IMG/VR virus record: IMGVR_UViG_3300029243_000160
Location: 81,209 to 145,208 of that record
From: a virus
Reading direction: 5' to 3' (one strand)
Length of the DNA: 64,000 nt
In this document: piece after piece, positions 1 through 64,000 of the stretch
How the letters are laid out: each line of letters opens with the position of its first letter
How positions within the stretch are numbered: position 1 is the first letter of the stretch
Program-made: the position numbers and the translations under genes
Notes under the pieces: model-generated
Told to the model about the DNA's origin: nothing
Database searches by the model: none
What the model saw: only the letters and a program-made list of their open reading frames with translations

Positions 1-1331
1 ATTCCGTATCAGAGTTTGATGCGACCATGAAACAGCTTGACGATGAACGTGTCAGCAACCGCAAAGAAGGCTTGGAAAAGTACGGCAGTGAGAGGGCTTG
101 GGAGCAACAAGATGAACAGTCTTATTATGCCAGCCTCGGCTATGATAAAACATCATTTACGATAAATTTGAATGACGGCACACAGGAAACTTTCCGTCAA
201 GACATTGGCGATGGAGATGGTGGTGTCATAGATTTTGTAAAGTCGATTGGCAGAGATGACCTTGCTGAAATTCTCCAGAATGCAGTTGTCGCCGAACAGC
301 AGATGGCACAGGAACAAGCAGAGCCTGCTCCGGAAGTAACTGAACCGAAAGAAGATGTTCAGAACACAGAACAGGCAGATGCTCAGTCAGCGACAAACGA
401 CCATTCGTATGAGTATATGCTTCTTGACCGTTTGCGTTCGGACTGTGAATACTTCCTTGGTACAGGCGAAACCGCAGAAAACAATCATCTGTGTGCTGGT
501 AATCCGGAAGCTCAGATTGAAAAAATGCAGGAGCTTTATGATATGCTCCCTGAAAAACCAGAATGGCTAACACAGGAAGACATCAATCAATATGCACAGC
601 AAATGATTCCGGAAAAAGAGGCTGAAAAGACTGAACCACCCTCTCCTGCTGTTTCAGAACAAGAATCTGAAACAAATCGGATTGCTGATGAAGCAAGACT
701 TTCTGCTTTAGAAGCACAAAAGACTGCTCTTGACAGCATGATGAAAACGCTGGAAGTCAGCAGAAATGTACTGAATCCGCAGGCAATCACAGCAATTGAA
801 CAGGCTATCGCATCAATCACAGCCGACATTGAACGGCTTTCTGAACCTGATGCGGAAAAGACAGCTCACGCAGAGCAAGAAACGCAGAAAAATGCTGAAC
901 AGCCTGCTCCAGAACATTCAGAATCTGTTGCAATTGATTGTGATATTGCTGACATCACAAGAACTGATGATGGCTTCTATGAATTTGAGCTGTCCATTGA
1001 GACAGTTGTGGAAGCCTTGAATCGGGCAGCAGACGTTTCCGAAGACCTTCAAAACTTCTTTGTTGAAAATGGTGTGCCGGAAAAGTCAGTAATTGAAGCA
1101 GATGAACCATATATGGTTTATGGCGAGATGAATCCGGATATTGACGATGGTATTTCCATGCGGTTACAGCTGATAAATCCGGATATTGATGTAGAAATTC
1201 CGCTTTACAAAGAAGAATGCCATGCGTTATCTGAAAAAATTGCAATTCTGGACAAAGCTGAACCAGAGCTGCCGAAGGAAGATAACGAGAAAGAATTTGT
1301 GCAGTTGGAATTTGATTTTGACAAGGAGTGA
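1..1331 (+). CDS. Acidic polyvalent/anti-restriction-like protein, probably 5'-truncated by the window edge
   Basis: ORF track 27..1331. The frame stays open back to nt 3 and no SD precedes ATG27, so the gene likely starts upstream. The motif YEYMLLDRLRSDCEYFLG...KPEWLTQEDINQY resembles a helical module I recall from polyvalent proteins of Firmicutes conjugative elements and phages (family name uncertain). D/E/Q-rich. Confidence 0.6.
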   Translation, partial: SVSEFDATMKQLDDERVSNRKEGLEKYGSERAWEQQDEQSYYASLGYDKTSFTINLNDGTQETFRQDIGDGDGGVIDFVKSIGRDDLAEILQNAVVAEQQMAQEQAEPAPEVTEPKEDVQNTEQADAQSATNDHSYEYMLLDRLRSDCEYFLGTGETAENNHLCAGNPEAQIEKMQELYDMLPEKPEWLTQEDINQYAQQMIPEKEAEKTEPPSPAVSEQESETNRIADEARLSALEAQKTALDSMMKTLEVSRNVLNPQAITAIEQAIASITADIERLSEPDAEKTAHAEQETQKNAEQPAPEHSESVAIDCDIADITRTDDGFYEFELSIETVVEALNRAADVSEDLQNFFVENGVPEKSVIEADEPYMVYGEMNPDIDDGISMRLQLINPDIDVEIPLYKEECHALSEKIAILDKAEPELPKEDNEKEFVQLEFDFDKE

Positions 1332-1337
1332 TATTTT

Positions 1338-1820
1338 ATGGGCAACAGACATGGCTCTATGGGCGTTACAATCAACTATGACGCAGATTTGCAGGCAAGC
1401 GTAGAAACCGCTTCTGTAGATAAAGCAATAGACATTGAAGCTGATTTGAAGGATAAGCTTCAATGTAAAATCAAAGAGAATGAGGGCGTTGAAGCGACTG
1501 TAACTGTAGACTTGGATTACTACGATAAAGTAGACGAGGTTGCTACATTCAACGTCAACATTCAATTTGAAGATGAAGGCACGGTGAAGTTCGCTGAGTT
1601 TGATGGGGACTATTATCAGCCGCCTGATGCTGATGACCTGATTCACGAAGAACGTGATTTAGAAGGTATCATTGATAAGGCAATGGCAGACCTTGGTTAT
1701 CCTGATGCAAACGCAGAAATCACTGCTGACAGGTCAGATGACGTGGACAAAATTTTTGAAAAAGCTTATGAATCATACGATAATCCGGAATATGATGAAA
1801 TCGAACCTGACTTTGATTAA
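1338..1820 (+). CDS. Small, highly acidic hypothetical protein (DNA-mimic-like composition)
   Basis: 160-aa ORF with SD GGAG about 8 nt upstream. Very D/E-rich C-terminus. No recognisable domain. Confidence 0.7.
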   Translation: MGNRHGSMGVTINYDADLQASVETASVDKAIDIEADLKDKLQCKIKENEGVEATVTVDLDYYDKVDEVATFNVNIQFEDEGTVKFAEFDGDYYQPPDADDLIHEERDLEGIIDKAMADLGYPDANAEITADRSDDVDKIFEKAYESYDNPEYDEIEPDFD

Positions 1821-1847
1821 GCAATAAGAAAGGACAAAAAGACGAGT

Positions 1848-2714
1848 ATGTGGACGAAAACAAGCGTTGACGCTTCAAATGCCACTGCTTCGCAAATCTA
1901 TTCTCCGGAAGAGGCACAAGAAATTCTGGCAATGCAGGATAAAGCTCTGATGCGGAATCCAAAAGAATATGAATTGACCGATGCAGAATGGAATCGAATC
2001 CCTTTGAACTATGCAACGCTTGTTGCTTCACATGAGTTCAGAGATGAAGAAACAAACAAGAATTACATTGACCAGTTGTTCCAGCTGAATGATAAGTATT
2101 ATCACTCTGCTACTGATACAGAGTGGAACTTGGAAATTTACAAAGAGCTGAATCGTGATGCAGCCGAAGATTTGCTTCGAGATTCTTCTTTGGAACTTAC
2201 AGATGCAGGAAAAAAACTTTTTCCTGATATTCCTGTAATTTCTGATAAAGGAACGGTATTGACCTTCCCAGAAGAATCATTAAAAGACGAAGAACCGATT
2301 GACTTTTCAAACGTAGAAATGGAACGGTTTAGCGAAACGGAAAAAGGCAGCTATCTTCTGATGCCGACCGCAGAATTGCTTGACCAGATTCTTGACCGTA
2401 TGTCAACTGTAAATGTTGTAGTATCAAAAAAAGAAGCTACGCTTCCAATGCCGAAACGTGAAGAACTTGATGAGAGTGAGTGTATTCTGTATGTAGATAC
2501 TAACGAAGAGCAAACCGCAGCTGACCTTCACTTTGCTGACCCGAAATCTGGCTTTCAAACTGCTGTTCCGCTTTTGCAACCAGAAGAAGCGACATTGATA
2601 GCAATTGCCAACAATTTAGAAAAGCAAATTGAAAATTTCGAGAAAGCAATTGATGTTGTTGCTGATGCAATCAACACACACGCTACAGAACAAGATGCTA
2701 TTGAAAAAGCATAG
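1848..2714 (+). CDS. Hypothetical protein
   Basis: 288-aa ORF, co-directional and tightly packed in the plus-strand operon. No recognisable domain. Confidence 0.65.
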   Translation: MWTKTSVDASNATASQIYSPEEAQEILAMQDKALMRNPKEYELTDAEWNRIPLNYATLVASHEFRDEETNKNYIDQLFQLNDKYYHSATDTEWNLEIYKELNRDAAEDLLRDSSLELTDAGKKLFPDIPVISDKGTVLTFPEESLKDEEPIDFSNVEMERFSETEKGSYLLMPTAELLDQILDRMSTVNVVVSKKEATLPMPKREELDESECILYVDTNEEQTAADLHFADPKSGFQTAVPLLQPEEATLIAIANNLEKQIENFEKAIDVVADAINTHATEQDAIEKA

Positions 2715-2728
2715 AAAGGAAATACTTT

Positions 2729-4213
2729 ATGGAAAACGAAAGCAAAATCATGTTGGACGAAAATGCCGGAATCATGATTGATGACGGAAAGATAAATGCT
2801 GTTGCCTTTCTTTTTGATGCACAGTACAAGGAATTTGCCGAACGTACAAACTTACTGAAAGACGCTGAGGCTACCTTTGAAGAGCTTCTGGAAGACGGCG
2901 ACACATTTCTTGATATGTACGTCAATTTTTCGCCGAACGGTGAAGTGTCTGCAACATTGAATATGCAGAGTGACACTTATGGCTACGAAAGCTATGCTGT
3001 ACCGTTGGAAGACAACGAAAAACAGGCGTTAAAGAACGAACTTGACCGTATTGCCAGATACAATGAAATGACAATTGATGAATTGATGGAAGAAGCAATG
3101 GCTACGGTTCAAGTCAGAAATATGTTGGTAAATGAGGACGGCAATCTCTTTGCCACGATGGAAGTGAATCGTTCTCGTATGGAAGAGATGCTAAATGATG
3201 CCAACTCGCCCTTGCTGAAAGGAAAAGACATTCACGAGCTGGTTTATTTCAATGATGCAGCCTCTCCTATTTTGACAGCAGAAATAAATCGTGATGAATC
3301 CGTGCAGGCTTCTGCAATCATGAGGGACGGTTACGAGGAAATTGAAGTACCCTTGTCTCTTGATGATAATACAATTGCAGAAATCAAAGATGCTGTCAAA
3401 GAAAACGTGGAACAGAGCCTTGATGTTTCTGTCCAGCATTTTTTTGAAACTGCCGAGCCGAATCATAATTACTCGCAGGAAGAAGTTCATGCTCTTGCCG
3501 AAACGGTCGGTAAATTCGTGACAGCATATCAGGAGTATCAAGAGCCGGAAAAAGAATTTTCTCTGGAAAAGAATATTCAGCGTATCGAAGAGGGACTTAC
3601 TTCTCCGGAAATTCTGCCTAGACTTACTGCGGAACTGGACAAAGCGATTGATGTTTCGCAACGGACAACCAGTGAAGGCATCTTCCTTCTTCCTGACAGA
3701 ATCGTGGAACAGGCAGTAGAAGTTGCACAGCAGATGGAAATGTACACAAAACCGCTGGAATTTGAAAAAAGCGAGATTGTACAGTTTGACAGCGAAGTTA
3801 TTATGGACACCGAGACTGCCGATGGAGAAACAAAGGCAACCATCAATCTGGCGTTGTACATGACAGACGATTTTATGGAACAGGCTCTGGACAGAGCCGG
3901 AGCTTTTGAGCTTGGCAATCCATCATATCAGGCAGAGAATTTTGAAACACTGATGTATGATGCAGACGGTGCTTTTAAGACAGCAGTCAACGGATATATT
4001 GACATCAATCAGGATAAAGAAGTTTCCTTTACACTGTATACCAGCGATGATGTGGAACTTACTGTTCCACTTTCTGACACAGAGCAGCGTATTGTTCTGG
4101 ACGAGGCAGACAAGTATATTCAGAAAGAAAATGGTGTAACACTTGACCAGAATCTTGACGAAGCAATAAAAGAATCAAAAGAATTGTCAGAGATTGATGA
4201 ACCAGAGATTTGA
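2729..4213 (+). CDS. Acidic hypothetical protein
   Basis: 494-aa ORF with SD GAAAGGA upstream. D/E-rich with protein-like composition. Confidence 0.7.
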   Translation: MENESKIMLDENAGIMIDDGKINAVAFLFDAQYKEFAERTNLLKDAEATFEELLEDGDTFLDMYVNFSPNGEVSATLNMQSDTYGYESYAVPLEDNEKQALKNELDRIARYNEMTIDELMEEAMATVQVRNMLVNEDGNLFATMEVNRSRMEEMLNDANSPLLKGKDIHELVYFNDAASPILTAEINRDESVQASAIMRDGYEEIEVPLSLDDNTIAEIKDAVKENVEQSLDVSVQHFFETAEPNHNYSQEEVHALAETVGKFVTAYQEYQEPEKEFSLEKNIQRIEEGLTSPEILPRLTAELDKAIDVSQRTTSEGIFLLPDRIVEQAVEVAQQMEMYTKPLEFEKSEIVQFDSEVIMDTETADGETKATINLALYMTDDFMEQALDRAGAFELGNPSYQAENFETLMYDADGAFKTAVNGYIDINQDKEVSFTLYTSDDVELTVPLSDTEQRIVLDEADKYIQKENGVTLDQNLDEAIKESKELSEIDEPEI

Positions 4214-4234
4214 TTTTTGTACACCTAACCAAAA

Positions 4235-4278
4235 ATAACGGATATGTATTGACAGTAACGGATTGTTTGTGCTATAAT
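4235..4278 (+). promoter_or_regulatory. Plus-strand operon promoter (TTGACA-18-TATAAT, extended TG) with a box-like ATAACGGATA immediately upstream
   Basis: TTGACA at 4249-4254, TGcTATAAT ending at 4278, ATAACGGATA at 4235-4244. Confidence 0.7.
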
Positions 4279-4284
4279 ATAAAG

Positions 4285-4517
4285 GAAGTATATAGTAGCA
4301 CTTCTATGCTGTCCAATCCGTGACGGCAGATAATGATACAAATGCGGTAGCACCTTCACAAGGGAAGGAAAGTCCGATTATATTATTTATTAGCTGTTAC
4401 CTGCTGTTCTTTTCTTGTCACGCAACATTTGTGAATGGAAAGAGCAAAACATCAGCAGGCTTAATAAATATACAAAGGACGTTCTGAGAATCATTTTCTG
4501 AGAGCGTCCTTTTTCTT
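4285..4517 (+). ncRNA. Candidate ~230-nt leader RNA/sRNA ending in an intrinsic terminator
   Basis: It lies between the promoter (4249-4278) and a 12-bp stem (11 of 12 positions paired: 4477-4488 with 4498-4509) followed by TTTTTCTT. Internal hairpins include CCTGCTG/CAGCAGG. The only ORF here is an antisense artefact. Confidence 0.45.
4477..4517 (+). terminator. Intrinsic terminator or attenuator upstream of the plus-strand operon
   Basis: GGACGTTCTGAG-N9-CTGAGAGCGTCC followed by TTTTTCTT. Confidence 0.7.
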
Positions 4518-4527
4518 AACCTCAAAA

Positions 4528-4551
4528 ATAACGGATATTTTACAGAGTAAT
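4528..4551 (+). promoter_or_regulatory. 24-bp box (plus orientation) between the leader terminator and the SD of gene 4569
   Basis: ATAACGGATATTTTACAGAGTAAT. The box consensus contains the palindrome TTTAC-N3-GTAAA. Confidence 0.7.
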
Positions 4552-4568
4552 CAAAAAGGAGTGACACC

Positions 4569-4949
4569 ATGAAAAACACAGTTGACCTATTTCGCATCTT
4601 CCAGCACGAACAGAAACGTGTTGGCGATAGCATGACAGTTTACTACAACATTGAAGAAAATTCCCTGCAATACAAAAACACCAAAGGCACTCTCACAGTG
4701 ATATTTCATGCTTCTGATGCAGGCGAAGATTTCTATTATCAGAAGTTCGGGGAGCTTGTTTCAGAAAATGGCAAAAAGCTCGGAATCCTTGTGCAGAAAA
4801 CTTATCATAACGGACAAAATGCACATTTGTTTCAAAACCCGATGACTGGCGGCTTGAAAATGTTTGAGATTCCGCAGGAGTTCATTGATATTGCAAGAGC
4901 ATATCAATTCGACCGTGAATCTATTGGCTTGAAAGGAGAAACTGCATGA
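4569..4949 (+). CDS. Hypothetical protein, first gene after the leader terminator
   Basis: 126-aa ORF with SD AAAGGAG 7 nt upstream. The 24-bp box lies directly in front of the SD. Confidence 0.7.
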   Translation: MKNTVDLFRIFQHEQKRVGDSMTVYYNIEENSLQYKNTKGTLTVIFHASDAGEDFYYQKFGELVSENGKKLGILVQKTYHNGQNAHLFQNPMTGGLKMFEIPQEFIDIARAYQFDRESIGLKGETA

Positions 4950-7339
4950 AAGGTAAATTCTACGCTTCCGGCGATTTGAAACAGCTGGAAAGCACATTGA
5001 AAGAACACGAACCATACGCTGTCCTTGTGGTGTCTACCACAGGGATTGACAAAGAGAACGAGTTTGAAGGACACTTTCCTACTCGTGTTGTTATGAAGCA
5101 GTTTGAGTTTGATGACGAAACCAAAAGCTATCAGAGTGGCTTCACATTTGATAAGCTGGTGCAAGCTCCGCAAGAGGCAATCCAAGAGGCGTTGAAGAAT
5201 GAAAGTTCTTACGATGTTTTTGCAAACGGTGGAATCGACAAAGAGGCGTATCTCCGTGGTGAAAATGTGCTGCCTGTTGCGGAATTTCAGAAAGAGTTTC
5301 AGACCGCAATTTCTGCGGTTCAGGAATCCAATGCTACCCTTATCATCAACAATCAAACTCACGCATTTCATTTCATGGACAAAATCCAGTCGGCTGATAC
5401 GCTTCGTGAAATCAGGGAACAGGGCAAGACACTTGACCAAGTGAATCTGACCAGAGCATATTTCCGAAAGCACGATGTACAGGGACAGGCAACATTGGAA
5501 GCTTTGCGGAATTATCGCATGAGTTCTCCTAAGAGTTCATTTCTTGCAACTGCGGATAAAGCAACACTGAAAGATTTGAGTGGTATGACAAAAGATGCTT
5601 TCATGGAAGCTCACCCAGATATTTCAGAATCCTCATACGATGTGACGAAGAAAGATTTTGACAGAAAATCTGCAAAAATCATCGGTGGAGACCAGCGGAT
5701 TCAGGTAATCAGCAACTTTATTACAGAGTATGGCAGAGAAGAAAAGATTCTGGAAAACGAATACCTCACCAGTATGCGTGAAAGCGATGCTGCCAAGACA
5801 CGTCAGTGGTCTGAACGTGGTAAGGAAAAGTACCGTGAAAGCAATGTTGATGAGAAGTTCCAGACACTTATTAACAAGCACGTTATCAATCCGGAAAAAA
5901 TTCTTGCAGGCGACAGTCAGTTCCACAAATTGATTGATGCAATTGAACACGGCGAAAACAAGGGCATTATGATGATTCATACTGCTACTACCGGATTCGA
6001 GAGAAAGGGGAACAGAACTGACACTGGATTCCCGATTCAGTTTGCAACAGCGGTTTATAAGCGTGGCGAAGAAGGCAAAATTGATATGTCACATAAAGCT
6101 GCTACAACCATGCTGATTCAAGCTCCTGCAAGAAGCATGGCAAACGCCGAAGAAAATATTCGTACCGGAAAATACGATACTTTCGCAGAATCCGGTATCA
6201 ATATAGACGATTACAAAGCTGGCAAAGATGTCCTCAGCCAGTCAGAAGCACAGGAACGGATTCATAAAGTGTTCCAGATGTTTCCACCAGAAGACTATAC
6301 CATTGTTACGTTCAGCAAAGACTTTGCTCAGAGAAGTCTCCAGCATCTTGGCAACTTCTCTGTAATCAATGAGCCGTCCATTGATGCTACACAAGCAATC
6401 AAAGAATATGCCTATCTTGCAAGCCACGATGAGGCATATCATGGCGATGTTGCTCTGTTTGACATGAACAAAATGCAGGCTTTTGGCTTGAATGATGTGG
6501 CTGAGAGCCGTGGTGCTGATGCTCCGAAATCTGCTATTTCAAAATGCTTACTGATGGGACAGCTCCTTGATGAAGCTGAACAACAGCAAATTGAACTCTT
6601 CCACCCACAGGATAAAGAGCAGACCTCGAAAGAATCCGATATTCCTCAGCAGAAAGAACCTGCTACGGAAAATGTGAAAGAATCTCCGGCACAGGAATCT
6701 TCTCCTGTTCAGAAAGCACCAAAGGAACAGCCTGCTTCCGTTACTCCGCAAGAGGTTGCCGATGCAGAAGCAGCAATTCGGAAAGAATTTGAAAATGCTG
6801 CCAGTGAAAAAGCACAGCAGGAAACTGGAAAGGTTCGCAGATACCGCCGTGGGGAACAGCAAGAAGGAAATCGCAGAACAATTACTCGTGAGCCGTCAGA
6901 AAGTCGCCAGAAGCCTTCTCCTGCTCCACAGCAAACTATGCAAGCAGAAAACCTCGCCAAGACAAACGAAGCCTTAAACGGCGTTGTAGCGTCTCTGTCT
7001 GAGGCGTTGAGCAAGCAGACACAAAGCATGATTCAGATGCAATCAGAACTGATGCGGACAAATCAGCAGTTAATGGAAACCAATCAGCGTTTGGTATCGG
7101 CATTGGAGAAACAAAATGAAATCCTGCAATCTCTCACCGGAGAGCGTTCCGTTTCCAGAAAGCAGAATCCTGTGGAGAAAATTGAAAGCTTGAAGGAAGA
7201 GATTTCGGAAATGTCTGAAAATTTTCCTCGTTCGGCAGCAGCTTACATGACTTCTGCGAACAAAGCTCTGACAACAGCACAGCATGAATACGAGAAAAAC
7301 GAACGAAATCTTGAAGTCGCTGACCGTTCGGCAAGCTAA
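4946..7339 (+). CDS. Large protein with two degenerate DnaQ-like (DEDD exonuclease-fold) modules and a Q/E/K-rich coiled-coil tail
   Basis: ATGA start/stop overlap with the upstream gene. Segments LVVSTTGID...INNQTHAFHFMDK and MMIHTATTGFE...IVTFSKDFAQRSL align by eye to ExoI/ExoII motifs, but the acidic catalytic residues are replaced. Confidence 0.7.
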   Translation: MKGKFYASGDLKQLESTLKEHEPYAVLVVSTTGIDKENEFEGHFPTRVVMKQFEFDDETKSYQSGFTFDKLVQAPQEAIQEALKNESSYDVFANGGIDKEAYLRGENVLPVAEFQKEFQTAISAVQESNATLIINNQTHAFHFMDKIQSADTLREIREQGKTLDQVNLTRAYFRKHDVQGQATLEALRNYRMSSPKSSFLATADKATLKDLSGMTKDAFMEAHPDISESSYDVTKKDFDRKSAKIIGGDQRIQVISNFITEYGREEKILENEYLTSMRESDAAKTRQWSERGKEKYRESNVDEKFQTLINKHVINPEKILAGDSQFHKLIDAIEHGENKGIMMIHTATTGFERKGNRTDTGFPIQFATAVYKRGEEGKIDMSHKAATTMLIQAPARSMANAEENIRTGKYDTFAESGINIDDYKAGKDVLSQSEAQERIHKVFQMFPPEDYTIVTFSKDFAQRSLQHLGNFSVINEPSIDATQAIKEYAYLASHDEAYHGDVALFDMNKMQAFGLNDVAESRGADAPKSAISKCLLMGQLLDEAEQQQIELFHPQDKEQTSKESDIPQQKEPATENVKESPAQESSPVQKAPKEQPASVTPQEVADAEAAIRKEFENAASEKAQQETGKVRRYRRGEQQEGNRRTITREPSESRQKPSPAPQQTMQAENLAKTNEALNGVVASLSEALSKQTQSMIQMQSELMRTNQQLMETNQRLVSALEKQNEILQSLTGERSVSRKQNPVEKIESLKEEISEMSENFPRSAAAYMTSANKALTTAQHEYEKNERNLEVADRSAS

Positions 7340-7353
7340 GGAGTGTGCAACAT

Positions 7354-8463
7354 ATGGCAAAGAACAATTGGAACAACAGCCCAAAGAAGAATCTCCCCAG
7401 TGATATGCCGTCCTTGAAGTACAATTCGAGAGAGATAAACAAGGATATTCCTATCGAAGAAGTTATGTCTCGCTATGCTGGCAGTACAATGCAACGCAAC
7501 AAAAAATTCCATTGCCCGAATCCTCAGCACCCTGACAAGAACCCTTCTGCCACTGTAAACCATGACAGAAACACTTGCAGATGCTGGTCGTGTGCTACCA
7601 CTTTCACGCCTATCACAGTTGTAATGCAAAACTGCGATTTGCCATTTCCGCAGGCGTGTGAACGATTGGTTGAGGATTTTGGATTGGACAAGTACCGTTA
7701 TTCCAATCTTGCAGAAGTTGAAGAGTACTGGAAGCCTGCCAGCGAACGGAAGTTTATTGATTCGTGGTATTTAGAAAATAGTGAGATTGAAAACATCGGA
7801 TTGATTCCAAACGCACAGTTCAAAGTTACGCTTGATGCAGATGAATACTTCAAAGTGGTTTGCGGTGATGTTCCGATGGAAGGCAAAGACGGCGGTACAA
7901 TCTCAGTGTCGTTTGAGGAAGCAGCAAAATACGATTTTCTTCCGCAATCTTTTGCTAATGAGGAAAATCAGAAAGGTTTCTCATTACGGCAGATGTGGCT
8001 GGACGGAAACTGGGAAGACAAAATCAGCATTGAAGATATGATTATCGGAAAATGCGATGAAACATTCCTGAACAACAAAAAGAATAAAGAGTTTATGGAA
8101 CAAAAAGTTGCTTCTTATGATGCTTCTTACTCTCCTGATTTACAGAATCGTCTGAAAGAACTTTGCATGGAATATATCGAACGAGGACTGGAGCGTGTGG
8201 AAAATGGCTCAGACATTTCTTTGCCTGCTGTAAAAAGTCCAAAGGTAGAACGTGCTATGGCTGAAACTATGCAGGTTTACAACTATCGTGAAATCCTGCG
8301 TTCCGGTTATTTTGAAGCAAGAAATGAAAAGGCTGAGGCAACTTATAAAAAAGTCATGGGAAGACGTGCAGAGCGAGAAAAAGATATGAAAAAGCACCCA
8401 CAGAACTATCGCTCTACTGTGGAAGAACCCACCAAAAACACAGATGACAGAGATGATATATGA
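7354..8463 (+). CDS. CHC2 zinc-finger (DnaG-primase-type Zn finger) protein
   Basis: FHCPNPQHPDKNPSATVNHDRNTCRCWSC matches the zf-CHC2 pattern. ATG7354 sits 10 nt after AAGGAG. The track ORF begins at GTG7345. Confidence 0.75.
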   Translation: MAKNNWNNSPKKNLPSDMPSLKYNSREINKDIPIEEVMSRYAGSTMQRNKKFHCPNPQHPDKNPSATVNHDRNTCRCWSCATTFTPITVVMQNCDLPFPQACERLVEDFGLDKYRYSNLAEVEEYWKPASERKFIDSWYLENSEIENIGLIPNAQFKVTLDADEYFKVVCGDVPMEGKDGGTISVSFEEAAKYDFLPQSFANEENQKGFSLRQMWLDGNWEDKISIEDMIIGKCDETFLNNKKNKEFMEQKVASYDASYSPDLQNRLKELCMEYIERGLERVENGSDISLPAVKSPKVERAMAETMQVYNYREILRSGYFEARNEKAEATYKKVMGRRAEREKDMKKHPQNYRSTVEEPTKNTDDRDDI

Positions 8464-9569
8464 GATACGCAATTGACAGCAAAGGAACAGTGCTTCCTCT
8501 CCCACCAAACCAAAATATGATACGTTTCATTCCGATTGAAGTTCGTGCAAAGGAACTTGTGAGATTCACTTCTGAATTTGCAGAACTCTTGAACGGTGCA
8601 GGTATCAACACGCAAAATGCTAAGTATTGCTACATGATACAACCTCTCTACGCTTCGGAACGACTGGTTTATTTCACAAGAACAGAATTGTCTTCCAGTT
8701 CACAGGCAGTCCGCATGGCAAATGAGCTGGATAAGCACCCAGAATTGCTGAATCAGCCGGATATGCTCGAACTGCTCCAGAGCATCTTTCAGGACACTCG
8801 TGGCACTCCACGCTGGTATTTGATTTCTGTGGGATATGTTGAACTGGAACGCAATCTGTATGACTGCAAACGTATCAATTTGACATACCACCAACCAGTT
8901 TTCTTTCACAGATTTCAAAAAGTGATACAGAAAGAACAAATCACAAAGGAAGAACTGGAACTTGCTGTTCCGTGCGAGAAATATCGCTTTTTTTCAAATG
9001 ATATAAACTTTTCCGACCGAGAAATGCTGATAGATATTGCTCTTGAAAGAGATATAGTTGGCGGTAAAGAATCTGTTTTTGATATGAAAGTATATCAAGC
9101 CGTGAAGCAGTATCGGCAGATGAAGTTCTCTCAAAAGGACGTTTTCAGCAACACTGCCGCAAAATGCTTAAAGGACTTGAACACACACACCTCATGGAAA
9201 AAGAAAGATGTCTATATCGCTTATGACACAGCCAAAAAGCTGATAAAGAGCGTTTATAAAAATGCTTATGGCATCTGCTATAAAGATACCAGAATCACTG
9301 CTTACCTTACACCGGAGCGTTTTCTGACAATGTATGTTGGTGGTACACGAGACAGACCGTTGTACATCATTGACGGAAATTTTTTAACAATAGAACAGTT
9401 AAAAGATTATCTAATGAGCTTACAAGAGCTGCCTGTTGTTCCGTGGTTTGCGGATAAGGTGCAACCTTATATCGAAGTGAGGAAGCCTCAGAAGGCTTCC
9501 AAAGCCCAGAGAAACGTACTTCAATGGAACAAAAAGCGAAAAAAGAAGAAACCCAGAAAGGAAAAATAA
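8460..9569 (+). CDS. Hypothetical protein with a basic C-terminal tail
   Basis: 369-aa ORF with ATGA overlap to the upstream gene. K/R-rich C-terminus. Confidence 0.7.
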   Translation: MRYAIDSKGTVLPLPPNQNMIRFIPIEVRAKELVRFTSEFAELLNGAGINTQNAKYCYMIQPLYASERLVYFTRTELSSSSQAVRMANELDKHPELLNQPDMLELLQSIFQDTRGTPRWYLISVGYVELERNLYDCKRINLTYHQPVFFHRFQKVIQKEQITKEELELAVPCEKYRFFSNDINFSDREMLIDIALERDIVGGKESVFDMKVYQAVKQYRQMKFSQKDVFSNTAAKCLKDLNTHTSWKKKDVYIAYDTAKKLIKSVYKNAYGICYKDTRITAYLTPERFLTMYVGGTRDRPLYIIDGNFLTIEQLKDYLMSLQELPVVPWFADKVQPYIEVRKPQKASKAQRNVLQWNKKRKKKKPRKEK

Positions 9570-9571
9570 CT

Positions 9572-12412
9572 ATGGCGAATCAAGTGAGACCTGCTTCCGA
9601 AGAGGACAAGAACAAACTGAAAGAAGCGTTCACAAAGCTATGGAACGCACTTCGCTCTATCTTCAATAAGAGAAGTGTTGTGGAGCGAATGGAAAAAATG
9701 CAACAGGAAATGGACTATATGCTGGCTCAGAACGGCATGACCGAAGATGCAGTGAAGGAACTGACAGAAACATTCAATACAATGTCTGGTCGCCTGCATA
9801 CGCTTACTCCGGAAAATGTCGATGCGTTTGTAGACGAGTTGCAGCAGTCTATCAGAATTGTTGCTGAAAGGAATGAAGAATCTTATACTTCTCCGGAATT
9901 TTCAGATGATTTTATCAAAAAAATCGCATATTATGTCAAGGCTGACCCCAGCGAAGCTTTTGCTGAGGACTTGATGAAGAACGCACAGGTTGTCAAGATT
10001 GATGGCGACAACGAAAATGCCATCTTATCATACAAAGGACACTGCATGATGGCGAGACTTGATGAAAGACAAAAGCAAATCGTTCTGATAATGAGTGCTA
10101 TCCCACCGGAACAATCTGTTTTCACTGAAAACGGAGAACTTGCACAAGGATATTCTTTTGCGGAAATTCCAGAAGATATGCAGGGAAATGCAAAGCTTGT
10201 TTTGCTAAATGCACTTTGCGAACAAAGCGATAAAACTTTTGTGTACGACAAAGAAAAGGAACAACGCCGGATTCTTGAAGAAGCAAAGAAAAAAGTTTCT
10301 CCGCAGGCAAGATTCCTTGGTGAACGGTACGAAACTGCTGTACAGGAATCAGACAATCTGGAGAGTATTTATAAGCGTGATGATGCAACTTTCCGGATTC
10401 GTGACAAAGCAACTGGCGAAATGCTCCGTATCAAGTCTGACAAAGACAAAATGCAGGTATTCCTTTCTCAGGACACCCAGAGTTTCGATGTGCCAAAAGG
10501 CAGTAAAGAAATTCTGCTTGGACAGTGGGAACAGAAAGAAAAAGGAATCCTTGCAGGCAAATTCCGTCTTTCTCTTGGCAGTGACAACGTAACATCTATG
10601 CTCCGAAGTGACGCTGTTCAGAAATGGTTTGAAATGAACGGTATCTCTCTGGAAGCACAAAACCAGTCCTTCCACCACAGAACAGACAGCAAGGCAACAT
10701 GGAGCAAAGTAGACGAAGCGAAAATGTCCAACGTAATTGCTCTTCAAGAATCGTGTGCAAGGTCGATTGCTAAAAATCACCCTGATGAAAAGATTATCGC
10801 TTCGGTTTACGAAACAACTCCGAAGAAGAAAAACCACAACAAAACATACACATTCCTGAATGTCGTGAAAGATGAAGGGAAAGGTGAAGAAAACCCGAAG
10901 CTTTCTATCTCCTTCAATTCAGACGGCACACCGCTGACAATCAATTACAACAATCAGTTCGCATACAATATCGCAGCTCGTACTACTTCTGAGAACTATC
11001 ATACGATTCTGTGGAACGACCCTGCATTCCGTGAATTGTACAATATTGCTGTTGACGCTTTACAGGAACAGGGCTTGGACAGAGGCATCTTGAAGTTCGG
11101 CGATGTTCCTTACGAGAAACAGGAAACTGCAAAGCCAGAATCTTCTTACACAGCAATCTACACTGCTGTTCCGCTTGAAGAACGTGGCTTGACCAAACAG
11201 GATATGGATTCTTGGATTCCATTACATGAAAAAAATGATGCAAAAATCATCAACCAGCTTGCTCTGAGTGCAATTCGGAACGGAAGCATTTCCATGAAGG
11301 AAATCAAGCAAGAAACCAAAGGACACACTATCAAGACAAAGCAGGCATTGGACACTTTAGTGAAATTGGGAGTGGTTTCTGAAAGTTTGAAACATGAAAG
11401 TCTGATGTCCGAAGAAGACTATGCAAAGGCAATCAGTGACCTTGCCAGAAATCCGCAGGCAAGAGCAGAATTTGCATCGCTTTCCAATTCTGATGCTGAA
11501 CAGAACAATTTCACAACCTATCTGACTGATTCCTATGAAGATGCTTGTCAGTATGACTGGAATCCGTATCTTGTTCTGAATAAAACAGAATACGGTCTGG
11601 CTGATGTTGTCATGTCTGCCATCGAAACCAGACTGAACAACGGACACGACAGCATCGACTTGGCAAAGCTCCAGAGATTGACCGGAAAATCATCACAAGA
11701 GGCAAGCAATATTATGGTTGAGCTGGAACGCATGGGTATTGTGGAAGGCGAAAACGATAAAAAGATTCTCGTTTCCAGTGATGATATTGCTCATCTGAAA
11801 GAAGTTGCTCTCCAGCATGAAATGTCTCACGATATGGGTACACTGGAGTATGCAGAAGCAATCACTGAACTGGTTATGGAAACTATTGAAAAAGGCAGCA
11901 TTTCCGTTGATGACATAATCATAAATCCTTCGATGGCTGAAAAGAATGTTAATGCAAGCAGTGCAATTCACACGCTGGAAGAACTCGGCGTAATTTCCGG
12001 CGATGATGCTCATACCTGCCTTGTTACACAGGAAGAATACGCTCAGAAGTTCAAGGAAGGCAATTCTGATGCCTTCACAAATCTGCTTGCTATCAGCTAC
12101 GCAGAGTACACACGAGAAGAAAAGGCAGACCGTGACGAATCTATCCCTGAAAAAACAGACAGCAAGGAAGAAATTTCTTCTCCGACTGAGCCTGAACATG
12201 ATGAAATTCCGGAAATGCCACCGTTCGATGAACACGACCCCTATGAAGATTATCCGGAGCAGGAAGATGCTGCGTTCGACCCGAACTATCCGTCAGATGA
12301 ACTGCCAGAAGACCCTTATAGTGACGTAGAGGACAACTTCCAATTTGAAAATATGCCTGAACCGCCGGAAGAACCAGATATGAATAACGACCTTGACATG
12401 AGCTTAGACTGA
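9572..12412 (+). CDS. Large protein with three FtsK-gamma-like winged-helix modules and an acidic, proline-rich tail
   Basis: ATG9572 follows the upstream stop (the track ORF starts earlier, at 9524). Repeated modules are ALDTLVKLGVVSE, IMVELERMGIVEGEN and AIHTLEELGVISGDD. The C-terminal 90 aa are D/E/P-rich. Confidence 0.75.
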   Translation: MANQVRPASEEDKNKLKEAFTKLWNALRSIFNKRSVVERMEKMQQEMDYMLAQNGMTEDAVKELTETFNTMSGRLHTLTPENVDAFVDELQQSIRIVAERNEESYTSPEFSDDFIKKIAYYVKADPSEAFAEDLMKNAQVVKIDGDNENAILSYKGHCMMARLDERQKQIVLIMSAIPPEQSVFTENGELAQGYSFAEIPEDMQGNAKLVLLNALCEQSDKTFVYDKEKEQRRILEEAKKKVSPQARFLGERYETAVQESDNLESIYKRDDATFRIRDKATGEMLRIKSDKDKMQVFLSQDTQSFDVPKGSKEILLGQWEQKEKGILAGKFRLSLGSDNVTSMLRSDAVQKWFEMNGISLEAQNQSFHHRTDSKATWSKVDEAKMSNVIALQESCARSIAKNHPDEKIIASVYETTPKKKNHNKTYTFLNVVKDEGKGEENPKLSISFNSDGTPLTINYNNQFAYNIAARTTSENYHTILWNDPAFRELYNIAVDALQEQGLDRGILKFGDVPYEKQETAKPESSYTAIYTAVPLEERGLTKQDMDSWIPLHEKNDAKIINQLALSAIRNGSISMKEIKQETKGHTIKTKQALDTLVKLGVVSESLKHESLMSEEDYAKAISDLARNPQARAEFASLSNSDAEQNNFTTYLTDSYEDACQYDWNPYLVLNKTEYGLADVVMSAIETRLNNGHDSIDLAKLQRLTGKSSQEASNIMVELERMGIVEGENDKKILVSSDDIAHLKEVALQHEMSHDMGTLEYAEAITELVMETIEKGSISVDDIIINPSMAEKNVNASSAIHTLEELGVISGDDAHTCLVTQEEYAQKFKEGNSDAFTNLLAISYAEYTREEKADRDESIPEKTDSKEEISSPTEPEHDEIPEMPPFDEHDPYEDYPEQEDAAFDPNYPSDELPEDPYSDVEDNFQFENMPEPPEEPDMNNDLDMSLD

Positions 12413-12426
12413 GAAAGGAGCATTGC

Positions 12427-14229
12427 ATGGCAAAACTTACACTCGATGAAATGCTTGACGATGTGAAAGCGAGAGAAGCTATCACAGAAGAAGCACAAGA
12501 AACCACAGAAATGATTCACAATGCTACAGAAAAACTGATTGATGCAGCTGTGTCTGGAAAAGTGACGATTCTCTCTGACTACGATGCAGACGGTATTTGC
12601 TCTGCATACATTCTGGAACACACCGTCAAGGCGATTGCTCCGGACTGCGATGTAGATGTGCAGCTGAATGACAGGCGTGGTTCTTACGGCTTGTCTCCAG
12701 ATTTACAGGGTGAAGATGACCGTCATTATATCATCTCTGATATGGGAAGCAATCAGCTTCCCTTTGCCAGAGAACAGCTCGGTGATGATGTTATTATCAT
12801 CGACCATCATCTAATTGAAGACGATGCAATCCGCAATGCTTTTGTGGACAACACTGACAATAACAAAGGACTTCTGAATCCCCATGCCCTGCATGAAAAC
12901 GATGAAATGAATGCACAATATTGTGCAACCGGACTTGCGTATCGTGTTTTTCAAGAAATGCCTGCTCTGGCACAGAACAAATCCATTCAACCGCAAATTA
13001 CAGAAAAGCTGGAAAACACGATGGCTGTCATGGCTGCTATCGGTACAGCCACGGATATGGTTGATGTGTTGGACACACACAGCAACAATCGTGAAATCCT
13101 CAAAGACGGACTACGCAGAATCGACAACGCAGATGAAAAGAATCTGGATTTTGTAATCGGCAATATGCTTGCACGAAACAATATTCCGGACGGTGTGACT
13201 GCACACCAGTTGGCATTCAATGTTGGTGCGTTCTTAAATTCCGCATCACGCATGAGTGAAATTGCTGGCGAGAATGGTGCAGCAAGAATGTACAAAGCTA
13301 TCACTGGCGATGAATCGTCAGCAAAAACCTATCGGGAGCTTGATTTCTTGCAGGAACAAAACACACAGCGTAAAGCTCTGATTGGAGAACTGACGACCTC
13401 GGACGAATACAAGGCGTTTGTGCAGGAACAACGCTACGGCAATGACAAGGACAACAACATTGCTGTCTATCAGCTTCCGGATAACGTGCCTCACGCATTT
13501 GCCGGACTGGTTGCAGGAAAACTTGCCGAAGCAACGGACAAAGCAATTCTGTGCGTGACCTACGAAGATAAAACGCAGTCTTACTCCGGCAGTGGCAGAA
13601 ATACTGCAAACAACGAAACCAGTCTGAAAGCGTTTGTGGATTCCATTGTTGCCAGAGAAGCAGAAGCGTTCGGAGACCAGCAGCTTCAAATGACCTATGG
13701 TGGACACAGCGATGCAATCGGCATTTCTGCTCTGAATGACATCACACGTCTGGAGCAGTTGGTTGATAAGTTTCAGGACGATATGAAACAAAAGCCACTG
13801 GAAGACCGGACATATCTTGACATGAAGCTCAGTGATATTTCCTCGCAGGAAACACTTGCAAAAGTAATGGCTCTTGAACCGACTGGTACTGGACTGCAAC
13901 TGCCGTCTGTTGTTGTGGAAGGCAAGGAAAATAATCGTAACCAGCTCTATAAAAGACAACGACCGGATTGGAAATCTGTTCGTATTGTCGATGATGAAAC
14001 CAAAGAAAAATTCGATATTGCAGACTGGGCATATAACGAAAAATCTTATCCGCAGTTTGAGGGCAACAGAATCGCTCTGGTAGCAGAACTTGGTATCAGC
14101 GATTACAAGGGAATCCATGTAGAGCTGACAGCAAAAACTGACCGTGCTTTTTCTGCGGAACTTGAAAAAACACATTTTCAGGAAAAGAATCATTCGACAC
14201 CTGAAAAAGATACATCAAGCGAACGGTGA
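12427..14229 (+). CDS. RecJ-like DHH/DHHA1 phosphoesterase (ssDNA exonuclease family)
   Basis: Motifs LSDYDADGICS, IIIDHH and YGGHSDAIGIS are present. SD GAAAGGAG upstream. Confidence 0.85.
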   Translation: MAKLTLDEMLDDVKAREAITEEAQETTEMIHNATEKLIDAAVSGKVTILSDYDADGICSAYILEHTVKAIAPDCDVDVQLNDRRGSYGLSPDLQGEDDRHYIISDMGSNQLPFAREQLGDDVIIIDHHLIEDDAIRNAFVDNTDNNKGLLNPHALHENDEMNAQYCATGLAYRVFQEMPALAQNKSIQPQITEKLENTMAVMAAIGTATDMVDVLDTHSNNREILKDGLRRIDNADEKNLDFVIGNMLARNNIPDGVTAHQLAFNVGAFLNSASRMSEIAGENGAARMYKAITGDESSAKTYRELDFLQEQNTQRKALIGELTTSDEYKAFVQEQRYGNDKDNNIAVYQLPDNVPHAFAGLVAGKLAEATDKAILCVTYEDKTQSYSGSGRNTANNETSLKAFVDSIVAREAEAFGDQQLQMTYGGHSDAIGISALNDITRLEQLVDKFQDDMKQKPLEDRTYLDMKLSDISSQETLAKVMALEPTGTGLQLPSVVVEGKENNRNQLYKRQRPDWKSVRIVDDETKEKFDIADWAYNEKSYPQFEGNRIALVAELGISDYKGIHVELTAKTDRAFSAELEKTHFQEKNHSTPEKDTSSER

Positions 14230-14239
14230 GTGACAAAAG

Positions 14240-14986
14240 ATGAATCGAATCACATATATTTCTGAAAACACAAGGCAACTGATGCAGGGAAGTACAGAAG
14301 TGCAAGAGCTTGCCAGTATTGCATACCGCACAGCTGTTTCTTTAGAAGAGAAACTGCATCGTTTTTCTCTCCTGACAAGTTCTATTGAGCAAAACGGCAT
14401 CTGCGTTTCTGTTGAAGAATCTGAAAAGCTTGACTGCTACAATACGTCTATCAGATTAAAGCATCATTCTGATTCCCTGACACTCGGAATTGCATCTGAC
14501 GGAGCAATTTTTATGTTAATCGCTTCCACATGGGACTACTCCGGTGATACGCCAAAGCTTCACTTGTTTCATCTGGACGAGATGCTGACATCTTCTCTCA
14601 GCAATGAACTGAAAGCTGTTGCTCGTGTTGTCATTTATATTGGACTGATGGACGAATACCTTGCGGATTTTCTGGACAGCGTTGATGACATTCTGACCAA
14701 AGAAAAACTATCGGCAGAAATCGAAACTGTTGATGGTCGCACACAGGCAATTCTTGCCGATACAGAAAGCACAGAAGACGAACTTTCTGTTTCTCTCGGC
14801 TTTTCAGAGCAGGGGATTCCATATGCCGTTGCAACAAACTACCAGCTGAACAAAGACTGCAAGCCATGCCAGACAGCCGAACTTCCGGCAAACGTGTTTC
14901 TATGCTTTCCAGATGACTTGCACAAGTATCTGTCAAATGAAGCTGTAAAGCGTATTGTTGCTCAGTACATGAATTGGAACGTATAG
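14240..14986 (+). CDS. Hypothetical protein, last gene of the plus-strand operon
   Basis: 248-aa ORF. An intrinsic terminator follows at 15244-15277. Confidence 0.65.
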   Translation: MNRITYISENTRQLMQGSTEVQELASIAYRTAVSLEEKLHRFSLLTSSIEQNGICVSVEESEKLDCYNTSIRLKHHSDSLTLGIASDGAIFMLIASTWDYSGDTPKLHLFHLDEMLTSSLSNELKAVARVVIYIGLMDEYLADFLDSVDDILTKEKLSAEIETVDGRTQAILADTESTEDELSVSLGFSEQGIPYAVATNYQLNKDCKPCQTAELPANVFLCFPDDLHKYLSNEAVKRIVAQYMNWNV

Positions 14987-15147
14987 TACACGCAGATATG
15001 CCTGTACGCTTGCTCTGATGCCTGCATGGTGATTCATAAGTAACTTATACCCCTTAAATTGAAACGCCTTAGAACGGCTCTGGGATAGCTTAGAATTGAT
15101 TCAATAAAATCGGTACAAAATAGCACCGTAGTAATCAAACGACAGCG

Positions 15148-15176
15148 TTGACGTTCACGCACCGTTCTCTTATAAG
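15148..15176 (+). promoter_or_regulatory. Candidate promoter TTGACG-17-TATAAG reading into core site A
   Basis: Hexamers at 15148-15153 and 15171-15176. Confidence 0.4.
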
Positions 15177-15189
15177 AAAAGATTCCTAT

Positions 15190-15209
15190 AGGTATACCTC
15201 GCTATACCT
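15190..15209. repeat. Recombinase-core-like site A: AGGTATA-CCTCGC-TATACCT (perfect 7-bp inverted repeats, 6-bp spacer)
   Basis: Read directly from the sequence. It lies 370 bp from the int stop codon. Confidence 0.6.
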
Positions 15210-15243
15210 GTACTCATACTTACAATCACATAGTATAAAGAAA

Positions 15244-15277
15244 GCAGCCGAATTGCATTGTTCGACTGCTTCTTTTT
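15244..15277. terminator. Intrinsic terminator closing the plus-strand operon, possibly bidirectional
   Basis: GCAGCCGAA-N8-TTCGACTGC followed by TTCTTTTT. Confidence 0.7.
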
Positions 15278-15297
15278 GCCTCATATTTTGTTCTCAG

Positions 15298-15563
15298 TGT
15301 TAAACTTCAAAAATTGGTGTTAAGTTGGTGTTAAATTTTGGCTGTGCGATTGTTCCAGCCCTTGATTTTACTAACTTTCACTGTTCAAACTTTTCATTGT
15401 CGGGAATAATAAAACATATAAAATGAATCTTTTTCAAATGTCTTCATATCCCTACAAGCCTGTATTTTCACAAGTTTGAGCAAAATTTCGCATTATGGGG
15501 AAATCACATATCTCTACTTAACTGTGCTTAACTTTTGGTAAGCTGTTGTTAAACGATTGTTAA
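15298..15563. repeat. Cluster of TGTTAA/TTAAC short repeats; candidate arm-type integrase binding sites
   Basis: Tandem 11-bp repeats TTGGTGTTAAG/TTGGTGTTAAA (15314-15335). TGTTAA at 15298, 15547 and 15558 (the last two 11 bp apart). CTTAAC at 15517 and 15527. Confidence 0.5.
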
Positions 15564-15578
15564 GTCTCGCATTGTCGG

Positions 15579-16862
15579 CTATCGTTTTCTTGCACCTAAT
15601 GGATTGCAAACATACTTACGTTCTCCGGACTGTTTTTCTTTCAGTCCATCGAAGTATTCGCCGAGTGATTTCATTTCCATTTGTTTCAGTTCTTTGGTTG
15701 CGTCTGCATAGATGTTCATGGTTGTCTCTGCATCTGCGTGACCCAAGATTTCCTGCATCGCTTTGATGTTGACACCAGCTTCGCACATTCGTGTTGTGAA
15801 CGTATGTCTGAGATAGTGACAGCTGAATGGTGGAAGCGTAAGCCCCATCTTGTCAAGCTGTTTGAAGTTGCAATCTCGGATAATTCTTTTCAGTGCTTTG
15901 TTGAGTGTTCCCTGATGCTGAACATTCCCAAAACGATTGATAAAAATAAAATCTGTATAGCCGTCAATCTTTGACTTGCATACCAAATTATTTTCTTTTT
16001 GATACTGTCGTTCCATTCGGAACATTTCCTTGACAATCGGCAACATCGGAATGGTTCTTTCCCCTGCCTTTGTCTTCGGAAGGTTTACTGCGAAACCACA
16101 GGTTTCTTCTCCCGCACGTCTTCTGTCGAAGTACACCAGCGTGTGATTGACGCTGATTGCTTCGTTCTCCATGTCGAGGTCGCACCAGCGTAAACCTGTT
16201 ACTTCTCCGACACGCATTCCGGTGTAAAGCATTACCATAAAAATCGGTTGCCAATGCTGATACTCTGGAGTAAGTGCCAGATAATTTTCAAAAACTTCCT
16301 GCTCTTTCACGGTTAAAGCTCTTCTTTTCATAATATCACGTTCCCTTGCTTTTTTCAATTCTTTCAATGCTCCGTCTGACGGATTGAACCTCATGTATTC
16401 GTCTTCTACACCAAGTTCCAGAACCTGATGCAGGACTGTGTGTACACTGTCCACCGTACTGACTTTCAAGCTTCTTGTTTCTGCAAGGTAGTTGTAAAAA
16501 GCTCTGACATCTGACTTTCGCAGGTCGTCAATTTTTGTGTTTCCGAAGTCTGGTTCAACAAACTGTTCGTACATATAGCAATAGTTCGTGAAGGTGTTGA
16601 CTTTCAATCCACGCTTCACCTGTTTCCATCTGCAATATAAATCGTTGATAGTCATATTCTTGCTATCCGGATTTATGCCGTCCAGCATATCCCTCAGAAC
16701 ATCGGTTTCTTTCTCTCGCAAATCTTCAAGCGTCTTTCCATACACTGTTCTTCGCCTGCCTGTTTTATCACGCCAGCGAAATTCATATGTGCCGTTTGGA
16801 CGCTCGTATTCTCCTTCTTTGAGAACACGTCTTTTGCTGTCTTTTCTTCTCTCTACTGCCAT
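15579..16862 (-). CDS. int: Tyrosine recombinase/integrase, Tn916-Int-like, with an N-terminal arm-binding domain
   Basis: C-terminal HYLRHTFTTRM...ILGHADAETTMNIYAD carries the R/H-x-x-R/H/Y catalytic pattern. The N-terminus RRKDSKRRVLKEGEYERPNGTYEFRW resembles the Tn916 Int arm-binding domain. SD AAGGAG. Confidence 0.95.
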   Translation of the reverse strand: MAVERRKDSKRRVLKEGEYERPNGTYEFRWRDKTGRRRTVYGKTLEDLREKETDVLRDMLDGINPDSKNMTINDLYCRWKQVKRGLKVNTFTNYCYMYEQFVEPDFGNTKIDDLRKSDVRAFYNYLAETRSLKVSTVDSVHTVLHQVLELGVEDEYMRFNPSDGALKELKKARERDIMKRRALTVKEQEVFENYLALTPEYQHWQPIFMVMLYTGMRVGEVTGLRWCDLDMENEAISVNHTLVYFDRRRAGEETCGFAVNLPKTKAGERTIPMLPIVKEMFRMERQYQKENNLVCKSKIDGYTDFIFINRFGNVQHQGTLNKALKRIIRDCNFKQLDKMGLTLPPFSCHYLRHTFTTRMCEAGVNIKAMQEILGHADAETTMNIYADATKELKQMEMKSLGEYFDGLKEKQSGERKYVCNPLGARKR

Positions 16863-16984
16863 TTTTTCTTTCTCCTTATTGACAATGAGAGAACAAAATA
16901 TGAGCTGTTATCCGAGATGTCTCTGTTCTCTGATAACAAGTAAATCATACCATATTTTGCTCCATATGTCTATGCAACTCTTTG

Positions 16985-17182
16985 TTAAATCGAATACGCT
17001 TTCGCAAGGTATTCGTCCAGCTTCTTTCGCTTTATCAGACGTTTGCTTCCGTTCCAAAGTACAAAAGAGCAGTTATCATCATTTGACATTTCCCTCAGTT
17101 TGTTGATGCCGATACCGCAATATGCACTCGCCTCTTCCAGTGTCAGATTTGTTTTTTCCCATAGTGGAATTTGAATTGCCAT
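16985..17182 (-). CDS. xis: Excisionase, Tn916-Xis-like HTH
   Basis: IPLWEKTNLTLEEASAYCGIGINKLREM...NGSKRLIKRKKLDEYL aligns closely to my recollection of Tn916 Xis. It lies directly upstream of int. Confidence 0.9.
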   Translation of the reverse strand: MAIQIPLWEKTNLTLEEASAYCGIGINKLREMSNDDNCSFVLWNGSKRLIKRKKLDEYLAKAYSI

Positions 17183-17199
17183 AGCAAGTCTCCTTTCTA

Positions 17200-17262
17200 T
17201 TTACTCTGTATTATATCCGTTATTTTCATTTACAATATATCAATTTCCCGAAGCACTGTCAA
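17200..17262 (-). promoter_or_regulatory. xis-int promoter (TTGACA-17-TATATT) with the 24-bp box downstream of the -10, in front of the SD
   Basis: -35 at 17257-17262, -10 at 17234-17239, box TTTACTCTGTATTATATCCGTTAT at 17200-17223 (plus-strand text). Confidence 0.65.
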
Positions 17263-17336
17263 GAAGTAATTTACATAAGTCTTTATAACAGAAAAAATCC
17301 CCCGAAACGAACAGTTCCGAAGGCTTATGTGACTGC

Positions 17337-17371
17337 AAAAAAATAAAACCGCTGCCAGCGAGACAACGGTT
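17337..17371 (-). terminator. Intrinsic terminator upstream of the xis promoter
   Basis: Minus strand AACCGTTG-loop-CAGCGGTT followed by TTATTTTTTT. Confidence 0.65.
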
Positions 17372-17439
17372 CTACTTCTTACAAATATAACGATGAATAG
17401 CACACAAGAGGTGATTAACTTGTATACTTCCATGTTTGT

Positions 17440-17468
17440 ATTATACCACTTTTGCGAACACAAGTCAA
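17440..17468 (-). promoter_or_regulatory. Promoter TTGACT-17-TATAAT with a displaced fragment of the cassette spacer
   Basis: -10 at 17440-17445, -35 at 17463-17468. AGCACAGTAGTGTACA follows the -35 instead of lying in the spacer. Confidence 0.5.
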
Positions 17469-17540
17469 GCACAGTAGTGTACATTCTACCTTTTGCACAA
17501 AATGACGACTTTCTTTTTCATCTTTCTTACAAGTGTTGCA

Positions 17541-17741
17541 TTAAAGATAAATCTCAGAATCAATAATATAACCACATTTACATTTTACAACGGTTCTGTT
17601 ATCTTCCAAAATCACTTTCGGGGTCATATTGCACTTCGGACACGTTGTCGTTACATATCCGTTTTTCTTCATCTCCGCTACAGCTTGATTTGCAAGCATA
17701 ATGGGTTCTGTTAAATTCTGTTTCTTCATCTGAGTATCCAT
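17541..17741 (-). CDS. Small zinc-ribbon protein
   Basis: 66 aa with CPKC...CKC. Strong SD AAAGGAG 6 nt before the ATG. Overlaps the 3' end of the upstream ORF by 143 nt in another frame. Confidence 0.55.
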   Translation of the reverse strand: MDTQMKKQNLTEPIMLANQAVAEMKKNGYVTTTCPKCNMTPKVILEDNRTVVKCKCGYIIDSEIYL

Positions 17742-18672
17742 AAAGAACTCCTTTCATAAAACTATCTGTTTCTTTATCTGTTTCCAAAATATTTCCGCTT
17801 TCTCTTGCTCTCTCTTTTGCATCATTGATAAGGTCTGCACGTTCTTGTTGGGAAAGGTTTGGAGCGTTTTTTGCTGCGGTAATACTTGCCCTGCACTCAT
17901 CTGCCCACTGGGGCGTAGTTCTGTCTGCATCTTCCTTTCCCAAATCTGCTAAATATTCATTTCTAAACACTCGATGACCATAATATTCATGAGCAAGAAC
18001 AGCAGCTACACTCATTACATCTCTTGGGTGTGTTGAACCGTGGTCATTATCTGGGAAAACATTTCTTGTCACATATATTTTATCCTGAACACAATTGTAA
18101 CAGGTGCTTCTATCCATATGTGCTTCATCATTAAAGATGAATACAGATTCATCAGCTCCAATTCTTCTTATTTCTAATTTTACAAAATCAATTTCTTCAT
18201 TTGTCAATGGCTCTCTTGACAAATTACGCATTCCAGATGACATTAGTTTGTCATCTGAATGAAAATGTTCAAATAGCTTTTCTTCATTTTTCACACGCCA
18301 ACTTTGGAAGGGAGCTTTTTTTCGTGGAGCGTTTTTTTCTCCAGATTTTATTTTCCGCTTGACTGGCTCACTACCCTGAATTTTCTTCATCATATCATAT
18401 TGTTTCCCAATATTTGTGACATCAAATCTGCTTACACATTGAGCAAACCACGGAAATTCGTCTGTCAACTTTTCAACAAAGCGTTCTACCTGCGTTTTAC
18501 TCATTGGCTTATCAGAAGAATAACCAGACAATTGCCTGTGTGAAAATCCGTTTTCTTTCATGAAAGTTTTTATTTCTTTGTAAGCTTTCAAATATTCCAA
18601 CGGATTGTTTGTGGTGCAATAAACTTCTTTCAGCTTTTTTGTATCGAGGTCGAAGTTAATAGCCTTTCTCAT
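17599..18672 (-). CDS. VapD-like (Cas2-superfamily) domain fused to a zincin-like HExxxH domain
   Basis: The N-terminus KAINFDLDTKKLKEVY...AYKEIKTFMKENGF...WFAQCV aligns to VapD. The C-terminal half carries AVLAHEYYGHRVF. ATG18672 was chosen as the start (track start is 18684). Confidence 0.75.
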   Translation of the reverse strand: MRKAINFDLDTKKLKEVYCTTNNPLEYLKAYKEIKTFMKENGFSHRQLSGYSSDKPMSKTQVERFVEKLTDEFPWFAQCVSRFDVTNIGKQYDMMKKIQGSEPVKRKIKSGEKNAPRKKAPFQSWRVKNEEKLFEHFHSDDKLMSSGMRNLSREPLTNEEIDFVKLEIRRIGADESVFIFNDEAHMDRSTCYNCVQDKIYVTRNVFPDNDHGSTHPRDVMSVAAVLAHEYYGHRVFRNEYLADLGKEDADRTTPQWADECRASITAAKNAPNLSQQERADLINDAKERARESGNILETDKETDSFMKGVLYGYSDEETEFNRTHYACKSSCSGDEEKRICNDNVSEVQYDPESDFGR

Positions 18673-27107: not shown

Positions 27108-27839
27108 CTATATCAATTTATTTCCCAGTTTTTCATACGCTGGTTGGAGCTGTTCTGCAATCGCTTTGTAGTCCCTGCACTGCCGGATTCCCTGTTCTAC
27201 TTCTATCTCGTCAAAATGCTCTGCAATCATATCACAAAGAAAGCAAAAGTAATTGTCCAGATGTGGTGGTGTCCACATATCGGAACGGCACAAGAAAATG
27301 CCGTCATACTTCTCTTCTTTTTCTTCCAGTGTAGCAAGATTCAGTGAAAGCACATTTCTGAGAGCTTTGTCTTCTTTTACTTCTTTGTCCAAGCCGAACA
27401 TTTCTATGGAGATTGGATTTGCTATCCATCTCAGCTTCATCTTGTACTCGTCCAGAAGGTATGAAATCCAGTTGCCACAATCCAGATGCTTATTGTTATT
27501 CGTAAAGTCGTGGTGCATATCTATGTTTACCAGAGAAAGCTTTTCATCTTCTGACACATAGTCATGTACAAAGTCATACACATGGACATGGCTGTTTGCA
27601 ATCATCACCGGAGTGTCTGGAGATTGCTTCTTTAAGATACGCTTCAAGCATTCCAATTCTTCTTCCAGAATGCCCACAGAACGCACCAGATTGGCTTGTG
27701 TGCCACCTAGGTAGTAAGATGCCCATATCAGTGTGGACAGTTCCGTGGAGTGGTCTACGCCGTCCGGAAAGCTTCTCACAGCTTCTTTTGTGATTTTCAG
27801 AAAATAATCAAAATCAATAGAAAGGATTCGCTTAATCAC
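27108..27839 (-). CDS. Conserved hypothetical protein, possibly UPF0489/arginase-deacetylase-like
   Basis: A GTG27839 start overlaps the upstream stop (GTGA) with SD GAGGA 8 nt upstream; the track ORF extends to 27944. Motifs SIDFDYF, NIDMHHD and CGNW. The family call is tentative. Confidence 0.65.
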   Translation of the reverse strand: MIKRILSIDFDYFLKITKEAVRSFPDGVDHSTELSTLIWASYYLGGTQANLVRSVGILEEELECLKRILKKQSPDTPVMIANSHVHVYDFVHDYVSEDEKLSLVNIDMHHDFTNNNKHLDCGNWISYLLDEYKMKLRWIANPISIEMFGLDKEVKEDKALRNVLSLNLATLEEKEEKYDGIFLCRSDMWTPPHLDNYFCFLCDMIAEHFDEIEVEQGIRQCRDYKAIAEQLQPAYEKLGNKLI

Positions 27840-28467
27840 GTTCCATATCCTCGCTGGTCTTCTGAGCTTCTTCATATTCATTATGAAGAAACTCGCTGTA
27901 GCTTGCGTATACAGAGCCGTCCTCGAATCCGTATTCCTGTACATACTGGTCGAAGGTCATTTCTTTTGCCTCTTCACAGTTCTCATAAGCTGCTTCTGTA
28001 GCAGTCATGGTCACGTCATCTATATGGTCTGCAATCCATTCCTTCTTGTATTCTTCATACGCATTGAACTTTGTGGCATCAGCATACGGCGATTTTTCAA
28101 AGAAATCCGAAAAGTATACAACTCGCAAGTCGTTCTTTCTTCCAAACTCCAGTGCTGCATTGCCTGCCCAGTTTGGAACGCCCTGCTTCTCCATTTCATT
28201 CATCATATCTTTAATAGACAAATCGTCTTGCTTTACTGCGTTTCTCAACTCATTTACATCTTCTTTGGTATATCGGGTAAATCCGCTTGTGTTTGTTCCG
28301 TCCTCAATTGCTCTTACTGCCAGTTCTGCATTTTTCAGCTCGATATTGTCCAGCTTCAAGCAGTGTTCCCAGTACATTGCACCTTTCAAAGTCTCCTCAA
28401 CTTCTGGCGTAACCTCATAACTCTTGTCGCCACAGTACAACATATAGTTTCCGTTCTCGTTTTTCAT
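27832..28467 (-). CDS. Hypothetical acidic protein
   Basis: 211 aa. First gene after the cassette promoter at 28569. SD GAAAGGA. Confidence 0.7.
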   Translation of the reverse strand: MKNENGNYMLYCGDKSYEVTPEVEETLKGAMYWEHCLKLDNIELKNAELAVRAIEDGTNTSGFTRYTKEDVNELRNAVKQDDLSIKDMMNEMEKQGVPNWAGNAALEFGRKNDLRVVYFSDFFEKSPYADATKFNAYEEYKKEWIADHIDDVTMTATEAAYENCEEAKEMTFDQYVQEYGFEDGSVYASYSEFLHNEYEEAQKTSEDMERD

Positions 28468-28568
28468 AAAGCAAGTCCTTTCTCAGGTGTCGGCGGCATT
28501 GATACCACTGATTTGTATATTATTACATTGCATAATTCAGCTCTTTTTTGAGCTATCTTACATGAATT

Positions 28569-28634
28569 ATTATAGCACAATAGTGTACAAAAGTCAAGCA
28601 ATAACTGTTGTTTACTCTGTAAATTATCCGTTAT
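28569..28634 (-). promoter_or_regulatory. Type-1 cassette promoter plus 24-bp box
   Basis: -10 at 28569-28574, -35 at 28592-28597, 13-nt gap, box at 28611-28634. Confidence 0.8.
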
Positions 28635-28666
28635 GTTTTTCAAACACATTTGTGCAAGCATACAAA

Positions 28667-28700
28667 AAAGCCACTCTCTTGCGAAAGTGACTTCAATGTT
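28667..28700 (-). terminator. Intrinsic terminator after lipoprotein gene 28717
   Basis: AGTCACT-loop-AGTGGCT followed by TTTTTT on the minus strand. Confidence 0.6.
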
Positions 28701-28716
28701 GAAGAATATGCTATTT

Positions 28717-30063
28717 TCAATTTTTCAGGAGCATGATGTCGTCAGCAGCATAGCCTGTATCATTTTTTGCATAGCGAATGACAAGCGTATTTGTGCCATT
28801 GCTGTATGCAGTGAAGTTGTTTCCAATATCCTCAATTTCTTTTCCGTCACCAAGCAGTGCAATGATTTCTTCCTTGCTCATACCAACATGAATGCCTTCG
28901 CAGAACTCCACAACATAGTCATCTTCTTTTGTAAAGAAGTCACTCGTTTTGAATCCTTTGACAAGATACTTGTCTGCATCAGCTTTCCTCTGGTCATTGG
29001 CAGGAATCAGCTTACCGTCCTTATCGACTACTTCAATGGAAATGAGCGTCTTGTCTTCTGCTTCGCTTTCATCTTCATACATATTACCGTTGAAGTATAA
29101 GAAACTGTAATCACATACAGAACCGCCCAGAGCCACGTTCAGTTTCATTGTCTTTACAAAGTCAGCCAGAGAAATATCATCATTCAGATGAATCTCCACA
29201 CCGTTGACAACTGCCTTTGACAAATCAACATTCTCGGAAACATTCTTCGGCACATCAGGCACAAGCACAGTTTCTGTAGTTGTAGTAGTTTCCGTGGTCG
29301 GTGCAGTGCTTTCTGTGGTAGATGTTGAAGTATTTCCAGACACCGTTGTTGTAGTCTGCTCTGTAGTCTTTACAGGAGCTTCTGTTGCACTCGGCTGTTC
29401 TGTCGTTGCAGCCGTGGTCGGCTTCTTTGTAGTAGTGGTAGTCGGTTTCTTCGTTGTCTGCGAAGGCTTTTTCGTTGTTGCTTTTGTAGTGGTCTTTGTG
29501 GTAGCCTTCGTGGTCTTCTGCGTAGCCTTTGTTGTCTTTTTTGTGGTCTGAGCAGGTGCGTTGTCTACAGGCTGATTATTGCTTGCAGGCTGTGTCTGAG
29601 CTGGCGAATAGTTATTTCCACCATTGTCACTGTTTGTATAAGTCACATTCTCTGCATTCGATTTCGGCTTGTTGTCAGAAACCGGAATTGCCACATACGG
29701 CACATTGCTGTTAGATGAACCGCCGGAACTGCTGCCAGCCGAACCTGTTGCAGAACGTGTGGAACGGCTGTGAACAGCGGTTACGTTTGTTCCATCACTC
29801 TTAATACCTTTCCCTGTGCCTGTTTTGGTAGTTGTCTTTCTGGTAGAAGAGGTCGTTGCTGTACCGCTGGTTGTCGATGCCTCTGTTGTACTTGTGGAGC
29901 TGGTGTCATAGTCACCCTGCTCTGCCACAATTTCCAATTTGTTCTGATTTTCTGCTTCTTTGGCTTTATCTCCGGTAGTGTCACCGCACCCTGTCATAGA
30001 AGCACACAGGCAGGCAGCACAAACCATAGATGCAACCGTTTTCCATTTTGCTCGTTTCTTCAT
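28717..30063 (-). CDS. Lipoprotein with a T/K/S-rich linker (paralog family A)
   Basis: Signal peptide with lipobox SMTGC. Long low-complexity TTKKTTKAT linker. The C-terminal ~170-aa domain is shared with 30860-31606 and 36092-37039. Confidence 0.8.
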   Translation of the reverse strand: MKKRAKWKTVASMVCAACLCASMTGCGDTTGDKAKEAENQNKLEIVAEQGDYDTSSTSTTEASTTSGTATTSSTRKTTTKTGTGKGIKSDGTNVTAVHSRSTRSATGSAGSSSGGSSNSNVPYVAIPVSDNKPKSNAENVTYTNSDNGGNNYSPAQTQPASNNQPVDNAPAQTTKKTTKATQKTTKATTKTTTKATTKKPSQTTKKPTTTTTKKPTTAATTEQPSATEAPVKTTEQTTTTVSGNTSTSTTESTAPTTETTTTTETVLVPDVPKNVSENVDLSKAVVNGVEIHLNDDISLADFVKTMKLNVALGGSVCDYSFLYFNGNMYEDESEAEDKTLISIEVVDKDGKLIPANDQRKADADKYLVKGFKTSDFFTKEDDYVVEFCEGIHVGMSKEEIIALLGDGKEIEDIGNNFTAYSNGTNTLVIRYAKNDTGYAADDIMLLKN

Positions 30064-30278
30064 TGCTTGATTCTCCTTTACTTTATATTACAATAGACGA
30101 AGTGGGAAATACATCTCACTTCGCCTACGGCATTCATTCGTGCAGTGTTCTTTCTTACATCACACTGTCCTTTCTGGTGTGAGGACTTCCTCAATTGCGA
30201 ATAGATATATGATTTATGGCAAGCATTCTCTTGTTCGTCCACAAGGCAGGATTTCCTGCAACAAGAGTTACTTTGTCA

Positions 30279-30854
30279 TCATGCCAGCAGGCTTTTTCTC
30301 AGGCTCAGTTCATTCTGAATAATGCAAAATAATTCATATGCTGCATAGCAGTCTGCCAACGCCGTATGTGCATCATTATGCGTGATGCCGAAGTGTTCCG
30401 ATAAAGCTGTAAGTTTATAACTTTTCAGCCGGAACAAGCTCTTTGCAAGTGGTAGAGTGTCGATATAAGGATTTGTAAATTCTGCCCTCGAAGAGCGATA
30501 GACTTGCTTCTTCTTTGCAGAAACAAATCTGCAATCGAACCCCAGATTGTGTCCAAGCACCACTGTGTCATCTCCGATTGCTTCCAGAAAGCTTTTCAAA
30601 GCAACATTGATAGAAGGTGCGTTCTGCACTGCTTCATTCGTGATGCCTGTCAACTGAATGATTTCCTGCGGAATTGCTTTTCTCGGCTTTACAAGCGTGT
30701 TAAATTCCTGCGTTACCACGCCGTTCTGCACCAGCAGACCGCCAATGTTGATGATTTCATTATAATCTGGAGATAAGCCAGTTGTTTCAAGGTCAAACAC
30801 CACATAGTCTTTGATGTTTGCAGCTTCCTGCTCATTGAGCATTTTTCCAATCAC
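30279..30854 (-). CDS. DnaQ-like 3'-5' exonuclease (DEDDh, Pol III epsilon family)
   Basis: VVFDLETTGL, GHNLGFDCRFV and HTALADCYAAYELF motifs. GTG start with SD GAGGA. Confidence 0.9.
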   Translation of the reverse strand: MIGKMLNEQEAANIKDYVVFDLETTGLSPDYNEIINIGGLLVQNGVVTQEFNTLVKPRKAIPQEIIQLTGITNEAVQNAPSINVALKSFLEAIGDDTVVLGHNLGFDCRFVSAKKKQVYRSSRAEFTNPYIDTLPLAKSLFRLKSYKLTALSEHFGITHNDAHTALADCYAAYELFCIIQNELSLRKSLLA

Positions 30855-30859
30855 GATAA

Positions 30860-31606
30860 TCAGTCCTCGTTTCTCAGTAGGTAAATGTCGTCTGCGACAG
30901 GTTCTTCGCTTCCTTCTGGAGCAGTATCATATTCGATTAACAACGTATTTGTGCCGTTATTGTACGCAATCATGTCGTCCAATTCTGTTCCAGCACCAAA
31001 CTGAGATTCTACAGCACTCTTTTCTGTTCCAGTTGTGATAACTCCGCAGAAATAGACGTTGAAGTCACTTCTTGTAAAGAACTGACTTGCATGGACACCT
31101 TTCAGCTTGTAGATGCCGAAGTCTTCCGTTTTCAAGCGGTCACTGTCTACGATTTTTCCATCATAATTTTCCACTTCCAGAGATACTTCTGTGCAGTCAT
31201 CTGAACCCTGTTGGTTCAAACTGTACATCGCACTGTGAAAGGAAAAGCTGCTCTCAACCGATGTTGCACCAAAGCTGTCACAGGACAGCCCTGTATCGCT
31301 TAACACCTTTTCCAGACTGGGAGCTTCATTCAAATTGATAGTTACTCCGTTGATAGTCACACTGCTCATGTCTGCATCTGTGTTGACATCAACCGTAGGT
31401 ACAACTGGATAGATGGTTTCGTCAGCTGGTGAGTTTTCCTCGACCTCAGCATCTGAACTCACTTCGCTGTCGCTTTTGCTTGCAAGCGTTTCCTGTGAGG
31501 CGTTGATGTGAATTTCCGGCTCACTGGAAGAATCATTTTGTTTGCCACAGCCTGTTACCGAAATCATCATGCACAGTGCCAGAATCAATCCGATTTTCTT
31601 TCTCAT
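30860..31606 (-). CDS. Lipoprotein (paralog family A)
   Basis: Lipobox SVTGC. The C-terminal domain is homologous to that of 28717-30063. ATGA overlap with the upstream gene. Confidence 0.8.
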   Translation of the reverse strand: MRKKIGLILALCMMISVTGCGKQNDSSSEPEIHINASQETLASKSDSEVSSDAEVEENSPADETIYPVVPTVDVNTDADMSSVTINGVTINLNEAPSLEKVLSDTGLSCDSFGATSVESSFSFHSAMYSLNQQGSDDCTEVSLEVENYDGKIVDSDRLKTEDFGIYKLKGVHASQFFTRSDFNVYFCGVITTGTEKSAVESQFGAGTELDDMIAYNNGTNTLLIEYDTAPEGSEEPVADDIYLLRNED

Positions 31607-32655
31607 TCTTCAAAGCTCCCTTCGGATTTATATTCGCTGTACGCATCATACATTGCGTTGATACGTCCGCTTACATTCCATGCGTGGTTTGTGCCATTCA
31701 CAGAACAGTCGCTGTATACCGTTTTCTGTTCGCTGTCTGGTTCGTTGTTGAAGAACCAAAGCAGGAATTTCCCGATATTTTCAATGCTTTCTTTGTTTTC
31801 CTGTATTTCAAGCTGGTGACAGAAGTAGATAACATTCACAAGATTTGTTTTCTTGACAGCCCTTTTCAAAACCGCTTTTTTGCCGTTTTCTGCAACATAC
31901 TCCAGTACGGAATCTGTAAAATCCAGAAGAGCCTGCATTGCTTCTGTCGTATTTGCATCGAAAGCCATGTTTTCATAACTTTCTTTGATATTCTTTGCAG
32001 ACAGTTCAAACTGCCCGTCATAGATTTGCAGAGCTGTTTTGATGACAACATCTTCATTCTGATAACCTGCTCGTGCCTTATCTGTCATGTACTTCATAAA
32101 CAGGTCGGACTTTGCAAGCTGAATTACCGCTGGCAGGTTCTTTGCCTTGATTCTGGATTTTTCAATACCAGACAGGACTTTGCCGTTATTCAGTCGGAAC
32201 ATCATCTCTGCCAGTTCATCATCTGTTATATCGGTGAAGAAATACACTGTCATTGTGTAGCTTTCAAATGCTTCTCTCGCTTCTTCCGGCAGTTCCTCGT
32301 AAGTCATGCCGTTCAGGTCAACTTCATCACCACACCAGTCGTACCAAGGCAGGGACAGACCAGTCAAAGCAAATTCGTTATGATAGAACGCTCGAATTGC
32401 TTCGCATCGTTGTTTGCCATCGAAGCAGTCGAACACCTTGCTGCCTTTCTTGCAACCTGCCGGAGCATCAATATCTGTTTTAATAGTGTACATCGGTGGC
32501 ACTGGGTAATTATGAATCAACGATTCAATGAGCAGGCTCTGCTGAACCACATTCCAGACGTTTCCTCTCTGAATAGCATTGTCGAATACCATGCTACCCT
32601 TTGTGACTGCCTTTGCAATCTGTTTCGCACTCCATGCAATGTTTGCCTTAATCAT
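31603..32655 (-). CDS. DUF262 (GmrSD N-terminal/ParB-like) domain protein
   Basis: FDNAIQRGNVW...LIESL...PVPPMY...FDGKQRCEAI matches the DUF262 DGQQR-type signature. No C-terminal HNH/DUF1524 domain is evident. Confidence 0.85.
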   Translation of the reverse strand: MIKANIAWSAKQIAKAVTKGSMVFDNAIQRGNVWNVVQQSLLIESLIHNYPVPPMYTIKTDIDAPAGCKKGSKVFDCFDGKQRCEAIRAFYHNEFALTGLSLPWYDWCGDEVDLNGMTYEELPEEAREAFESYTMTVYFFTDITDDELAEMMFRLNNGKVLSGIEKSRIKAKNLPAVIQLAKSDLFMKYMTDKARAGYQNEDVVIKTALQIYDGQFELSAKNIKESYENMAFDANTTEAMQALLDFTDSVLEYVAENGKKAVLKRAVKKTNLVNVIYFCHQLEIQENKESIENIGKFLLWFFNNEPDSEQKTVYSDCSVNGTNHAWNVSGRINAMYDAYSEYKSEGSFEE

Positions 32656-32674
32656 GGGCTATCTCTCCTTGTCT

Positions 32675-32728
32675 ATTATAACACATTGCAATATTACATT
32701 GCAATTTACTCTATCTATTATCCGTTAT
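32675..32728 (-). promoter_or_regulatory. Promoter TTGCAA-18-TGtTATAAT with the 24-bp box abutting the -35
   Basis: -10 at 32675-32680, -35 at 32699-32704, box at 32705-32728. The spacer contains the direct repeat ATTGCAATGT twice. Confidence 0.6.
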
Positions 32729-32747
32729 TTCTTTGCAAAAAATATTC

Positions 32748-33062
32748 TTAAAATGATTTCAGCAAAGAAAAACCAATGCGTTCCACATAGTACGCTTCAT
32801 TGTCAACCACAACAACATCGCTGACAGAAAGTGAATGCCCACAAAAATCTTTTGGCAGGTTGACATTAAATCGAATGAAGATTTCTTCTAAAATCGCATT
32901 CATGCCACAGGTCAATGCGTCTTTGGGAATCTGAAACGAATAAACGCTGTGGTATACGCTTTTCTCCAGACGGAGCATCTTCTCTTTCCATTCGTTTGAA
33001 CCTTGGAACATCATTTTATGCTCTGCTGGCAGCTGATAAATTGTTACCTGTACTGTTTCCAT
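32748..33062 (-). CDS. YodL-like small protein
   Basis: ATG33062 (METVQVTIYQL) has SD AAGGAGAG. IYQL...FNVNLPKDFCGHSLSVSDVVVVD...YYVERIGF resembles the YodL-like family of Firmicutes mobile elements (a recollection). Confidence 0.65.
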   Translation of the reverse strand: METVQVTIYQLPAEHKMMFQGSNEWKEKMLRLEKSVYHSVYSFQIPKDALTCGMNAILEEIFIRFNVNLPKDFCGHSLSVSDVVVVDNEAYYVERIGFSLLKSF

Positions 33063-33098
33063 TTGATTTACTCTCCTTATCTTTGAATCACTATACTT

Positions 33099-33164
33099 AG
33101 TATAGCACAATAGTGTACAAAAGTCAAGCACAAATCAAATTTTACTCTGTAAATTATTCGTTAT
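33099..33164 (-). promoter_or_regulatory. Type-1 cassette promoter (TTGACT-17-TATACT) plus 24-bp box
   Basis: -10 at 33099-33104, -35 at 33122-33127, 13-nt gap, box at 33141-33164. Confidence 0.75.
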
Positions 33165-33230
33165 CAAAACAAATGATTTTTGTGCAAACATACAAAAAGA
33201 GCAGGAACTTGCCCTGCTCTCTTGCTAATA

Positions 33231-35201
33231 TTACATTGCTTCCAGATAATCCGATTCAAAATAGGCATCTTTCACTCTGCCTTTTGTGATTGCTTTTGCG
33301 ACTGCTCGCATGAACTTTCTTCTGTCCGGAATCACAACGCTGTACTGTTCATTTGTTCTTATGTTCCAGACGATTCCCTTATTCAGTCCGAACGCAATCA
33401 TATAGCAGGCACATTGCAAGAAATGCTCATGGGACAATTCTTCTACGAATTTCAGTTCGTAGACTGTGTTGTTTTTGATAACGTCTGGTCTGCCAACAAT
33501 GTCGTACACATTCTCGTTACCATCAATAAACTGCATGGAAAAGTCTTCCTGCACTTCTTCTTTGCCTGTAAACTCTGTTCGCAGACGATTATGAATCAGG
33601 GAAAGTTGTTCCTCTGTGAGAAACGGCGGCTTTACCTGATAGTAATAACGGTTCTGGTATGTTTCGTATGCTGTCAGATACAGTACCTTTTCTTCCAGTG
33701 TTGCATCTTTTTTCAAGTTCAGAGGCGGTCTGTCGTCAGCAATATCCATTGCATACCGAATCTGTGCATCAATATCATAGTTTTCAAAGAAGCTTGCTTC
33801 CTGATAGATGCCGATGCAAGGAGAAAGGTCAATCATGAAGTCTTCCGAATCCACATCAATCATGGACTTATCTGTTCTTGCTTTCTTTCTTTTGCGAATC
33901 AGCTGATAGCACTCTTCCACATCTTCTTTGTATTTGAAATCGAACATTTCACTTACCTGAAAAGGACGCTTGTACTCTCCGTTTGTCGGAACAGGTGTCG
34001 CAACGATTTCGTCCGGAAGCACATCGCTGAACGGTTCTTTTACAATGATGATTTTTTCTTTGCCTCGGCTCATAGCAACACAGAAGATGTTCCGCAGAAT
34101 CTCATACTTTACGTCCGGATAGCCCATTCTGACAGACCAGTAGTCCAGTGTATAGTCAAAGACAACACAAATCTTTCGTTCCAGCCCCTTGCTGCTGTCA
34201 AAGGTTGTGAAGATGGCTGTAGACTTATCCGGAATCGTTCTGCCTGCATTGTCATCAGAAATGCTGGCGTAAACGGTTTTCTTGTTGAACTTTTCCGGAT
34301 ATTTGTCCTCTAAGTCGTTCAGGACACTTGCCATTTTTCCTGTTCTTGCCCCCAAGCACAGAATGTCAGACGGCTTCTGCTTTGCCAAATACTCAATCAC
34401 ATCGCACAGCTCCATTGTTTCCAGCTTGCAGTCTTTGTTCACACCATTGATTTGCTTTCCCCAGATGTCCCCAAGACGGCTTGCAAGGTCACTACAAAGA
34501 CGGAAGCACTTTGTAAAAGTAACTGTATCATACCTTCCAAGAAACTGATTGATAAAGATAGGCACATTCAGTGTTGTTTTATCGTAAATCTTCTGCTTCA
34601 TATCACCAACAGCAACAATCTGCACCGCTGGATTGCTCTTCTTGACGCATTCCAGCATCTCTGCGATTTCCTGTTCGATGTCCTGATATTCGTCAATCAC
34701 CAGCAAGTCATACTTCGGGACTTCGATTTTTGTCTTGTTCTTCAAGAAAATCTGAATCAAATCAGAAATGCCAGCAGATAAGTGTGCGTTTTTCAAGCAC
34801 ATATATGCAAATCCGTGATAGTTGGTAACAGTTACGTTCTTTCCTCGAATTTTATCTCTTGCGTCAATCTTCAAAAGTGTGTTGTAAGTCAAATACAGCA
34901 CCTTTTTGTCCGGTATCTCATTGCACAGCACCTGAATTGTTGTAGTTTTACCACTACCGATGCAGGCATCTACCAGAACATTCTTTCCTGACTTTGCAAG
35001 AGCAATCATAGATTGCTGCTCTTCGGAAAGGTCAGACAGTTGCATAACTGGCGTTGGTGTCCACTTGTCGAAACGGCTGTCGGCAGTTCCTTTATAGTAC
35101 CACTGCTTTTGTCTAGCGTCCCATTTCGCTCCAAGAGCCTTTACCTCATCTTTTTCTACATAAGGCACTTGCAGATAATGAATTGTATTTTCCCATGCCA
35201 T
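33231..35201 (-). CDS. UvrD-like SF1 helicase with a C-terminal PD-(D/E)xK nuclease and an N-terminal DUF5710-like module
   Basis: ATG35201 has SD AAAGGTGG. N-terminus VPYVEKDEVKALGAKWDARQKQWYY. Walker A GSGKTT. LLVIDEYQD (UvrD motif II). C-terminus GRPDV...YELKFV...QCACY. Confidence 0.85.
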   Translation of the reverse strand: MAWENTIHYLQVPYVEKDEVKALGAKWDARQKQWYYKGTADSRFDKWTPTPVMQLSDLSEEQQSMIALAKSGKNVLVDACIGSGKTTTIQVLCNEIPDKKVLYLTYNTLLKIDARDKIRGKNVTVTNYHGFAYMCLKNAHLSAGISDLIQIFLKNKTKIEVPKYDLLVIDEYQDIEQEIAEMLECVKKSNPAVQIVAVGDMKQKIYDKTTLNVPIFINQFLGRYDTVTFTKCFRLCSDLASRLGDIWGKQINGVNKDCKLETMELCDVIEYLAKQKPSDILCLGARTGKMASVLNDLEDKYPEKFNKKTVYASISDDNAGRTIPDKSTAIFTTFDSSKGLERKICVVFDYTLDYWSVRMGYPDVKYEILRNIFCVAMSRGKEKIIIVKEPFSDVLPDEIVATPVPTNGEYKRPFQVSEMFDFKYKEDVEECYQLIRKRKKARTDKSMIDVDSEDFMIDLSPCIGIYQEASFFENYDIDAQIRYAMDIADDRPPLNLKKDATLEEKVLYLTAYETYQNRYYYQVKPPFLTEEQLSLIHNRLRTEFTGKEEVQEDFSMQFIDGNENVYDIVGRPDVIKNNTVYELKFVEELSHEHFLQCACYMIAFGLNKGIVWNIRTNEQYSVVIPDRRKFMRAVAKAITKGRVKDAYFESDYLEAM

Positions 35202-35240
35202 ATGCTGTGCCACCTTTCCTTTCAAGAATATTATAATATC

Positions 35241-35306
35241 ATTATAGCATAATAGTGTACAAATGTCAAGGTATATTAAGGTGTTACTCTGTAGATTATT
35301 CGTTAT
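35241..35306 (-). promoter_or_regulatory. Type-1 cassette promoter plus 24-bp box
   Basis: -10 at 35241-35246, -35 at 35264-35269, 13-nt gap, box at 35283-35306. Confidence 0.8.
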
Positions 35307-35335
35307 GTTTTTCGTAATTATTTGTGCAAGCATAC

Positions 35336-35361
35336 AAAAAGAGCAGGTTATCTGCCTGCTC
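35336..35361 (-). terminator. Intrinsic terminator after the sigma4/alpha-CTD gene
   Basis: GAGCAGG-N7-CCTGCTC followed by TTTTT on the minus strand. Confidence 0.7.
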
Positions 35362-35362
35362 C

Positions 35363-35890
35363 TTACAATTCCTGTTTCAAAGAGATGCCGAGCTTGTGAA
35401 ACCGCATTTTGATTTCCTGCACACACGCTATGCCGATGCCTGTACAGTTCAAAAGTTCTTTTTCACTGTATTGTTTCAGAATCCCGATGGTATCAATATC
35501 GTTGGATTTTAATGCTGTCGATGTCCGGAAAGAAAATCCAGCTTTCAAAACCGATGTATTTAGCAGCGGATTGGTTTCTGTCGGATTTCTTCTGCATCGG
35601 ACTGAAAAGTATTCATCTTCCATAACACCGCCAAAATCCCGAACTACTTGTCGGATTCGCTCTTTTGTTACGCCGTACTCGTCAGCCAATCGTTCCAACG
35701 TATAGAAGTTGATATATCTTTTTTGAATGATTTCAGCATTTCTCTCATCGGTTCTGTAGAAGGCAGATTCTATCACTTCAACAAGCACATTATGTTTTTC
35801 CTCGTCCAAGTCAATTCCGATTCGTTCCAGCATATCCTTCTGGAACGCTTTTCTACACAGCAGAGTGTTAATCTGCTCTTTACCTGTCAT
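35363..35890 (-). CDS. Chimeric transcription factor: sigma-70 region-4 HTH fused to an RNAP alpha-CTD-like HhH domain
   Basis: YTLERLADEYGVTKERIRQVVRDF matches sigma region 4.2. FSFRTSTALKSNDIDTIGILKQYSEKELLNCTGIGIACVQEIKMRFHKLGISL aligns to E. coli alpha-CTD. SD GAGGTAA. Confidence 0.8.
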   Translation of the reverse strand: MTGKEQINTLLCRKAFQKDMLERIGIDLDEEKHNVLVEVIESAFYRTDERNAEIIQKRYINFYTLERLADEYGVTKERIRQVVRDFGGVMEDEYFSVRCRRNPTETNPLLNTSVLKAGFSFRTSTALKSNDIDTIGILKQYSEKELLNCTGIGIACVQEIKMRFHKLGISLKQEL

Positions 35891-35945
35891 GTCAATTACC
35901 TCATTTCTCTTTGCTTTTGCGTATAAGGTTATATTTAATTATAGC

Positions 35946-35974
35946 ACAGTAGTGTACATTTGTCAAGGTGGTGT
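35946..35974 (-). promoter_or_regulatory. Type-1 cassette promoter, box-less copy, driving the sigma4/alpha-CTD gene
   Basis: -10 at 35946-35951, -35 at 35969-35974. No 24-bp box lies upstream. Confidence 0.8.
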
Positions 35975-36034
35975 GTGCATCTGCTTGTGTAAAAGATTTG
36001 AGAACAGGATATGTCGTCTTTTGTACAGGTACAC

Positions 36035-36064
36035 AAAAAAGAGCAGCGAAAAAATCCACTGCTC
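36035..36064 (-). terminator. Intrinsic terminator after lipoprotein gene 36092
   Basis: GAGCAG-loop-CTGCTC followed by TTTTTT on the minus strand. Confidence 0.6.
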
Positions 36065-36091
36065 TTCTGCGAGATTGCGATTGATGTAAAC

Positions 36092-37039
36092 TTAATTCCG
36101 AAGCAAGAGAATTGTCTGAGCGTAATCCAGTGTGTCCGGTTCTCCGTCCAGAACAATAATCGACTTCACAGTTTCGTAGGTAACGACCATCGTTGCTTCC
36201 GAAGTCTTGTAAATGACAACTGGGTGTTCATCATCTTCTGCCTGTCCAGCTGTGCCTGCTCCCAGTTTCTTTTCAATTTCTCTTCGTTCTGTTCCAACAG
36301 TGATGCCGCCGCAAAACGTGATGTATTCCGGCTCTTCTTCGTTATATTCGCTGAATGCAGAATCATTTGTGTAGCCGATTCCCTTTATCAGCATATCATC
36401 GGTAATATCCGGATTGGAAACCTTCGGAACGATTACGTTGCCTGCTCTGTCCAGCAGTTCCATGACGTAAATTGGAGATGTCGGTGAACCATAGAAGGAT
36501 AGTCCGTAGAAGTAAAAGTCCTGATTTCTCTCAACCTTCTTTGAGAAGCGATAAGATGTTCCTGTATCGGAGAGAATCATTTCTGGTGTAACCTCTCTGA
36601 TGTTATATTCATTGCCATCAATTGTGAAGTCGCCCAGACCTGCTTTCACATCATTTGTTTCGTCCACATCAGGCACAAGAGGCAGGGAAGCCTGCTCAGA
36701 ACTGTATTGTGTGTTTTCACTGGACGAGTTGCCAGCTCCTGTGCCAGAGCTATTAGAACCAGCAGTGGACTGCTGATTGCTTTCTGTTGTAGATTCCATT
36801 GTTGTGACAGTCTCTGTTGTAGATTCCAAAGACTGTGTTGTTGCATCTGGAGTTTCCGTATCATACGGATTGACTTCCATTTCCTTTTCATAAGCATTGA
36901 TGCCGAGCTGTTCGTCCGTAGCACCAATACTGGAATCATCATTGTTTGCTCCACACCCAGATAGTGATGCGACTGCAAGAAGCATTGCAAAGACGATTGC
37001 AAATCTTCTATGTTTGGGTTTATTGCTGTGTCTGTTCAT
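36092..37039 (-). CDS. Lipoprotein (paralog family A)
   Basis: Lipobox SLSGC. S/T-rich linker. The C-terminal domain is related to those of 28717-30063 and 30860-31606. Confidence 0.8.
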   Translation of the reverse strand: MNRHSNKPKHRRFAIVFAMLLAVASLSGCGANNDDSSIGATDEQLGINAYEKEMEVNPYDTETPDATTQSLESTTETVTTMESTTESNQQSTAGSNSSGTGAGNSSSENTQYSSEQASLPLVPDVDETNDVKAGLGDFTIDGNEYNIREVTPEMILSDTGTSYRFSKKVERNQDFYFYGLSFYGSPTSPIYVMELLDRAGNVIVPKVSNPDITDDMLIKGIGYTNDSAFSEYNEEEPEYITFCGGITVGTERREIEKKLGAGTAGQAEDDEHPVVIYKTSEATMVVTYETVKSIIVLDGEPDTLDYAQTILLLRN

Positions 37040-37070
37040 GAGATAGCTCTCCTTTCTCTTATGCTTTCAT

Positions 37071-37895
37071 TTAGTTTTCGGTATTTTCAGCATCGCCGAT
37101 GGTGATTTCTTCATCAAAATCATCAGCATTGTCATTGCTGCTGTTACTGAATGAAATGTCGCCATTATCAAAGGCGTTGTACATTGCCTGCATAGTGGTC
37201 ATCATAATGTCTGCTTTCCATGTGTCGCCGACCTTTACTGCAAGCATAGTTGGTGCATAATCTGTCAGACCTGTTTCATCGGAATCTGTTTCCTTAAATT
37301 CCAGCGGAACAACGTATGCGGCATCAACTATATAATCAACCGGATTGCCGTCATCGTCCATTTCCTGAATGAAGTCGTTCAGTTCCTGCAATTCTTCTTC
37401 ATTCATCAGAACAGCTTCGCCGTAAGTGAAACTATCAGGATTGCCATACATATAGCCCTCTCCGCTTTCTGCTTCGCTGTCCTGTTCTGCTGCCATTGCC
37501 AGAATCTCATCTTTGGTCAGCCACTTTCCTTCATCGAGATAAGCATACAGGTCAATGTTGGTGTAATCGCAAACTGCGTTCCAATCCATCTGTCCATATG
37601 CTTCGTAGCCTTTACTTACAAGCTCAATAGCCTGCTCCGGTGTGATGTCTCCTGTGTACACAGTCACCTCAGCCGAAGTGGATTCTTCCGCAGAAGATTC
37701 CTGCGAACTGTTTTCTGCCTCGCTGTCAGAATCAGTCTGAGATTCCAATTCATCGTCCTGAATCGCTCTTACAGATACCTCAGAACTGGAAGTCGATGAA
37801 TCCTTGCCACCGGAACAGCCAGTCAGTATTGTTGCACCCATGCTGGCAGCAGTGATGCAGGTCAGAAAAATTGCGATTGCTCTTGTTTTCTTCAT
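37071..37895 (-). CDS. Lipoprotein (distinct family)
   Basis: ATG37895 has SD AAAGGA. Lipobox LTGC. Acidic S/E-rich linker. Confidence 0.75.
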   Translation of the reverse strand: MKKTRAIAIFLTCITAASMGATILTGCSGGKDSSTSSSEVSVRAIQDDELESQTDSDSEAENSSQESSAEESTSAEVTVYTGDITPEQAIELVSKGYEAYGQMDWNAVCDYTNIDLYAYLDEGKWLTKDEILAMAAEQDSEAESGEGYMYGNPDSFTYGEAVLMNEEELQELNDFIQEMDDDGNPVDYIVDAAYVVPLEFKETDSDETGLTDYAPTMLAVKVGDTWKADIMMTTMQAMYNAFDNGDISFSNSSNDNADDFDEEITIGDAENTEN

Positions 37896-37915
37896 GTACA
37901 AAAGTCCTTTCTGTG

Positions 37916-39031
37916 TTAATAGGTAATCGTGTTACCGTAATCTATTTTCTTGACGGAGCTGATGTTTGCTCCGAGGTCAAGCCCATTCCAGTTGTAGTAG
38001 CCCCAGCTTCCGCTGTAAGCCACACAAGAAGGCAATTCTTTGTCACTGTTATAGATAAATTCTACAACAGATTTTCCGTTGCCAGTTCCACCAAACCAAT
38101 GGAATCTGCCGTCCAGAATACCGTCACCGTCAGCGTCTGATGCCCAGCCTTTGCTGTCACAAATGGACACAGTAAACTGTGTTCCGTTTTCCAGTTCAAT
38201 CAGAAATCTGTCGCCAACAACGCCGTACCAAAGTCCCATTGCTACACAATAATCGCCATATTCATTTCGGCGAATTGTGGTGTCTGTGATAGGGTCTTTT
38301 ACTGAACCTGCAATTGCTCCAGAAGACGGCATTGCAGTCAGTCCGGAAGCACGTTCTCCAGTGAAACAATTTGTCCAGCCCTCTTCGGTCTGATACGTCT
38401 GAATCACATTGACTTGTTCCGTTTTTCCAAGAACCGTTGCAGGTGTAACACAAACATCGTTCTCTGTTTCACCGTCATTCAAAAGAGGCGTAACGGAAAT
38501 TTCGTACTCAGAATTTTCCCGAAGTCCGGTCAAATACCAAGTGTCATTTGCCTTTTCAAGGAACGTGATGTTTTCTGTGTATGGAGCGTAGGTAGAAACA
38601 TCAATCTTGTAGTTTCTTCCATCTTCTCCGTCCCACGTCAGTTTCAAACAGGAAACTGAAATTGTGCTTACGGTCAAGTTGGGAATATCCGGATTTTGTG
38701 TCGGTGTAAAGTTAGCTTCAATTGTGCTGGCTTCTGTTTCCGCTGTCGTAGTTTCTGTTGTTGTCTGTGTTGTGGCAGCAGTCGTTTCATGAGTGGTCTG
38801 CTTTGTTGTTATGGTTGCTTTTGCCGTTGCTCTTGTCGTCTTTTTGGTTGTGGAAGTACAAGTTGCTGTTGGTACTGTTGCAGTCTGAGTAGCAGTGATT
38901 TCTATTGCATCATCTCTGTCTGTCTGAGCAGCTACATTCGTGCCAAGTGCAGAATGGATTCCGACACCAAGCATGGCACAGCAACCGATTGCTCCGATTG
39001 CAACTCCTGTATAAATCATCTTACGCTTCAT
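37916..39031 (-). CDS. Secreted protein with a T-rich linker, an FN3-like domain and an uncharacterised C-terminal domain
   Basis: Signal/TM segment. LKLTWDGEDGRNYKIDVS...EYEISVTPL looks like fibronectin type III. The C-terminal domain might be DPBB/3D-like, but that is weak. Confidence 0.75.
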   Translation of the reverse strand: MKRKMIYTGVAIGAIGCCAMLGVGIHSALGTNVAAQTDRDDAIEITATQTATVPTATCTSTTKKTTRATAKATITTKQTTHETTAATTQTTTETTTAETEASTIEANFTPTQNPDIPNLTVSTISVSCLKLTWDGEDGRNYKIDVSTYAPYTENITFLEKANDTWYLTGLRENSEYEISVTPLLNDGETENDVCVTPATVLGKTEQVNVIQTYQTEEGWTNCFTGERASGLTAMPSSGAIAGSVKDPITDTTIRRNEYGDYCVAMGLWYGVVGDRFLIELENGTQFTVSICDSKGWASDADGDGILDGRFHWFGGTGNGKSVVEFIYNSDKELPSCVAYSGSWGYYNWNGLDLGANISSVKKIDYGNTITY

Positions 39032-39062
39032 CGGTATTTACTCCTTTCTCATTGCTTGTCTT

Positions 39063-39260
39063 TCATATGAGTGTTTCCCCTCTGTGCTGTTCAATCCAGT
39101 GTTCCAGTTCAACAGAATCTACACGATAAATGCGACCAAACCGAATTACCGGAAAGCCGTCAGAGTTCATCAGCTCAATTGCTTTTTTTCTCCCGATATT
39201 GAAGATTTTCTGAACATCTTCCACACTATAAAATCGTCTTTTTACATCTGTTTCTTGCAA
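39063..39260 (-). CDS. Excisionase-family/MerR-like HTH DNA-binding protein
   Basis: YSVEDVQKIFNIGRKKAIELMNSDGFPVIRFGRIYRV. TTG start 7 nt after GAGGTG. Confidence 0.75.
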   Translation of the reverse strand: MQETDVKRRFYSVEDVQKIFNIGRKKAIELMNSDGFPVIRFGRIYRVDSVELEHWIEQHRGETLI

Positions 39261-39276
39261 AGCTTTTTCACCTCTT

Positions 39277-40176
39277 TCAGCATACAGTCAGCAGGATTTT
39301 TGCAATTGCCAGAACCGCCAGATGTGCAGGATAAAAATATCTGCAAGTGACAATACAGGCTTTACTTTTCAGAATCTTTGTCAGCCATTTCGGAAGAATA
39401 AAGCACTTATGCTTTTCACTGCACTGTGCAAAGAAAAACAGAATCAGCAACAAAAATGTTGCCAGATAAACTGTAATATTACTTCCCATTGACAAGATGA
39501 AAATTCCCATCGCAACAATCTGCCACAGCCACTTGCAATGCTTTCTGTTTCTTGCAAAATTGAACAGACCAACGAGCAGGATTCCTCTCCAGCTGTAATC
39601 AACTTTGAAATAATATGCCAGTGCAAAAATCACACCAAAAACAATTCCTGTTCCGCAATTCACAGCAAGCTTTCTTACTTTTCCAGTTCCAAAAAACTTG
39701 CTCCAGCATTTCTGATTACTCTGCAAATTATCCGTTATTGTCAGCATTAAAAAGCAAAGGAAGAATGTGAAAATCGTATTCTGCCCTTTGAAAATGTCCA
39801 TGCTGATTTCGGTCGGGTTTTGCAAAGTTAATGCGAGGTCAAAAGGAATTTCAGATACCAACGCAAGCACTATCAAGCGTATCAGATGTCGCATTGGATT
39901 TTGTGTGTGATAGAAGCTTTCTACAAACAGAAAAGCAAAGATAGGAAATGCAAATCTTCCGACAATGAGACACCACAGTTCTGCATTGTCGCCGATTACT
40001 CCGGTACTATACAATACCTTTCCCAAGTGGTCTGTTACCATTGTCAGAACCGCAATGATTCTGAGCAGGTAATACCATTCTGTTGAGATGCGTTCTGGAC
40101 GAGTGGCAGTAATCGCTTTCTGCTCTGTCAAACGATGCTGCTTTTTCTCCATACGGATTGAACTTCTTTTTCCCAT
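39277..40176 (-). CDS. traX: TraX-family membrane protein
   Basis: LLRIIAVLTMVTDHLGK and a multi-TM profile. ATG40176 lies 9 nt after GGAGTG. Confidence 0.8.
   Translation of the reverse strand: MGKRSSIRMEKKQHRLTEQKAITATRPERISTEWYYLLRIIAVLTMVTDHLGKVLYSTGVIGDNAELWCLIVGRFAFPIFAFLFVESFYHTQNPMRHLIRLIVLALVSEIPFDLALTLQNPTEISMDIFKGQNTIFTFFLCFLMLTITDNLQSNQKCWSKFFGTGKVRKLAVNCGTGIVFGVIFALAYYFKVDYSWRGILLVGLFNFARNRKHCKWLWQIVAMGIFILSMGSNITVYLATFLLLILFFFAQCSEKHKCFILPKWLTKILKSKACIVTCRYFYPAHLAVLAIAKILLTVC
39715..39738 (-). promoter_or_regulatory. 24-bp box copy (22/24 match) inside the traX coding sequence
   Basis: ATTACTCTGCAAATTATCCGTTAT versus the consensus TTTACTCTGTAAATTATCCGTTAT. Confidence 0.4.
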
Positions 40177-40210
40177 ATGATGATACACTCCTTTTTATAG
40201 TACATTATTT

Positions 40211-40266
40211 ATTATAGCCGTTTCATCAATCTATGTCAACCGTTACTGAATGTTTATATCCGTTAT
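40211..40266 (-). promoter_or_regulatory. traX-operon promoter TTGACA-17-TATAAT with a partial box
   Basis: -10 at 40211-40216, -35 at 40234-40239, TATATCCGTTAT at 40255-40266. Confidence 0.65.
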
Positions 40267-40364
40267 TATCAAGAAAGAACTATAAAAGCACATAAATGCA
40301 CAATAAAGCTCAGTAAGCAGAAGAAACCGTGTAACGCAGTGATTCAGGCAAAGGAATAGACTAT

Positions 40365-40384
40365 AAGTATACCTTGCTATACCT
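40365..40384. repeat. Recombinase-core-like site B: AAGTATA-CCTTGC-TATACCT
   Basis: Same orientation as site A. One mismatch in the left arm and one in the 6-bp spacer. Confidence 0.55.
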
Positions 40385-40484
40385 ATAGCCTATCTCATAC
40401 TACAGCTTATCACCTTTACCGTGTTGAGTATCTGGAGATTTCACAACGCTTTTCCACGATACAGTGTTGTTCTATGCGACTTTA

Positions 40485-40868
40485 CTACCTGTTTTCACGA
40501 TTTGTCCAGCACTCGAAGCACATCTTTCCCTTCGATGCAATTATCCCCAGTTCTTTATATTCTCCGCACACACAGCACTTGCCCAGCAAGCTTTCCCGAT
40601 ACCATTTGCCGTCTTCCTTCTGGATAAACTTGTGCTTATAGTTCCGCATGATTTCCGGAACATTTCCGATGTACGTTACCACTCTTGCTTCGTAAATTAT
40701 CCCACTGGAACAGTCCACGAAAACCACATTTTTGTTCTGTGCCTGAACTTCTTCCTGCACTTTACTCAGAAGCTGTTCCAGCTCTTGTCTTGACATTGCG
40801 GAAATGATTCTGTCATTGCTCTCACAGTTCTCGTAAATGCTTCTGCCATTGCAGCTTGATTTCTTCAT
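40485..40868 (-). CDS. Hypothetical protein with a C-terminal Cys cluster
   Basis: 127 aa with SD GGAGAG. CCVCGEY...CFEC. Confidence 0.6.
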   Translation of the reverse strand: MKKSSCNGRSIYENCESNDRIISAMSRQELEQLLSKVQEEVQAQNKNVVFVDCSSGIIYEARVVTYIGNVPEIMRNYKHKFIQKEDGKWYRESLLGKCCVCGEYKELGIIASKGKMCFECWTNRENR

Positions 40869-40880
40869 AATTGCTCTCCT

Positions 40881-41414
40881 TTATCGGTCAAATGAACGCT
40901 TACAAGGTTCGGTTTTTTCTGCGGATTCTTCTGCAAAGTCACGGACTTTTTCTCGGAGTTCTCTCTCATGGCTGTTGTCACAAACCAGAATTGTGATGTT
41001 CTCATCGTTGAACACTTCGATGATAATGGAAAGCACAACTTTCCACGGCATTTTGTCAAGTCCTGCTCCGATTTTCGGCATAGCCAACATCTTGATTCTC
41101 TGCTCTTTCGCCTGCTCTCTCAAATCGAATAAAGCGTTTCTCATGGTTTCCTCAGTCGGCTTGTGGAAGTAGTTTCGTTTCGTTACCAGATTGAACACTC
41201 TGCCGTCCTGCACACAGAAGCCCTTTGTCCAAGAGCCGTCCCATTCTGCAACCACGTTGCCGTATCTCTTTTTCAAATTTTCCTTTATATTGAAGTGCTT
41301 ATTGAACTGAACCGCAATGCCTGCTCCCATAGCAAAATCAGCACTGATGCACTGCACCAGATAGTAGCTGCTTGGCACACAAAACAAGTCACATTCTTCA
41401 TATTTGTAAATCAT
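40881..41414 (-). CDS. Macrodomain protein, TARG1/OARD1-like
   Basis: LVQCISADFAMGAGIAVQF...NLVTKRNYFHKPTEE...LAMPKIGAGLDKMPW...VF aligns along its length to human OARD1 from memory. ATG41414 has SD GGAG. Confidence 0.9.
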   Translation of the reverse strand: MIYKYEECDLFCVPSSYYLVQCISADFAMGAGIAVQFNKHFNIKENLKKRYGNVVAEWDGSWTKGFCVQDGRVFNLVTKRNYFHKPTEETMRNALFDLREQAKEQRIKMLAMPKIGAGLDKMPWKVVLSIIIEVFNDENITILVCDNSHERELREKVRDFAEESAEKTEPCKRSFDR

Positions 41415-41432
41415 GTTTTCTCCTTTCAAGAA

Positions 41433-41663
41433 TCAATCGTACTTCCACTCTTTTGACAGACATCTGTACCAGTAGTAAGAGCTGCTTTCCTCTGGAATCG
41501 ACTTTGGCATAGAAGTTGCAAATCCATCGTCTGAACAATAAATTTCCGGATTGTCTGATACCTTAACAGCCAATCCGACCAGCTCCAAATCGCCCTGAAT
41601 CATGTTCAGAAAATGGCACAGCTGCAAGTCGTTCAAATTTCGGATTTTATCTAAAATTGTCAT
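41433..41663 (-). CDS. Hypothetical small protein
   Basis: ATG41663 lies 6 nt after GAGGTG. Confidence 0.55.
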   Translation of the reverse strand: MTILDKIRNLNDLQLCHFLNMIQGDLELVGLAVKVSDNPEIYCSDDGFATSMPKSIPEESSSYYWYRCLSKEWKYD

Positions 41664-41707
41664 AATTATCACCTCTCATTTTTCGACAAAATCAAACTTT
41701 TTGTATG

Positions 41708-41971
41708 TCATGTAGTTTCAGGCATATCAATTTCAATGTCATTCAATATCGTTTTTTGTTCAGCTTGAAGTGCATCATATAATTTATTGAATGCCAAAAC
41801 TGCATCGAGTGATAATTCGGATATTGTTCTGTCCTGAGAACGACAGATTTGAGAATGAAGTTCACTGACATTGCGATACAATGTTTTTGCAGTGTACATT
41901 AACTCTGTGATTGCTTGTAAATTCTGAAAGTCTTCGTTATCCATACCGTAAAAAATATCAAAATGTTTCAT
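41708..41971 (-). CDS. Hypothetical small protein
   Basis: ATG41971 (MKHFDIFYG). Confidence 0.5.
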   Translation of the reverse strand: MKHFDIFYGMDNEDFQNLQAITELMYTAKTLYRNVSELHSQICRSQDRTISELSLDAVLAFNKLYDALQAEQKTILNDIEIDMPETT

Positions 41972-42001
41972 AACAAGCACTTCCAATCAATAATCAATGT
42001 T

Positions 42002-42358
42002 TCATACCGCTGGCTCTGCATCAACAGGCGGTTCTGCATCAGCCACGCCCTGCATTGCCTGCTCCATCTTCTGCCGCAGATAATATCGCATATCTTCTCT
42101 GATTGCCTTTGTTGCAACGATATGCTTTACGTCTGATGCAACCTCAGTCATCATGCTGTCCACGATTTTCTTTGCAATCAGCTGTTCGATATTTTCAGTC
42201 AGATACCGCTTGATTTTTTCCATATCAACGTGCTTGTAAACGTCTTCGATAACCTCGTCAGGCAGCATAAACTTTTTGAACTGCACAGTGTTATACCGTC
42301 CGATGTCATGGATAACAGCATTCTCCACTGCTTCTACGATTCTTTCTTCAAATGTCAT
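42002..42358 (-). CDS. Hypothetical protein
   Basis: ATG42358 lies 8 nt after AAAGGAG. Confidence 0.55.
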   Translation of the reverse strand: MTFEERIVEAVENAVIHDIGRYNTVQFKKFMLPDEVIEDVYKHVDMEKIKRYLTENIEQLIAKKIVDSMMTEVASDVKHIVATKAIREDMRYYLRQKMEQAMQGVADAEPPVDAEPAV

Positions 42359-42376
42359 AATCATCGCTCCTTTGTT

Positions 42377-42586
42377 TTACTTCTGGTCAATGGTCGGTCT
42401 TTCTTCATAAGCGGAGCAGGTCATCTTCATTTCTCCGCTTGTCATATCAATGTTTGTGGTCTTCGGGATTGTACAAAGGCACATTACATTGTTCTTTCCA
42501 TGTTGCGAAATAACCATTCCGTTGTTCATGAGAAGAACCGTGTCGCCACTTGAAACATTCGCCCACTTACATTTTTTACAATTCAT
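42377..42586 (-). CDS. Hypothetical small Cys-containing protein
   Basis: ATG42586 lies 6 nt after AAGGGGTG. Confidence 0.5.
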   Translation of the reverse strand: MNCKKCKWANVSSGDTVLLMNNGMVISQHGKNNVMCLCTIPKTTNIDMTSGEMKMTCSAYEERPTIDQK

Positions 42587-43061
42587 ATTGAACACCCCTT
42601 ATATTCATTTTCGCACCGCAGTACGGGCAATACGCAGTTTCCAAGGTTGCAAAGAAAAAGCTTCCGCAATTTCCACACACCAGAAAGCTTCCCATGAGTG
42701 TTTCACGCCGTTCCCATTTTGCATGAATCACAGGCTGAATATCTTCCACTGCTGCATTGTCTATCTGTTCCAATATTTCCAAATCATTGGGGTAAGACTT
42801 GCGTATCACAGCTTTCAGCTTGTCAACGTCAATATACCGGATAGTCTTGTCTTCATACGGTTCAAGGATTTTAGCAAACGGAGAATTTTCAAGAAAAGAA
42901 TTGTCGTCATCTTCGTCCTCTGGTAGCACTTCACCAGAAACGACTTCATAATAGCAGTCTGCCCTGCCATAAAGGTCTGCCTTTCGTGTAATCTTGATTA
43001 CATTTCCAGTGTATCGGCAGTTGCCACCAACCCTATACTTTTTGCCAACCTCAATTTTCAT
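42576..43061 (-). CDS. Hypothetical protein with a C-terminal zinc ribbon
   Basis: SD GGGAGA. CGNCG...CPYCG. Confidence 0.6.
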   Translation of the reverse strand: MKIEVGKKYRVGGNCRYTGNVIKITRKADLYGRADCYYEVVSGEVLPEDEDDDNSFLENSPFAKILEPYEDKTIRYIDVDKLKAVIRKSYPNDLEILEQIDNAAVEDIQPVIHAKWERRETLMGSFLVCGNCGSFFFATLETAYCPYCGAKMNIRGVQYEL

Positions 43062-43085
43062 GTGCTTTCTCCCTTACTGCTTTCT

Positions 43086-43280
43086 TTAGTTCGCTTCATC
43101 TTCCGAGACACTTACAGCTGGAGCGTTAGCAATATCATCAATCACCTTTTCCAGCAGCTTTATTCGTGCATCTGCACACTTCGCTTCTTCTTCTGCTAAA
43201 GCATTACGGAACGCCATCAGCCGTTTCAGCAATGCCTTTTCCTTTTCCAGCAGCTTTTCTGCATCAATATACTTACTCAT
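43086..43280 (-). CDS. Small coiled-coil protein
   Basis: 64 aa with SD AAAGGAG. Confidence 0.55.
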   Translation of the reverse strand: MSKYIDAEKLLEKEKALLKRLMAFRNALAEEEAKCADARIKLLEKVIDDIANAPAVSVSEDEAN

Positions 43281-43304
43281 TTTTCTTTCTCCTTTAATGT
43301 TACT

Positions 43305-43634
43305 TTACGCATTCGCTACAGCTTTCGCCCAGCTTGTCACATCTGCGATGCACAAGTTTGCTTCTCTCAGTGAGAACTCTGCATGGTATGCAGGAGCATT
43401 TGCTTTTGTTTCTCCACCGAAGAAGTGTTCCTTTGCAAACAGGCGGTAAACGTCATCTCGCTTCTCAACGTGACACAGAAACATCTTCCTCTCTGCATCT
43501 ACGTCCATGTAAATCATGATGTCCTCGCACCGTCTGACAGCATCTTCAATTCGCTTGCTGTTGCTTTTTGTGATAACGAATTTTCCCAGAGTGTTCCGGT
43601 ACATATACGATACATTTTTCACACGATTGCTCAT
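43305..43634 (-). CDS. Hypothetical protein, first gene after type-2 cassette copy a
   Basis: ATG43634 (MSNRVKNV) with SD GAAAGG. The longer track ORF runs into the promoter repeat. Confidence 0.55.
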   Translation of the reverse strand: MSNRVKNVSYMYRNTLGKFVITKSNSKRIEDAVRRCEDIMIYMDVDAERKMFLCHVEKRDDVYRLFAKEHFFGGETKANAPAYHAEFSLREANLCIADVTSWAKAVANA

Positions 43635-43666
43635 ACGATTCACGCCTTTCTCTCGGTGTCTTAACG

Positions 43667-43750
43667 ACCTTACATATACTATTTTATCATATCTTACAGT
43701 AGATATATTGTGCTTTACTTTTCTGATTGGTAAACCTTTTGTAAACATCG
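43667..43750 (-). promoter_or_regulatory. Type-2 cassette copy a (extended -10 TGaTAAAAT)
   Basis: ACCTTACATATACTATTTTATCATATCTTACAGTAGATATATTGTGCTTT...GTAAACCTTTTGTAAA. The 18-bp segment at 43689-43706 is inverted relative to copies b and c. Confidence 0.6.
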
Positions 43751-43765
43751 GAAGTTGCAGTGTAA

Positions 43766-44152
43766 TTATGATTCGCTGTACCCATTGTTTTTCAAGAAAG
43801 AGTTTGCAACGTCTTCCTGATTCTCAAATAACAAATGCGGTCTTAGACAAGGCTCTGTATAAGGGACATTGAGTTCGATTGTTGTATCTTCGTCCACTTT
43901 CTTTATCTTTGAAATGATAAAATCGAAATCGTCATAACAGCAATCTCTGAACAAAAGAGATGGTTCTCCTTGAAACAATTCCATACAGCCAGCATTCACC
44001 AAGCCATAATCACTATCCATGTGTACCCCATATATCTTTGACTTTTTAATGTCTGGATATAGCAACAGAATACGATTATGCTTCTTTTCAGCATAATGCG
44101 TTTTATATCCATTTTCTCGGTAAAGGCTTTCTATTCTTCTGAACGTATTCAT
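43766..44152 (-). CDS. Hypothetical protein
   Basis: ATG44152 with SD AAAGGA. Confidence 0.55.
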   Translation of the reverse strand: MNTFRRIESLYRENGYKTHYAEKKHNRILLLYPDIKKSKIYGVHMDSDYGLVNAGCMELFQGEPSLLFRDCCYDDFDFIISKIKKVDEDTTIELNVPYTEPCLRPHLLFENQEDVANSFLKNNGYSES

Positions 44153-44245
44153 GTTTTTCCTTTCTGAACGATGCAATGTGTGCTGGCAAATAAAAAGTGG
44201 AATAAATGCTATGTGCATCACTCCACTTCTCGTGCTTTCGTATTC

Positions 44246-45049
44246 TCAAAAAAGTTGAATGTGTTTCAGTCCTTTTTCAAGGTCAAAGTCCGGATAAGGT
44301 TCTCTCTTACTCAGATTCCGGAGCAGGTTTTCATATTCCAGAATGTTATTCATAAGAGCCGACATATCTTCTTTCAGTTCTGTCAGTAACTGATTGTGAG
44401 ATACTTCTCCCCATTCGCCCCACTGTTGACAGGGGTTATGGTCGATTTCAGAATGGTCTTTTCTGCCGTAGGTGTCTGTCGCAATAGTGATTCTCTCAGC
44501 AATTTCAGCAACAGTCTTATCGCCCTCATTGGCTACAGAATAATTGACTGCAAAGCTATTTGTCTGTGCTGTGTTCTCCGCAGAGAATGCAAGACGGTCT
44601 GCTGCCAGTCTGCGTTCCCATTCGTCTTTATCAAATGAGCCACGCTTTTTTGCTCTCTTGGTACGAACTTCTTCTGATGCGTTTACTTGTACTACAAAGC
44701 AATCATATTTTCCGAAGTAAGAAACATAGTCCTTTGCTCCCTGCACATCTACGATAGCCACATAGTCCTGCTCTGGGTTTAACTGCATCTTTGGAGTGCC
44801 ATAATACCAGACATCTTCCTTGCCGTTCCAGATAGTGTTGTAAGAACGATACTCAAAGAATCGTCCCTCAGAGATGCCCTTTTCAAATTCCTTTCTGGAG
44901 ATAAAGTTGTAGTCCTTGCCGTTGACCTCTCCCTTACGCATCGGACGTGTAGTGGTTGTCACGATTTCACGGAATCCGTGATTCGCAACCAGTTCTCTCA
45001 GAATTGCATCTTTGCCACTTGCAGACATTCCTATCAGTATCGTCAACAT
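44246..45049 (-). CDS. Guanylate-kinase-like nucleotide kinase with a ~100-aa C-terminal extension
   Basis: GMSASGKD (P-loop), TTTRPMRKGEVNGKDYNFISRKEFE and FFEY...YGT are present. SD AAAGGTGGA. Confidence 0.85.
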   Translation of the reverse strand: MLTILIGMSASGKDAILRELVANHGFREIVTTTTRPMRKGEVNGKDYNFISRKEFEKGISEGRFFEYRSYNTIWNGKEDVWYYGTPKMQLNPEQDYVAIVDVQGAKDYVSYFGKYDCFVVQVNASEEVRTKRAKKRGSFDKDEWERRLAADRLAFSAENTAQTNSFAVNYSVANEGDKTVAEIAERITIATDTYGRKDHSEIDHNPCQQWGEWGEVSHNQLLTELKEDMSALMNNILEYENLLRNLSKREPYPDFDLEKGLKHIQLF

Positions 45050-45108
45050 AAATCATTCCACCTTTCTATTTGTTCCTTACTGTTAGTTTTCGTTTGTTTT
45101 CGTTTCTT

Positions 45109-45693
45109 TCAGACATGAAACTCGGTCTTTACAAGCCAGTATGTTTCAGCCTTTTTCAAATTTTTCTCACGCTCTGCACGTTCCATGCTACGACGCTTAT
45201 CAATCAAGACAATTGCTTTTTCTTTCAATGCCTTGATTCTTTTCTGTGTTGTTTCCGGTCTGAGGTCTTTTCTGCATACCGGACAAATATTCGGACAAAT
45301 ATTCGACCGCAGATATTTCAGTGCAATTTTTGAACCGCAGTTCTTACAGCCAACAGTTGCACTCTTATGATTTCCAAAATGAAACGCTTCGTTCAATGTA
45401 CGATAAGCCACAATTGCCTGTCTTGCCTTTTCTGTAGTGTTTTCCAGAGCCTTGGAAGGCACGAAGTCATTCTGATACTTGAACTGAACCGCAACCTGTC
45501 TGTAAAAGCCACCCAGATTATTCAGATATTTCTCTGCATCTTCTCTGCTGTCAAAGCAACGATTCTGCCACTCGATGCTTGTGATTGGTGTATGATAATC
45601 ACCGTCACGTTCTGCACGAGCAGAAACCATCGCAAGAATCCGTTCTTTGCTTGTTGTCACCTTAAAATCGTCATGATGAATTTCGTGTCCCAT
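45109..45693 (-). CDS. Hypothetical protein with a zinc ribbon
   Basis: First gene after the cassette promoter at 45744. SD AAGGAG. CKNCG...CPVC. Confidence 0.6.
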   Translation of the reverse strand: MGHEIHHDDFKVTTSKERILAMVSARAERDGDYHTPITSIEWQNRCFDSREDAEKYLNNLGGFYRQVAVQFKYQNDFVPSKALENTTEKARQAIVAYRTLNEAFHFGNHKSATVGCKNCGSKIALKYLRSNICPNICPVCRKDLRPETTQKRIKALKEKAIVLIDKRRSMERAEREKNLKKAETYWLVKTEFHV

Positions 45694-45743
45694 AATTCAA
45701 AACTCCTTATTTTTTGTTTGGTTTCTTGTACCTTACATATATT

Positions 45744-45809
45744 ATTATAGCACAGTAGTGTACAAATGTCAAGTGCTTTTAGATGTTTACTCTGTAAAAT
45801 ATCCGTTAT
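45744..45809 (-). promoter_or_regulatory. Type-1 cassette promoter plus 24-bp box; its downstream flank matches the type-2 cassette
   Basis: Exact 30-mer. -10 at 45744-45749, -35 at 45767-45772, box at 45786-45809. ACCTTACATATA lies at 45730-45741. Confidence 0.8.
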
Positions 45810-45851
45810 GTAAGTATCAGAATATTTGTACACCATGCCGAATAAAACAAT

Positions 45852-45880
45852 AAAAAAGCCAGTACCAAAACGATACTGAC
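45852..45880 (-). terminator. Intrinsic terminator
   Basis: Minus strand GTCAGTATC-GTTTT-GGTACTGGC followed by TTTTTTATT. Confidence 0.65.
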
Positions 45881-45889
45881 TTATAGCGG

Positions 45890-46225
45890 TTATAAATCTA
45901 TTTCATAGCTGTCTTTTTCGGCTGTAAGAGAATGTTCAGTAGGTTCTTCTTTGGGTTCAGCTGCTTTTGGAGCAGGCTCTGACTTGTGCTGAGGTTTAGC
46001 TTGATTGACGATATTTTTTTGATACAGTTCTTTTACCTGCTCAAAAAGTTGTTCAAAAAGCTGTGGTGACATTTCCTCTGCTTTCTTACCTGTTGCCTGC
46101 TCAATGATTGTGCGTACAGCTTTGTCTTCTTCTGAGAGAGAATTGTTTGGAATATCCGTCTGAACTGACGGTTGAGAAGGAATTGTTTGAGATATATCCT
46201 GCTTTTGCTCTGGCTTTTTTGTCAA
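45890..46225 (-). CDS. Possible disordered small protein (uncertain)
   Basis: The only available start is TTG46225, with no SD. The composition is protein-like and an intrinsic terminator follows at 45852-45880. It could be a gene remnant. Confidence 0.35.
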   Translation of the reverse strand: MTKKPEQKQDISQTIPSQPSVQTDIPNNSLSEEDKAVRTIIEQATGKKAEEMSPQLFEQLFEQVKELYQKNIVNQAKPQHKSEPAPKAAEPKEEPTEHSLTAEKDSYEIDL

Positions 46226-46239
46226 TGGTAGCTATAGCA

Positions 46240-46463
46240 AACACAACCTTTATATAAAATTTAAGAGGGTGGTGAATTACCGCAGTAATACTACCACCCT
46301 CTAGTGACTGATTTTACCGTTGTCCGAACCAACAACATCGACCCTTATGTTCGACAGTAGAGCGAAGATTATTTCGTTGCTTCGCCAACGCTCTGTATCT
46401 TTCGCAACAGAGTTGGTCACAACTGTAACCACCGGATTGAATCGTGTCAGCCCACGCTGTTAT
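46240..46463 (-). ncRNA. Candidate ~225-nt structured RNA
   Basis: It runs from the promoter at 46470-46498 to a perfect 10-bp hairpin AGAGGGTGGT...ACCACCCTCT (46267-46305). It holds several further hairpins (CCAAC.CTCTGT/ACAGAG.GTTGG, GCGAAG/CTTCGC, GTCGAAC/GTTCGGAC) and no ORF. Confidence 0.45.
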
Positions 46464-46469
46464 TCTTAT

Positions 46470-46498
46470 TATACGCTAAACCACAAGAAAAATCAATA
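46470..46498 (-). promoter_or_regulatory. Promoter TTGATT-17-TATAAT
   Basis: -10 at 46470-46475, -35 at 46493-46498. Confidence 0.6.
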
Positions 46499-46617
46499 AA
46501 TCTTCATTGTATTTTTAAGAATATTTCGTGAATCAAGATGATGAATAAAAGAAAAAACCACCAGCAGGATTGCCAGTGGTCTTTCCTCTATTGAATTTTT
46601 GAAGGATATGTCTTAGA

Positions 46618-49600
46618 TTACTTTGTCACAGGCAGGGTGTCGATATAGCGAACCAAGAACTGCAACAGTGTGGTTGCATCGTTGGCATCAATCTTGTCAT
46701 CAGAGAAGGTGTTTGCATTGATTGCTGCCTGTCCCTTCAAAGTGACAGTGCCAATTACGGTCTTGTTGAGCATAACTGCATCTGCAAGGTCTACCTTGCC
46801 GTCCAAGTTCAAATCGCCATACAGCGTTTCCTTCGGAACACCAGTGCCTGTTGCTGTGGTGGTTGTACCAGAGCCTGTTCCGTCAGTAGTGTCACTTACA
46901 GTAGTCACGCTTTCGCTTGCGGTGGTAGTTGCACTGACGTTTTCAGAAGTCTGGTCTGTGCCTGCTCCTGTAGAGGTGCTGTTGCTGTCCACAGTGGACG
47001 AAGTGACATCGGTCGTAGAAACAGTTGTCTCTGTTTCAGAACCGCTTACAGAGGATTCTGAGCCGTCTGTGGTGGTTGTCACAGCAGTGGTAGTTGTCTG
47101 CTTCGCAGAAGCGTTGATTACCAGTGTGCCAGTCACCTTGTCGTAGTTTTCATCATCGGGAGTATATTCCCATGTCAGAGTATTATCGCCTTCGGTCAGC
47201 TTCTTTACTTCATCGACTACCCATGAAACAGAACCACTCGGTGTGTCCTTGCCCAGAATCGGGTCAGGCAGGTCATCTCCAGCTTCGTAGTCCTTGTCCG
47301 GAACGCTGACTTCCACATTCTTGACAGTTCCCTTTGCGATTCGGAATGTCAGGAGCAGGTCAGCTGTAGTGCCGTTTTCTGCGGTTACGGTGTAAGTTAC
47401 CTTCTTTTCTCCGGATTCCATCGGAGTACCGTTCAGCTTTGTGTCGTCCAGTTCGATGCCCTTAACAGCTTCACTGCCCTCAGCCAGAGCAACAGACTTC
47501 ACACCGCCGACCTTGCCGGAGTTCTTCACATACCCAGCAATGTTGATAGGATTCATCTTTTCTCCGTATGTCAGGTCGATTGTGCTGTTTTCTGCGGTCA
47601 CGTCCAGAACAATATCTGTTACAGTACCCTTTTTCAGGTCGTTCATATCAACATCTCTGTAGCCGTCCGTGATTTCACCGACATTTATAGGGTGTTCCAC
47701 AACATTACCGTAACTGTCGTCTTCCTCTGCAAGGAAAGTCAGTCTGTAGTTGCCAGTAGGCAGCAGAACATCATACTTGCCTTCCTTAACAGCATAGCAG
47801 GCTGCACCAGCTGCATAAGCTTCTGCCGGAGAGCTGTACTTGCTGTCGTAGATGTAAATTTTGCCGTCTGTTGCGTTGTTATCTTCCACATAAGAAGGGT
47901 ACATTCCTTTGAACGTATTCAGGCGAATCCGCACAAGGTCTGTGCCATTCGTCAGCTCATAGGTGCAGTCAGGCAGGAACAGCTTCTTGGAATTGTCTGC
48001 ATCGGTGGAGACCTTTACTGCCGGAGCATCTTCCTTGCAGTCACGCAGTTCCTCGGACTGGATATTGTAAGAGCCGTTGCCATTCAGATATGCAGTGGAA
48101 ACTTCCCGAATATCCTGTGTCCCTTCCGGAGCTGTCAGCTTGTAGTCAGAATCGTGTGTCGCAAATGCCAGCTTTCCATTCAGGAACATGGCGAAGTAAT
48201 CGCTGCCTGCATCGTCAAACATCTTCTGCACATCTTCTGCTCCATACTTGGAATCGGAATCGACCAGCAAATTGCCGTCCTTATCGAAAGAACTGTTCAC
48301 TGTGAACTTGTAATCGCCCTTTGCAGTATACAGTTCCTGCAAGCCAGTGCTGTACACGCCGTCCTGCTCTGTAGACTGGTCGAAGCTGTTCGCAGAATCT
48401 TTGTTTTTCAGCTGGTCAGTAATCAGGCTGAAATCCTTTTCAGAATCAACCTTTCCGGTTTCTGCATTTGTAATGCCGCTGATGTCATTTGTGTCGAAAA
48501 TCGTATCGTACTCAGTCTGGTCATCTGTTACCGGAGAAGTCAGTCCCAATTCAGTGTAATACTTGGAATAGCCATAGCTCTTGATGAACTTTCCGATATA
48601 GTCTCTGTCGTACTCTGTGTTCGGCATCATGGTGTAGCCATACGGCTGTCCATTAGAAGTGAATCCTGCAATGTAGAAGCCACTGCTTTCCAGACTGTCG
48701 TTTGCGTAGCCAGCATTGAACTCAGCCCCTACTGGAGCACCGCCCTTATATGCAGCCACGATTTCCGGCTTGAACTTGTAATACATGGTGTAATCGGTCT
48801 CATCGTTCAGATTGATTGCAAACGCATAGCCGCCCTTGACGGTATAGTCAATATTTCCAGTGTCTGCGTTCTTAAAGTACAACCCCTCAAACTTCGGTGC
48901 TGCATATGCAACAGAAAAATTCTTTTTGCCAATGCTGGAGATGCTGTCCCCAGCGTTGTTCAGACGATAAATCTCCATATACGCACCATTTGCACCACTT
49001 GCATCACGAATGTCATCAACAGCCATCAGCAGTCCGGTGTCGTTCGGCACATAAGTGACTGGCTGTCCGTTGTACATTGTCATCATGCAGTCTGCATTGC
49101 TGGTAAAGTAGCCTGTCAGAGAATTGCCGTCTTCATCGAACACACGATAAAACTCATTGGTCTTGGTCTTGCTTGTTACCATAGACAAATCCAGAGGAAC
49201 AGCATTTGTGAACAGGTCTGCAATCGGAGTGTAACTGCTGCCACTCTTAGCAATGCGAATCGGAATCAGCATACCGCCAATCTTAGAGCCACCATGAACC
49301 TCAGCAAACACAGTAGTGTAGCCTGCCTCGTACATCTCACCCAGAATGGTGTCGCAGATAACACGGTTTGTGACCTTTGCTGTGTACTTTGAGAAGTTCT
49401 CTGTGGCAATAATAGAAAAACCGATGCTGAACTTGTTGTCCTTGACATTGGTGTCCTCGTAAGAATACTTTGTCAGGCTGTTTTCAAATGCCATGTACGG
49501 CAGGACAATGTTCATGTCCGTGTCCTTGACTACATACACACCCTTGGAAAGCGTGGCTTCTGCCGCCATTGACTTGTCCGTACCTGTGGTTGTATAGTTC

Positions 49601-49698
49601 ACTGCACTTGCTGTCATTCCAGCAAGCGAGGTTGCCATACAAGTAACGGCAGTCAGCACCGCTACGCAGGTCTTCAATTTGTTGTGATTTGTTCTCAT
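46618..49698 (-). CDS. Large secreted surface protein with a C-terminal type-I dockerin
   Basis: ATG49698 with SD GGAG. Signal peptide. T/S-rich linker. C-terminal GDLNLDGKVDLADAVMLNK...DKIDANDATTLLQF is a duplicated Ca-binding dockerin motif. Confidence 0.85.
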   Translation of the reverse strand: MRTNHNKLKTCVAVLTAVTCMATSLAGMTASAVNYTTTGTDKSMAAEATLSKGVYVVKDTDMNIVLPYMAFENSLTKYSYEDTNVKDNKFSIGFSIIATENFSKYTAKVTNRVICDTILGEMYEAGYTTVFAEVHGGSKIGGMLIPIRIAKSGSSYTPIADLFTNAVPLDLSMVTSKTKTNEFYRVFDEDGNSLTGYFTSNADCMMTMYNGQPVTYVPNDTGLLMAVDDIRDASGANGAYMEIYRLNNAGDSISSIGKKNFSVAYAAPKFEGLYFKNADTGNIDYTVKGGYAFAINLNDETDYTMYYKFKPEIVAAYKGGAPVGAEFNAGYANDSLESSGFYIAGFTSNGQPYGYTMMPNTEYDRDYIGKFIKSYGYSKYYTELGLTSPVTDDQTEYDTIFDTNDISGITNAETGKVDSEKDFSLITDQLKNKDSANSFDQSTEQDGVYSTGLQELYTAKGDYKFTVNSSFDKDGNLLVDSDSKYGAEDVQKMFDDAGSDYFAMFLNGKLAFATHDSDYKLTAPEGTQDIREVSTAYLNGNGSYNIQSEELRDCKEDAPAVKVSTDADNSKKLFLPDCTYELTNGTDLVRIRLNTFKGMYPSYVEDNNATDGKIYIYDSKYSSPAEAYAAGAACYAVKEGKYDVLLPTGNYRLTFLAEEDDSYGNVVEHPINVGEITDGYRDVDMNDLKKGTVTDIVLDVTAENSTIDLTYGEKMNPINIAGYVKNSGKVGGVKSVALAEGSEAVKGIELDDTKLNGTPMESGEKKVTYTVTAENGTTADLLLTFRIAKGTVKNVEVSVPDKDYEAGDDLPDPILGKDTPSGSVSWVVDEVKKLTEGDNTLTWEYTPDDENYDKVTGTLVINASAKQTTTTAVTTTTDGSESSVSGSETETTVSTTDVTSSTVDSNSTSTGAGTDQTSENVSATTTASESVTTVSDTTDGTGSGTTTTATGTGVPKETLYGDLNLDGKVDLADAVMLNKTVIGTVTLKGQAAINANTFSDDKIDANDATTLLQFLVRYIDTLPVTK

Positions 49699-49755
49699 TG
49701 GAAAAATCTCCTTTGCAAAAAAGATATTTCGGCTTGTTTCAGCCGTTCGTTTGAT

Positions 49756-49804
49756 TGGAACGATGTGGACTTGAACCACTTCGAGGCAGCTACCCTCACG
49801 TTCC
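49756..49804 (-). ncRNA. 49-nt mini tRNA-like element: acceptor-like stem, one 4-bp/7-nt arm and a canonical T-arm
   Basis: Minus strand GGAACGT|GAGG-GTAGCTG-CCTC|GAA|GTGG-TTCAAGT-CCAC|A|TCGTTCC|A. The T-loop TTCAAGT is canonical. There is no encoded CCA. Confidence 0.4.
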
Positions 49805-49914
49805 GTCTATCAAAGGAGAGTTTTCGCTTATAGAAAAATCATGTTACGTTTATCACTTCCTTTCAAGCCATTTTCTTCTTGCCGTCAATGCTTCTGCTTC
49901 CGAGAAAAACACTA

Positions 49915-50451
49915 TCACCTCTTTTTCTCATTGTCTTTTTTTCTATCAAGAATCTGGCAGACCTTTGTTGCGACTTCGCTTGAACCAAACTTTGCAACGA
50001 TAAGCACATCAGGTGTTTCTTGGGGCATATATGGCACATATACAAACTCATGGTATTTTAGGCTAAGCCCTACATAGTATGCGTTTTCTTCTGTGCCATC
50101 GACAAGTTCCGGACAAAAAGCATCGTGCATTCTTTCTACCTTTAGCACAGCGTCTATTTTTTCCGCAACCTGCTCTGCTCTTTCTTTGGACAAGAAATAG
50201 TTGCTGTTCCGGAACAGTCTTGTCCCGATTGTTTCTGTGATGTCATAGCAACTTCTTCCTGTCGGCTCATTGCATTGAATGACATTTACACCATAGTCTC
50301 CAAGCTGGATATACCAGAACGGCTCTCCAGCACCAACACGTTGAATATCCGGTTCATCTTCAATCTCCTGCAAACGCTTTATTTCTTCTTGCAACTTGGC
50401 AATCTCATTGTTTGCCTGTTCGATTCTTTCATGTGCTTCCTGCATTGTCAT
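49915..50451 (-). CDS. Hypothetical protein with an N-terminal coiled coil
   Basis: 178 aa with SD AAGGAG. Confidence 0.6.
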   Translation of the reverse strand: MTMQEAHERIEQANNEIAKLQEEIKRLQEIEDEPDIQRVGAGEPFWYIQLGDYGVNVIQCNEPTGRSCYDITETIGTRLFRNSNYFLSKERAEQVAEKIDAVLKVERMHDAFCPELVDGTEENAYYVGLSLKYHEFVYVPYMPQETPDVLIVAKFGSSEVATKVCQILDRKKDNEKKR

Positions 50452-50463
50452 ACCGCATTCTCC

Positions 50464-51312
50464 TTACTTGAAAATTGTTCCTTTGCATACCTGCGAATTG
50501 TCGGTTATTTCGATAGTGCTGGTTTCTCCCAACTCTATCACAACAGAAGCTGATTCACCGCCAAACGGCACAATGCCTTTGAAGTTATCGCAGTAAATCT
50601 TTCCGTCTTTCAAAACGCCGACATTTCCACGACCATCATGAATTGTACAGCCGTCACGCAGTGTTCTGGTATAGGCGAGCCTGCCAACGTAGTTCGGAAT
50701 ATACTTCTCGCTTTTGTACTCCGGATATTTCTCTGTCAGCTCTTGATACATCTCCGGTGCGATTTCCTGCATCTCCTTCAAAATATCAGCCACATATTCA
50801 AGATAATATTTTTCTAAGCTTTCTCCAAATATATTTCGTGGTGAATATGAAAGAATGGCGTTTAGCAGCTGTATATTCATATCGACAATTGGAATACAAA
50901 ATTCCGATGTCACGATGTTACTCCATAACACATATCCGGACACCACTTCTCTGGGAGAATCATCTTCTTTTGCTTTTCTTGCTCTTACGCAGCCAGTGCT
51001 AAACCAATAATTATCTCCAACAACTGCAAATCGGTTATATAAAGGGCTTTTTAACCTAGCATATGTTTCATCGCTTATGTATTTCTGGCGGAACGCTCCA
51101 TACTTCTTTGCTCGGCTAGTGTAGCCTTTTTCCGTTGTCACTGTTCCGTTAGGGCATTTAATGCCCAGTCTTCTCACACACAGGCACTTTCCTTCTTTGT
51201 AAAGAGAACATTTGTCCGGACACTCACAGTAAATTGTGTCGCCTTGTAACGGAACTTCTTTCCCTTTGAATATTGATTTACCACCATACAAACCCACACA
51301 AATTTTTCCCAT
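50464..51312 (-). CDS. Hypothetical Cys-rich protein
   Basis: ATG51312 (MGKICVG) lies 10 nt after AGGAG. Confidence 0.6.
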   Translation of the reverse strand: MGKICVGLYGGKSIFKGKEVPLQGDTIYCECPDKCSLYKEGKCLCVRRLGIKCPNGTVTTEKGYTSRAKKYGAFRQKYISDETYARLKSPLYNRFAVVGDNYWFSTGCVRARKAKEDDSPREVVSGYVLWSNIVTSEFCIPIVDMNIQLLNAILSYSPRNIFGESLEKYYLEYVADILKEMQEIAPEMYQELTEKYPEYKSEKYIPNYVGRLAYTRTLRDGCTIHDGRGNVGVLKDGKIYCDNFKGIVPFGGESASVVIELGETSTIEITDNSQVCKGTIFK

Positions 51313-51324
51313 AGTTCTCATCTC

Positions 51325-51543
51325 CTACGACAAAACAATACATTTATATCCGTCCATTTTTTCTGCTTCTTCAAAAGCAATGTCTTCGTATAACACGTTA
51401 TCTGTACCAGACACTTCCACATAAGCGTTGTCAACGCTAACAGCATACTTACAACAACCATTGTATTGTCGCATTACAACCTCGCAATTTTTCAAGCCGT
51501 CCGGAATCTCCTGCAACTGTTGAATCAACTCATTCACAGTCAT
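51325..51543 (-). CDS. Hypothetical small protein
   Basis: ATG51543 lies 9 nt after TAGGAG. Confidence 0.5.
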   Translation of the reverse strand: MTVNELIQQLQEIPDGLKNCEVVMRQYNGCCKYAVSVDNAYVEVSGTDNVLYEDIAFEEAEKMDGYKCIVLS

Positions 51544-51769
51544 TTGTTTCATCTCCTAACACGTTTATAACTTCGTACTTGCACCAGAAAAAGCCCTTCT
51601 TTGCATATCTTACGATTGCTTCTCTCGCTTCTTCTTTGGAGTAGCAGAAACCGAATCGAACTGTCTGTCCTCTGTTGTCCTCTCCAGAAATAAGATAAAT
51701 CTCTTCTGGTAGCATTACATTATTCACTTGTCCATACACCTCTTGTGGAAACTTTGCAGGATTCTGCAT
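51530..51769 (-). CDS. Hypothetical small protein
   Basis: This is the first ATG after the predicted TSS of the cassette promoter at 51805. No clear SD. Confidence 0.45.
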   Translation of the reverse strand: MQNPAKFPQEVYGQVNNVMLPEEIYLISGEDNRGQTVRFGFCYSKEEAREAIVRYAKKGFFWCKYEVINVLGDETNDCE

Positions 51770-51804
51770 AGATTTACGATTGTTCGTGTTTCTTACAATA
51801 TCTA

Positions 51805-51870
51805 TTATAGCACAGTAGTGTACAAATGTCAAGCGTTTTGCTCGTTTTACTCTGTAAATTATTCGTTATG
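51805..51870 (-). promoter_or_regulatory. Type-1 cassette promoter plus 24-bp box
   Basis: Exact 30-mer. -10 at 51805-51810, -35 at 51828-51833, box at 51847-51870. Confidence 0.8.
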
Positions 51871-51913
51871 AAACAGATGACATTTTATATACATTGCACA
51901 ATTCACTGCAAAC

Positions 51914-51942
51914 AAAATCAGCCCATGCCGAAGCACAGACTG
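51914..51942 (-). terminator. Intrinsic terminator with a UUCG tetraloop
   Basis: Minus strand CAGUCUGUGC-UUCG-GCAUGGGCUG followed by AUUUUG. A homologous copy at 59190-59219 carries a compensatory G-C to A-U change. Confidence 0.7.
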
Positions 51943-51969
51943 ACTGTTTTGAGATAGATATGTAGGCAA

Positions 51970-54081
51970 TTACTCTCTTACTGGAAGAGAAGCGATTGTG
52001 TGAACCAAGAACTGCAACAGAGCAGTGGAATCGTTGGCATCAATGTTACCGTCCGCATAGCACTCTGCATTGTCCTTTGCCTGCTCGTTCAGCATAACAG
52101 AACCTGCGGTTGCCTTGTTCAGCAGAACAGCATCGGAGATGTCCACTCTGCCGTCCAGCGTAACATCGCCCAGCAGAATTGTACCACTGCTGCCCTGTGT
52201 GGTTACTGTAGTGGTGGTTGTGGAAGAACCCTGTCCTGTGGTGCTGGTGGTCGTTGTGCCACCGTCCAGAGCAACGAACGGAATGTTGTTCGCAGTAGCA
52301 TATGCTTCTACAGTAGAACCTGTATAACCATACAGTGTCAGGTTATCGCAACTACCAAATGCTTTGTTCTCAATCATAATATCTGTTCTGGTAATCTTAG
52401 CTTCTCGCAATCCGGTATTCACAAATGCGTATTTTCCAATGAATGTAACATTAGAAAAATCAAAAGATTCCAGCTGTCGGCAGCTGGAAAACTGACCGCC
52501 GTTCAATCTGAGTTCTCCGTCTCCATAGGTCTTTACAGTTGTGAGATTGTACATACTTGTAAATTCTATATTTGCAGAACAGTTTACGCCCTTTTTCCCA
52601 AGCTCGAACGGTCGTTCTGTGTTGTTCATGTACAGCTCCAATGTTGAAGAAATTTTATTTCCATCTTCATCAGAAGTTGCTGTCATAATATCATCAAAAG
52701 CACCTTCATACCATTGGCTATCGTCATATACACCCAGCTTCAAGGATTCCAGTTCGGCACAATTCTTGAAAGCTTCGTTGTCAAAAAGGTGTGCAGAAGT
52801 TAAGTCCAAGCTTTTCAATTTATAGCAATTCACGAAAGCTTCTCTGCCGAAGCCAAGAGCGTTGCCAACATTGACCTTCGTCAGGTTTTCACAATAAGAG
52901 AAGTTTCCGTCACTATAATACAGCTCACCATTTCCGACTACTTCAAAAGTGTTCAGCAATCTATCTTCACGTTCAAAGTCATCAGGGAGAACATAAGCGT
53001 CCTCATTGTTGGTGTAAATCGTCATCGAATACGGCTTGACGTTTCCTTCACTTTTTTGTCTTCGCCCAAACGCATATTCTCCTATTTCCAGCTTATCGTT
53101 CAGGGCAATTTGAATATCGTTTGCACTTGTACAACCAAGAAAAGCAGCATCGCCAATGTACCGCAGATTTTTGTTCTTCAACTGAATCTCTGACAGCTGT
53201 GTACAGCCTTCAAACGCATCATCAGCAACAACAACGACATGAGAGAAATCAAAATTTCTCAGCATAGTGTTGTTCCGAAACGCCATGTTTCCGATGCCAA
53301 CTTCTCCGTCACCTTCAAAGCGTACTTCACGGATTCTGTTGCTGTCATAAAATCCGCTAGAAATTGTCATCATGTTGCTCTTATCCATATTGAGCTGGAA
53401 GGTCAAAGTGAACGCCGTTCCAAAAGCTTTGCTCTCACCAAAAATATGCTGACCTATGCCGTTAAGCTGTGCTGCTTCACAGTTTTTATCAGTAATACTG
53501 ATTGTGACTTCTTCCAGAGAAGAACAGCCACTGAACGCTTCGTTGCCAACACGCCCCAGTTTCGTATTTGTCAGATTTACAGTCGTCAGCTTTTCACAAC
53601 CCATAAATGCGTAGTCCAACATATCTACGATTTTCTCAAAAGCCACCGTCTTCATGCGAGAACAGCCGTGAAATGCGTCCTTGTAGAGTACCATTTCTTC
53701 ATTTTCAAAGTCCACAGACTTCAAATTGGTGCAGTTTGCAAATGCGGCTTCGCCAATAAATTTCACATCTTCTGCCAGTGTCAGGCTGACGTTTTCCAGT
53801 TCACGGAATGCTTCTGTAGTGCCAGTCACAGTATAATTACCGTCACCATTATCTTCAAACGTAAAGTAATCTGTCTGACTGGTATCACACTGTACCTCTA
53901 CAGGAACATTTGTAGTGGCTTCTACAAGCACAGGTGCTGTATCAGATACAATAGTGTCGCTGTCTGTTACAACAACATCACTTGCAGGAAGGTCTACCGC
54001 CCACGCAGTCATCGGCAGTGCCTGTATACACATGACACCAGCCAACAGCAAACCTGCTGCCGTTCGTTTTAATTTCTTCAT
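51970..54081 (-). CDS. BspA-type leucine-rich-repeat surface protein with a C-terminal type-I dockerin
   Basis: Signal peptide. Many F.gC..L..v repeats. C-terminal GDVTLDGRVDISDAVLLNK...GNIDANDSTALLQF dockerin. Confidence 0.9.
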   Translation of the reverse strand: MKKLKRTAAGLLLAGVMCIQALPMTAWAVDLPASDVVVTDSDTIVSDTAPVLVEATTNVPVEVQCDTSQTDYFTFEDNGDGNYTVTGTTEAFRELENVSLTLAEDVKFIGEAAFANCTNLKSVDFENEEMVLYKDAFHGCSRMKTVAFEKIVDMLDYAFMGCEKLTTVNLTNTKLGRVGNEAFSGCSSLEEVTISITDKNCEAAQLNGIGQHIFGESKAFGTAFTLTFQLNMDKSNMMTISSGFYDSNRIREVRFEGDGEVGIGNMAFRNNTMLRNFDFSHVVVVADDAFEGCTQLSEIQLKNKNLRYIGDAAFLGCTSANDIQIALNDKLEIGEYAFGRRQKSEGNVKPYSMTIYTNNEDAYVLPDDFEREDRLLNTFEVVGNGELYYSDGNFSYCENLTKVNVGNALGFGREAFVNCYKLKSLDLTSAHLFDNEAFKNCAELESLKLGVYDDSQWYEGAFDDIMTATSDEDGNKISSTLELYMNNTERPFELGKKGVNCSANIEFTSMYNLTTVKTYGDGELRLNGGQFSSCRQLESFDFSNVTFIGKYAFVNTGLREAKITRTDIMIENKAFGSCDNLTLYGYTGSTVEAYATANNIPFVALDGGTTTTSTTGQGSSTTTTTVTTQGSSGTILLGDVTLDGRVDISDAVLLNKATAGSVMLNEQAKDNAECYADGNIDANDSTALLQFLVHTIASLPVRE

Positions 54082-54197
54082 GTTTCCTTGTCCTTTCAAA
54101 ATATCTATCTGATTTGCTTTTTTATAAAAGCTGGAGAATGGTGCATCATTTCCAGCGTTTTACCTCAGCTGATTTGTCAGTAAATATGCTGACTTTT

Positions 54198-54338
54198 TTA
54201 CTGCTTGTTTTTGATGTCAATGCGAACATTCACATCTGCCTTTGGTTTGTAGACAATTACGCCGTCCTTCTCCAAGCATTCAGCTTCGCCAGCTTTTACA
54301 GCTTCGATTGCCTTCATAAGCCAAACCATGTCAATCAT
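54198..54338 (-). CDS. Possible 46-aa small protein (below the ORF-track cutoff)
   Basis: ATGA overlap with the stop of 54335-54973. A terminator hairpin follows. Confidence 0.4.
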   Translation of the reverse strand: MIDMVWLMKAIEAVKAGEAECLEKDGVIVYKPKADVNVRIDIKNKQ

Positions 54339-54973
54339 ACTCCACACTTCCTTTCCAAATAGATTGATTGAATTTCTATGCCTTTTTCCAGTCTCGGCAG
54401 CAGGACGTTCTTCACTTCCTGCACAGCCTCTCTTGCCAGCTTTTCAGCCTCTTCCTTTCGTGAGAGCGTATCTGTATGTTTTCCCAGCTTGCTGACAGGA
54501 AACGGAACGAGTTCTCCGTTTGTCAACTGTACATTGATAAAGAAAATGTACTGAATCGCCACGCTGTCGAAAATCATGCCTTCCTGAATCTGTTCCTCAA
54601 AAGAAAGTGTTTCTCTCCAAGGGAACGATTTTACAAGGCGATATATGCCATATTTCCAATACGATTTCGGGCTGTACGGTTCAAACATGAAAACGCCTTC
54701 ACTTTCCAGCCGATGCAATTCTGCCCGAACTTTCTTCGGATTCAGACTGCTTCGAGCAGATGCGATTTTCTTGACGGTTTTGTCATCTGCATCGTCTATC
54801 AGATAAATCGTGCCGTCTTCATTTCTGGAACAATTCCGGAAAATTTCTGCTGTTACCTGAAAGCAAAACTTGCCGTCACAGCTGTCGTGCATGGCTTCTG
54901 TAATATCCAGATAACCGCCGTCCTTCATGGCAACATACTTTCCTTCAAACCAGTTTGATGATTTCTTTTTCAT
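54335..54973 (-). CDS. Hypothetical protein
   Basis: 212 aa with SD AAGAGG. Confidence 0.6.
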   Translation of the reverse strand: MKKKSSNWFEGKYVAMKDGGYLDITEAMHDSCDGKFCFQVTAEIFRNCSRNEDGTIYLIDDADDKTVKKIASARSSLNPKKVRAELHRLESEGVFMFEPYSPKSYWKYGIYRLVKSFPWRETLSFEEQIQEGMIFDSVAIQYIFFINVQLTNGELVPFPVSKLGKHTDTLSRKEEAEKLAREAVQEVKNVLLPRLEKGIEIQSIYLERKCGV

Positions 54974-55175
54974 GCTTAACCTCTTATTTGTGTGCTTGTG
55001 GGATTTGCGAATGATTGGAGCAGTCAGACAATGTAACGTCCTTTGGAATTTTCATGATATAAGATATATAGCAAATCAATTGAACAATATGATAACTCTT
55101 TGCGAACAGCAAAAACCCCTTGTAAGTTATCATTTTGCCGTTGATTATTCGCTCGTCCGCAGGAAATGCCACGTT

Positions 55176-55634
55176 TTATTTTGCGGAATACAGCTTATGC
55201 TTGTCCGAAAAATTCATGAGCCATTCATGAGCCATTTTTTCTGCTTCATCAAACGTGTTGCCTGTTACTTTAAGGAAAATTGCTCGCTTGTGAAGTAGTG
55301 TACTCAGCAGAACATTATCTCTGTCTGCATCGTTGCTGACAGTATACCACTGTCCGGATTTACCGAAATACACAATGTATTCTCGCTTTTCCACTCCGTT
55401 ATCAGAAGTTGTTTCCACAGAAAGAATGTCGTTCTCAAAGATTGGATTGTCGCTCCGGTCTTGAAATCCGGTATACTGGCTCACGGTTTCTCCGCAAACC
55501 ACATAATCGGTGTCGTCCTTGCCACGAATGAAGTGCTGTACAGACTTTCCGGTTAAAAAGTTCTCCTTGTAATAGTAGCCTTCTACCCATTTTCTGTTGC
55601 TTTCTCGCTTTGCCTTAAATAAAATCTCTCTCAT
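55176..55634 (-). CDS. YopX-family phage protein (copy 1)
   Basis: MREILFKAKR...KWVEGYYY...QYTGFQD...IFENDIL is typical of YopX. First gene after type-2 cassette copy b. Confidence 0.8.
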   Translation of the reverse strand: MREILFKAKRESNRKWVEGYYYKENFLTGKSVQHFIRGKDDTDYVVCGETVSQYTGFQDRSDNPIFENDILSVETTSDNGVEKREYIVYFGKSGQWYTVSNDADRDNVLLSTLLHKRAIFLKVTGNTFDEAEKMAHEWLMNFSDKHKLYSAK

Positions 55635-55668
55635 GACAGGTCAGCTCCTTTGGTTTCTTATTGCCTTT

Positions 55669-55752
55669 ACCTTACATATACTATTTTATCATATCTGCTG
55701 TAAGATATATTGTGCTTTGTCTGTCTGAATCGTAAACCTTTTGTAAATATCG
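55669..55752 (-). promoter_or_regulatory. Type-2 cassette copy b
   Basis: Near-identical to copy a except for the inverted 18-mer. Confidence 0.6.
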
Positions 55753-55756
55753 AAAT

Positions 55757-56398
55757 TTACTTGGTTTTCCGTTTGGTACTTTCAAATCCGTATTGGCAAT
55801 ATGTACAAGTGAACTGCAAGAACAACTCTCGCAGCAGTGAAGCCGGAGTATCTGCAAAACCTTTTTCACGGCTCATTTTGTAAAGCGTTCTGGACAGTTC
55901 AAACAAATCGCAAGAAGCTTCTGTATCTCCCAGAATCTTTTTTGCCCAAGAAATTTTATTTCCGTCATGTCCTCTGAATGGTTCACACCATTTCAAATAA
56001 AACTCTCTGTCATCAATATTCTTTGTGGCGTGGTTATAAATGCTCACCATTCTATTGTATGCCTCGAAGCATAGCTGACTTACCAGAGCGTTCCAGTTAT
56101 TGTAACTGATAGTTTCTGTGCATTGACGCATCAGCTTATAGATGAAATCGTCCTTCGGGTTCTGAGCTGGAGCAGACTGTTCCTGATTCTTCTGATAAGA
56201 GCAGGAATCATCGCTGGCATTCTCAAATGCCATGACCAGTTTCAGGTCATTGCCGTCTTTCCGGTAAAATCCTGTACTGATGCCCTCGCAGTCCAGATAA
56301 AGCAGCAGTTCGCACTCAATACCTTTGCCGTTCAGAGATTTTCTCTGATACCACTTGCCACTTTCCAGCTTTACCTTGCTTGTTACTTTACAAATCAT
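55757..56398 (-). CDS. Hypothetical protein
   Basis: 213 aa with SD AGAGG. Confidence 0.6.
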   Translation of the reverse strand: MICKVTSKVKLESGKWYQRKSLNGKGIECELLLYLDCEGISTGFYRKDGNDLKLVMAFENASDDSCSYQKNQEQSAPAQNPKDDFIYKLMRQCTETISYNNWNALVSQLCFEAYNRMVSIYNHATKNIDDREFYLKWCEPFRGHDGNKISWAKKILGDTEASCDLFELSRTLYKMSREKGFADTPASLLRELFLQFTCTYCQYGFESTKRKTK

Positions 56399-56610
56399 AC
56401 TGTACCTCTTCTTTCTGCTTGTTTTGCTTCGTGATAACTTATCGTCAGATTATTCCAACTGTCCACTATGGGGCAGCCTTTTGGACAACTTCCGATTGTG
56501 GTTTCTGTCATCACCGGAGAGATGCACTCTGGATTCCGGCAGAACAACCAATCGTCATATTCACAAGGCTCATCATCAAAATTTATGCCTTTGCAGGCTG
56601 CTTCAAGCAT
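56395..56610 (-). CDS. Hypothetical small Cys-rich protein
   Basis: 71 aa. Overlaps both neighbouring genes by a few nt. Confidence 0.5.
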   Translation of the reverse strand: MLEAACKGINFDDEPCEYDDWLFCRNPECISPVMTETTIGSCPKGCPIVDSWNNLTISYHEAKQAERRGTV

Positions 56611-57004
56611 TGAGCATCACCTCAGAGATTTTTTCCATATTATCAAATGCGTTGTCAACGACCTCATAGCGAACCGCCAACGTCAGCTTAAACAAGTCAT
56701 ACACTTCCTGTTCTTTGTTTATGCTGACAGCAACCCAGTTTCCAGTAGGCTCGCAGAAATACACAAGAAAGTCGGTGAAATCTTCTGGCTTTTCCGAGTG
56801 CCACACACGGAGAATATCGCTTTCAAAGATTCTCCGGACGTTTGCATCATAGAATCCGGTAAATTCGCATAACGTCTCCGGATAGACGTGATAATCTGTA
56901 TCGCCCTGTCGGATATAACAGCTTTTCTCACCGTCTTTGAAGAAATACCCTTCTACCCACCGTGCATTGCTTGTTCGCTTTGCTCTGAACAAAATTTCTC
57001 TCAT
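56603..57004 (-). CDS. YopX-family phage protein (copy 2)
   Basis: MREILFRAKR...RWVEGYFF...EFTGFYD...IFESDIL. Paralog of 55176-55634. Confidence 0.8.
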   Translation of the reverse strand: MREILFRAKRTSNARWVEGYFFKDGEKSCYIRQGDTDYHVYPETLCEFTGFYDANVRRIFESDILRVWHSEKPEDFTDFLVYFCEPTGNWVAVSINKEQEVYDLFKLTLAVRYEVVDNAFDNMEKISEVMLNA

Positions 57005-57152
57005 GGTTACTCCTTTTGGTCAATGAACAATCATTTGTGGGCTGGTTTTTCTTTTAAGTCGCACCAGCGGACGACATACTATGTCAATGATTCGTACTTC
57101 GGTATCTTTATCAAATCTCTGTAACTGTTCAATAAGTTCTTTTACTTGTATT

Positions 57153-57383
57153 TTATAGCACCCTCGTGTTCCAAGCCTCTGTTACTTGTAATTCACAAAG
57201 TTCACGCTCATTGTACTGATTATTGTCCAAATTGATTCCAACAACTGGACTTCTTGCATGACATTTCATACATCTTACTGTAACAGAACAATGTTTTTTA
57301 CCGTAATTAAAAGTACGCTTACTTTCAATCTTTAGTTTTGTGCTACCACAGAACGGACAAGGTTTTAATTTATTTTCACTCAT
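57153..57383 (-). CDS. Lar-family restriction-alleviation-like zinc protein
   Basis: ATG57383 with SD GAGGTG. LKPCPFCGS...CMKC...EAWNTR. Confidence 0.75.
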   Translation of the reverse strand: MSENKLKPCPFCGSTKLKIESKRTFNYGKKHCSVTVRCMKCHARSPVVGINLDNNQYNERELCELQVTEAWNTRVL

Positions 57384-57432
57384 TATTTCACCTCGCAGTT
57401 TCTTTGCTATTTCCCTTAGACGTTGCACCATA

Positions 57433-57705
57433 CTATTCTTCAACTATTTCTTTTTCATCATCTTTGGCAACAATTTTATATTTAACTCTCCGCACATCTA
57501 TTGATTCGGAATCGCCAATGTAAAAAGAATCAAAGACAGTTAAGTCAATCACAATTCTTTCACCAACATAGTTTTCGTCCACGCACATATAAATATGGTC
57601 TGTGAAACGATGCTCTCTATCACCATATCTGAATGTAAACGTCTCTCCGTCTTTGATTTCTGAAAATGAAATGTACGCCGAAGGTGGAAAATTCTTATGT
57701 TCGCT
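57433..57705 (-). CDS. Hypothetical small protein
   Basis: ATG57705 (MSEHKNF). Confidence 0.5.
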   Translation of the reverse strand, partial: SEHKNFPPSAYISFSEIKDGETFTFRYGDREHRFTDHIYMCVDENYVGERIVIDLTVFDSFYIGDSESIDVRRVKYKIVAKDDEKEIVEE

Positions 57706-57736
57706 CATCGTGTTACACCTCTGTATCAAGGACAGA

Positions 57737-58264
57737 TTAGTTGTCAAAGACGTGTTCTTCGCAGTAATCACACCATTCCTTCTTCATGTCAGTGATAGCT
57801 TGTTTGTAGTCTTCTCCGTTCAGGATTCGCTCCAACGCCTTCTTTCCGGCAGCGGCTCTCGCATTATTGCTGGAAGAATAAGCGTAGCTCTCAGCTTTCA
57901 TGTAAGCATTTGCTCTGTGGTACTTCCGCACCAGTTCTTCCAGACTTGCTTCCGGCTTCTTCGGTGCTTTTCCCTCTGCATCATCTTCGATGAAACGGCG
58001 GTAAGCAATATAGTATTCCTTCCATGCAATCGAGGCATCTTCCAGCTCCTGCAATCCTTCGATTGCATTCATCTTTTTCAGACGCTCCAGATGCTGTTGT
58101 TCTTCGATTGCCTTCTGTTCTTCAATGTAGGCAATGATTTCATCTCTATGTTCTTTGATGTATGCCTTGTCATCTTCGTGTTTCAGGATTTCTCTCCTTA
58201 CGCAAAGGTTTTTGTTCGGGTTTGCTCTGATAGTGTACTTCTCCACAATTTCCGGAATAGTCAT
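57737..58264 (-). CDS. Hypothetical protein (paralog pair B, copy 2)
   Basis: SD AAGGAG. Shares a long similar block with 58535-59065 (EGLQELEDA..AW.EYY....RFIE..AEGKAPKKPEA.L.ELV.KY.R.NAY). Confidence 0.6.
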   Translation of the reverse strand: MTIPEIVEKYTIRANPNKNLCVRREILKHEDDKAYIKEHRDEIIAYIEEQKAIEEQQHLERLKKMNAIEGLQELEDASIAWKEYYIAYRRFIEDDAEGKAPKKPEASLEELVRKYHRANAYMKAESYAYSSSNNARAAAGKKALERILNGEDYKQAITDMKKEWCDYCEEHVFDN

Positions 58265-58518
58265 ATAAGCTCCTTATCAGTTTTGGATTCCAGTTCTTTC
58301 ATCAACAGCAAGATAAGAGCGTTGATTTCATCGACAGTTAGCCAGTATATTTCACCGCCATATCCACCCCTTTTCAGCACCTTATCAGCCAGCGTGTCTA
58401 TGTGTACTTGCAGAAAGTATTCCCTCAATGAAAAGCGGTTGTCCCACGCTTTCTGCACAATCTTTTGCATTTGCTGATTGTGTTCTGCCATGAAGCATAT
58501 CTGCATTTTTCGTTGCAT
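58261..58518 (-). CDS. Hypothetical small protein
   Basis: 85 aa with ATGA overlap to the downstream gene. Confidence 0.5.
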   Translation of the reverse strand: MQRKMQICFMAEHNQQMQKIVQKAWDNRFSLREYFLQVHIDTLADKVLKRGGYGGEIYWLTVDEINALILLLMKELESKTDKELI

Positions 58519-58534
58519 TTACTTACACGTCCTC

Positions 58535-59065
58535 TCAGTTGTCCCAAACGGTCTTATCACAATAATCTTTCCATTCCTGCTCCATGTCTGTGATAACTTG
58601 CTGATAGTCTTCACCGTTCAGGATTCTCTTCGCAGCCTTTCGCCCGATAGCAGCTTTGTGATAGTTGCTGGCAAAAGAAAACGCCTCGGCATTCAGGTAA
58701 GCATTGGTTCTCGGATATTTCTGAACCAGCTCTTTTAGGTTGGCTTCTGGCTTTTTGGGTGCTTTTCCCTCAGCTCCACGCTCAATAAATCTGTTATACC
58801 AGTAATAGTAATATTCCCACGCATCTTTTGCATCTTCCAGCTCACGCAAACCTTCCAGTGCATTCAGTTTTGCCTGTTGTTCCTCAGCTTCACGCTTCAT
58901 GCTTTCTTCATGTTCTTTCAGATAGTCAACGATTTCTGTCTTGTGACTTCTCACGAAGTCAAGATGCTCCTGATTCTCTGTAACGCTTCTGTTAAGGAAA
59001 ATCCTATCGTTATTTTCTATTCTGTGAATTTGATATATCTCAACAGCTTTTTCGATTGTCAGCAT
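58535..59065 (-). CDS. Hypothetical protein (paralog pair B, copy 1)
   Basis: ATG59065 with SD AAAGGAG. First gene after type-2 cassette copy c. Confidence 0.6.
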   Translation of the reverse strand: MLTIEKAVEIYQIHRIENNDRIFLNRSVTENQEHLDFVRSHKTEIVDYLKEHEESMKREAEEQQAKLNALEGLRELEDAKDAWEYYYYWYNRFIERGAEGKAPKKPEANLKELVQKYPRTNAYLNAEAFSFASNYHKAAIGRKAAKRILNGEDYQQVITDMEQEWKDYCDKTVWDN

Positions 59066-59097
59066 ATTAACCACTCCTTTGGCTTCTGCTTGTCTTT

Positions 59098-59176
59098 GCC
59101 TTACATATACTATTATATAGTATCTACTGTAAGATATATTGCAGTTTGTTTTGCTAACCTGTAAACCTTTTGTAAA
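59098..59176 (-). promoter_or_regulatory. Type-2 cassette copy c (-10 TATAAT)
   Basis: GCCTTACATATACTATTATATAGTATCTACTGTAAGATATATTGCAG...GTAAACCTTTTGTAAA. Confidence 0.6.
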
Positions 59177-59189
59177 GGTTGAAAAATGC

Positions 59190-59219
59190 AAAAATCAGCC
59201 CATACCACAGTACAGACTG
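59190..59219 (-). terminator. Intrinsic terminator, homolog of 51914-51942
   Basis: CAGUCUGUAC-UGUG-GUAUGGGCUG followed by a U-tract. Confidence 0.65.
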
Positions 59220-59228
59220 ACTTCTGCT

Positions 59229-59699
59229 TTACGCTTCCTTGATTCCCTTCTTGATTTTGACAAGCATCGAAAGATGAGCAAGAAAATCTTCATTGTTTGG
59301 CACTACAAGAAAACGGCACATGAAATTTGACAGCTTCAAAGTATGCAGAGTATTTGTTTCATCATCAACAAAAATGCAGTTCTTCGGCTCTTCATGTACC
59401 ATTTCCTGCAACAGCTTGTGGGACAGTTCTTCTGGAACTGCACTGCTGCCACCAGCAGAGAACAGAAAGATAATCTCTGCCATGAGTTTTGCTGCCTGCA
59501 TTGTTATCGCTACAGAACTGGTTTCCTTCATGCCGTAGTTGAATCTTGCAACGCAGATAGCTTCGGGAATGCCTGCCAGAGAGATGTACACGCCTGCACT
59601 GTGTGCTTCCTGCTTGGCATATACCTCAGCGATTGAATTGCCGTTGATGTACCGGACAACTTTATTGCTTTCTTCAACGATACGATTCACTTTAGTCAT
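59229..59699 (-). CDS. Hypothetical protein
   Basis: ATG59699 with SD GGGAGA. Confidence 0.55.
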   Translation of the reverse strand: MTKVNRIVEESNKVVRYINGNSIAEVYAKQEAHSAGVYISLAGIPEAICVARFNYGMKETSSVAITMQAAKLMAEIIFLFSAGGSSAVPEELSHKLLQEMVHEEPKNCIFVDDETNTLHTLKLSNFMCRFLVVPNNEDFLAHLSMLVKIKKGIKEA

Positions 59700-59886
59700 T
59701 GTTTCTCCCTTTTCTTCGCTCATAAAGTTCTGCCTTATACACGATTTCCTCAGCCGTATAATTGTCAAATACGGAGTGAATATCGCCGTCTTCTCCGGTG
59801 TCGAATGCGTCAGCAAATCTGCTGTCAAAGCAGCCGTCTTTCAGCCACTGAACCAGTTCAATACTGGTCATTGGAGTATTCTTCAC
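59692..59886 (-). CDS. Hypothetical small protein
   Basis: GTG start with GTGA overlap and SD GAGGGA. Confidence 0.45.
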   Translation of the reverse strand: MKNTPMTSIELVQWLKDGCFDSRFADAFDTGEDGDIHSVFDNYTAEEIVYKAELYERRKGRNND

Positions 59887-59999
59887 TTTTTGTCCCTCTT
59901 TTCTCGTTTGTCTGCCAAAATCAGCTCCACAATCAAATTCGCAAAGAACACGAATACAATGATGCCGATTACCAGCAGAACAGCTCCGGCTTTACTCAT
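59883..59999 (-). CDS. Possible 38-aa single-TM peptide
   Basis: ATG59999 with SD GGAG. The longer track ORF (to 60110) would overlap the upstream gene. Confidence 0.4.
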   Translation of the reverse strand: MSKAGAVLLVIGIIVFVFFANLIVELILADKREKRDKK

Positions 60000-60015
60000 C
60001 AGGTACACTCCTTTT

Positions 60016-60381
60016 TTATTGCGGACAATATACCAGTTTGTTTTCTCTTTTATTCCAGTACCAGTTTTCGCATTCTGCCGGAAAGCCTTTCTCATAGTGT
60101 GCATAAGCATACTGCTCTATGGCAGTATGGATTGCTCTGTCAGGAACAGCGTTCAGAACAGCCATGCGATAACTCTGGGTATTATCCCACACAAAGATTG
60201 TCACCTTTTTTATTTCTGCTTTTTGATACGTTACATTTGCTCCTGCAACTTCAAAGTGCCACCGCTTGCAGTCACGGCAGATAGTCAGTTCATTGGTTTC
60301 TTTCACATAATAGTGATATTCTTTCGGTAAACTCGCAAAAGCAAGCTGAAAGCGTTTCTTTTTCACTATCTGATTTTTCAT
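60016..60381 (-). CDS. Hypothetical protein
   Basis: 121 aa with ATGA overlap to the upstream gene. Confidence 0.55.
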   Translation of the reverse strand: MKNQIVKKKRFQLAFASLPKEYHYYVKETNELTICRDCKRWHFEVAGANVTYQKAEIKKVTIFVWDNTQSYRMAVLNAVPDRAIHTAIEQYAYAHYEKGFPAECENWYWNKRENKLVYCPQ

Positions 60382-60869
60382 GCCAAGTCCTTTTCTTCTG
60401 GAGAACTTGCATTGAACTCTGCTACTCGCAGGAGCTTCTTTGCAATTTCATAGTCCTGCTCCCAGACGCTCTTCTGAATTGGCTGCACGTCCATAACGCC
60501 AAGCAAAGCCAGTAATTTCTTCCAGAGGTCTGCTTCTGCGACAGGTCTGCCTTGTTCCGTTTCCCAGCCATTGTTCTGCCACTGCTGATACCGTTTCTGA
60601 ATCAACACATTTCTGACATATCCGCAATTGATGTACAAAGAGACCTTTGAACCGGATTCGACTGATTCAGAAAGTGTGCGGTTCAGAGCTGCCAGTGTTG
60701 CTGTCCGCAGCATTTCTGCCTGATTACCGTCTTTCTTTCCGAATGTAAAAGTAGTTATCATTCCGCAACAACCAATTGCTCTGTCCAGCAGATACACGCT
60801 GGAGCAGGCTTTTGAAGATGCACAGTTCCAGACGCTTTCTACATAGATGTCATAGTGTCTCTGTGTCAT
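60378..60869 (-). CDS. RNase H-like domain protein (divergent)
   Basis: YDIYVE..., LYINCGYVRNVLI..W..NGWETEQGRPV..ADLW resemble RNase HI motifs. ATG60869. Confidence 0.6.
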   Translation of the reverse strand: MTQRHYDIYVESVWNCASSKACSSVYLLDRAIGCCGMITTFTFGKKDGNQAEMLRTATLAALNRTLSESVESGSKVSLYINCGYVRNVLIQKRYQQWQNNGWETEQGRPVAEADLWKKLLALLGVMDVQPIQKSVWEQDYEIAKKLLRVAEFNASSPEEKDLA

Positions 60870-61021
60870 GCAATTGCACACTCCTTTTCCAGCTCCTGAG
60901 CAGGCTTCTTTGCCAAAATCTCATCGCAGGAACGCTCACGCTGATACTTCTTGTCCAGTTCTTCCAGCTTGGCAGCAAGCTGTTCCTTTGTGAAATTCAT
61001 GAAATAATGTTCTTTCGTCAT
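60866..61021 (-). CDS. Possible 51-aa protein (below the ORF-track cutoff)
   Basis: ATG61021 with SD AAAGGAG. ATGA overlap with the downstream gene. First coding sequence after the long non-coding leader. Confidence 0.45.
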   Translation of the reverse strand: MTKEHYFMNFTKEQLAAKLEELDKKYQRERSCDEILAKKPAQELEKECAIA

Positions 61022-61079
61022 TTGCTATCTTCTCCTTTTAACAACATAATAAAAGCCCTCTGTTTCATCAGAAGGCTGT

Positions 61080-61158
61080 TGGTGTCCCCAATCGGGCTTT
61101 CACCGATACGCTTGCGGTGCATTCACCAAACCGCTTGTTCTACTTAAACTACAGGGAC
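61080..61158 (-). ncRNA. tRNA-like unit U0: 79-nt cloverleaf with an 11-nt 'anticodon' loop and encoded ACCA
   Basis: GTCCCTG|TA|GTTT-AAGTA-GAAC|AA|GCGGT-TTGGTGAATGC-ACCGC|AAGCGT|ATCGG-TGAAAGC-CCGAT|TGGGGAC|A|CCA. Confidence 0.45.
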
Positions 61159-61235
61159 GCAGTAAGGAAACGCTATGGCGAACGCTTCCTCGTTATGAAT
61201 TGACTGTTGCAAAGCAAACGGAGATACTTTGCAAA

Positions 61236-61315
61236 TGGTGTCTGAGGCAGGATTTGCACCAGCATCATTCGCATTGAAAATAATTTCAACTGCAATGATT
61301 TACTCGAACTCAGGC
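61236..61315 (-). ncRNA. tRNA-like unit U1: 80 nt, acceptor plus T-arm with one long bulged hairpin instead of D and anticodon arms
   Basis: GCCTGAG|TTCGAGTAAA|14-bp bulged hairpin with TTAT loop|T|GCTGG-TGCAAAT-CCTGC|CTCAGAC|A|CCA. Confidence 0.4.
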
Positions 61316-61393
61316 ATTGAGGGAGAGACAAAATCAAGGAGATAAAGAAAAACTCTCCCTCGTGATAAGGTATATGGTTTGTTATGACGCTGT

Positions 61394-61512
61394 TGGTGTC
61401 TGAGGCAGGACTTGCACCCACATTCTGTATCGTTTATCACTACATAGCTTCTCTCTGGTGTTGCAAATGGCTTTTTGCTCCAGCTACAGTGTTTTACTTA
61501 AACTACTCAGAC
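61394..61512 (-). ncRNA. tRNA-like unit U2: 119 nt, cloverleaf with a 55-nt segment (about 48 nt more than a normal 7-nt loop) in the anticodon-loop position
   Basis: GTCTGAG|TA|GTTT-AAGTA-AAAC|A|CTGTA-(55 nt)-TACAG|AAT|GTGGG-TGCAAGT-CCTGC|CTCAGAC|A|CCA. The 7-bp acceptor stem is perfect. Confidence 0.45.
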
Positions 61513-61842
61513 ACAAGACGGAGAAATGGATAAACTCCGTCTTGCAAATTTATAATAAGGAGATGATACGCACCACAAAGTCAAATGGGTAAAACATTGT
61601 GATACGCTGAGGATTGTTGTGCCAAATCGCAGGAGCGACCTGCTTTTCGGCATATGACAGGCTTTCACTGTCTCGCTGTGATTTCCACACATAAAAATAA
61701 GGAGTAAGCCCCATGGTGGGGTTGAAGAAAAATAATATAGGGGTAATGGGAAAAAATAAAAATGTTTCAGTACGCAGTTTTCACCGCAATACCATTGGGA
61801 AAAAATAGAGGAATGTGTAAGGTAGCGTTCCTTACATTGTTT

Positions 61843-61908
61843 ATTATAGCACAATGGTGTACGAATGTCAAGTGTTTTTGTGGATTTACTCTGTAAATTA
61901 TCCGTTAC
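61843..61908 (-). promoter_or_regulatory. Type-1 cassette promoter plus 24-bp box, driving the non-coding leader
   Basis: -10 at 61843-61848, -35 at 61866-61871, 13-nt gap, box at 61885-61908. Confidence 0.8.
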
Positions 61909-61947
61909 AAAAACTGTTGAATCTTGTGGATAACGCACAAATACGCA

Positions 61948-62121
61948 TTATTCCCCATTCAATTTCAGCTCTTTGCGAATCACGCCAGTGATGGTCGTGT
62001 GCTGGGCTTTTGCCATTTCGCACAGTTTCGCATACTCTTCGTTTGTGAACAGCAGGGACAGTCTTTTTCTGGAAGCAACATACTTCTTCTGTGCCTTTTT
62101 CGCTGCTATTGTCTTCGGCAT
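61948..62121 (-). CDS. Ribbon-helix-helix (CopG/Arc-like) small protein
   Basis: ATG62121 lies 9 nt after AAAGGAG. RLSLLFTNEEYAKLCEMAKAQHTTITGVIRKEL has an RHH pattern. Confidence 0.6.
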   Translation of the reverse strand: MPKTIAAKKAQKKYVASRKRLSLLFTNEEYAKLCEMAKAQHTTITGVIRKELKLNGE

Positions 62122-62165
62122 CTGATGATACTCCTTTCGCATAGATTTATCACCTTTTATCTGAT

Positions 62166-62870
62166 TTATTCTGGTAAGCGGATAATGTTGTGATATACCA
62201 TTGTGTGCTTGTTGTCACTCATAACTATATCATCATGATAATGTCCGCAGAACCATTGCTGATAGGAAAGCTTTTGTTCGATTTTCTGAAAGAAGTCTGA
62301 CAGCTGGTTTGTTTTATATTGCCAGCCAAATTCCGCATATAAGAAAAACAGCTGTTTCAGAACGTCATTGCAAATCGTGTGTGTCAAAACGTAGTCCACG
62401 TTCCAGTTTGCCTGCTCCAGCGTCTGTATCGCATGAGCCATTTCTTCATCTGACGGCATTTCCTCTTTCCACCAAGAAAGTCCTTCTTTGCGGAACACCT
62501 TGTCTGTGCTTTCTGCACCGCCCATTGCAAAGAAAGTCTTTCCTTGCAAATTGAAGATTTCTCCACGACAAAGATGAATGACATGAGGCGTGATTTTCTG
62601 CACCACACCGCTATTCCACTGCTCTTTCGGATATTTCCGGAGCAGGTCGAAATTCTCGTGGTTTCCATCTATCCAAAGCGTTGTCCACGGCTTATTCTCC
62701 AGCCACTCCAACCAATACCTGTCACAAGCATCATCGTTCCACACAACGCCGAAATCTCCGCAGATAATGACATAATCATCTCGTGTTAAGCCTTTTTGTT
62801 CCGGAAAACCGATTGTGTTCAGCTTGTGAATGTCGTGTTCTCCATGCGTATCGCCAGTTACAAAAATCAT
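62166..62870 (-). CDS. Calcineurin-like metallophosphoesterase
   Basis: GDTHG, GDFG, GNHE and GHYH motifs. SD GAGAGGTG. Confidence 0.85.
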   Translation of the reverse strand: MIFVTGDTHGEHDIHKLNTIGFPEQKGLTRDDYVIICGDFGVVWNDDACDRYWLEWLENKPWTTLWIDGNHENFDLLRKYPKEQWNSGVVQKITPHVIHLCRGEIFNLQGKTFFAMGGAESTDKVFRKEGLSWWKEEMPSDEEMAHAIQTLEQANWNVDYVLTHTICNDVLKQLFFLYAEFGWQYKTNQLSDFFQKIEQKLSYQQWFCGHYHDDIVMSDNKHTMVYHNIIRLPE

Positions 62871-62889
62871 AAGTCACACCTCTCTTATC

Positions 62890-63333
62890 TTACCATGTGC
62901 AAAAGCCATTGCACTTGTCTTTCTTTGGACAATACAGACACTTATGCTTTTTCTGTGTCTGTGTCACTTCTTCCCAAGTCGGGAAAGTATAGTCCTGTAT
63001 CTTTTCAAAGCTATGTATATCTCGGATAGAAAAATCGTAAGAGCCGTTTTTTCTCCGATAGAGATATGGCTCGCCTTTGATGCGGAACTTATCTCCTTTT
63101 TTCATGGAAAATTGCATCAGGTCAAGCATCTTGCACCCTCGGAATATCCACAGGTGATGCTCTCGCCCTACAAAAGGCTGTCCGTCTTTTTGTACGCCCT
63201 CTACCCGAATGTATCGGAACAAGTACCCAGAGCCTTGCTTGCGGTCGAACATACCGTATATGGTAGCCCCAAGCCCAACGAAAGCTTCTTCCAGATATTT
63301 GCGACTGTAGCCTTGCTTGTAGTTCTTTTTCAT
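62890..63333 (-). CDS. Hypothetical protein
   Basis: 147 aa with SD AAGGA. Confidence 0.55.
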   Translation of the reverse strand: MKKNYKQGYSRKYLEEAFVGLGATIYGMFDRKQGSGYLFRYIRVEGVQKDGQPFVGREHHLWIFRGCKMLDLMQFSMKKGDKFRIKGEPYLYRRKNGSYDFSIRDIHSFEKIQDYTFPTWEEVTQTQKKHKCLYCPKKDKCNGFCTW

Positions 63334-63345
63334 AATACAGCGTCC

Positions 63346-63687
63346 TTATTCTTTGTTCCAAGCGTCTTCAAATTCGCCTTTATGAATCCAATGCACACCT
63401 GTTACATAGTTTTCTCTGTCCATACAGCATCTGTTGTATGAGCAGTCTGCACAAGGCGAATATTTTGAATCCGGTGTTGTCGCATGGCAAAGGTCTTTCA
63501 TCAGCTTTTCAATTTCATCGACAGCTGTTTTCAGCATACCTTGCATCTTCTTCATATCGTCTATTGCTTGAATCGCACTACGCAGGGTTTCCTCATCAGC
63601 ATCAGTTACATAGCAAACAGCACAATCGGTAGCTGTGGCTTCTTCAAGAATATCCTGCAATGCCTTTCGTGTATCAGTTAGTGTCAT
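63346..63687 (-). CDS. Hypothetical Cys-containing protein
   Basis: 113 aa with SD GGAG. Confidence 0.55.
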   Translation of the reverse strand: MTLTDTRKALQDILEEATATDCAVCYVTDADEETLRSAIQAIDDMKKMQGMLKTAVDEIEKLMKDLCHATTPDSKYSPCADCSYNRCCMDRENYVTGVHWIHKGEFEDAWNKE

Positions 63688-64000
63688 GACAGACCAACTC
63701 CTTCACCAGTTTCTTTTCTTCCTTTGAAAAAACCGTTAAAGCGAAAATGCTCACAGCAAATAATAACAATGCCGAAGCAATCGCCATATGCCAAACGCTT
63801 TTTTCGCCGTCTTCAATCAGCTTCTTCTGAATTGCTGTTGTATCATAATTTTCGTCACTGGTCAAAATCGTTCTTTCACCGTCCGGAGTTTTATCCAACT
63901 GACATTGAATCAGAATCGCCTGTTCCGGCTTTTTGGAAAACATCTCTTTTGATACATCAGCCGTTACCGTTTCATCACGGCTTACTTGTACTTCTGCCTG
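63674..64000 (-). CDS. Hypothetical TM protein, possibly 5'-truncated by the window edge
   Basis: The track ORF is 63674..63943, but the frame stays open to nt 64000. Confidence 0.5.
   Translation of the reverse strand, partial: QAEVQVSRDETVTADVSKEMFSKKPEQAILIQCQLDKTPDGERTILTSDENYDTTAIQKKLIEDGEKSVWHMAIASALLLFAVSIFALTVFSKEEKKLVKELVCHDTN

Follow-up and report, generated by a model that had tools for sequence, protein, structure and literature searches.

Two short palindromic sites lie in direct orientation 25.2 kb apart in the DNA analysed here (64,000 nucleotides, hereafter the window), one of them close to the gene of a Tn916-type integrase, and the question is which enzyme acts on them. An earlier note had proposed that both are cores of this integrase. 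Site A, at 15190-15209 on the plus strand, reads AGGTATA-CCTCGC-TATACCT, and site B, at 40365-40384 on the same strand, reads AAGTATA-CCTTGC-TATACCT. Both were found as that note had described them and, when the 20-mer was searched on either strand of the window with up to 3 mismatches, they were the only two matches; none of 100 dinucleotide-preserving shuffles gave any match (2 observed, 0 expected). The half-site TATACCT occurs five times in the window, four of these inside A and B, and half-sites cluster nowhere else. The reported similarity of the flanks was also confirmed: both sites have CTATA on their left and are followed by CTCATACT, at a distance of 4 nt for A and 10 nt for B, and of the three copies of CTCATACT in the window these are two. 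Site B is better written as an 11-6-11 repeat, CTATAAGTATA-CCTTGC-TATACCTATAG, with complementary bases at 10 of 11 arm positions. On the minus strand the loop of site A (TAGCGA) shows what we take to be a resemblance to the CS-6 motif of single-strand origins.

The window is best explained as a section of an integrative element of gut Firmicutes that is ~145 kb long and probably conjugative. The integrase of the element was indexed in 402 blocks of a metagenome collection and the element is common in human gut metagenomes; window positions 1-25000 had no near match in the phage collection, and the whole window held neither tRNA genes nor Rfam family matches (Rfam 15, gathering score). Site A is flanked by convergent genes, has no called promoter beside it, and is 370 bp from the stop codon of the integrase gene (427 aa, 15579-16862, minus strand; Pfam PF00589 at 5e-28 and PF02920 at 6.5e-17). 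The xis gene (65 aa, 16985-17182, minus strand) is a called gene with PF09035 (Tn916-Xis) in loci L001-L010, and its window coordinates were transferred from locus to window. Site B lies 126 bp upstream of the -35 hexamer of a perfect sigma-70 promoter (40211-40239) that serves a traX homologue downstream of the site (39277-40188, minus strand; PF05857, 5.7e-26). A NikA-like ribbon-helix-helix protein (21187-21726, minus strand; PF21983, 8e-12) is possibly a relaxosome accessory factor. The same promoter cassette was found at nine places, on both sides of site B, and therefore the 25 kb between A and B is not a foreign nested element, as the earlier note had also argued. The cargo of the element includes dockerin-bearing surface proteins and many putative anti-defence genes.

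Close relatives of the element link the motif to a relaxase. An IMG/VR contig that is 98.6% identical to window positions 32311-44328 contained the motif (18-23 nt) three times. One copy is site B and another lies 188 bp upstream of, and on the same strand as, a gene for a 448-aa Mob_Pre relaxase, which is followed by a gene for a TraG/VirD4-like ATPase. Site A agrees with this mob-proximal copy at 17 of 18 bases, counted as a match to a Y-degenerate pattern. The 188-bp spacing to mob was seen in L164 and L175-177, and site B is conserved in L141, L160, L161 and L163. The relaxase matched PF01076 (Mob_Pre) at 1.4e-23 and the MobM structure (PDB 4LVI) at 3.7e-14, and it has the HNxR and HxDExxPHMH motifs. 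A search of PLSDB matched 1403 plasmids and, among the matches listed, most were annotated as MobV family relaxases; by homology, the relaxase of the near-identical relative is a MOBV enzyme. The mob gene and its cognate motif copy lie outside the window, and neither was found in the 10 kb to the left of it (L167); their presence in this exact element is deduced from near-identical relatives. Neither A nor B is next to mob, so the two would be secondary copies.

A wider survey extended the association with mob. Of 55 metagenomic loci with relatives of the relaxase (36-100% identity), 30 have a hairpin with a 6-nt nCTYGn spacer upstream of mob, at distances of 46-367 bp. The arms covary, as 87.4% of cells were paired versus 71.9% in shuffles (0 of 500 reached the observed value) and 28-48% in slid controls; double changes in the arms numbered 34 versus 11, and seven of the ten pairs were altered on both sides. 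Site A fits the family alignment (A4), where positions G17, T19 and A20 never vary and at least 90% of the sequences keep C14 and T15. The CTCG spacer of site A recurs in the mob-proximal hairpins of L205, L228 and L230. Six mob-adjacent hairpins have the opposite orientation to mob, namely that of L152 and five of the 19 distinct hairpins of the family, and the stabilities of the hairpins are modest (-2.3 to -3.6 kcal/mol). An unrelated small element also has the exact 18-mer, at a distance of 35 bp from a Mob_Pre gene. A scan for the 18-mer with one genome per species gave 11 matches, nine in unrelated taxa, and only the one in L152 was informative; the match in L153 falls between PadR and RecO genes. 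Single copies of the 18-mer occur in phage-like contigs, and a loose 14-base pattern gave only chance matches in viral contigs.

The copies also change together. A relative of 127 kb, with 52% identity in Mob, has a motif variant of its own, GGTATATCTTGTTATACC, in three copies: one upstream of mob and two direct copies inverted to that one, of which one is upstream of a traX homologue. Since all three copies have the variant, the motif copies co-vary. Two diverged lineages again have a copy upstream of a traX homologue. The diverged relative does not keep the position of site A.

In this hairpin family an inverted repeat encloses a conserved putative nick sequence with a G before the predicted cut, and it aligns with the cores of pMV158 and pBMB0228. 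The oriT of pMV158, the plasmid of the MOBV1 prototype MobM, has an inverted repeat IR2 that reads TAAAGTATA-GTGTG/T-TATACTTTA, with the nick at G/T (PMC5863519). Between site B on the plus strand, AAGTATACCTTG/CTATACCT, and the nick region of pMV158, AAGTATAGTGTG/TTATACTT, 15 of 20 positions agree (PMC5863519). The two have in common arms of AAGTATA and TATACTT around a 6-nt loop and a G at loop position 5 followed by TATAC. The motif family and the pMV158 oriT also share a location upstream of mob on the coding strand, and their relaxases have homologous domains. They differ in the loop, which is GTGTGT in pMV158 and CCTYGC here, and in the upstream IR1 hairpin, the main binding site of MobM, of which no equivalent was identified here; moreover, pMV158 has one oriT on a 5.5 kb plasmid, whereas about four putative ones are found on the ~145 kb integrative element. 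The best PLSDB match of the element's relaxase was that of pBMB0228 (35% identity, typed MOBV). Its relaxase Mob02281 acts on a tested 24-bp core, oriT1 (TTTGGTATA-ACGTGC-TAGACCAAA), and drives site-specific recombination; MOBV relaxases can recombine direct oriT repeats, and two direct 24-bp cores are sufficient for Mob-mediated excision (PMC4902927). The GGTATA-N6-TAnACC geometry is the same, with the core 72 nt upstream of mob in pBMB0228, and excision between direct cores is the reaction that, by analogy, the layout of A and B would allow. The spacer sequence is different, recombination was demonstrated for pBMB0228 and is only predicted for A and B, and pBMB0228 has two mob/oriT modules with a relaxase each, in contrast to several copies of one site here. 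In Staphylococcus aureus, plasmids carry oriT mimics and multiple oriTs, which likewise are short oriT hairpins in several copies away from any relaxase gene (PMC4652767). The relaxases served by those mimics come in trans from pWBG749-type plasmids (PMC4652767), whereas here the copies share the element with its own relaxase and co-vary with the cognate site.

Taken together, sites A (15185-15214, plus strand, CCTATAGGTATA-CCTCGC-TATACCTGTACT) and B (40360-40389, plus strand, ACTATAAGTATA-CCTTGC-TATACCTATAGC) are, judged from sequence comparison, quite probably secondary copies of the element's own MOBV-type origin-of-transfer core. The core would be a short hairpin with arms around GTATA/TATAC, whose 6-nt nCTYGn loop carries the nick site of the Mob_Pre (MOBV) relaxase. 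The relaxase would bind the extruded hairpin and cut after the G, at CCTYG/C (CCTCG/C in site A), on the plus strand at both A and B, a strand assignment that we infer by homology. A round of single-strand transfer could then begin or finish at any of the copies. A and B are direct repeats, so a round that starts at one and ends at the other could free the 25.2 kb between them as a circle, with attP, int, xis, putative anti-defence genes and traX as its cargo, and oriT-oriT recombination catalysed by the relaxase would be an alternative route to the same circle. The predicted A x B junctions are AGATTCCTATAGGTATACCTYGCTATACCTATAGCCTATCTC for the deleted replicon and AATAGACTATAAGTATACCTYGCTATACCTGTACTCATACTT for the 25.2 kb circle. 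Excision between A and B, by analogy, may take place through an enzyme other than the Tn916-type integrase, namely a MOBV relaxase (PMC4902927). A short contig, L185, in which two other copies are joined as a hybrid inside the shared motif, also speaks for this reading.

An unlikely explanation is that the motif is the site of a second tyrosine recombinase (368 aa, encoded outside the window), which would resolve, invert or delete the DNA between copies. One copy lies 37 bp past the stop codon of its gene, a copy in a diverged lineage is embedded in frame inside the homologue, an integrase gene in L168 is 368 bp from a copy, and the 11-6-11 form of site B is like Xer sites. In addition, the contig L185 runs from the left flank of one copy into the right flank of the cognate copy, with the switch inside the 23-bp shared motif, and the recombinase gene stays beside the motif. 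This contig is an exact hybrid of two other copies, not of A and B, and is short and a single observation; when more hybrids were sought via the second recombinase, all 12 contigs read had the parental order. In one low-coverage contig (L256), 51 bp up to the right-hand border of the motif are replaced in an unusual way. However, the family-wide association is with mob, and in tblastn searches with the second recombinase and the Tn916-type integrase (E<=1e-4) the only mob locus with a homologue in its fetched stretch was L185. A typical recombinase site would show the opposite of what is seen here, where the 6-nt spacer is conserved and the arms are variable, and the motif aligns with tested MOBV nick regions.

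It is equally improbable that A and B are bound by the relaxase or a regulator without being nicked, as operators or structural sites, or that they are non-functional relics of an oriT duplication. MobM represses its own promoter by binding its oriT (PMC5863519), and B is upstream of a traX promoter in three lineages. The distances to promoters, 126 bp to the -35 hexamer for B and no adjacent called promoter for A, led us to set the operator role aside, and relics would not change along with the cognate copy, as happens in the relative where Mob is 52% identical.

Recombination by the Tn916-type integrase, either between A and B or with A as attP and B as a pseudo-site, is very improbable despite the 7-6-7 geometry and the nearby int gene. 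To map the attachment core, we compared the window by alignment with other copies of this ~145 kb element, both integrated and circular. Homology to the integrated copies stops at 15406 in alignment A2, which covers one side, and at 15393 in A1, which covers the other, and the circular form gives the same crossover. The attP core of the whole element is thus at 15393-15406 (TTCATTGTCGGGAA), 184 bp from site A, and the spacer of site A is without such junctions. Two adjacent host genes overlap the core, tRNA_bind with its start codon and the tRNA-synthetase gene (tRNA-synt_2) with its 3' end. Among the int-side junctions, position 15398 is A, T or G, the variability that a coupling sequence should show. 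Once the element is integrated, site A sits 184 bp in from one of its ends. The earlier note had seen TGTTAA repeats only near site A, but they occur at 15298, 15318, 15329, 15547 and 15558: three GTGTTAA repeats (15297-15335, plus strand) form putative arm-type integrase sites in the arm far from int, two TGTTAA repeats (15547-15563, plus strand) are in the int-proximal arm, and a stem-loop terminator (15241-15272, T-run visible on the plus strand) separates site A from the arm repeats. The repeats thus flank 15393-15406 and not site A, which has all of them on one side. This is the organisation of a Tn916/lambda-type attP, one core with arm-type sites in both arms, and the integrase has the Tn916-type N-terminal domain; sites A and B take no part in the crossover. 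From these junctions, Tn916-type Int and Xis recombine at 15393-15406 and not at site A, and the proposal that A is the attP core is refuted, the match to integrated copies pointing elsewhere in 15.0-15.6 kb. Furthermore, the motif is upstream of mob in many elements with no integrase gene seen beside it, and neither a hybrid A x B junction nor an empty site was found among ~78 long contigs read. 'Type 2' variants of the element have no site B, and their homology to the window breaks off at 40431, 47 bp from B; the breakpoint is a mosaic boundary and neither a crossover in the site nor an A x B deletion. What stands of the earlier view of A and B as DNA-processing sites is that they are real, specific and directly oriented, and what falls is their assignment to the Tn916-type integrase.

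Least credible is an RNA hairpin (a small RNA, attenuator or processing site), for which the site B stem kept on the minus strand by a G-U pair and a weak promoter-like TTGACG-17-TATAAG before A with a terminator after it could speak, since no Rfam match was found in the whole window, the orientation to local transcription differs between copies, one copy is inside coding sequence and the folding energies are not exceptional; this suggestion and that of operators, both raised by the earlier note, found no support.

The MOBV oriT is a known kind of site, and the multi-copy layout is what is unusual: several co-evolving copies of the element's own putative oriT, in both orientations, on one integrative element. 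Direct repeats of nick sites delimit a separately transferable or deletable segment in the T-DNA borders of Agrobacterium and in plasmids with two direct oriTs. The T-DNA relaxase VirD2 is of the MOBQ/P type, and segmental transfer is here only inferred. Tentatively, and with considerable doubt, four oriT cores might split the ~145 kb circle into segments that are separately transferable or excisable, with core copies spreading to new places. If so, there would be four cores, two per orientation, roughly 25-49 kb apart on the circle, and A-to-B would be a 25 kb T-DNA-like mini-element equipped with int, xis and an attP of its own, its leading region holding putative anti-defence genes, for all of which the transferred strand would be the template. 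The spread of the core would then include in-frame entry into coding sequence and entry into phage-like genomes. A 7-6-7 palindrome beside an integrase gene need not be the site of that integrase, and the positions of nicking and integration tell how the element moves. Provided that the copies are active, the element could undergo partial transfer and relaxase-driven deletion, and might also transfer neighbouring chromosomal DNA.

The two look-alike palindromes lie where the earlier note had placed them, both on the + strand in the sequence: site A at 15190-15209 (AGGTATA-CCTCGC-TATACCT) and site B at 40365-40384 (AAGTATA-CCTTGC-TATACCT), the palindrome of the latter reaching 11-6-11. With up to 3 mismatches allowed, the 20-mer matched only at A and B in the 64 kb window, and in none of 100 shuffles of the sequence. 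The proposed similarity of the flanks was also confirmed, with CTATA on the left and CTCATACT on the right. The A and B sites are real and functional-looking.

A 131 kb IMG/VR contig, 98.6% identical to window positions 32311-44328, carries GTATACCTYGCTATACCT three times. One copy is site B, the second (the cognate copy) precedes a same-strand 448-aa gene by 188 bp, and the third is found 37 bp past the stop codon of the gene for a second tyrosine recombinase, coded outside the window. The 448-aa protein matched PF01076 (1.4e-23) and the MobM structure 4LVI (3.7e-14), the HNxR and HxDExxPHMH motifs are conserved, and 1403 plasmids were matched in PLSDB, where most of the matches listed are annotated as MobV family relaxase; by its sequence, the protein belongs to the Mob_Pre (MOBV) relaxases. 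In this relative mob has a RepL-like gene on its upstream side, and the gene after mob codes for an 857-aa TraG/VirD4-like P-loop protein. An unrelated 6.9 kb contig with a resolvase and a large serine recombinase likewise has the exact 18-mer, there at a distance of 35 bp from a Mob_Pre gene. Sequence comparison shows that the A/B motif is identical with the mob-proximal site, and A and B are best assigned to a known kind of site, the MOBV oriT. What is unusual is the arrangement, in which a large integrative element has several co-evolving copies pointing in both directions. Approximate contig coordinates place A at 15 kb (+) and B at 40 kb (+) of the ~145 kb circle, with the recombinase-linked copy near 89 kb (-) and the cognate one near 126 kb (-).

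Two experimentally studied systems can be compared. In the oriT of pMV158, GCACACACTTTATGAATATAAAGTATAGTGTG/TTATACTTTAC, the nick falls at G/T, on the strand that codes for mobM (PMC5863519), and 15 of 20 positions agree between IR2 and site B. Among plasmids, the element's relaxase is matched best by pBMB0228, typed MOBV; its 24-bp core oriT1, taken from a published primer, is TTTGGTATA-ACGTGC-TAGACCAAA (PMC4902927), and we located it 72 nt upstream of that plasmid's mobV gene. Two direct 24-bp cores were enough for Mob-mediated excision of the intervening DNA in 2-3% of colonies, and other relaxases recombining oriT pairs are listed in the same paper (PMC4902927).

Metagenomes scanned with an alignment of relatives of the relaxase gave 61 loci, 55 of them usable. 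Of these 55, 30 have an arm-N6-arm hairpin with the spacer nCTYGn or its complement in the 450 nt that precede mob. The arms vary by lineage (AAGTATA/TATACTT, GGTATTGGTATA/TATACCAATACC, TGTCCTATA/TATAGGACA and TTTGCCATA/TATGGCAAA) while the spacer is kept, and the spacers of A (CCTCGC) and B (CCTTGC) both fall inside the range of the mob-proximal sites. In a 23-sequence alignment 87.4% of cells paired, as compared to 71.9% in shuffles and 28-48% with the partners slid, and 34 double-sided arm changes were observed against 11 expected. These results show that the association of the motif with mob is family-wide and that the arms covary.

One contig looks like a product of recombination between copies. 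The 4.7 kb contig L185 (OHXX01001302.1) matches one copy at 99.7% on its recombinase side and the cognate copy at 99.3% on its mob side, and switches inside the 23-bp common motif, making it an exact hybrid of the two. It is the junction expected of a 37 kb circle between the recombinase-linked and cognate direct copies. At 23 bp the repeat is short to have caused a chimeric assembly, but this is a single observation. Twelve other contigs, read for the neighbouring recombinase, had the parental order. In L256 (ERZ19210908 NODE_11095, only 2.6x coverage) 51 unrelated bases stand in place of the C-terminus of the recombinase and of most of the motif, the sequence resuming at the motif's right edge. 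No A x B hybrid was seen in ~78 long contigs around int, the DHH gene, the 248-aa gene and the 127-aa gene, a sample in which rare products would be missed because the longest contigs were read first.

Extra copies of the core are kept in diverged relatives. A 127 kb relative, with a relaxase 52% identical, has three copies of its own variant, GGTATATCTTGTTATACC; one lies 182 bp upstream of mob and the other two are mutually direct and inverted relative to it, the same pattern as for the window, with A and B on + and the cognate copy, once its contig is turned to the window's orientation, on -. One secondary copy occupies the position of site B, here ~400 bp ahead of a traX homologue (37% identity), and sits in frame within a second-recombinase homologue; the other marks the beginning of the primase/DHH gene block, at the end of which site A is found. 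The secondary copies are thereby shown to co-vary with the cognate copy. A third lineage carries two inverted copies of AGTATATCTTGTTATACTT 575 bp apart (L242, L245, L248 and L249, IMG/VR contigs of 92-177 kb), in L242, L248 and L249 ~700 bp upstream of a traX homologue; no inversion between them was seen, since all four contigs share one flank pairing. In L173:3933-4589 (IMGVR_UViG_3300045988_183505) a full core in a tyrosine recombinase gene forms an in-frame 9-aa insert (SSIGITRYT) as compared to the L093 homologue, which suggests that the motif can insert or convert into new places. Three phage-like IMG/VR contigs of 35-39 kb (L168, L170, L171) hold one variant-core copy each, near a capsid gene, between lysin and DnaB-like helicase genes, or 368 bp after an integrase gene, and these may be oriT mimics on phages.

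The second recombinase may have a role at the motif, as one copy lies just after its stop codon and its homologue in the 127 kb relative holds an embedded copy, but in a tblastn search the fetched stretches of the mob loci, apart from L185, contained no homologue of it. The reading of A and B as operators or RNA hairpins lacks support. That they are cores for the Tn916-type Int, as the earlier note proposed, is refuted by junction mapping, which puts the crossover at 15393-15406.

In many contigs the element is integrated in a chromosome. At the int-side junction the window equals the integrated copies up to ...CCCGAC-N-ATGAA, where the latter pass into a tRNA_bind gene of the host (alignment A1). 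On the opposite side the two agree over the 248-aa gene, site A, a terminator and the three GTGTTAA repeats, as far as ...CATTGTCGGGAA, beyond which the integrated copies diverge into a host tRNA-synthetase (tRNA-synt_2) gene (alignment A2). The two breaks define a 14 bp att core (TTCATTGTCGGGAA) with TGTTAA repeats on either side, and position 15398 differs from one int-side junction to another, as it should in a coupling sequence. The attachment match thus points elsewhere within 15.0-15.6 kb, an outcome that the earlier note had itself named as refuting its reading, and site A is not the crossover because it is 184 bp from the core and wholly on one arm. Integration swaps the final ~11 codons of the host's tRNA-synthetase gene for element sequence (window 15393-15430, L014:12945-12980), and puts element sequence upstream of the tRNA_bind start codon, replacing the host region. 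Nine att-core bases recur immediately after the int stop codon (CATTGTCGG, 15570-15578). One integrated copy lies at another target (CCCGACGATGAAGTCTATTG..., L007:11285-11500) within a different mobile element with DUF6462 genes, which looks like a secondary attachment site.

The integrase (15579-16862, -) has an N-terminal DNA-binding domain of Tn916 type, with a Tn916-type Xis gene directly upstream, and is indexed in 402 blocks of the metagenome collection. Several 143-146 kb contigs share the window's int-to-248-aa-gene arrangement, suggesting a circle of about 145 kb. The window codes for LPD-domain proteins, a primase-like protein, a RecJ-like DHH protein, NADAR, DUF3990, macro, RNase H, an exonuclease, a GmrSD-like protein, YodL, a helicase-nuclease, a sigma-like factor, TraX, a NikA-like protein and two large dockerin proteins. 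The latter, cargo proteins at 46618-49779 and 51970-54099 (-), terminate in dockerin domains, one having BspA-type leucine-rich repeats as well, and point to a Ruminococcus-like, cellulosome- or amylosome-bearing host. Neighbouring stretches 71-73% identical (57739-58076 and 58537-58871; 26635-26783 and 27368-27516) suggest small genes duplicated in tandem. A strong promoter cassette, TTGACA-17-TATAAT, occurs on the - strand at 17439, 24146, 28566, 33096, 35238, 35935, 45741, 51801 and 61840; because it recurs on both sides of B, the 25 kb between A and B is no foreign insert, as the earlier note had argued. The cassette, ~50-90 nt long, stands ahead of many operons as a consensus promoter (CTTGACATTTGTACACTACTGTGCTATAAT) followed by a conserved leader, and looks like one common regulatory scheme for the entire element. 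In 'Type 2' variants (L154-L159, L162) homology with the window ends at 40431-40442, 47 bp right of B, a mosaic module boundary; a run of small genes replaces traX and all below, and some also lack 43.7-55.8 kb.

As secondary oriT cores, A and B would be nicked by the relaxase at CCTYG/C on the + strand. In the integrated state site A is 184 bp inside one end of the element, and transfer from A would be led by attP, int, xis and a putative anti-defence gene run. The transferred strand would be the template for the genes at 15.5-64 kb, because all of these are on the - strand; a transferred strand that serves as gene template is also found in plasmid leading regions. A start at A and an end at B, or A-B recombination by the relaxase, would give the 25.2 kb circle predicted in the earlier note, through another enzyme than Int.

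Follow-up and report, generated by a model that had tools for sequence, protein, structure and literature searches.

Which protein reads the 24-bp box that recurs along a mobile element, and is it the 175-aa protein encoded by that element, in which a sigma factor region and an RNA polymerase alpha-subunit domain are joined? The question arises from one gene at 35363..35890 (- strand; ORF list, stop codon included) of the window, by which we mean the whole stretch of 64,000 nucleotides analyzed here. A sequence-only reading had described this open reading frame, quoted its helix-turn-helix (HTH) motif and proposed a sigma-70 region 4/alpha-CTD chimera that acts on box-containing promoters. The frame and the motif (YTLERLADEYGVTKERIRQVV, residues 63-83) were confirmed exactly.

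Domain composition and fold of the 175-aa protein

The 175-aa protein is a genuine chimera of sigma region 4 and alpha-CTD, as judged by both profile and fold. In the Pfam hmmscan, Sigma70_r4 (PF04545) was matched at residues 48-84 with 31.6 bits (gathering cut-off 24.1) and RNA_pol_A_CTD (PF03118) at residues 106-162 with 34.8 bits (gathering cut-off 23.8). When the NCBIfam and family profile matches are included, the sigma-70 region 4-like domain comprises both regions 4.1 and 4.2 and extends over residues ~30-85 (35636..35803, - strand), and a helical linker connects it to an alpha-CTD-like double helix-hairpin-helix (HhH) domain at residues ~102-173 (35372..35587, - strand), which is supported by Pfam, an ungapped match and Foldseek. 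A single-sequence phmmer search of the PDB retrieved alpha-CTDs (best 3.2e-5) and region 4 of RpoH and SigA, and a profile of 14 family members matched the alpha-CTD of B. subtilis at 1.7e-22 and residues 534-609 of E. coli sigma70 at 2.5e-13. As the latter match covers sigma70 534-609, the N-terminal half corresponds to a complete region 4 (4.1 and 4.2). The AF2 model used was built from a 28-sequence alignment (pLDDT 89.9), a single-sequence AF2 model being unusable (pLDDT 46.5); in Foldseek its residues ~105-173 fit isolated alpha-CTD chains, including those of 1LB2, 3N4M and 1Z3E, with TM scores of 0.85-0.93 and rmsd of 0.8-2.4 A. With both sigma region 4 and alpha-CTD recovered in these searches, the chimera that had been suggested from the letters is real.

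The protein contains these two domains and nothing more of either parent, since the NCBIfam models that it matches, namely RpoA, RpoH (2e-8), RpoS, RpoD and ECF, align in part and by their C-terminal portions only. From the RpoA models the last ~70 residues alone are aligned, far under the equivalog cut-offs. Neither Pfam nor NCBIfam gave a match to sigma region 2 (PF04542), only ~29 residues precede region 4, and the alpha-NTD, the dimerisation and assembly domain, is absent according to the NCBIfam RpoA models; the protein is thus neither a sigma factor nor an alpha subunit. Compared with sigma70, it matches the whole of region 4 with a near-identical recognition helix, but it is fused to an alpha-CTD, begins with a subfamily-specific segment of ~29 residues and lacks regions 2 and 3, so that it cannot melt a -10 element or serve as a sigma factor. 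Compared with the alpha-CTD of RNA polymerase (1LB2, 3N97, 1Z3E), it shares the fold and the equivalents of R265, G296 and E302, but not the alpha N-terminal domain.

Conservation of DNA-contact residues

Residue numbers of sigma70, and the roles of its -35-contact residues and of the alpha residues, are used here as generally known. The recognition helix of the 175-aa protein reads TKERIRQ, against T-R-E-R-I-R-Q in sigma70, with K76, E77, R78, R80 and Q81 corresponding to R584, E585, R586, R588 and Q589. The equivalents of E585, R586, R588 and Q589 are conserved in 26/26 relatives of the same architecture, and R562 and F563 of sigma70 have R58 and Y59 as their counterparts.

In the C-terminal half, residues 101-172 align without gaps to E. 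coli alpha 244-315, a shift of +143 in the numbering. R122, G153 and E159 preserve alpha R265, G296 and E302, whereas N268, C269, K298 and S299 are replaced by T125, A126, A155 and C156, respectively, and the alpha 261 determinant (D259, E261) is not retained. Of the 28 relatives that share this architecture, all have R265, 27 have G296, 25 have N268, 17 have S299 and 15 have K298; N268, K298 and S299 are thus present in most relatives but lost in the 175-aa protein and its ortholog alike. The second hairpin of the protein is GIG, as in generic helix-hairpin-helix domains, and the ortholog is likewise more generic. The family overall looks like an UP-type DNA reader, and the conservation of the sigma4 contact residues together with R265 and G296 speaks for DNA binding by both halves in members of the family. 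For the 175-aa protein itself, the changes to T125, A155 and C156 weaken the earlier proposal that its alpha-CTD contacts DNA as that of E. coli does.

Gene unit and promoter cassettes

The gene is monocistronic, with its own consensus promoter and terminator. The promoter scan located a TTGACA-N17-(TG)TATAAT promoter (12/12) at 35938..35966 (- strand); it is indeed a box-less cassette copy, as had been noticed, though 8 nt away from the position first given (35946-35974). Directly past the stop codon the terminator scan found a terminator-like hairpin with a T-run (35342..35356, - strand). A further terminator-like hairpin, gcagaagagcag...cgctgctctttttt (36035..36070, - strand), which was recognized by eye and missed by the scan, closes the upstream lipoprotein operon and thereby isolates the gene from it.

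This promoter belongs to a set of eight near-identical cassettes, all on the - strand, with the form TTGACA-N17-(TG)TATAAT and a nearly invariant spacer, TGTACACTAYTGTGC. The cassette promoters match the consensus at 12/12 positions and have the extended -10 (TG) in addition, TTGACA being perfect in every cassette; four cassettes lie within 2 mismatches of the 29-mer of the gene's own promoter, where none would be expected by chance. Six of the eight carry the box, all on the - strand. They are located at 35241..35306 (box 35283-35306, promoter 35241-35269), driving the DUF5710/UvrD-like helicase gene; at 33099..33164 (box 33141-33164, promoter 33099-33127), upstream of a YodL gene; and at 28569..28634 (box 28611-28634, promoter 28569-28597), 45744..45809 (box 45786-45809, promoter 45744-45772), 51804..51869 (box 51846-51869, promoter 51804-51832) and 61843..61908 (box 61885-61908, promoter 61843-61871). 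The claim that only two cassette copies lack the box was borne out, these being the gene's own promoter and that at 24149..24177 (- strand), which has no intact box; both keep a degenerate remnant at the same position, and the own promoter is without the TAACG core.

Distribution and architecture of the box

The box spans 24 bp, ATAACGRAT-N7-CAGAGTAAA, and is composed of two conserved blocks (block 1, TAACGRAT; block 2, CAGAGTAA) that flank a variable A/T-rich middle. No internal dyad is apparent by eye, and the box takes a single orientation relative to the downstream gene. Although the six cassette copies had been counted correctly, the window holds ten copies in total, with none expected by chance, and four of them stand outside the cassette position. 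One is in the leader of the Tn916-type xis gene, 5 nt before its Shine-Dalgarno sequence (17200..17223, - strand); another lies between a terminator-like hairpin and the Shine-Dalgarno sequence (~5 nt) of the gene at 4569-4949 (4528..4551, + strand). A third (32705..32728, - strand) directly adjoins the -35 of another kind of promoter, TTGCAA-N18-TATAAT, that precedes the GmrSD_N gene, and the fourth is situated within the traX ORF, ~450 nt upstream of the HTH_17 gene (39715..39738, - strand). Parts of the box recur as well: the consensus promoter P4236 (4236..4263, + strand) has a TAACGGAT core 5 nt upstream of its -35 and another in its spacer, and the same core adjoins the -35 of the traX promoter (40243..40265, - strand), where two TAACGG direct repeats are 21 nt apart and the second abuts the -35. 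The box is a repeated, oriented and bipartite putative operator found at nearly all promoters of the element.

The middle of the box includes a -35-like TTTACA, which is replaced in other copies by TCTACA, TTTGCA, TTGGCA or TATACA. This hexamer was considered as the sigma4 target, but its variability among the copies led to its being dropped as a main argument. Read in reverse complement, the box includes TTATCCG, which is identical in 6/7 positions to TTATCCC, the heptamer of the plasmid regulator Reg576 (see below).

In 13/14 box-bearing cassettes of the window and related loci the start of TAAC lies 36 nt before the -35, and in the remaining one 35 nt. Given this distance, and assuming a transcription start 7 nt after the -10, the box occupies approximately -72 to -49 with its centre at -60.5, rather than the -40 to -60 proposed earlier on the model of UP elements. 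That argument is further weakened by the boxes that abut a -35, precede Shine-Dalgarno sequences or lie in traX, and by the core found in a promoter spacer; this spread of positions indicates a global operator pattern, not an UP-like site.

The element and its host

The window carries Tn916-type Int and Xis, and in another metagenome the end of the same element is found just past int, followed by host dlt genes. IMG/VR lists the element as viral, in the form of a 131-kb contig that encodes ParA/ParB as well as a PIF1 helicase and a DUF4942 methylase. In the parts of the element examined, Tn916-type Int/Xis, NikA-like, ParAB, LPD and TraX genes were seen, and neither capsid nor T4SS genes. It is probably a large integrative, conjugative element. 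The cargo genes are of the kind usual in establishment and anti-defence regions (Lar, YopX, two RNase H genes, RNase T, Macro, NADAR, GmrSD_N), and with them are encoded a UvrD/GajB-like helicase, a NikA-like mobilisation protein, TraX and proteins with LPD domains. Gut Oscillospiraceae-like bacteria are the inferred host: the promoter-pattern search of GTDB gave a single match, on a 1.8-kb contig of an Oscillospiraceae MAG, and Dockerin/LRR proteins are compatible with a Ruminococcus-like host. Positions 24000-46000 of the window had no megablast match in phage and plasmid collections, an Rfam scan of the window returned nothing, and a protein-pattern scan of GTDB genomes recovered no relative of the 175-aa protein.

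Prevalence and relatives of the protein

Metagenomes whose sample names point to human gut contain the identical 175-aa protein in 470 collection blocks, and a near-identical variant is present on at least 1000 contigs; NCBI names the 175-aa protein 'DNA-directed RNA polymerase subunit alpha C-terminal domain-containing protein'. A word-index search returned only the 99% cluster. At E <= 1e-3 an exhaustive search detected 385 representatives, with alignments over both domains in many cases, and the family profile collected 646 proteins; among the clusters listed, dozens have precomputed matches to both PF03118 and PF04545. The relatives are mostly 20-35% identical, and many of them have an extra HTH_17 or HTH_3 domain, more alpha-CTD repeats or another domain order. 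An abundant class of 331-333 aa with the order HTH_17/alpha-CTD/sigma4 is found in Caudoviricetes, and ~130-aa phage proteins with an HTH and an alpha-CTD are present in BFVD. Relatives are encoded on siphophage-like contigs near terminase genes, and one in a phage early region has its own nine-fold promoter cassette. A repeat search for a shared box in five loci of distant relatives found none; one of the phages has a tRNA array.

The sole true ortholog (P0002, 49% identity) is encoded in a syntenic locus, L012, with TraX, HTH_17, three lipoproteins, the ortholog gene and the helicase. Its recognition helix TKERIRQ and the segment SFRTSTALK are unchanged. In L012 the same promoter cassette and box variants are found at neighbouring promoters, and the ortholog's own promoter is again without the TAACG core.

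Both domains are textbook ones and the architecture is already visible in databases, in a family that comprises proteins of phages, integrative elements and defence islands. With sigma4 and alpha-CTD joined in hundreds of phage and mobile-element protein clusters, the architecture is less unusual than the sequence-only reading supposed; no description of, or experiment on, a sigma4/alpha-CTD fusion was found in the literature searched.

A candidate reader of the box

The 175-aa protein is most likely a constitutively made regulator of the element's regulon. That it is also the regulator that reads the box is our tentative proposal, held with a little less than even confidence. It would be a free-standing two-domain DNA-binding transcription regulator, produced constitutively, which may bind the asymmetric bipartite box as a monomer or head-to-tail. 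The HTH would read one of the conserved blocks via the major groove, and the HhH domain would hold the A/T-rich variable middle or a flank via backbone or minor groove contacts. In this way the protein could control almost every promoter of the element, that of xis included, and the net effect would be to keep establishment genes, cargo and excision down, with transient de-repression after transfer. Copies of the box centred at -60.5 could also allow contact with RNA polymerase in the manner of class I factors.

Repression or modulation appears likelier than obligatory activation, because the target promoters are already consensus and because boxes or cores are found in a spacer, at the -35 and before ribosome-binding sites. 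This bears on the cascade that had been imagined, in which the protein is made first and then acts on the box-containing promoters: its gene is indeed monocistronic with a box-less promoter, but promoters at 12/12 plus TG hardly need an activator.

Several lines of evidence favour the 175-aa protein as the reader. The sigma4 and alpha contact residues are conserved across relatives of the same architecture; ten boxes are present where none is expected, in fixed orientation and with the TAAC phasing kept in 13/14 cassettes; and the gene's own promoter is box-less in the ortholog locus too. Only three other recognizable DNA-binding regulators are encoded in the 64 kb, namely the HTH_17 protein, Tn916-Xis and the NikA-like protein, and the operator positions of Reg576 provide a precedent. 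Other observations weaken the proposal. N268 is changed to T, K298 to A and S299 to C, and, since TTTACA falls in the variable middle, it is not obvious from the sigma4 residues that the conserved blocks would be their target. The analysis covered part of an element of at least 131 kb, which encodes ParB and other candidates as well; the repressor of p576 is autoregulated, whereas the promoter of the 175-aa protein gene has no box; and repression from -60 would require looping or contact with RNA polymerase.

The closest parallel in regulatory logic is the Bacillus plasmid p576, whose Reg576, a ribbon-helix-helix (RHH) protein acting as a dimer-of-dimers, recognizes a dual heptamer and is a repressor of its own promoter too (Val-Calvo et al. 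2018, PMC6294495). Its experimentally defined operators occur ahead of the -35, within the spacer, immediately 5' of the RBS and in ORFs, and its regulon consists of strong sigmaA promoters with an extended -10 that give transient expression of establishment genes after transfer (PMC6294495). In both systems one short operator is repeated at sigmaA promoters in varied positions, and the cargo includes genes of anti-restriction type. The candidate here differs in being an HTH and HhH protein with a box-less promoter, and the binder of the box is a predicted one. Because Reg576 is an autoregulated ribbon-helix-helix protein, the likeness to p576 is an analogy of logic and not membership.

The fixed phasing recalls class I activation as well. 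Class I activators bind near -61.5, as CAP does at lac, and p4 of phage phi29 activates or represses through the alpha-CTD. The box centre at ~-60.5 (with the assumed transcription start) and its phasing in 13/14 cassettes are similar, though this phasing does not hold at the other boxes. Unlike class I targets, the promoters of the element are not weak (12/12 plus TG), and its other boxes overlap or follow promoters; nor does the 175-aa protein have homology to CAP or p4.

Alternative explanations

It is possible, though doubtful, that a different protein of the element reads the box, be it the HTH_17 protein, an RHH-type protein as in p576 or one encoded outside the window, and that the 175-aa protein binds other DNA. 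Its most obvious target would then be TTGACA-like hexamers with the adjacent upstream DNA, where it would copy the sigma4/alpha-CTD footprint of the holoenzyme and compete at or bookmark promoters. The -35-reading residues K76, E77, R78, R80 and Q81 are intact and TTGACA is perfect in all cassettes, as this would predict, but generic -35 binding would confer no element specificity. As for the other reader, the operon of the HTH_17 protein (39063-39260) has TAACGG repeats at its promoter and a box in traX, which fits an autoregulated repressor as in p576; the protein itself has no PDB relative, and HTH_17 proteins are usually of excisionase type. The resemblance of TTATCCG to the Reg576 heptamer (6/7) would fit an RHH protein, but no support came from searching the small ORFs for a Reg576-like one, and the candidate among them at 61948-62142 has no Reg576-like or RHH match in Pfam or the PDB.

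We consider it unlikely that the 175-aa protein targets RNA polymerase rather than the box, with the sigma4-like domain docking on the beta-flap tip or displacing region 4 of the host sigma, and the alpha-CTD-like domain replacing the host alpha-CTD or titrating its partners (e.g. Spx-type), so that host transcription is reprogrammed. Such a role would agree with the presence of region 4.1 besides 4.2 (sigma70 534-609), with the retained equivalents of R562 and F563 (R58, Y59), with the loss of N268, K298 and S299, which could mean drift from UP-type DNA reading, and with the nearest alpha-CTD matches being those of Firmicutes hosts. A pure protein-protein module would not, however, need the strictly conserved DNA-contact residues of the HTH; R265 and G296 are retained too, and binding of RNA polymerase by this protein is purely hypothetical.

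More improbable still is a place in a conflict arsenal of defence or anti-defence, where the protein would be a decoy or sensor copying the polymerase modules that phage takeover proteins attack most. In a restriction/defence island of C. perfringens, a relative with the order alpha-CTD/alpha-CTD/sigma4 immediately precedes a PbeA-like PLD-helicase, and the cargo near the 175-aa protein gene is rich in establishment and anti-defence types (Lar, Macro, NADAR, GmrSD_N, RNase H). The BREX PglW and MzaA models also match parts of the protein, but these matches are weak and single-domain (E 3e-4 and 2e-5, respectively), and a conserved neighbouring effector partner is absent, the downstream helicase having its own promoter.

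It is very improbable that the protein supplies region 4 to a split sigma factor or is a late-gene activator of RinA/ArpU type, with the box as promoter element of a dedicated holoenzyme. Two boxes do lie ~5 nt before Shine-Dalgarno sequences, one of them without an obvious sigmaA promoter between the terminator-like hairpin and the gene, and phage relatives are encoded near terminase genes. However, the ~10 bp that separate the conserved blocks are too few for a -35/-10 pair, six boxes are upstream of perfect sigmaA promoters, and neither the window proteins scanned nor those with precomputed Pfam matches include a Sigma70_r2 protein; the block spacing and the missing region-2 protein make a special-sigma promoter unlikely.

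Relation to known regulators and implications

Among known proteins, the 175-aa protein is best classed as a mobile-element HTH regulator with an added alpha-CTD. Orf7 of Tn916 and the phage RinA and ArpU proteins are regulators of mobile elements with sigma region 4 only, and to our knowledge they have no alpha-CTD domain. By description, the 175-aa protein resembles them as a small mobile-element protein with a sigma region 4-type HTH, and the Int and Xis of its element are of Tn916 type; with the database-annotated proteins of phages and defence islands it shares both Pfam domains in one polypeptide.

If the 175-aa protein does act as the proposed regulator, finding what it binds would explain how a common gut element coordinates dozens of cargo and anti-defence cassettes together with its excision by means of a single repeated control module. 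The family may also reveal a new use of RNA polymerase parts as stand-alone regulators. A broader, rather unlikely interpretation is that the protein represents a polymerase-mimic class, a movable version of the holoenzyme's upstream promoter-reading half that would occupy, bookmark or bridge promoter-upstream DNA or would decoy factors attacking sigma4 and the alpha-CTD. Were this true, mobile elements and phages would harbour a widespread and so far unrecognised class of polymerase-mimicking regulators.

Relatives of the sigma4/alpha-CTD protein

Relatives of the 175-aa protein that combines sigma4 and alpha-CTD domains (gene 35363-35890, -) were found in a bacterial locus and in phages. In Clostridium perfringens (L017/L018, 8001-14514), a protein with the domain order alpha-CTD, alpha-CTD, sigma4 opens a four-gene block that ends with a PbeA-like PLD/SNF2 helicase and is enclosed by a restriction/defence island; the alpha-CTD part is also matched by the BREX PglW model. 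The relative on the phage contig L030 (685-3232 and 14636-14677) has HTH_3, sigma4 and alpha-CTD domains, and the contig carries nine copies of a terminator-promoter cassette of its own (TTCGCA..TTGCA..CCTATAATGAAG). In another phage, L032 (10730-15000), an array of tRNA-like repeats about 4 kb long lies between the sigma4/alpha-CTD gene and the late and terminase genes further downstream.

Gene content, host and extent of the element

Small cassettes that all read in one direction form a long array on the minus strand from 17.5 to 64 kb; their genes are of the establishment/anti-defence type and include Lar (57153-57431), YopX (55176-55634) and RNase H (60378-60869 and at about 23.5 kb), as well as Macro, NADAR, GmrSD_N, RNase_T and DUF3990. 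Also on this strand are a GajB/UvrD-like helicase with DUF5710 (33231-35201) and two large secreted proteins with dockerin type I domains (46618-49698 and 51970-54081), one of which has BspA-type LRRs. The dockerin/LRR proteins hint at a host of the cellulosome/amylosome type (Ruminococcus-like), and the sole GTDB genome matched by the promoter pattern was an Oscillospiraceae MAG.

The same element, 95-99% identical, is present in IMGVR_UViG_3300029704_000248 (L020-L027), which IMG/VR classes as a 131-kb viral genome. No capsid genes occur in the examined parts of that record, which encode ParA/ParB, a PIF1 helicase, a DUF4942 methylase and a second integrase; the viral label of the element may be wrong. 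Identity to the copy in another metagenome (L011) ends at about 15389 of the window, equivalent to L011 15263. Past this point L011 continues into host dlt genes and the window into genes of the LPD11/LPD25, primase zinc-ribbon and DHH kinds. These also have the box, the 24-bp candidate operator found at six cassette promoters. The explanation is one of three: the element has its other end here, it is in a circular form, or a related element follows in tandem.

Candidate regulatory elements besides the promoter-upstream box

The spacers of all cassette promoters contain the motif TGTACACTACTGTGC, which also stands alone at 17469-17483 (-), directly 5' of the -35 (TTGACT) in the promoter region before xis, and which is probably a second operator separate from the box. 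A third conserved element, the imperfect dyad TTTGTATGCTTGCACAAA, lies just 3' of the terminators of four cassettes (24229-24246, 28649-28666, 33179-33196 and 35321-35338, all -; four matches versus 0.26 expected).

A full box copy within the traX ORF (39715-39738, -; in-frame reading ...ITDNLQSN...) lies about 450 nt 5' of the HTH_17 gene (39063-39260). It could act inside the ORF as an operator or a promoter, or it could be the sequence from which the box evolved. Two further copies occupy leaders rather than promoter-upstream positions, each about 5 nt 5' of a Shine-Dalgarno sequence. For the copy at 4528-4551 (+), before gene 4569-4949, the region 4236-4560 (+) has a consensus promoter with one TAACGGAT core in its spacer and another 5 nt upstream of the -35, then a leader of about 230 nt with a terminator-like hairpin (4478-4515) at its end, and after that the box and the gene; this layout looks like attenuation or antitermination, and Rfam gave no match. 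Because the other copy (17200-17223, -) lies in the leader of xis, a gene of the Tn916 type, excision may be part of the same regulon as the box-bearing genes.

Follow-up and report, generated by a model that had tools for sequence, protein, structure and literature searches.

A non-coding RNA with three tandem tRNA-like units in phages and prophages of the human gut

The window analysed in this work is a stretch of 64,000 nucleotides from a virus record of IMG/VR, to which all positions refer. The locus described here lies on its minus strand, and its neighbours are genes for a metallophosphoesterase, a ribbon-helix-helix (RHH)-like protein, a 51-aa ORF and an RNase H-like protein. Pattern scans of IMG/VR, metagenomes and GTDB genomes, together with protein-anchored searches, identified about 30 related copies, all on phage or prophage contigs from the human gut, and these form only two clades, viz. 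the W-type, to which the window belongs, and the L-type. The sole match in the scan of GTDB genomes was due to chance and lay in a coding region of high GC content. Among 50,697 deposited phage genomes, neither the locus nor positions 40000-64000 had a DNA match, and the protein matches were weak, partial and confined to one ORF (27-1331); such units are absent from the other loci that carry metallophosphoesterase homologues. In many metagenomes of the human gut the prophage is found on large bacterial contigs, the lysogen contigs being 350-850 kb in length; that its host is of the Clostridia type is a guess, made on the basis of a dockerin/BspA protein and a Tn916-type integrase only. No tRNA-targeting system or partner protein was found near the locus.

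A sigma-70-type promoter (TTGACA-17-TATAAT with a TG extension; 61843-61871, minus strand), which had been recognized in an earlier reading made from the sequence only (hereafter the sequence-only reading), matches the consensus at 12 of 12 positions, and transcription is predicted to start near 61836. This promoter is one of 8 near-identical cassettes, the scan for which gave 10 matches compared with 0.58 expected. On the 5' side of its -35 hexamer is a conserved box, TAACGGATAATTTACAGAGTAAA (61885-61907, minus strand), operator- or UP-like, which is part of the repeated cassette and also precedes most of the other cassette promoters; the W-type cassette promoter is presumably early and repressor-controlled. 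The predicted minus-strand transcript, which begins with a hairpin H0 (61816-61836, minus strand; W-type only, as read from the sequence), extends for about 790 nt to an intrinsic terminator consisting of a 9-bp stem followed by UUUUAUUAU (61046-61077, minus strand), and contains three paralogous tRNA-derived units. A dedicated promoter and terminator are present in the W-type copies only. In the L-type, the RNAs are located inside an operon without a terminator, with an RHH-like gene on one side and a 53-aa ORF followed by an RNase H-like gene on the other, and a promoter is found upstream of the RHH-like gene only.

The stretch of about 790 nt behind the promoter, earlier described as long and without a credible ORF, indeed contains no conserved ORF. 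All of its sizeable ORFs lack Shine-Dalgarno sequences, the frame of a 54-aa ORF (61550-61714) is disrupted in the second clade by a stop and a frameshift, the indels between the clades (7 nt and about 53 nt) are not multiples of three, and independent metagenome gene callers left most of the stretch without genes. Because no ORF is conserved, the locus is non-coding.

The three units, viz. U2 (61394-61512), U1 (61236-61309) and U0 (61080-61158), all on the minus strand, each end in GAC-A-CCA. The coordinates given for U2 and U0 in the sequence-only reading are exact, but the homologous start of U1, GTTCGAG, is at 61309 and not at 61315. The 3' signature GGTGMAARYCC..GACACCA occurs three times, compared with 0.08 expected. 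The acceptor stem is paired at 7 of 7 positions in U2, at 7 of 7 in U0 (two of them G-U) and at 6 of 7 in U1, and is followed in each case by A-CCA; the T-stem is paired at 5 of 5 positions in U2 and U0 and at 4 of 5 in U1. The 7-nt T-loops of the three units are UGCAAGU, UGCAAAU and UGAAAGC, which keep U54 and A58, G55 replacing U55. These TG T-loops are genuine, as had been reported; however, they should not be interpreted as diagnostic of non-decoding. The G55 type of T-loop is also present in 29 phage tRNAs called by ARAGORN, where this T-loop/elbow type is found in many isotypes, and in 26 of the 29 it co-occurs with a D-loop lacking GG. The TG T-loop is an alternative elbow type common to many ordinary-looking phage tRNAs, and due to this it provides no evidence against decoding. 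The aberrant anticodon regions claimed for the units are, in turn, all confirmed (an 11-nt loop in U0, a 55-nt insert in U2 and a single long hairpin in U1), and the anticodon loop expected of a tRNA, 7 nt long, with U33 and an anticodon that can be read, was found in none of the three. ARAGORN at its default setting detected no bona fide tRNA within the 64-kb window, and the tRNA model of Rfam gave nothing in a gathering-mode search of the whole window.

In the conserved tRNA-like unit U2, the acceptor stem is 7 bp long and the D-stem 4 bp, with a loop of 5 nt; the anticodon-type stem of 5 bp is lengthened by another 3 bp, the T-arm is GUGGG-UGCAAGU-CCUGC and the 3' end is A73-CCA. In the Rfam covariance search, which had been proposed as a check, the tRNA model matches U2 at 32.8 bits (gathering score 29), as a local alignment with a 57-nt insertion that is obtained with permissive filters only. 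This insertion falls exactly at the anticodon loop, where an insert of 55 nt (61430-61484, minus strand; 61 nt in the other clade) replaces the 7-nt loop. The flanks of the insert are conserved, its middle is variable in both sequence and length, and AUG-UAG-UGA-UAA is found inside it at 61434-61445. U2 is intact in all of the approximately 30 copies. In 6 variants, 24 of 24 pairs of its stems are kept, with one pair occurring as G-C, A-U and G-U and three T-stem pairs being changed; when restricted to the U2 orthologues, the shuffle control lacks significance (164/500). Between the clades U2 is 83% identical, with 100% identity over its first 28 nt; the flanking genes are 60-80% and the spacers 59% identical. 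Judged from these comparisons, U2 appears to be under purifying selection. Its cloverleaf differs from the unconstrained minimum-free-energy fold (z = -0.34). Further, no inner fold of the U2 arm is shared, as the two clades fold differently, and therefore no specific scaffolded cargo is evident.

U1 is a truncated tRNA-like unit, which scores 21.6 bits on the Rfam tRNA model, below the gathering score. Its acceptor stem contains a single C.A mismatch and its T-arm a mismatch that is either U.U or C.A, with one long hairpin between them, and the acceptor and T-stem mismatches are seen in every W-type variant. Its L-type orthologue (U1') is 127 nt long, has a D-arm and reaches 29.4 bits on the same model (gathering score 29), in an alignment with a 64-nt insertion exactly at the anticodon loop. 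The U1 of the window is a derivative of such a 127-nt unit that has lost about 53 nt and is decaying in the W-type clade. U0 forms a full cloverleaf whose anticodon loop has 11 nt (a 10-bp arm being the alternative); the cloverleaf is also its minimum-free-energy fold, and U0 has no match to the Rfam tRNA model. This unit is W-type-specific and is lacking in the other clade; its sequence is the same in 6 W-type copies, and one low-coverage copy has a 14-nt deletion. Deletions of 13-14 nt are found in copies L154 and L173.

That the stems covary, as had been proposed from the single sequence, holds among both paralogues and orthologues for the acceptor, D and T stems. In 6 paralogue/orthologue cores, 97.9% of the cells are paired and 6 pairs have changed on both sides, which was reached in 0 of 500 shuffles. 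Within the clades, pairing is retained in 13 helix substitutions and lost in 4, of which one low-coverage contig and U1 account for two each. Many of the helix changes are from G-C or A-U to G-U, and pairing is thereby kept only on the minus strand. As there are only two clades, the independent substitutions are few. The pattern of these changes suggests that the RNA structure is under selection; compensatory changes are present across the copies and a conserved frame is absent. The core of the sequence-only reading, viz. a promoter-driven, non-coding structured RNA with three tandem tRNA-like units that are not normal decoders, is thus upheld by the Rfam results, the covariation and the approximately 30 copies.

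A conserved structured leader of 159 nt (61514-61672, minus strand) was obtained with RNAalifold on both clades, and this leader and U2 are the only parts conserved in both clades as a core. The leader is 76% identical between the clades and contains 35 pairs, of which 2 are compensatory and the rest are kept via G-U changes. Its hairpin H3 has a T-loop-like 7-nt loop, the inner stem of the nested H4-5 (GCAGG/CCTGC) is identical to the T-stem of U1', a 9-bp helix encloses the conserved loop UUUUAYCCCAUUUGA, and the last position of the conserved hairpin H6 is 1 nt away from G+1 of U2. It also carries the single-stranded CAUCUCCUU, which is anti-Shine-Dalgarno-like. The ATCTCC motifs are located in single-stranded places, and of the CU-rich motifs the leader copy alone is conserved in the other clade. 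The spacer between U2 and U1 contains hairpin H7 (61319-61361, minus strand), read from the sequence in both clades, with one compensatory change from G-C to A-U. Two other spacer hairpins, H8 (61207-61234) and H9 (61164-61191), which lie within 61164-61234 on the minus strand, are W-type only, and one pair of H9 occurs as G-U, G-C and A-U among the variants. On the basis of these conservation patterns, U2 and the leader most likely constitute the selected core, with U1 and U0 being dispensable, fast-evolving paralogues.

The locus is unannotated and has no Rfam entry, but its units can be compared with several known RNAs. With phage tRNAs (RF00005; UGCRA T-loop, D-loop without GG; large arrays) they share an acceptor stem of 7 bp, a D-stem of 4 bp, a T-stem of 5 bp with a 7-nt loop, A73 and the encoded CCA; the gathering score of this family is reached by the L-type U1' and, in a local alignment with permissive filters only, by U2. 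However, the 7-nt U33 anticodon loop of phage tRNAs is replaced in the units by inserts of 4, 55-61 or >60 nt, and the units lie outside any tRNA array, with no call by default ARAGORN. The T4 RNAs known as RNAC and RNAD are processed in the tRNA fashion. These small phage RNAs (species 1 and 2) are transcribed in the tRNA region beside tRNAs, and their function is unassigned (PMC3014915, PMC9697503). However, they are assigned to the late class and lie inside a genuine tRNA cluster, whereas the locus described here is without a true tRNA, its host is presumably Gram-positive-like and its 159-nt structured leader is conserved, and a sequence relationship is not expected. In tmRNA, the top half resembles a tRNA and has a CCA end, and another RNA domain replaces the lower half (PMC3929946). 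The tRNA-like top and the CCA are similar in U2, whose insert ends in stop codons; however, U2 is about 119 nt long compared with roughly 300-400 nt, has no pseudoknots and carries C3-G70, as do U1' and U0, rather than G3:U70, and neither default ARAGORN nor Rfam gave a tmRNA match. The YrlA Y RNAs are partners of Ro60 with a tRNA-like domain that is read by tRNA enzymes, and they also occur in phages (PMC4201824). In YrlA the termini form the Ro-binding stem and the gene is beside rsr, whereas the termini of the present units pair as an acceptor stem with CCA; no Rfam Y RNA match was found and no annotated neighbour resembles rsr. Lastly, the TMERs of murine gammaherpesvirus 68 consist of non-decoding tRNA-like units followed by hairpins, parts of which are freed by host tRNA-processing enzymes (PMC4337559). 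The layout of tRNA-like unit, hairpin and tRNA-like unit is similar, but this is an analogy of logic only, as the TMERs belong to a eukaryotic virus, with internal Pol III promoters and miRNA cargo, and the present locus to a phage.

A number of other candidates were rejected. Membership in ROOL or GOLLD, which had been raised earlier, is contradicted by the lack of any Rfam match to them, both in gathering mode on the whole window and at E<=10 on 60900-62000. For tmRNA, Y RNA, ribozymes and riboswitches Rfam is likewise silent (gathering mode and E<=10), the tRNA model being the exception; matches to twister-sister, snoRNA and cow-rumen models are weak and far under their thresholds. A group I intron is not supported, as the insert is 55-61 nt compared with a core of about 200 nt or more and there is no Intron_gpI match at E<=10. 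For a type III toxin-antitoxin system (ToxI-like), the units are 74-119 nt long and dissimilar beyond their tRNA parts, in contrast to near-identical repeats of about 34-36 nt, and the downstream genes are the 51-aa ORF and an RNase H-family protein and not a ToxN-type endoribonuclease. An attP copy of the 3' half of a host tRNA does not fit, as the units possess D-arms as well as the two acceptor strands and are 45 kb from the integrase (15579-16862). An antisense regulator was ruled out, as no site complementary to the conserved blocks of the U2 arm was found within the window, and for a replication origin or primer RNA, suggested by the adjacent RNase H gene, GC-skew is unchanged at the locus.

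The structure, conservation and non-coding nature of these RNAs are observed. The interpretation of them that we prefer, and to which we give about an even chance of being correct, is that the units are tRNA-derived, translation-inert mimics, which are excised by tRNA-processing enzymes and serve as decoys or scaffolds. The units would be descended from phage-type tRNA genes with the alternative elbow (UGCAA/UGAAA T-loop and GG-less D-loop), having kept the tRNA body and lost the decoding loop. In the W-type, the cassette promoter would give rise to the transcript of about 790 nt. Because the stack of 7-bp acceptor stem and 5-bp T-stem, A73 and the encoded CCA are features by which RNase P and the 3'-maturation enzymes recognize precursors of tRNAs, a cut by RNase P at G+1 and 3' trimming to CCA are expected for each unit, and the probable products are tRNA-shaped RNAs of about 119, 74 and 79 nt and a hairpin-capped leader RNA. 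Such RNAs would be unable to decode because their anticodon loop is replaced by the 55-nt insert (U2), the long hairpin (U1) or the 11-nt loop (U0). The mimics may then occupy factors that read the tRNA body or its 3' end, e.g. tRNA-targeting defence nucleases or nucleotidyltransferases; alternatively, they may display a variable arm on a stable scaffold.

Unlikely, but deserving of attention, is the possibility that the units are cis-acting processing or stability modules, which attract RNase P and 3' processing, the pieces of the transcript thereby getting separate fates. By one effect, the leader RNA with its exposed CAUCUCCUU, or the upstream RHH mRNA, would gain a hairpin-protected 3' end; by another, the downstream genes would be uncoupled, and the excised tRNA-like pieces would be by-products. 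The L-type operon setting, with the units between the RHH-like and 53-aa/RNase H-like genes, a promoter only upstream and no terminator, fits such a purely cis-acting role equally well, and the termination of H6 1 nt short of G+1 of U2, the conservation and structure of the leader, which are on par with those of U2, and the single-stranded ATCTCC motifs are also consistent with it. However, the invariant 28-nt 5' half of U2, the D-arm and the conserved blocks of the insert are unneeded for a processing signal, the W-type's own consensus promoter and terminator suggest that the RNAs themselves are the product, and the other clade keeps only the leader copy of the CU-rich motifs.

It is rather improbable that the units are decaying pseudogenes, i.e. 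functionless remnants of a former phage tRNA array. The W-type U1 with its loss of about 53 nt and its mismatches in every variant, the lack of U0 in one clade, the deletions in L154 and L173 and the lack of a bona fide tRNA in the window are all as such an origin predicts. However, U2 is intact in all of the copies and more conserved than the neighbouring genes, every substitution in its stems keeps pairing, the leader shows compensatory changes, and a promoter with a 12/12 match feeds the unit. The decay of U1, the clade-specificity of U0 and the deletions in two copies are also counted against the interpretation of the units as mimics.

We regard it as very unlikely that U2 at least is an intron-interrupted decoder, viz. 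a tRNA-Ser(GGA) of class-II-like form whose intron measures 29 nt, or 35 nt in the other clade, and on removal would leave the canonical loop C-U-GGA-A-G, with U0 being a tRNA-Thr(GGU) with a 4-nt insertion in its loop. The check with ARAGORN in relaxed modes, as proposed earlier, speaks in part for such a decoder: with introns allowed, the U2 of the window is called at the default threshold as tRNA-Ser(gga) with a 29-nt intron, and at a relaxed threshold U0 is called as tRNA-Thr(ggt) with a 4-nt insertion. The two clades share the exon-like junctions CUGG|A and AG|AAG, and the middle of the insert varies. However, no such call is made by ARAGORN in the other clade, and the same mode gives many false introns on ordinary phage tRNA arrays. 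The alternative anticodon stem contains 2-4 G-U pairs, and the long-arm fold (fold A) is better than the intron fold by 1.4-11.3 kcal/mol in 4 of 4 variants tested. Further, an intron of 29-35 nt is far below the size of group I introns and has no group I match, a 4-nt intron in U0 is implausible, and the discriminator of U2 is A73, whereas that of bacterial tRNA-Ser is G73. Bacteria are not known to have a protein-based tRNA-splicing pathway. There is only a slim chance that U2 is a tRNA-Ser(GGA)-type decoder with a 29-35-nt intron and that a gut bacterium or prophage has a new bacterial tRNA-splicing pathway, either protein-based or a very small ribozyme. Lastly, it is hardly credible that U2 is a miniature tmRNA-like molecule with a tRNA-like top half and an internal short frame: UAG-UGA-UAA does follow in frame after 12-14 open codons, with the third of these still a stop where UAA has changed to UAG in the other clade, and the tmRNA mode of ARAGORN, with its threshold relaxed, gives GAKSHLQHQREAM followed by three stops as the tag, but this call takes unrelated leader sequence as the tRNA domain, U2 has C3-G70 and no G3:U70 or pseudoknots, default ARAGORN and Rfam give no tmRNA, all differences in the tag between the clades alter the amino acid, and the 7-nt and A-run indels shift the frame upstream.

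Much of the conflict between phages and bacterial immunity is fought over tRNA pools, e.g. with anticodon nucleases and toxins that modify the 3' end of tRNAs, and it is known that phages carry replacement tRNAs. Should the units prove to be no more than a processing signal or a remnant in decay, this would be a modest result, adding one more example of tRNA-derived punctuation. If, however, they are mimics as proposed here, then conserved, promoter-fed tRNA look-alikes that do not decode would represent a different strategy, viz. mimicry or decoy rather than replacement. The locus would also provide a concrete case for the old question of the role of the non-decoding RNAs in phage tRNA regions, such as RNAC and RNAD of T4, and, as it is carried by a prophage, it may become accessible to experiment once the host has been cultured.

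The locus is read from the minus strand and begins with the cassette promoter proposed in the sequence-only reading (61843-61871; TTGACA-17-TATAAT with a TG extension), which matches the consensus at 12 of 12 positions; an intrinsic terminator (stem 61054-61077) ends the stretch of ~790 nt just before the SD/ATG at 61021. A promoter scan of the window gave 10 matches versus 0.58 expected by chance. The locus promoter is one of eight near-identical cassettes on the minus strand (among them 24149-24177, 28569-28597, 35241-35269, 35938-35966, 45744-45772, 51804-51832 and 61843-61871), with the sequence TTGACATTTGTACACTACTGTGCTATAAT, which contains a TGTACA palindrome, and most of them are preceded, ~12 nt upstream, by a conserved box (C)ATAACGGATAATTTACAGAGTAAA. 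The window also has two weaker cassette relatives (17234-17262 and 17440-17468) and a separate perfect-consensus promoter lacking the cassette spacer (40211-40239). The cassettes look like a set of co-regulated promoters sharing an operator, reminiscent of the SPBRE elements that recur in Bacillus phage SPbeta. While every other cassette has an SD and ATG within ~110 nt, the locus cassette alone has ~790 nt first. No reading frame in this stretch is conserved across the two clades described below, in agreement with the earlier claim that it holds no credible ORF: a 54-aa ORF is disrupted in the L-type copies, the clades differ by indels of 7 nt and ~53 nt, and gene callers leave most of the stretch empty.

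The transcript contains the three tRNA-like units that had been claimed, as their 3' signature (GGTGMAARYCC..GACACCA) occurs three times versus 0.08 expected, and scanning the window with a descriptor turned up no additional one. ARAGORN at default settings and Rfam in gathering mode gave no match. With the Rfam tRNA model in sensitive mode, U2 is aligned over its full length (61394-61512) at 32.8 bits against a gathering score of 29, the alignment carrying a 57-nt insertion at the anticodon loop, and U1 scores 21.6 bits; U0 is absent from this output, which contains nothing else of note. The proposed limits of U2 are thus upheld by this mode, but the homologous start of U1 lies at 61309 rather than at 61315. 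For U0 (61080-61158), the cloverleaf is the minimum-free-energy fold.

The covariation of the stems is likewise supported by family-wide pairing and compensatory changes. In a cloverleaf-plus-extension model of U2, 24/24 pairs are kept in six variants, in which one pair is seen as G-C, G-U and A-U and three T-stem pairs have changed; for the U2 orthologues alone, with few events, the shuffle control is not significant. With paralogues and orthologues pooled, pairing reaches 97.9% across the acceptor, D and T stems and six pairs have changed on both sides, which was matched by 0/500 shuffles. The 159-nt leader upstream of U2 (61514-61672) forms a separate conserved structure, in which RNAalifold recognises five helices, two of the pairs being compensatory; its pairing is broken only by two G-to-T changes, both from a single contig of low coverage. 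Within clades, 13 helix substitutions keep pairing versus 4 that do not, two of the latter being in this same contig and two in U1. G-U intermediates are frequent among the changes, and as G-U pairing is possible on the minus strand only, this route is consistent with a constraint that acts on the transcribed strand at the RNA level. These results show that the locus gives a transcript that is conserved, structured and non-coding, with units that keep every tRNA feature except the decoding loop. Within the leader (61621-61651 and 61656-61672, minus strand), helix H5 (GCAGG-UCGCU-CCUGC) has the same stem sequence as the T-arm of U1', the L-type orthologue of U1, and is nested in a 6-bp stem in a minihelix-like manner, and the 7-nt loop of hairpin H3 (UGAAAGC) is identical to the U0 T-arm loop; possibly, the leader is itself an assembly of degenerate tRNA-like units.

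Relatives were sought by pattern scans of IMG/VR, a metagenome collection and GTDB genomes, and by look-ups that took the RNase H-like protein encoded downstream as their anchor. These recovered ~30 copies, every one from human-gut samples, forming two clades. The W-type clade, which includes the window, has the layout promoter cassette, leader, U2, short U1, U0 and terminator. In the L-type clade, the promoter (GTGACA-17-TATAAT) sits ahead of an upstream ribbon-helix-helix-like gene, and the leader is accompanied by a U2 of 125 nt and by a U1' of 127 nt, in which the D-arm is complete and a long arm is interrupted; neither U0 nor the terminator is present. The L-type copies are integrated prophages, as they sit in 350-850 kb contigs, and a RusA gene adjoins one of them. 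The only species-representative genome matched in the GTDB scan was a chance match, and among the cultured phages of the deposited collection there was no DNA-level match to the locus or to window 40000-64000. The window also encodes a Tn916-type integrase, a helicase, two YopX-family proteins (55176-55634 and 56603-57004), a tandem paralogous gene pair of unknown function (57737-58264 and 58535-59191) and a protein of 709 aa that combines BspA-type LRRs with a type I dockerin (51970-54099), the five genes with coordinates all being on the minus strand; the dockerin points tentatively to a Clostridia host with cellulosomes.

Between the clades U2 is 83% identical (100% over its first 28 nt), compared with 60-80% for flanking genes and 59% for the spacer, and it is intact in every copy. 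The W-type U1 corresponds to U1' minus ~53 nt and has a T-stem mismatch in every variant, U0 is restricted to the W-type clade, and deletions of 13-14 nt occur in single copies of U0 (L154) and U1' (L173), both on low-coverage contigs. Because of these differences, the leader and U2 are regarded as the core and the other units as dispensable paralogues. Both small deletions begin just after the D-loop, similar to the ~53-nt deletion; these could be recurrent real events at one spot or assembly artefacts.

The T-arm and 3' end of the units are also found in ordinary-size phage tRNAs with normal anticodons called by ARAGORN (Arg, Leu, Ile, Gln and others), mostly in large arrays. Among 174 distinct ARAGORN phage tRNAs from the fetched loci, a sample biased by the search pattern used to fetch them, a T-loop starting TG (G55) goes with a D-loop lacking GG in 26/29 cases, and one starting TT with a D-loop containing GG in 95/101. 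Therefore, the units derive from a kind of phage tRNA whose elbow is of an alternative type. Whole tRNA arrays use this elbow (L084, L087, L089, L126, L146, L149, L155 and others). The TG T-loop, previously taken as a sign against decoding, is common to such called tRNAs and does not serve as one; the evidence against decoding is the anticodon region. Other tRNA-like units escape ARAGORN: a 148-nt unit inside phage tRNA arrays, with ~85 nt replacing the anticodon loop (L114 13001-13148, reverse strand; L135 8520-8667), a 100-nt unit (L112 5053-5152), and a 72-nt unit with a 5-nt loop in L074 (7594-7665) and L103, loci without any ARAGORN tRNA. Expansion of the anticodon loop may occur more widely among phages.

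The stack of a 7-bp acceptor and 5-bp T-stem, together with the elbow and NCCA, is the recognition target of RNase P, the CCA enzyme, the enzymes of 3'-end maturation and several toxins that attack tRNAs. The units would be excised as tRNA-shaped RNAs unable to enter decoding, whose role may be that of mimics or decoys, or of scaffolds that carry their arms, and the same step would free a leader RNA with a 3'-end hairpin. The main alternative is a purely cis-acting processing role, which the operon layout of the L-type fits; however, it explains neither the sequence invariance of U2 nor the dedicated W-type promoter and terminator. It is improbable that U2 is an intron-containing tRNA, a reading retained because conservation is seen at the junction sequences but not in the middle of the insert, which varies. 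With introns allowed, ARAGORN calls the window U2 a tRNA-Ser(GGA) that has a long variable arm and an intron of 29 nt, and at a relaxed threshold it calls U0 a tRNA-Thr(GGU) with 4 extra nt. However, 2-4 pairs of the alternative anticodon stem are G-U, the long-arm fold is better than the intron fold by 1.4-11.3 kcal/mol in each of the four variants, the other clade gives no intron-tRNA call, the intron mode yields many false introns on normal arrays, and the insert is far below group I intron size. A tmRNA-like U2 is rejected, as it has no G3:U70 pair, no pseudoknots and no conserved peptide.

In the U2 arm (61434-61445, minus strand), an AUG (GUG in relatives) is immediately followed by in-frame UAG-UGA-UAA, the third stop remaining a stop in the L-type (UAG-UGA-UAG); this is probably a coincidence. 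The motif ATCTCC(TT), complementary to the Shine-Dalgarno AAGGAGAT, occurs three times in single-stranded spots of the minus-strand transcript (~61546-61553 in the leader, and the loops of hairpins 61319-61361 and 61207-61234), of which only the leader copy (CATCTCCTT) is kept in the other clade. No antisense target was found in the window, the arm interior of U2 has no fold shared between clades, and GC skew gives no sign of a replication origin.

The nearest analogues are T4 RNAC and RNAD, which still have no known function (PMC3014915, PMC9697503), tmRNA (PMC3929946), YrlA (PMC4201824) and herpesvirus TMERs (PMC4337559); by their defining tests, the locus is not a tmRNA, YrlA, ROOL, GOLLD or a decoding tRNA. 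The locus is a tRNA derivative and its family is narrow.
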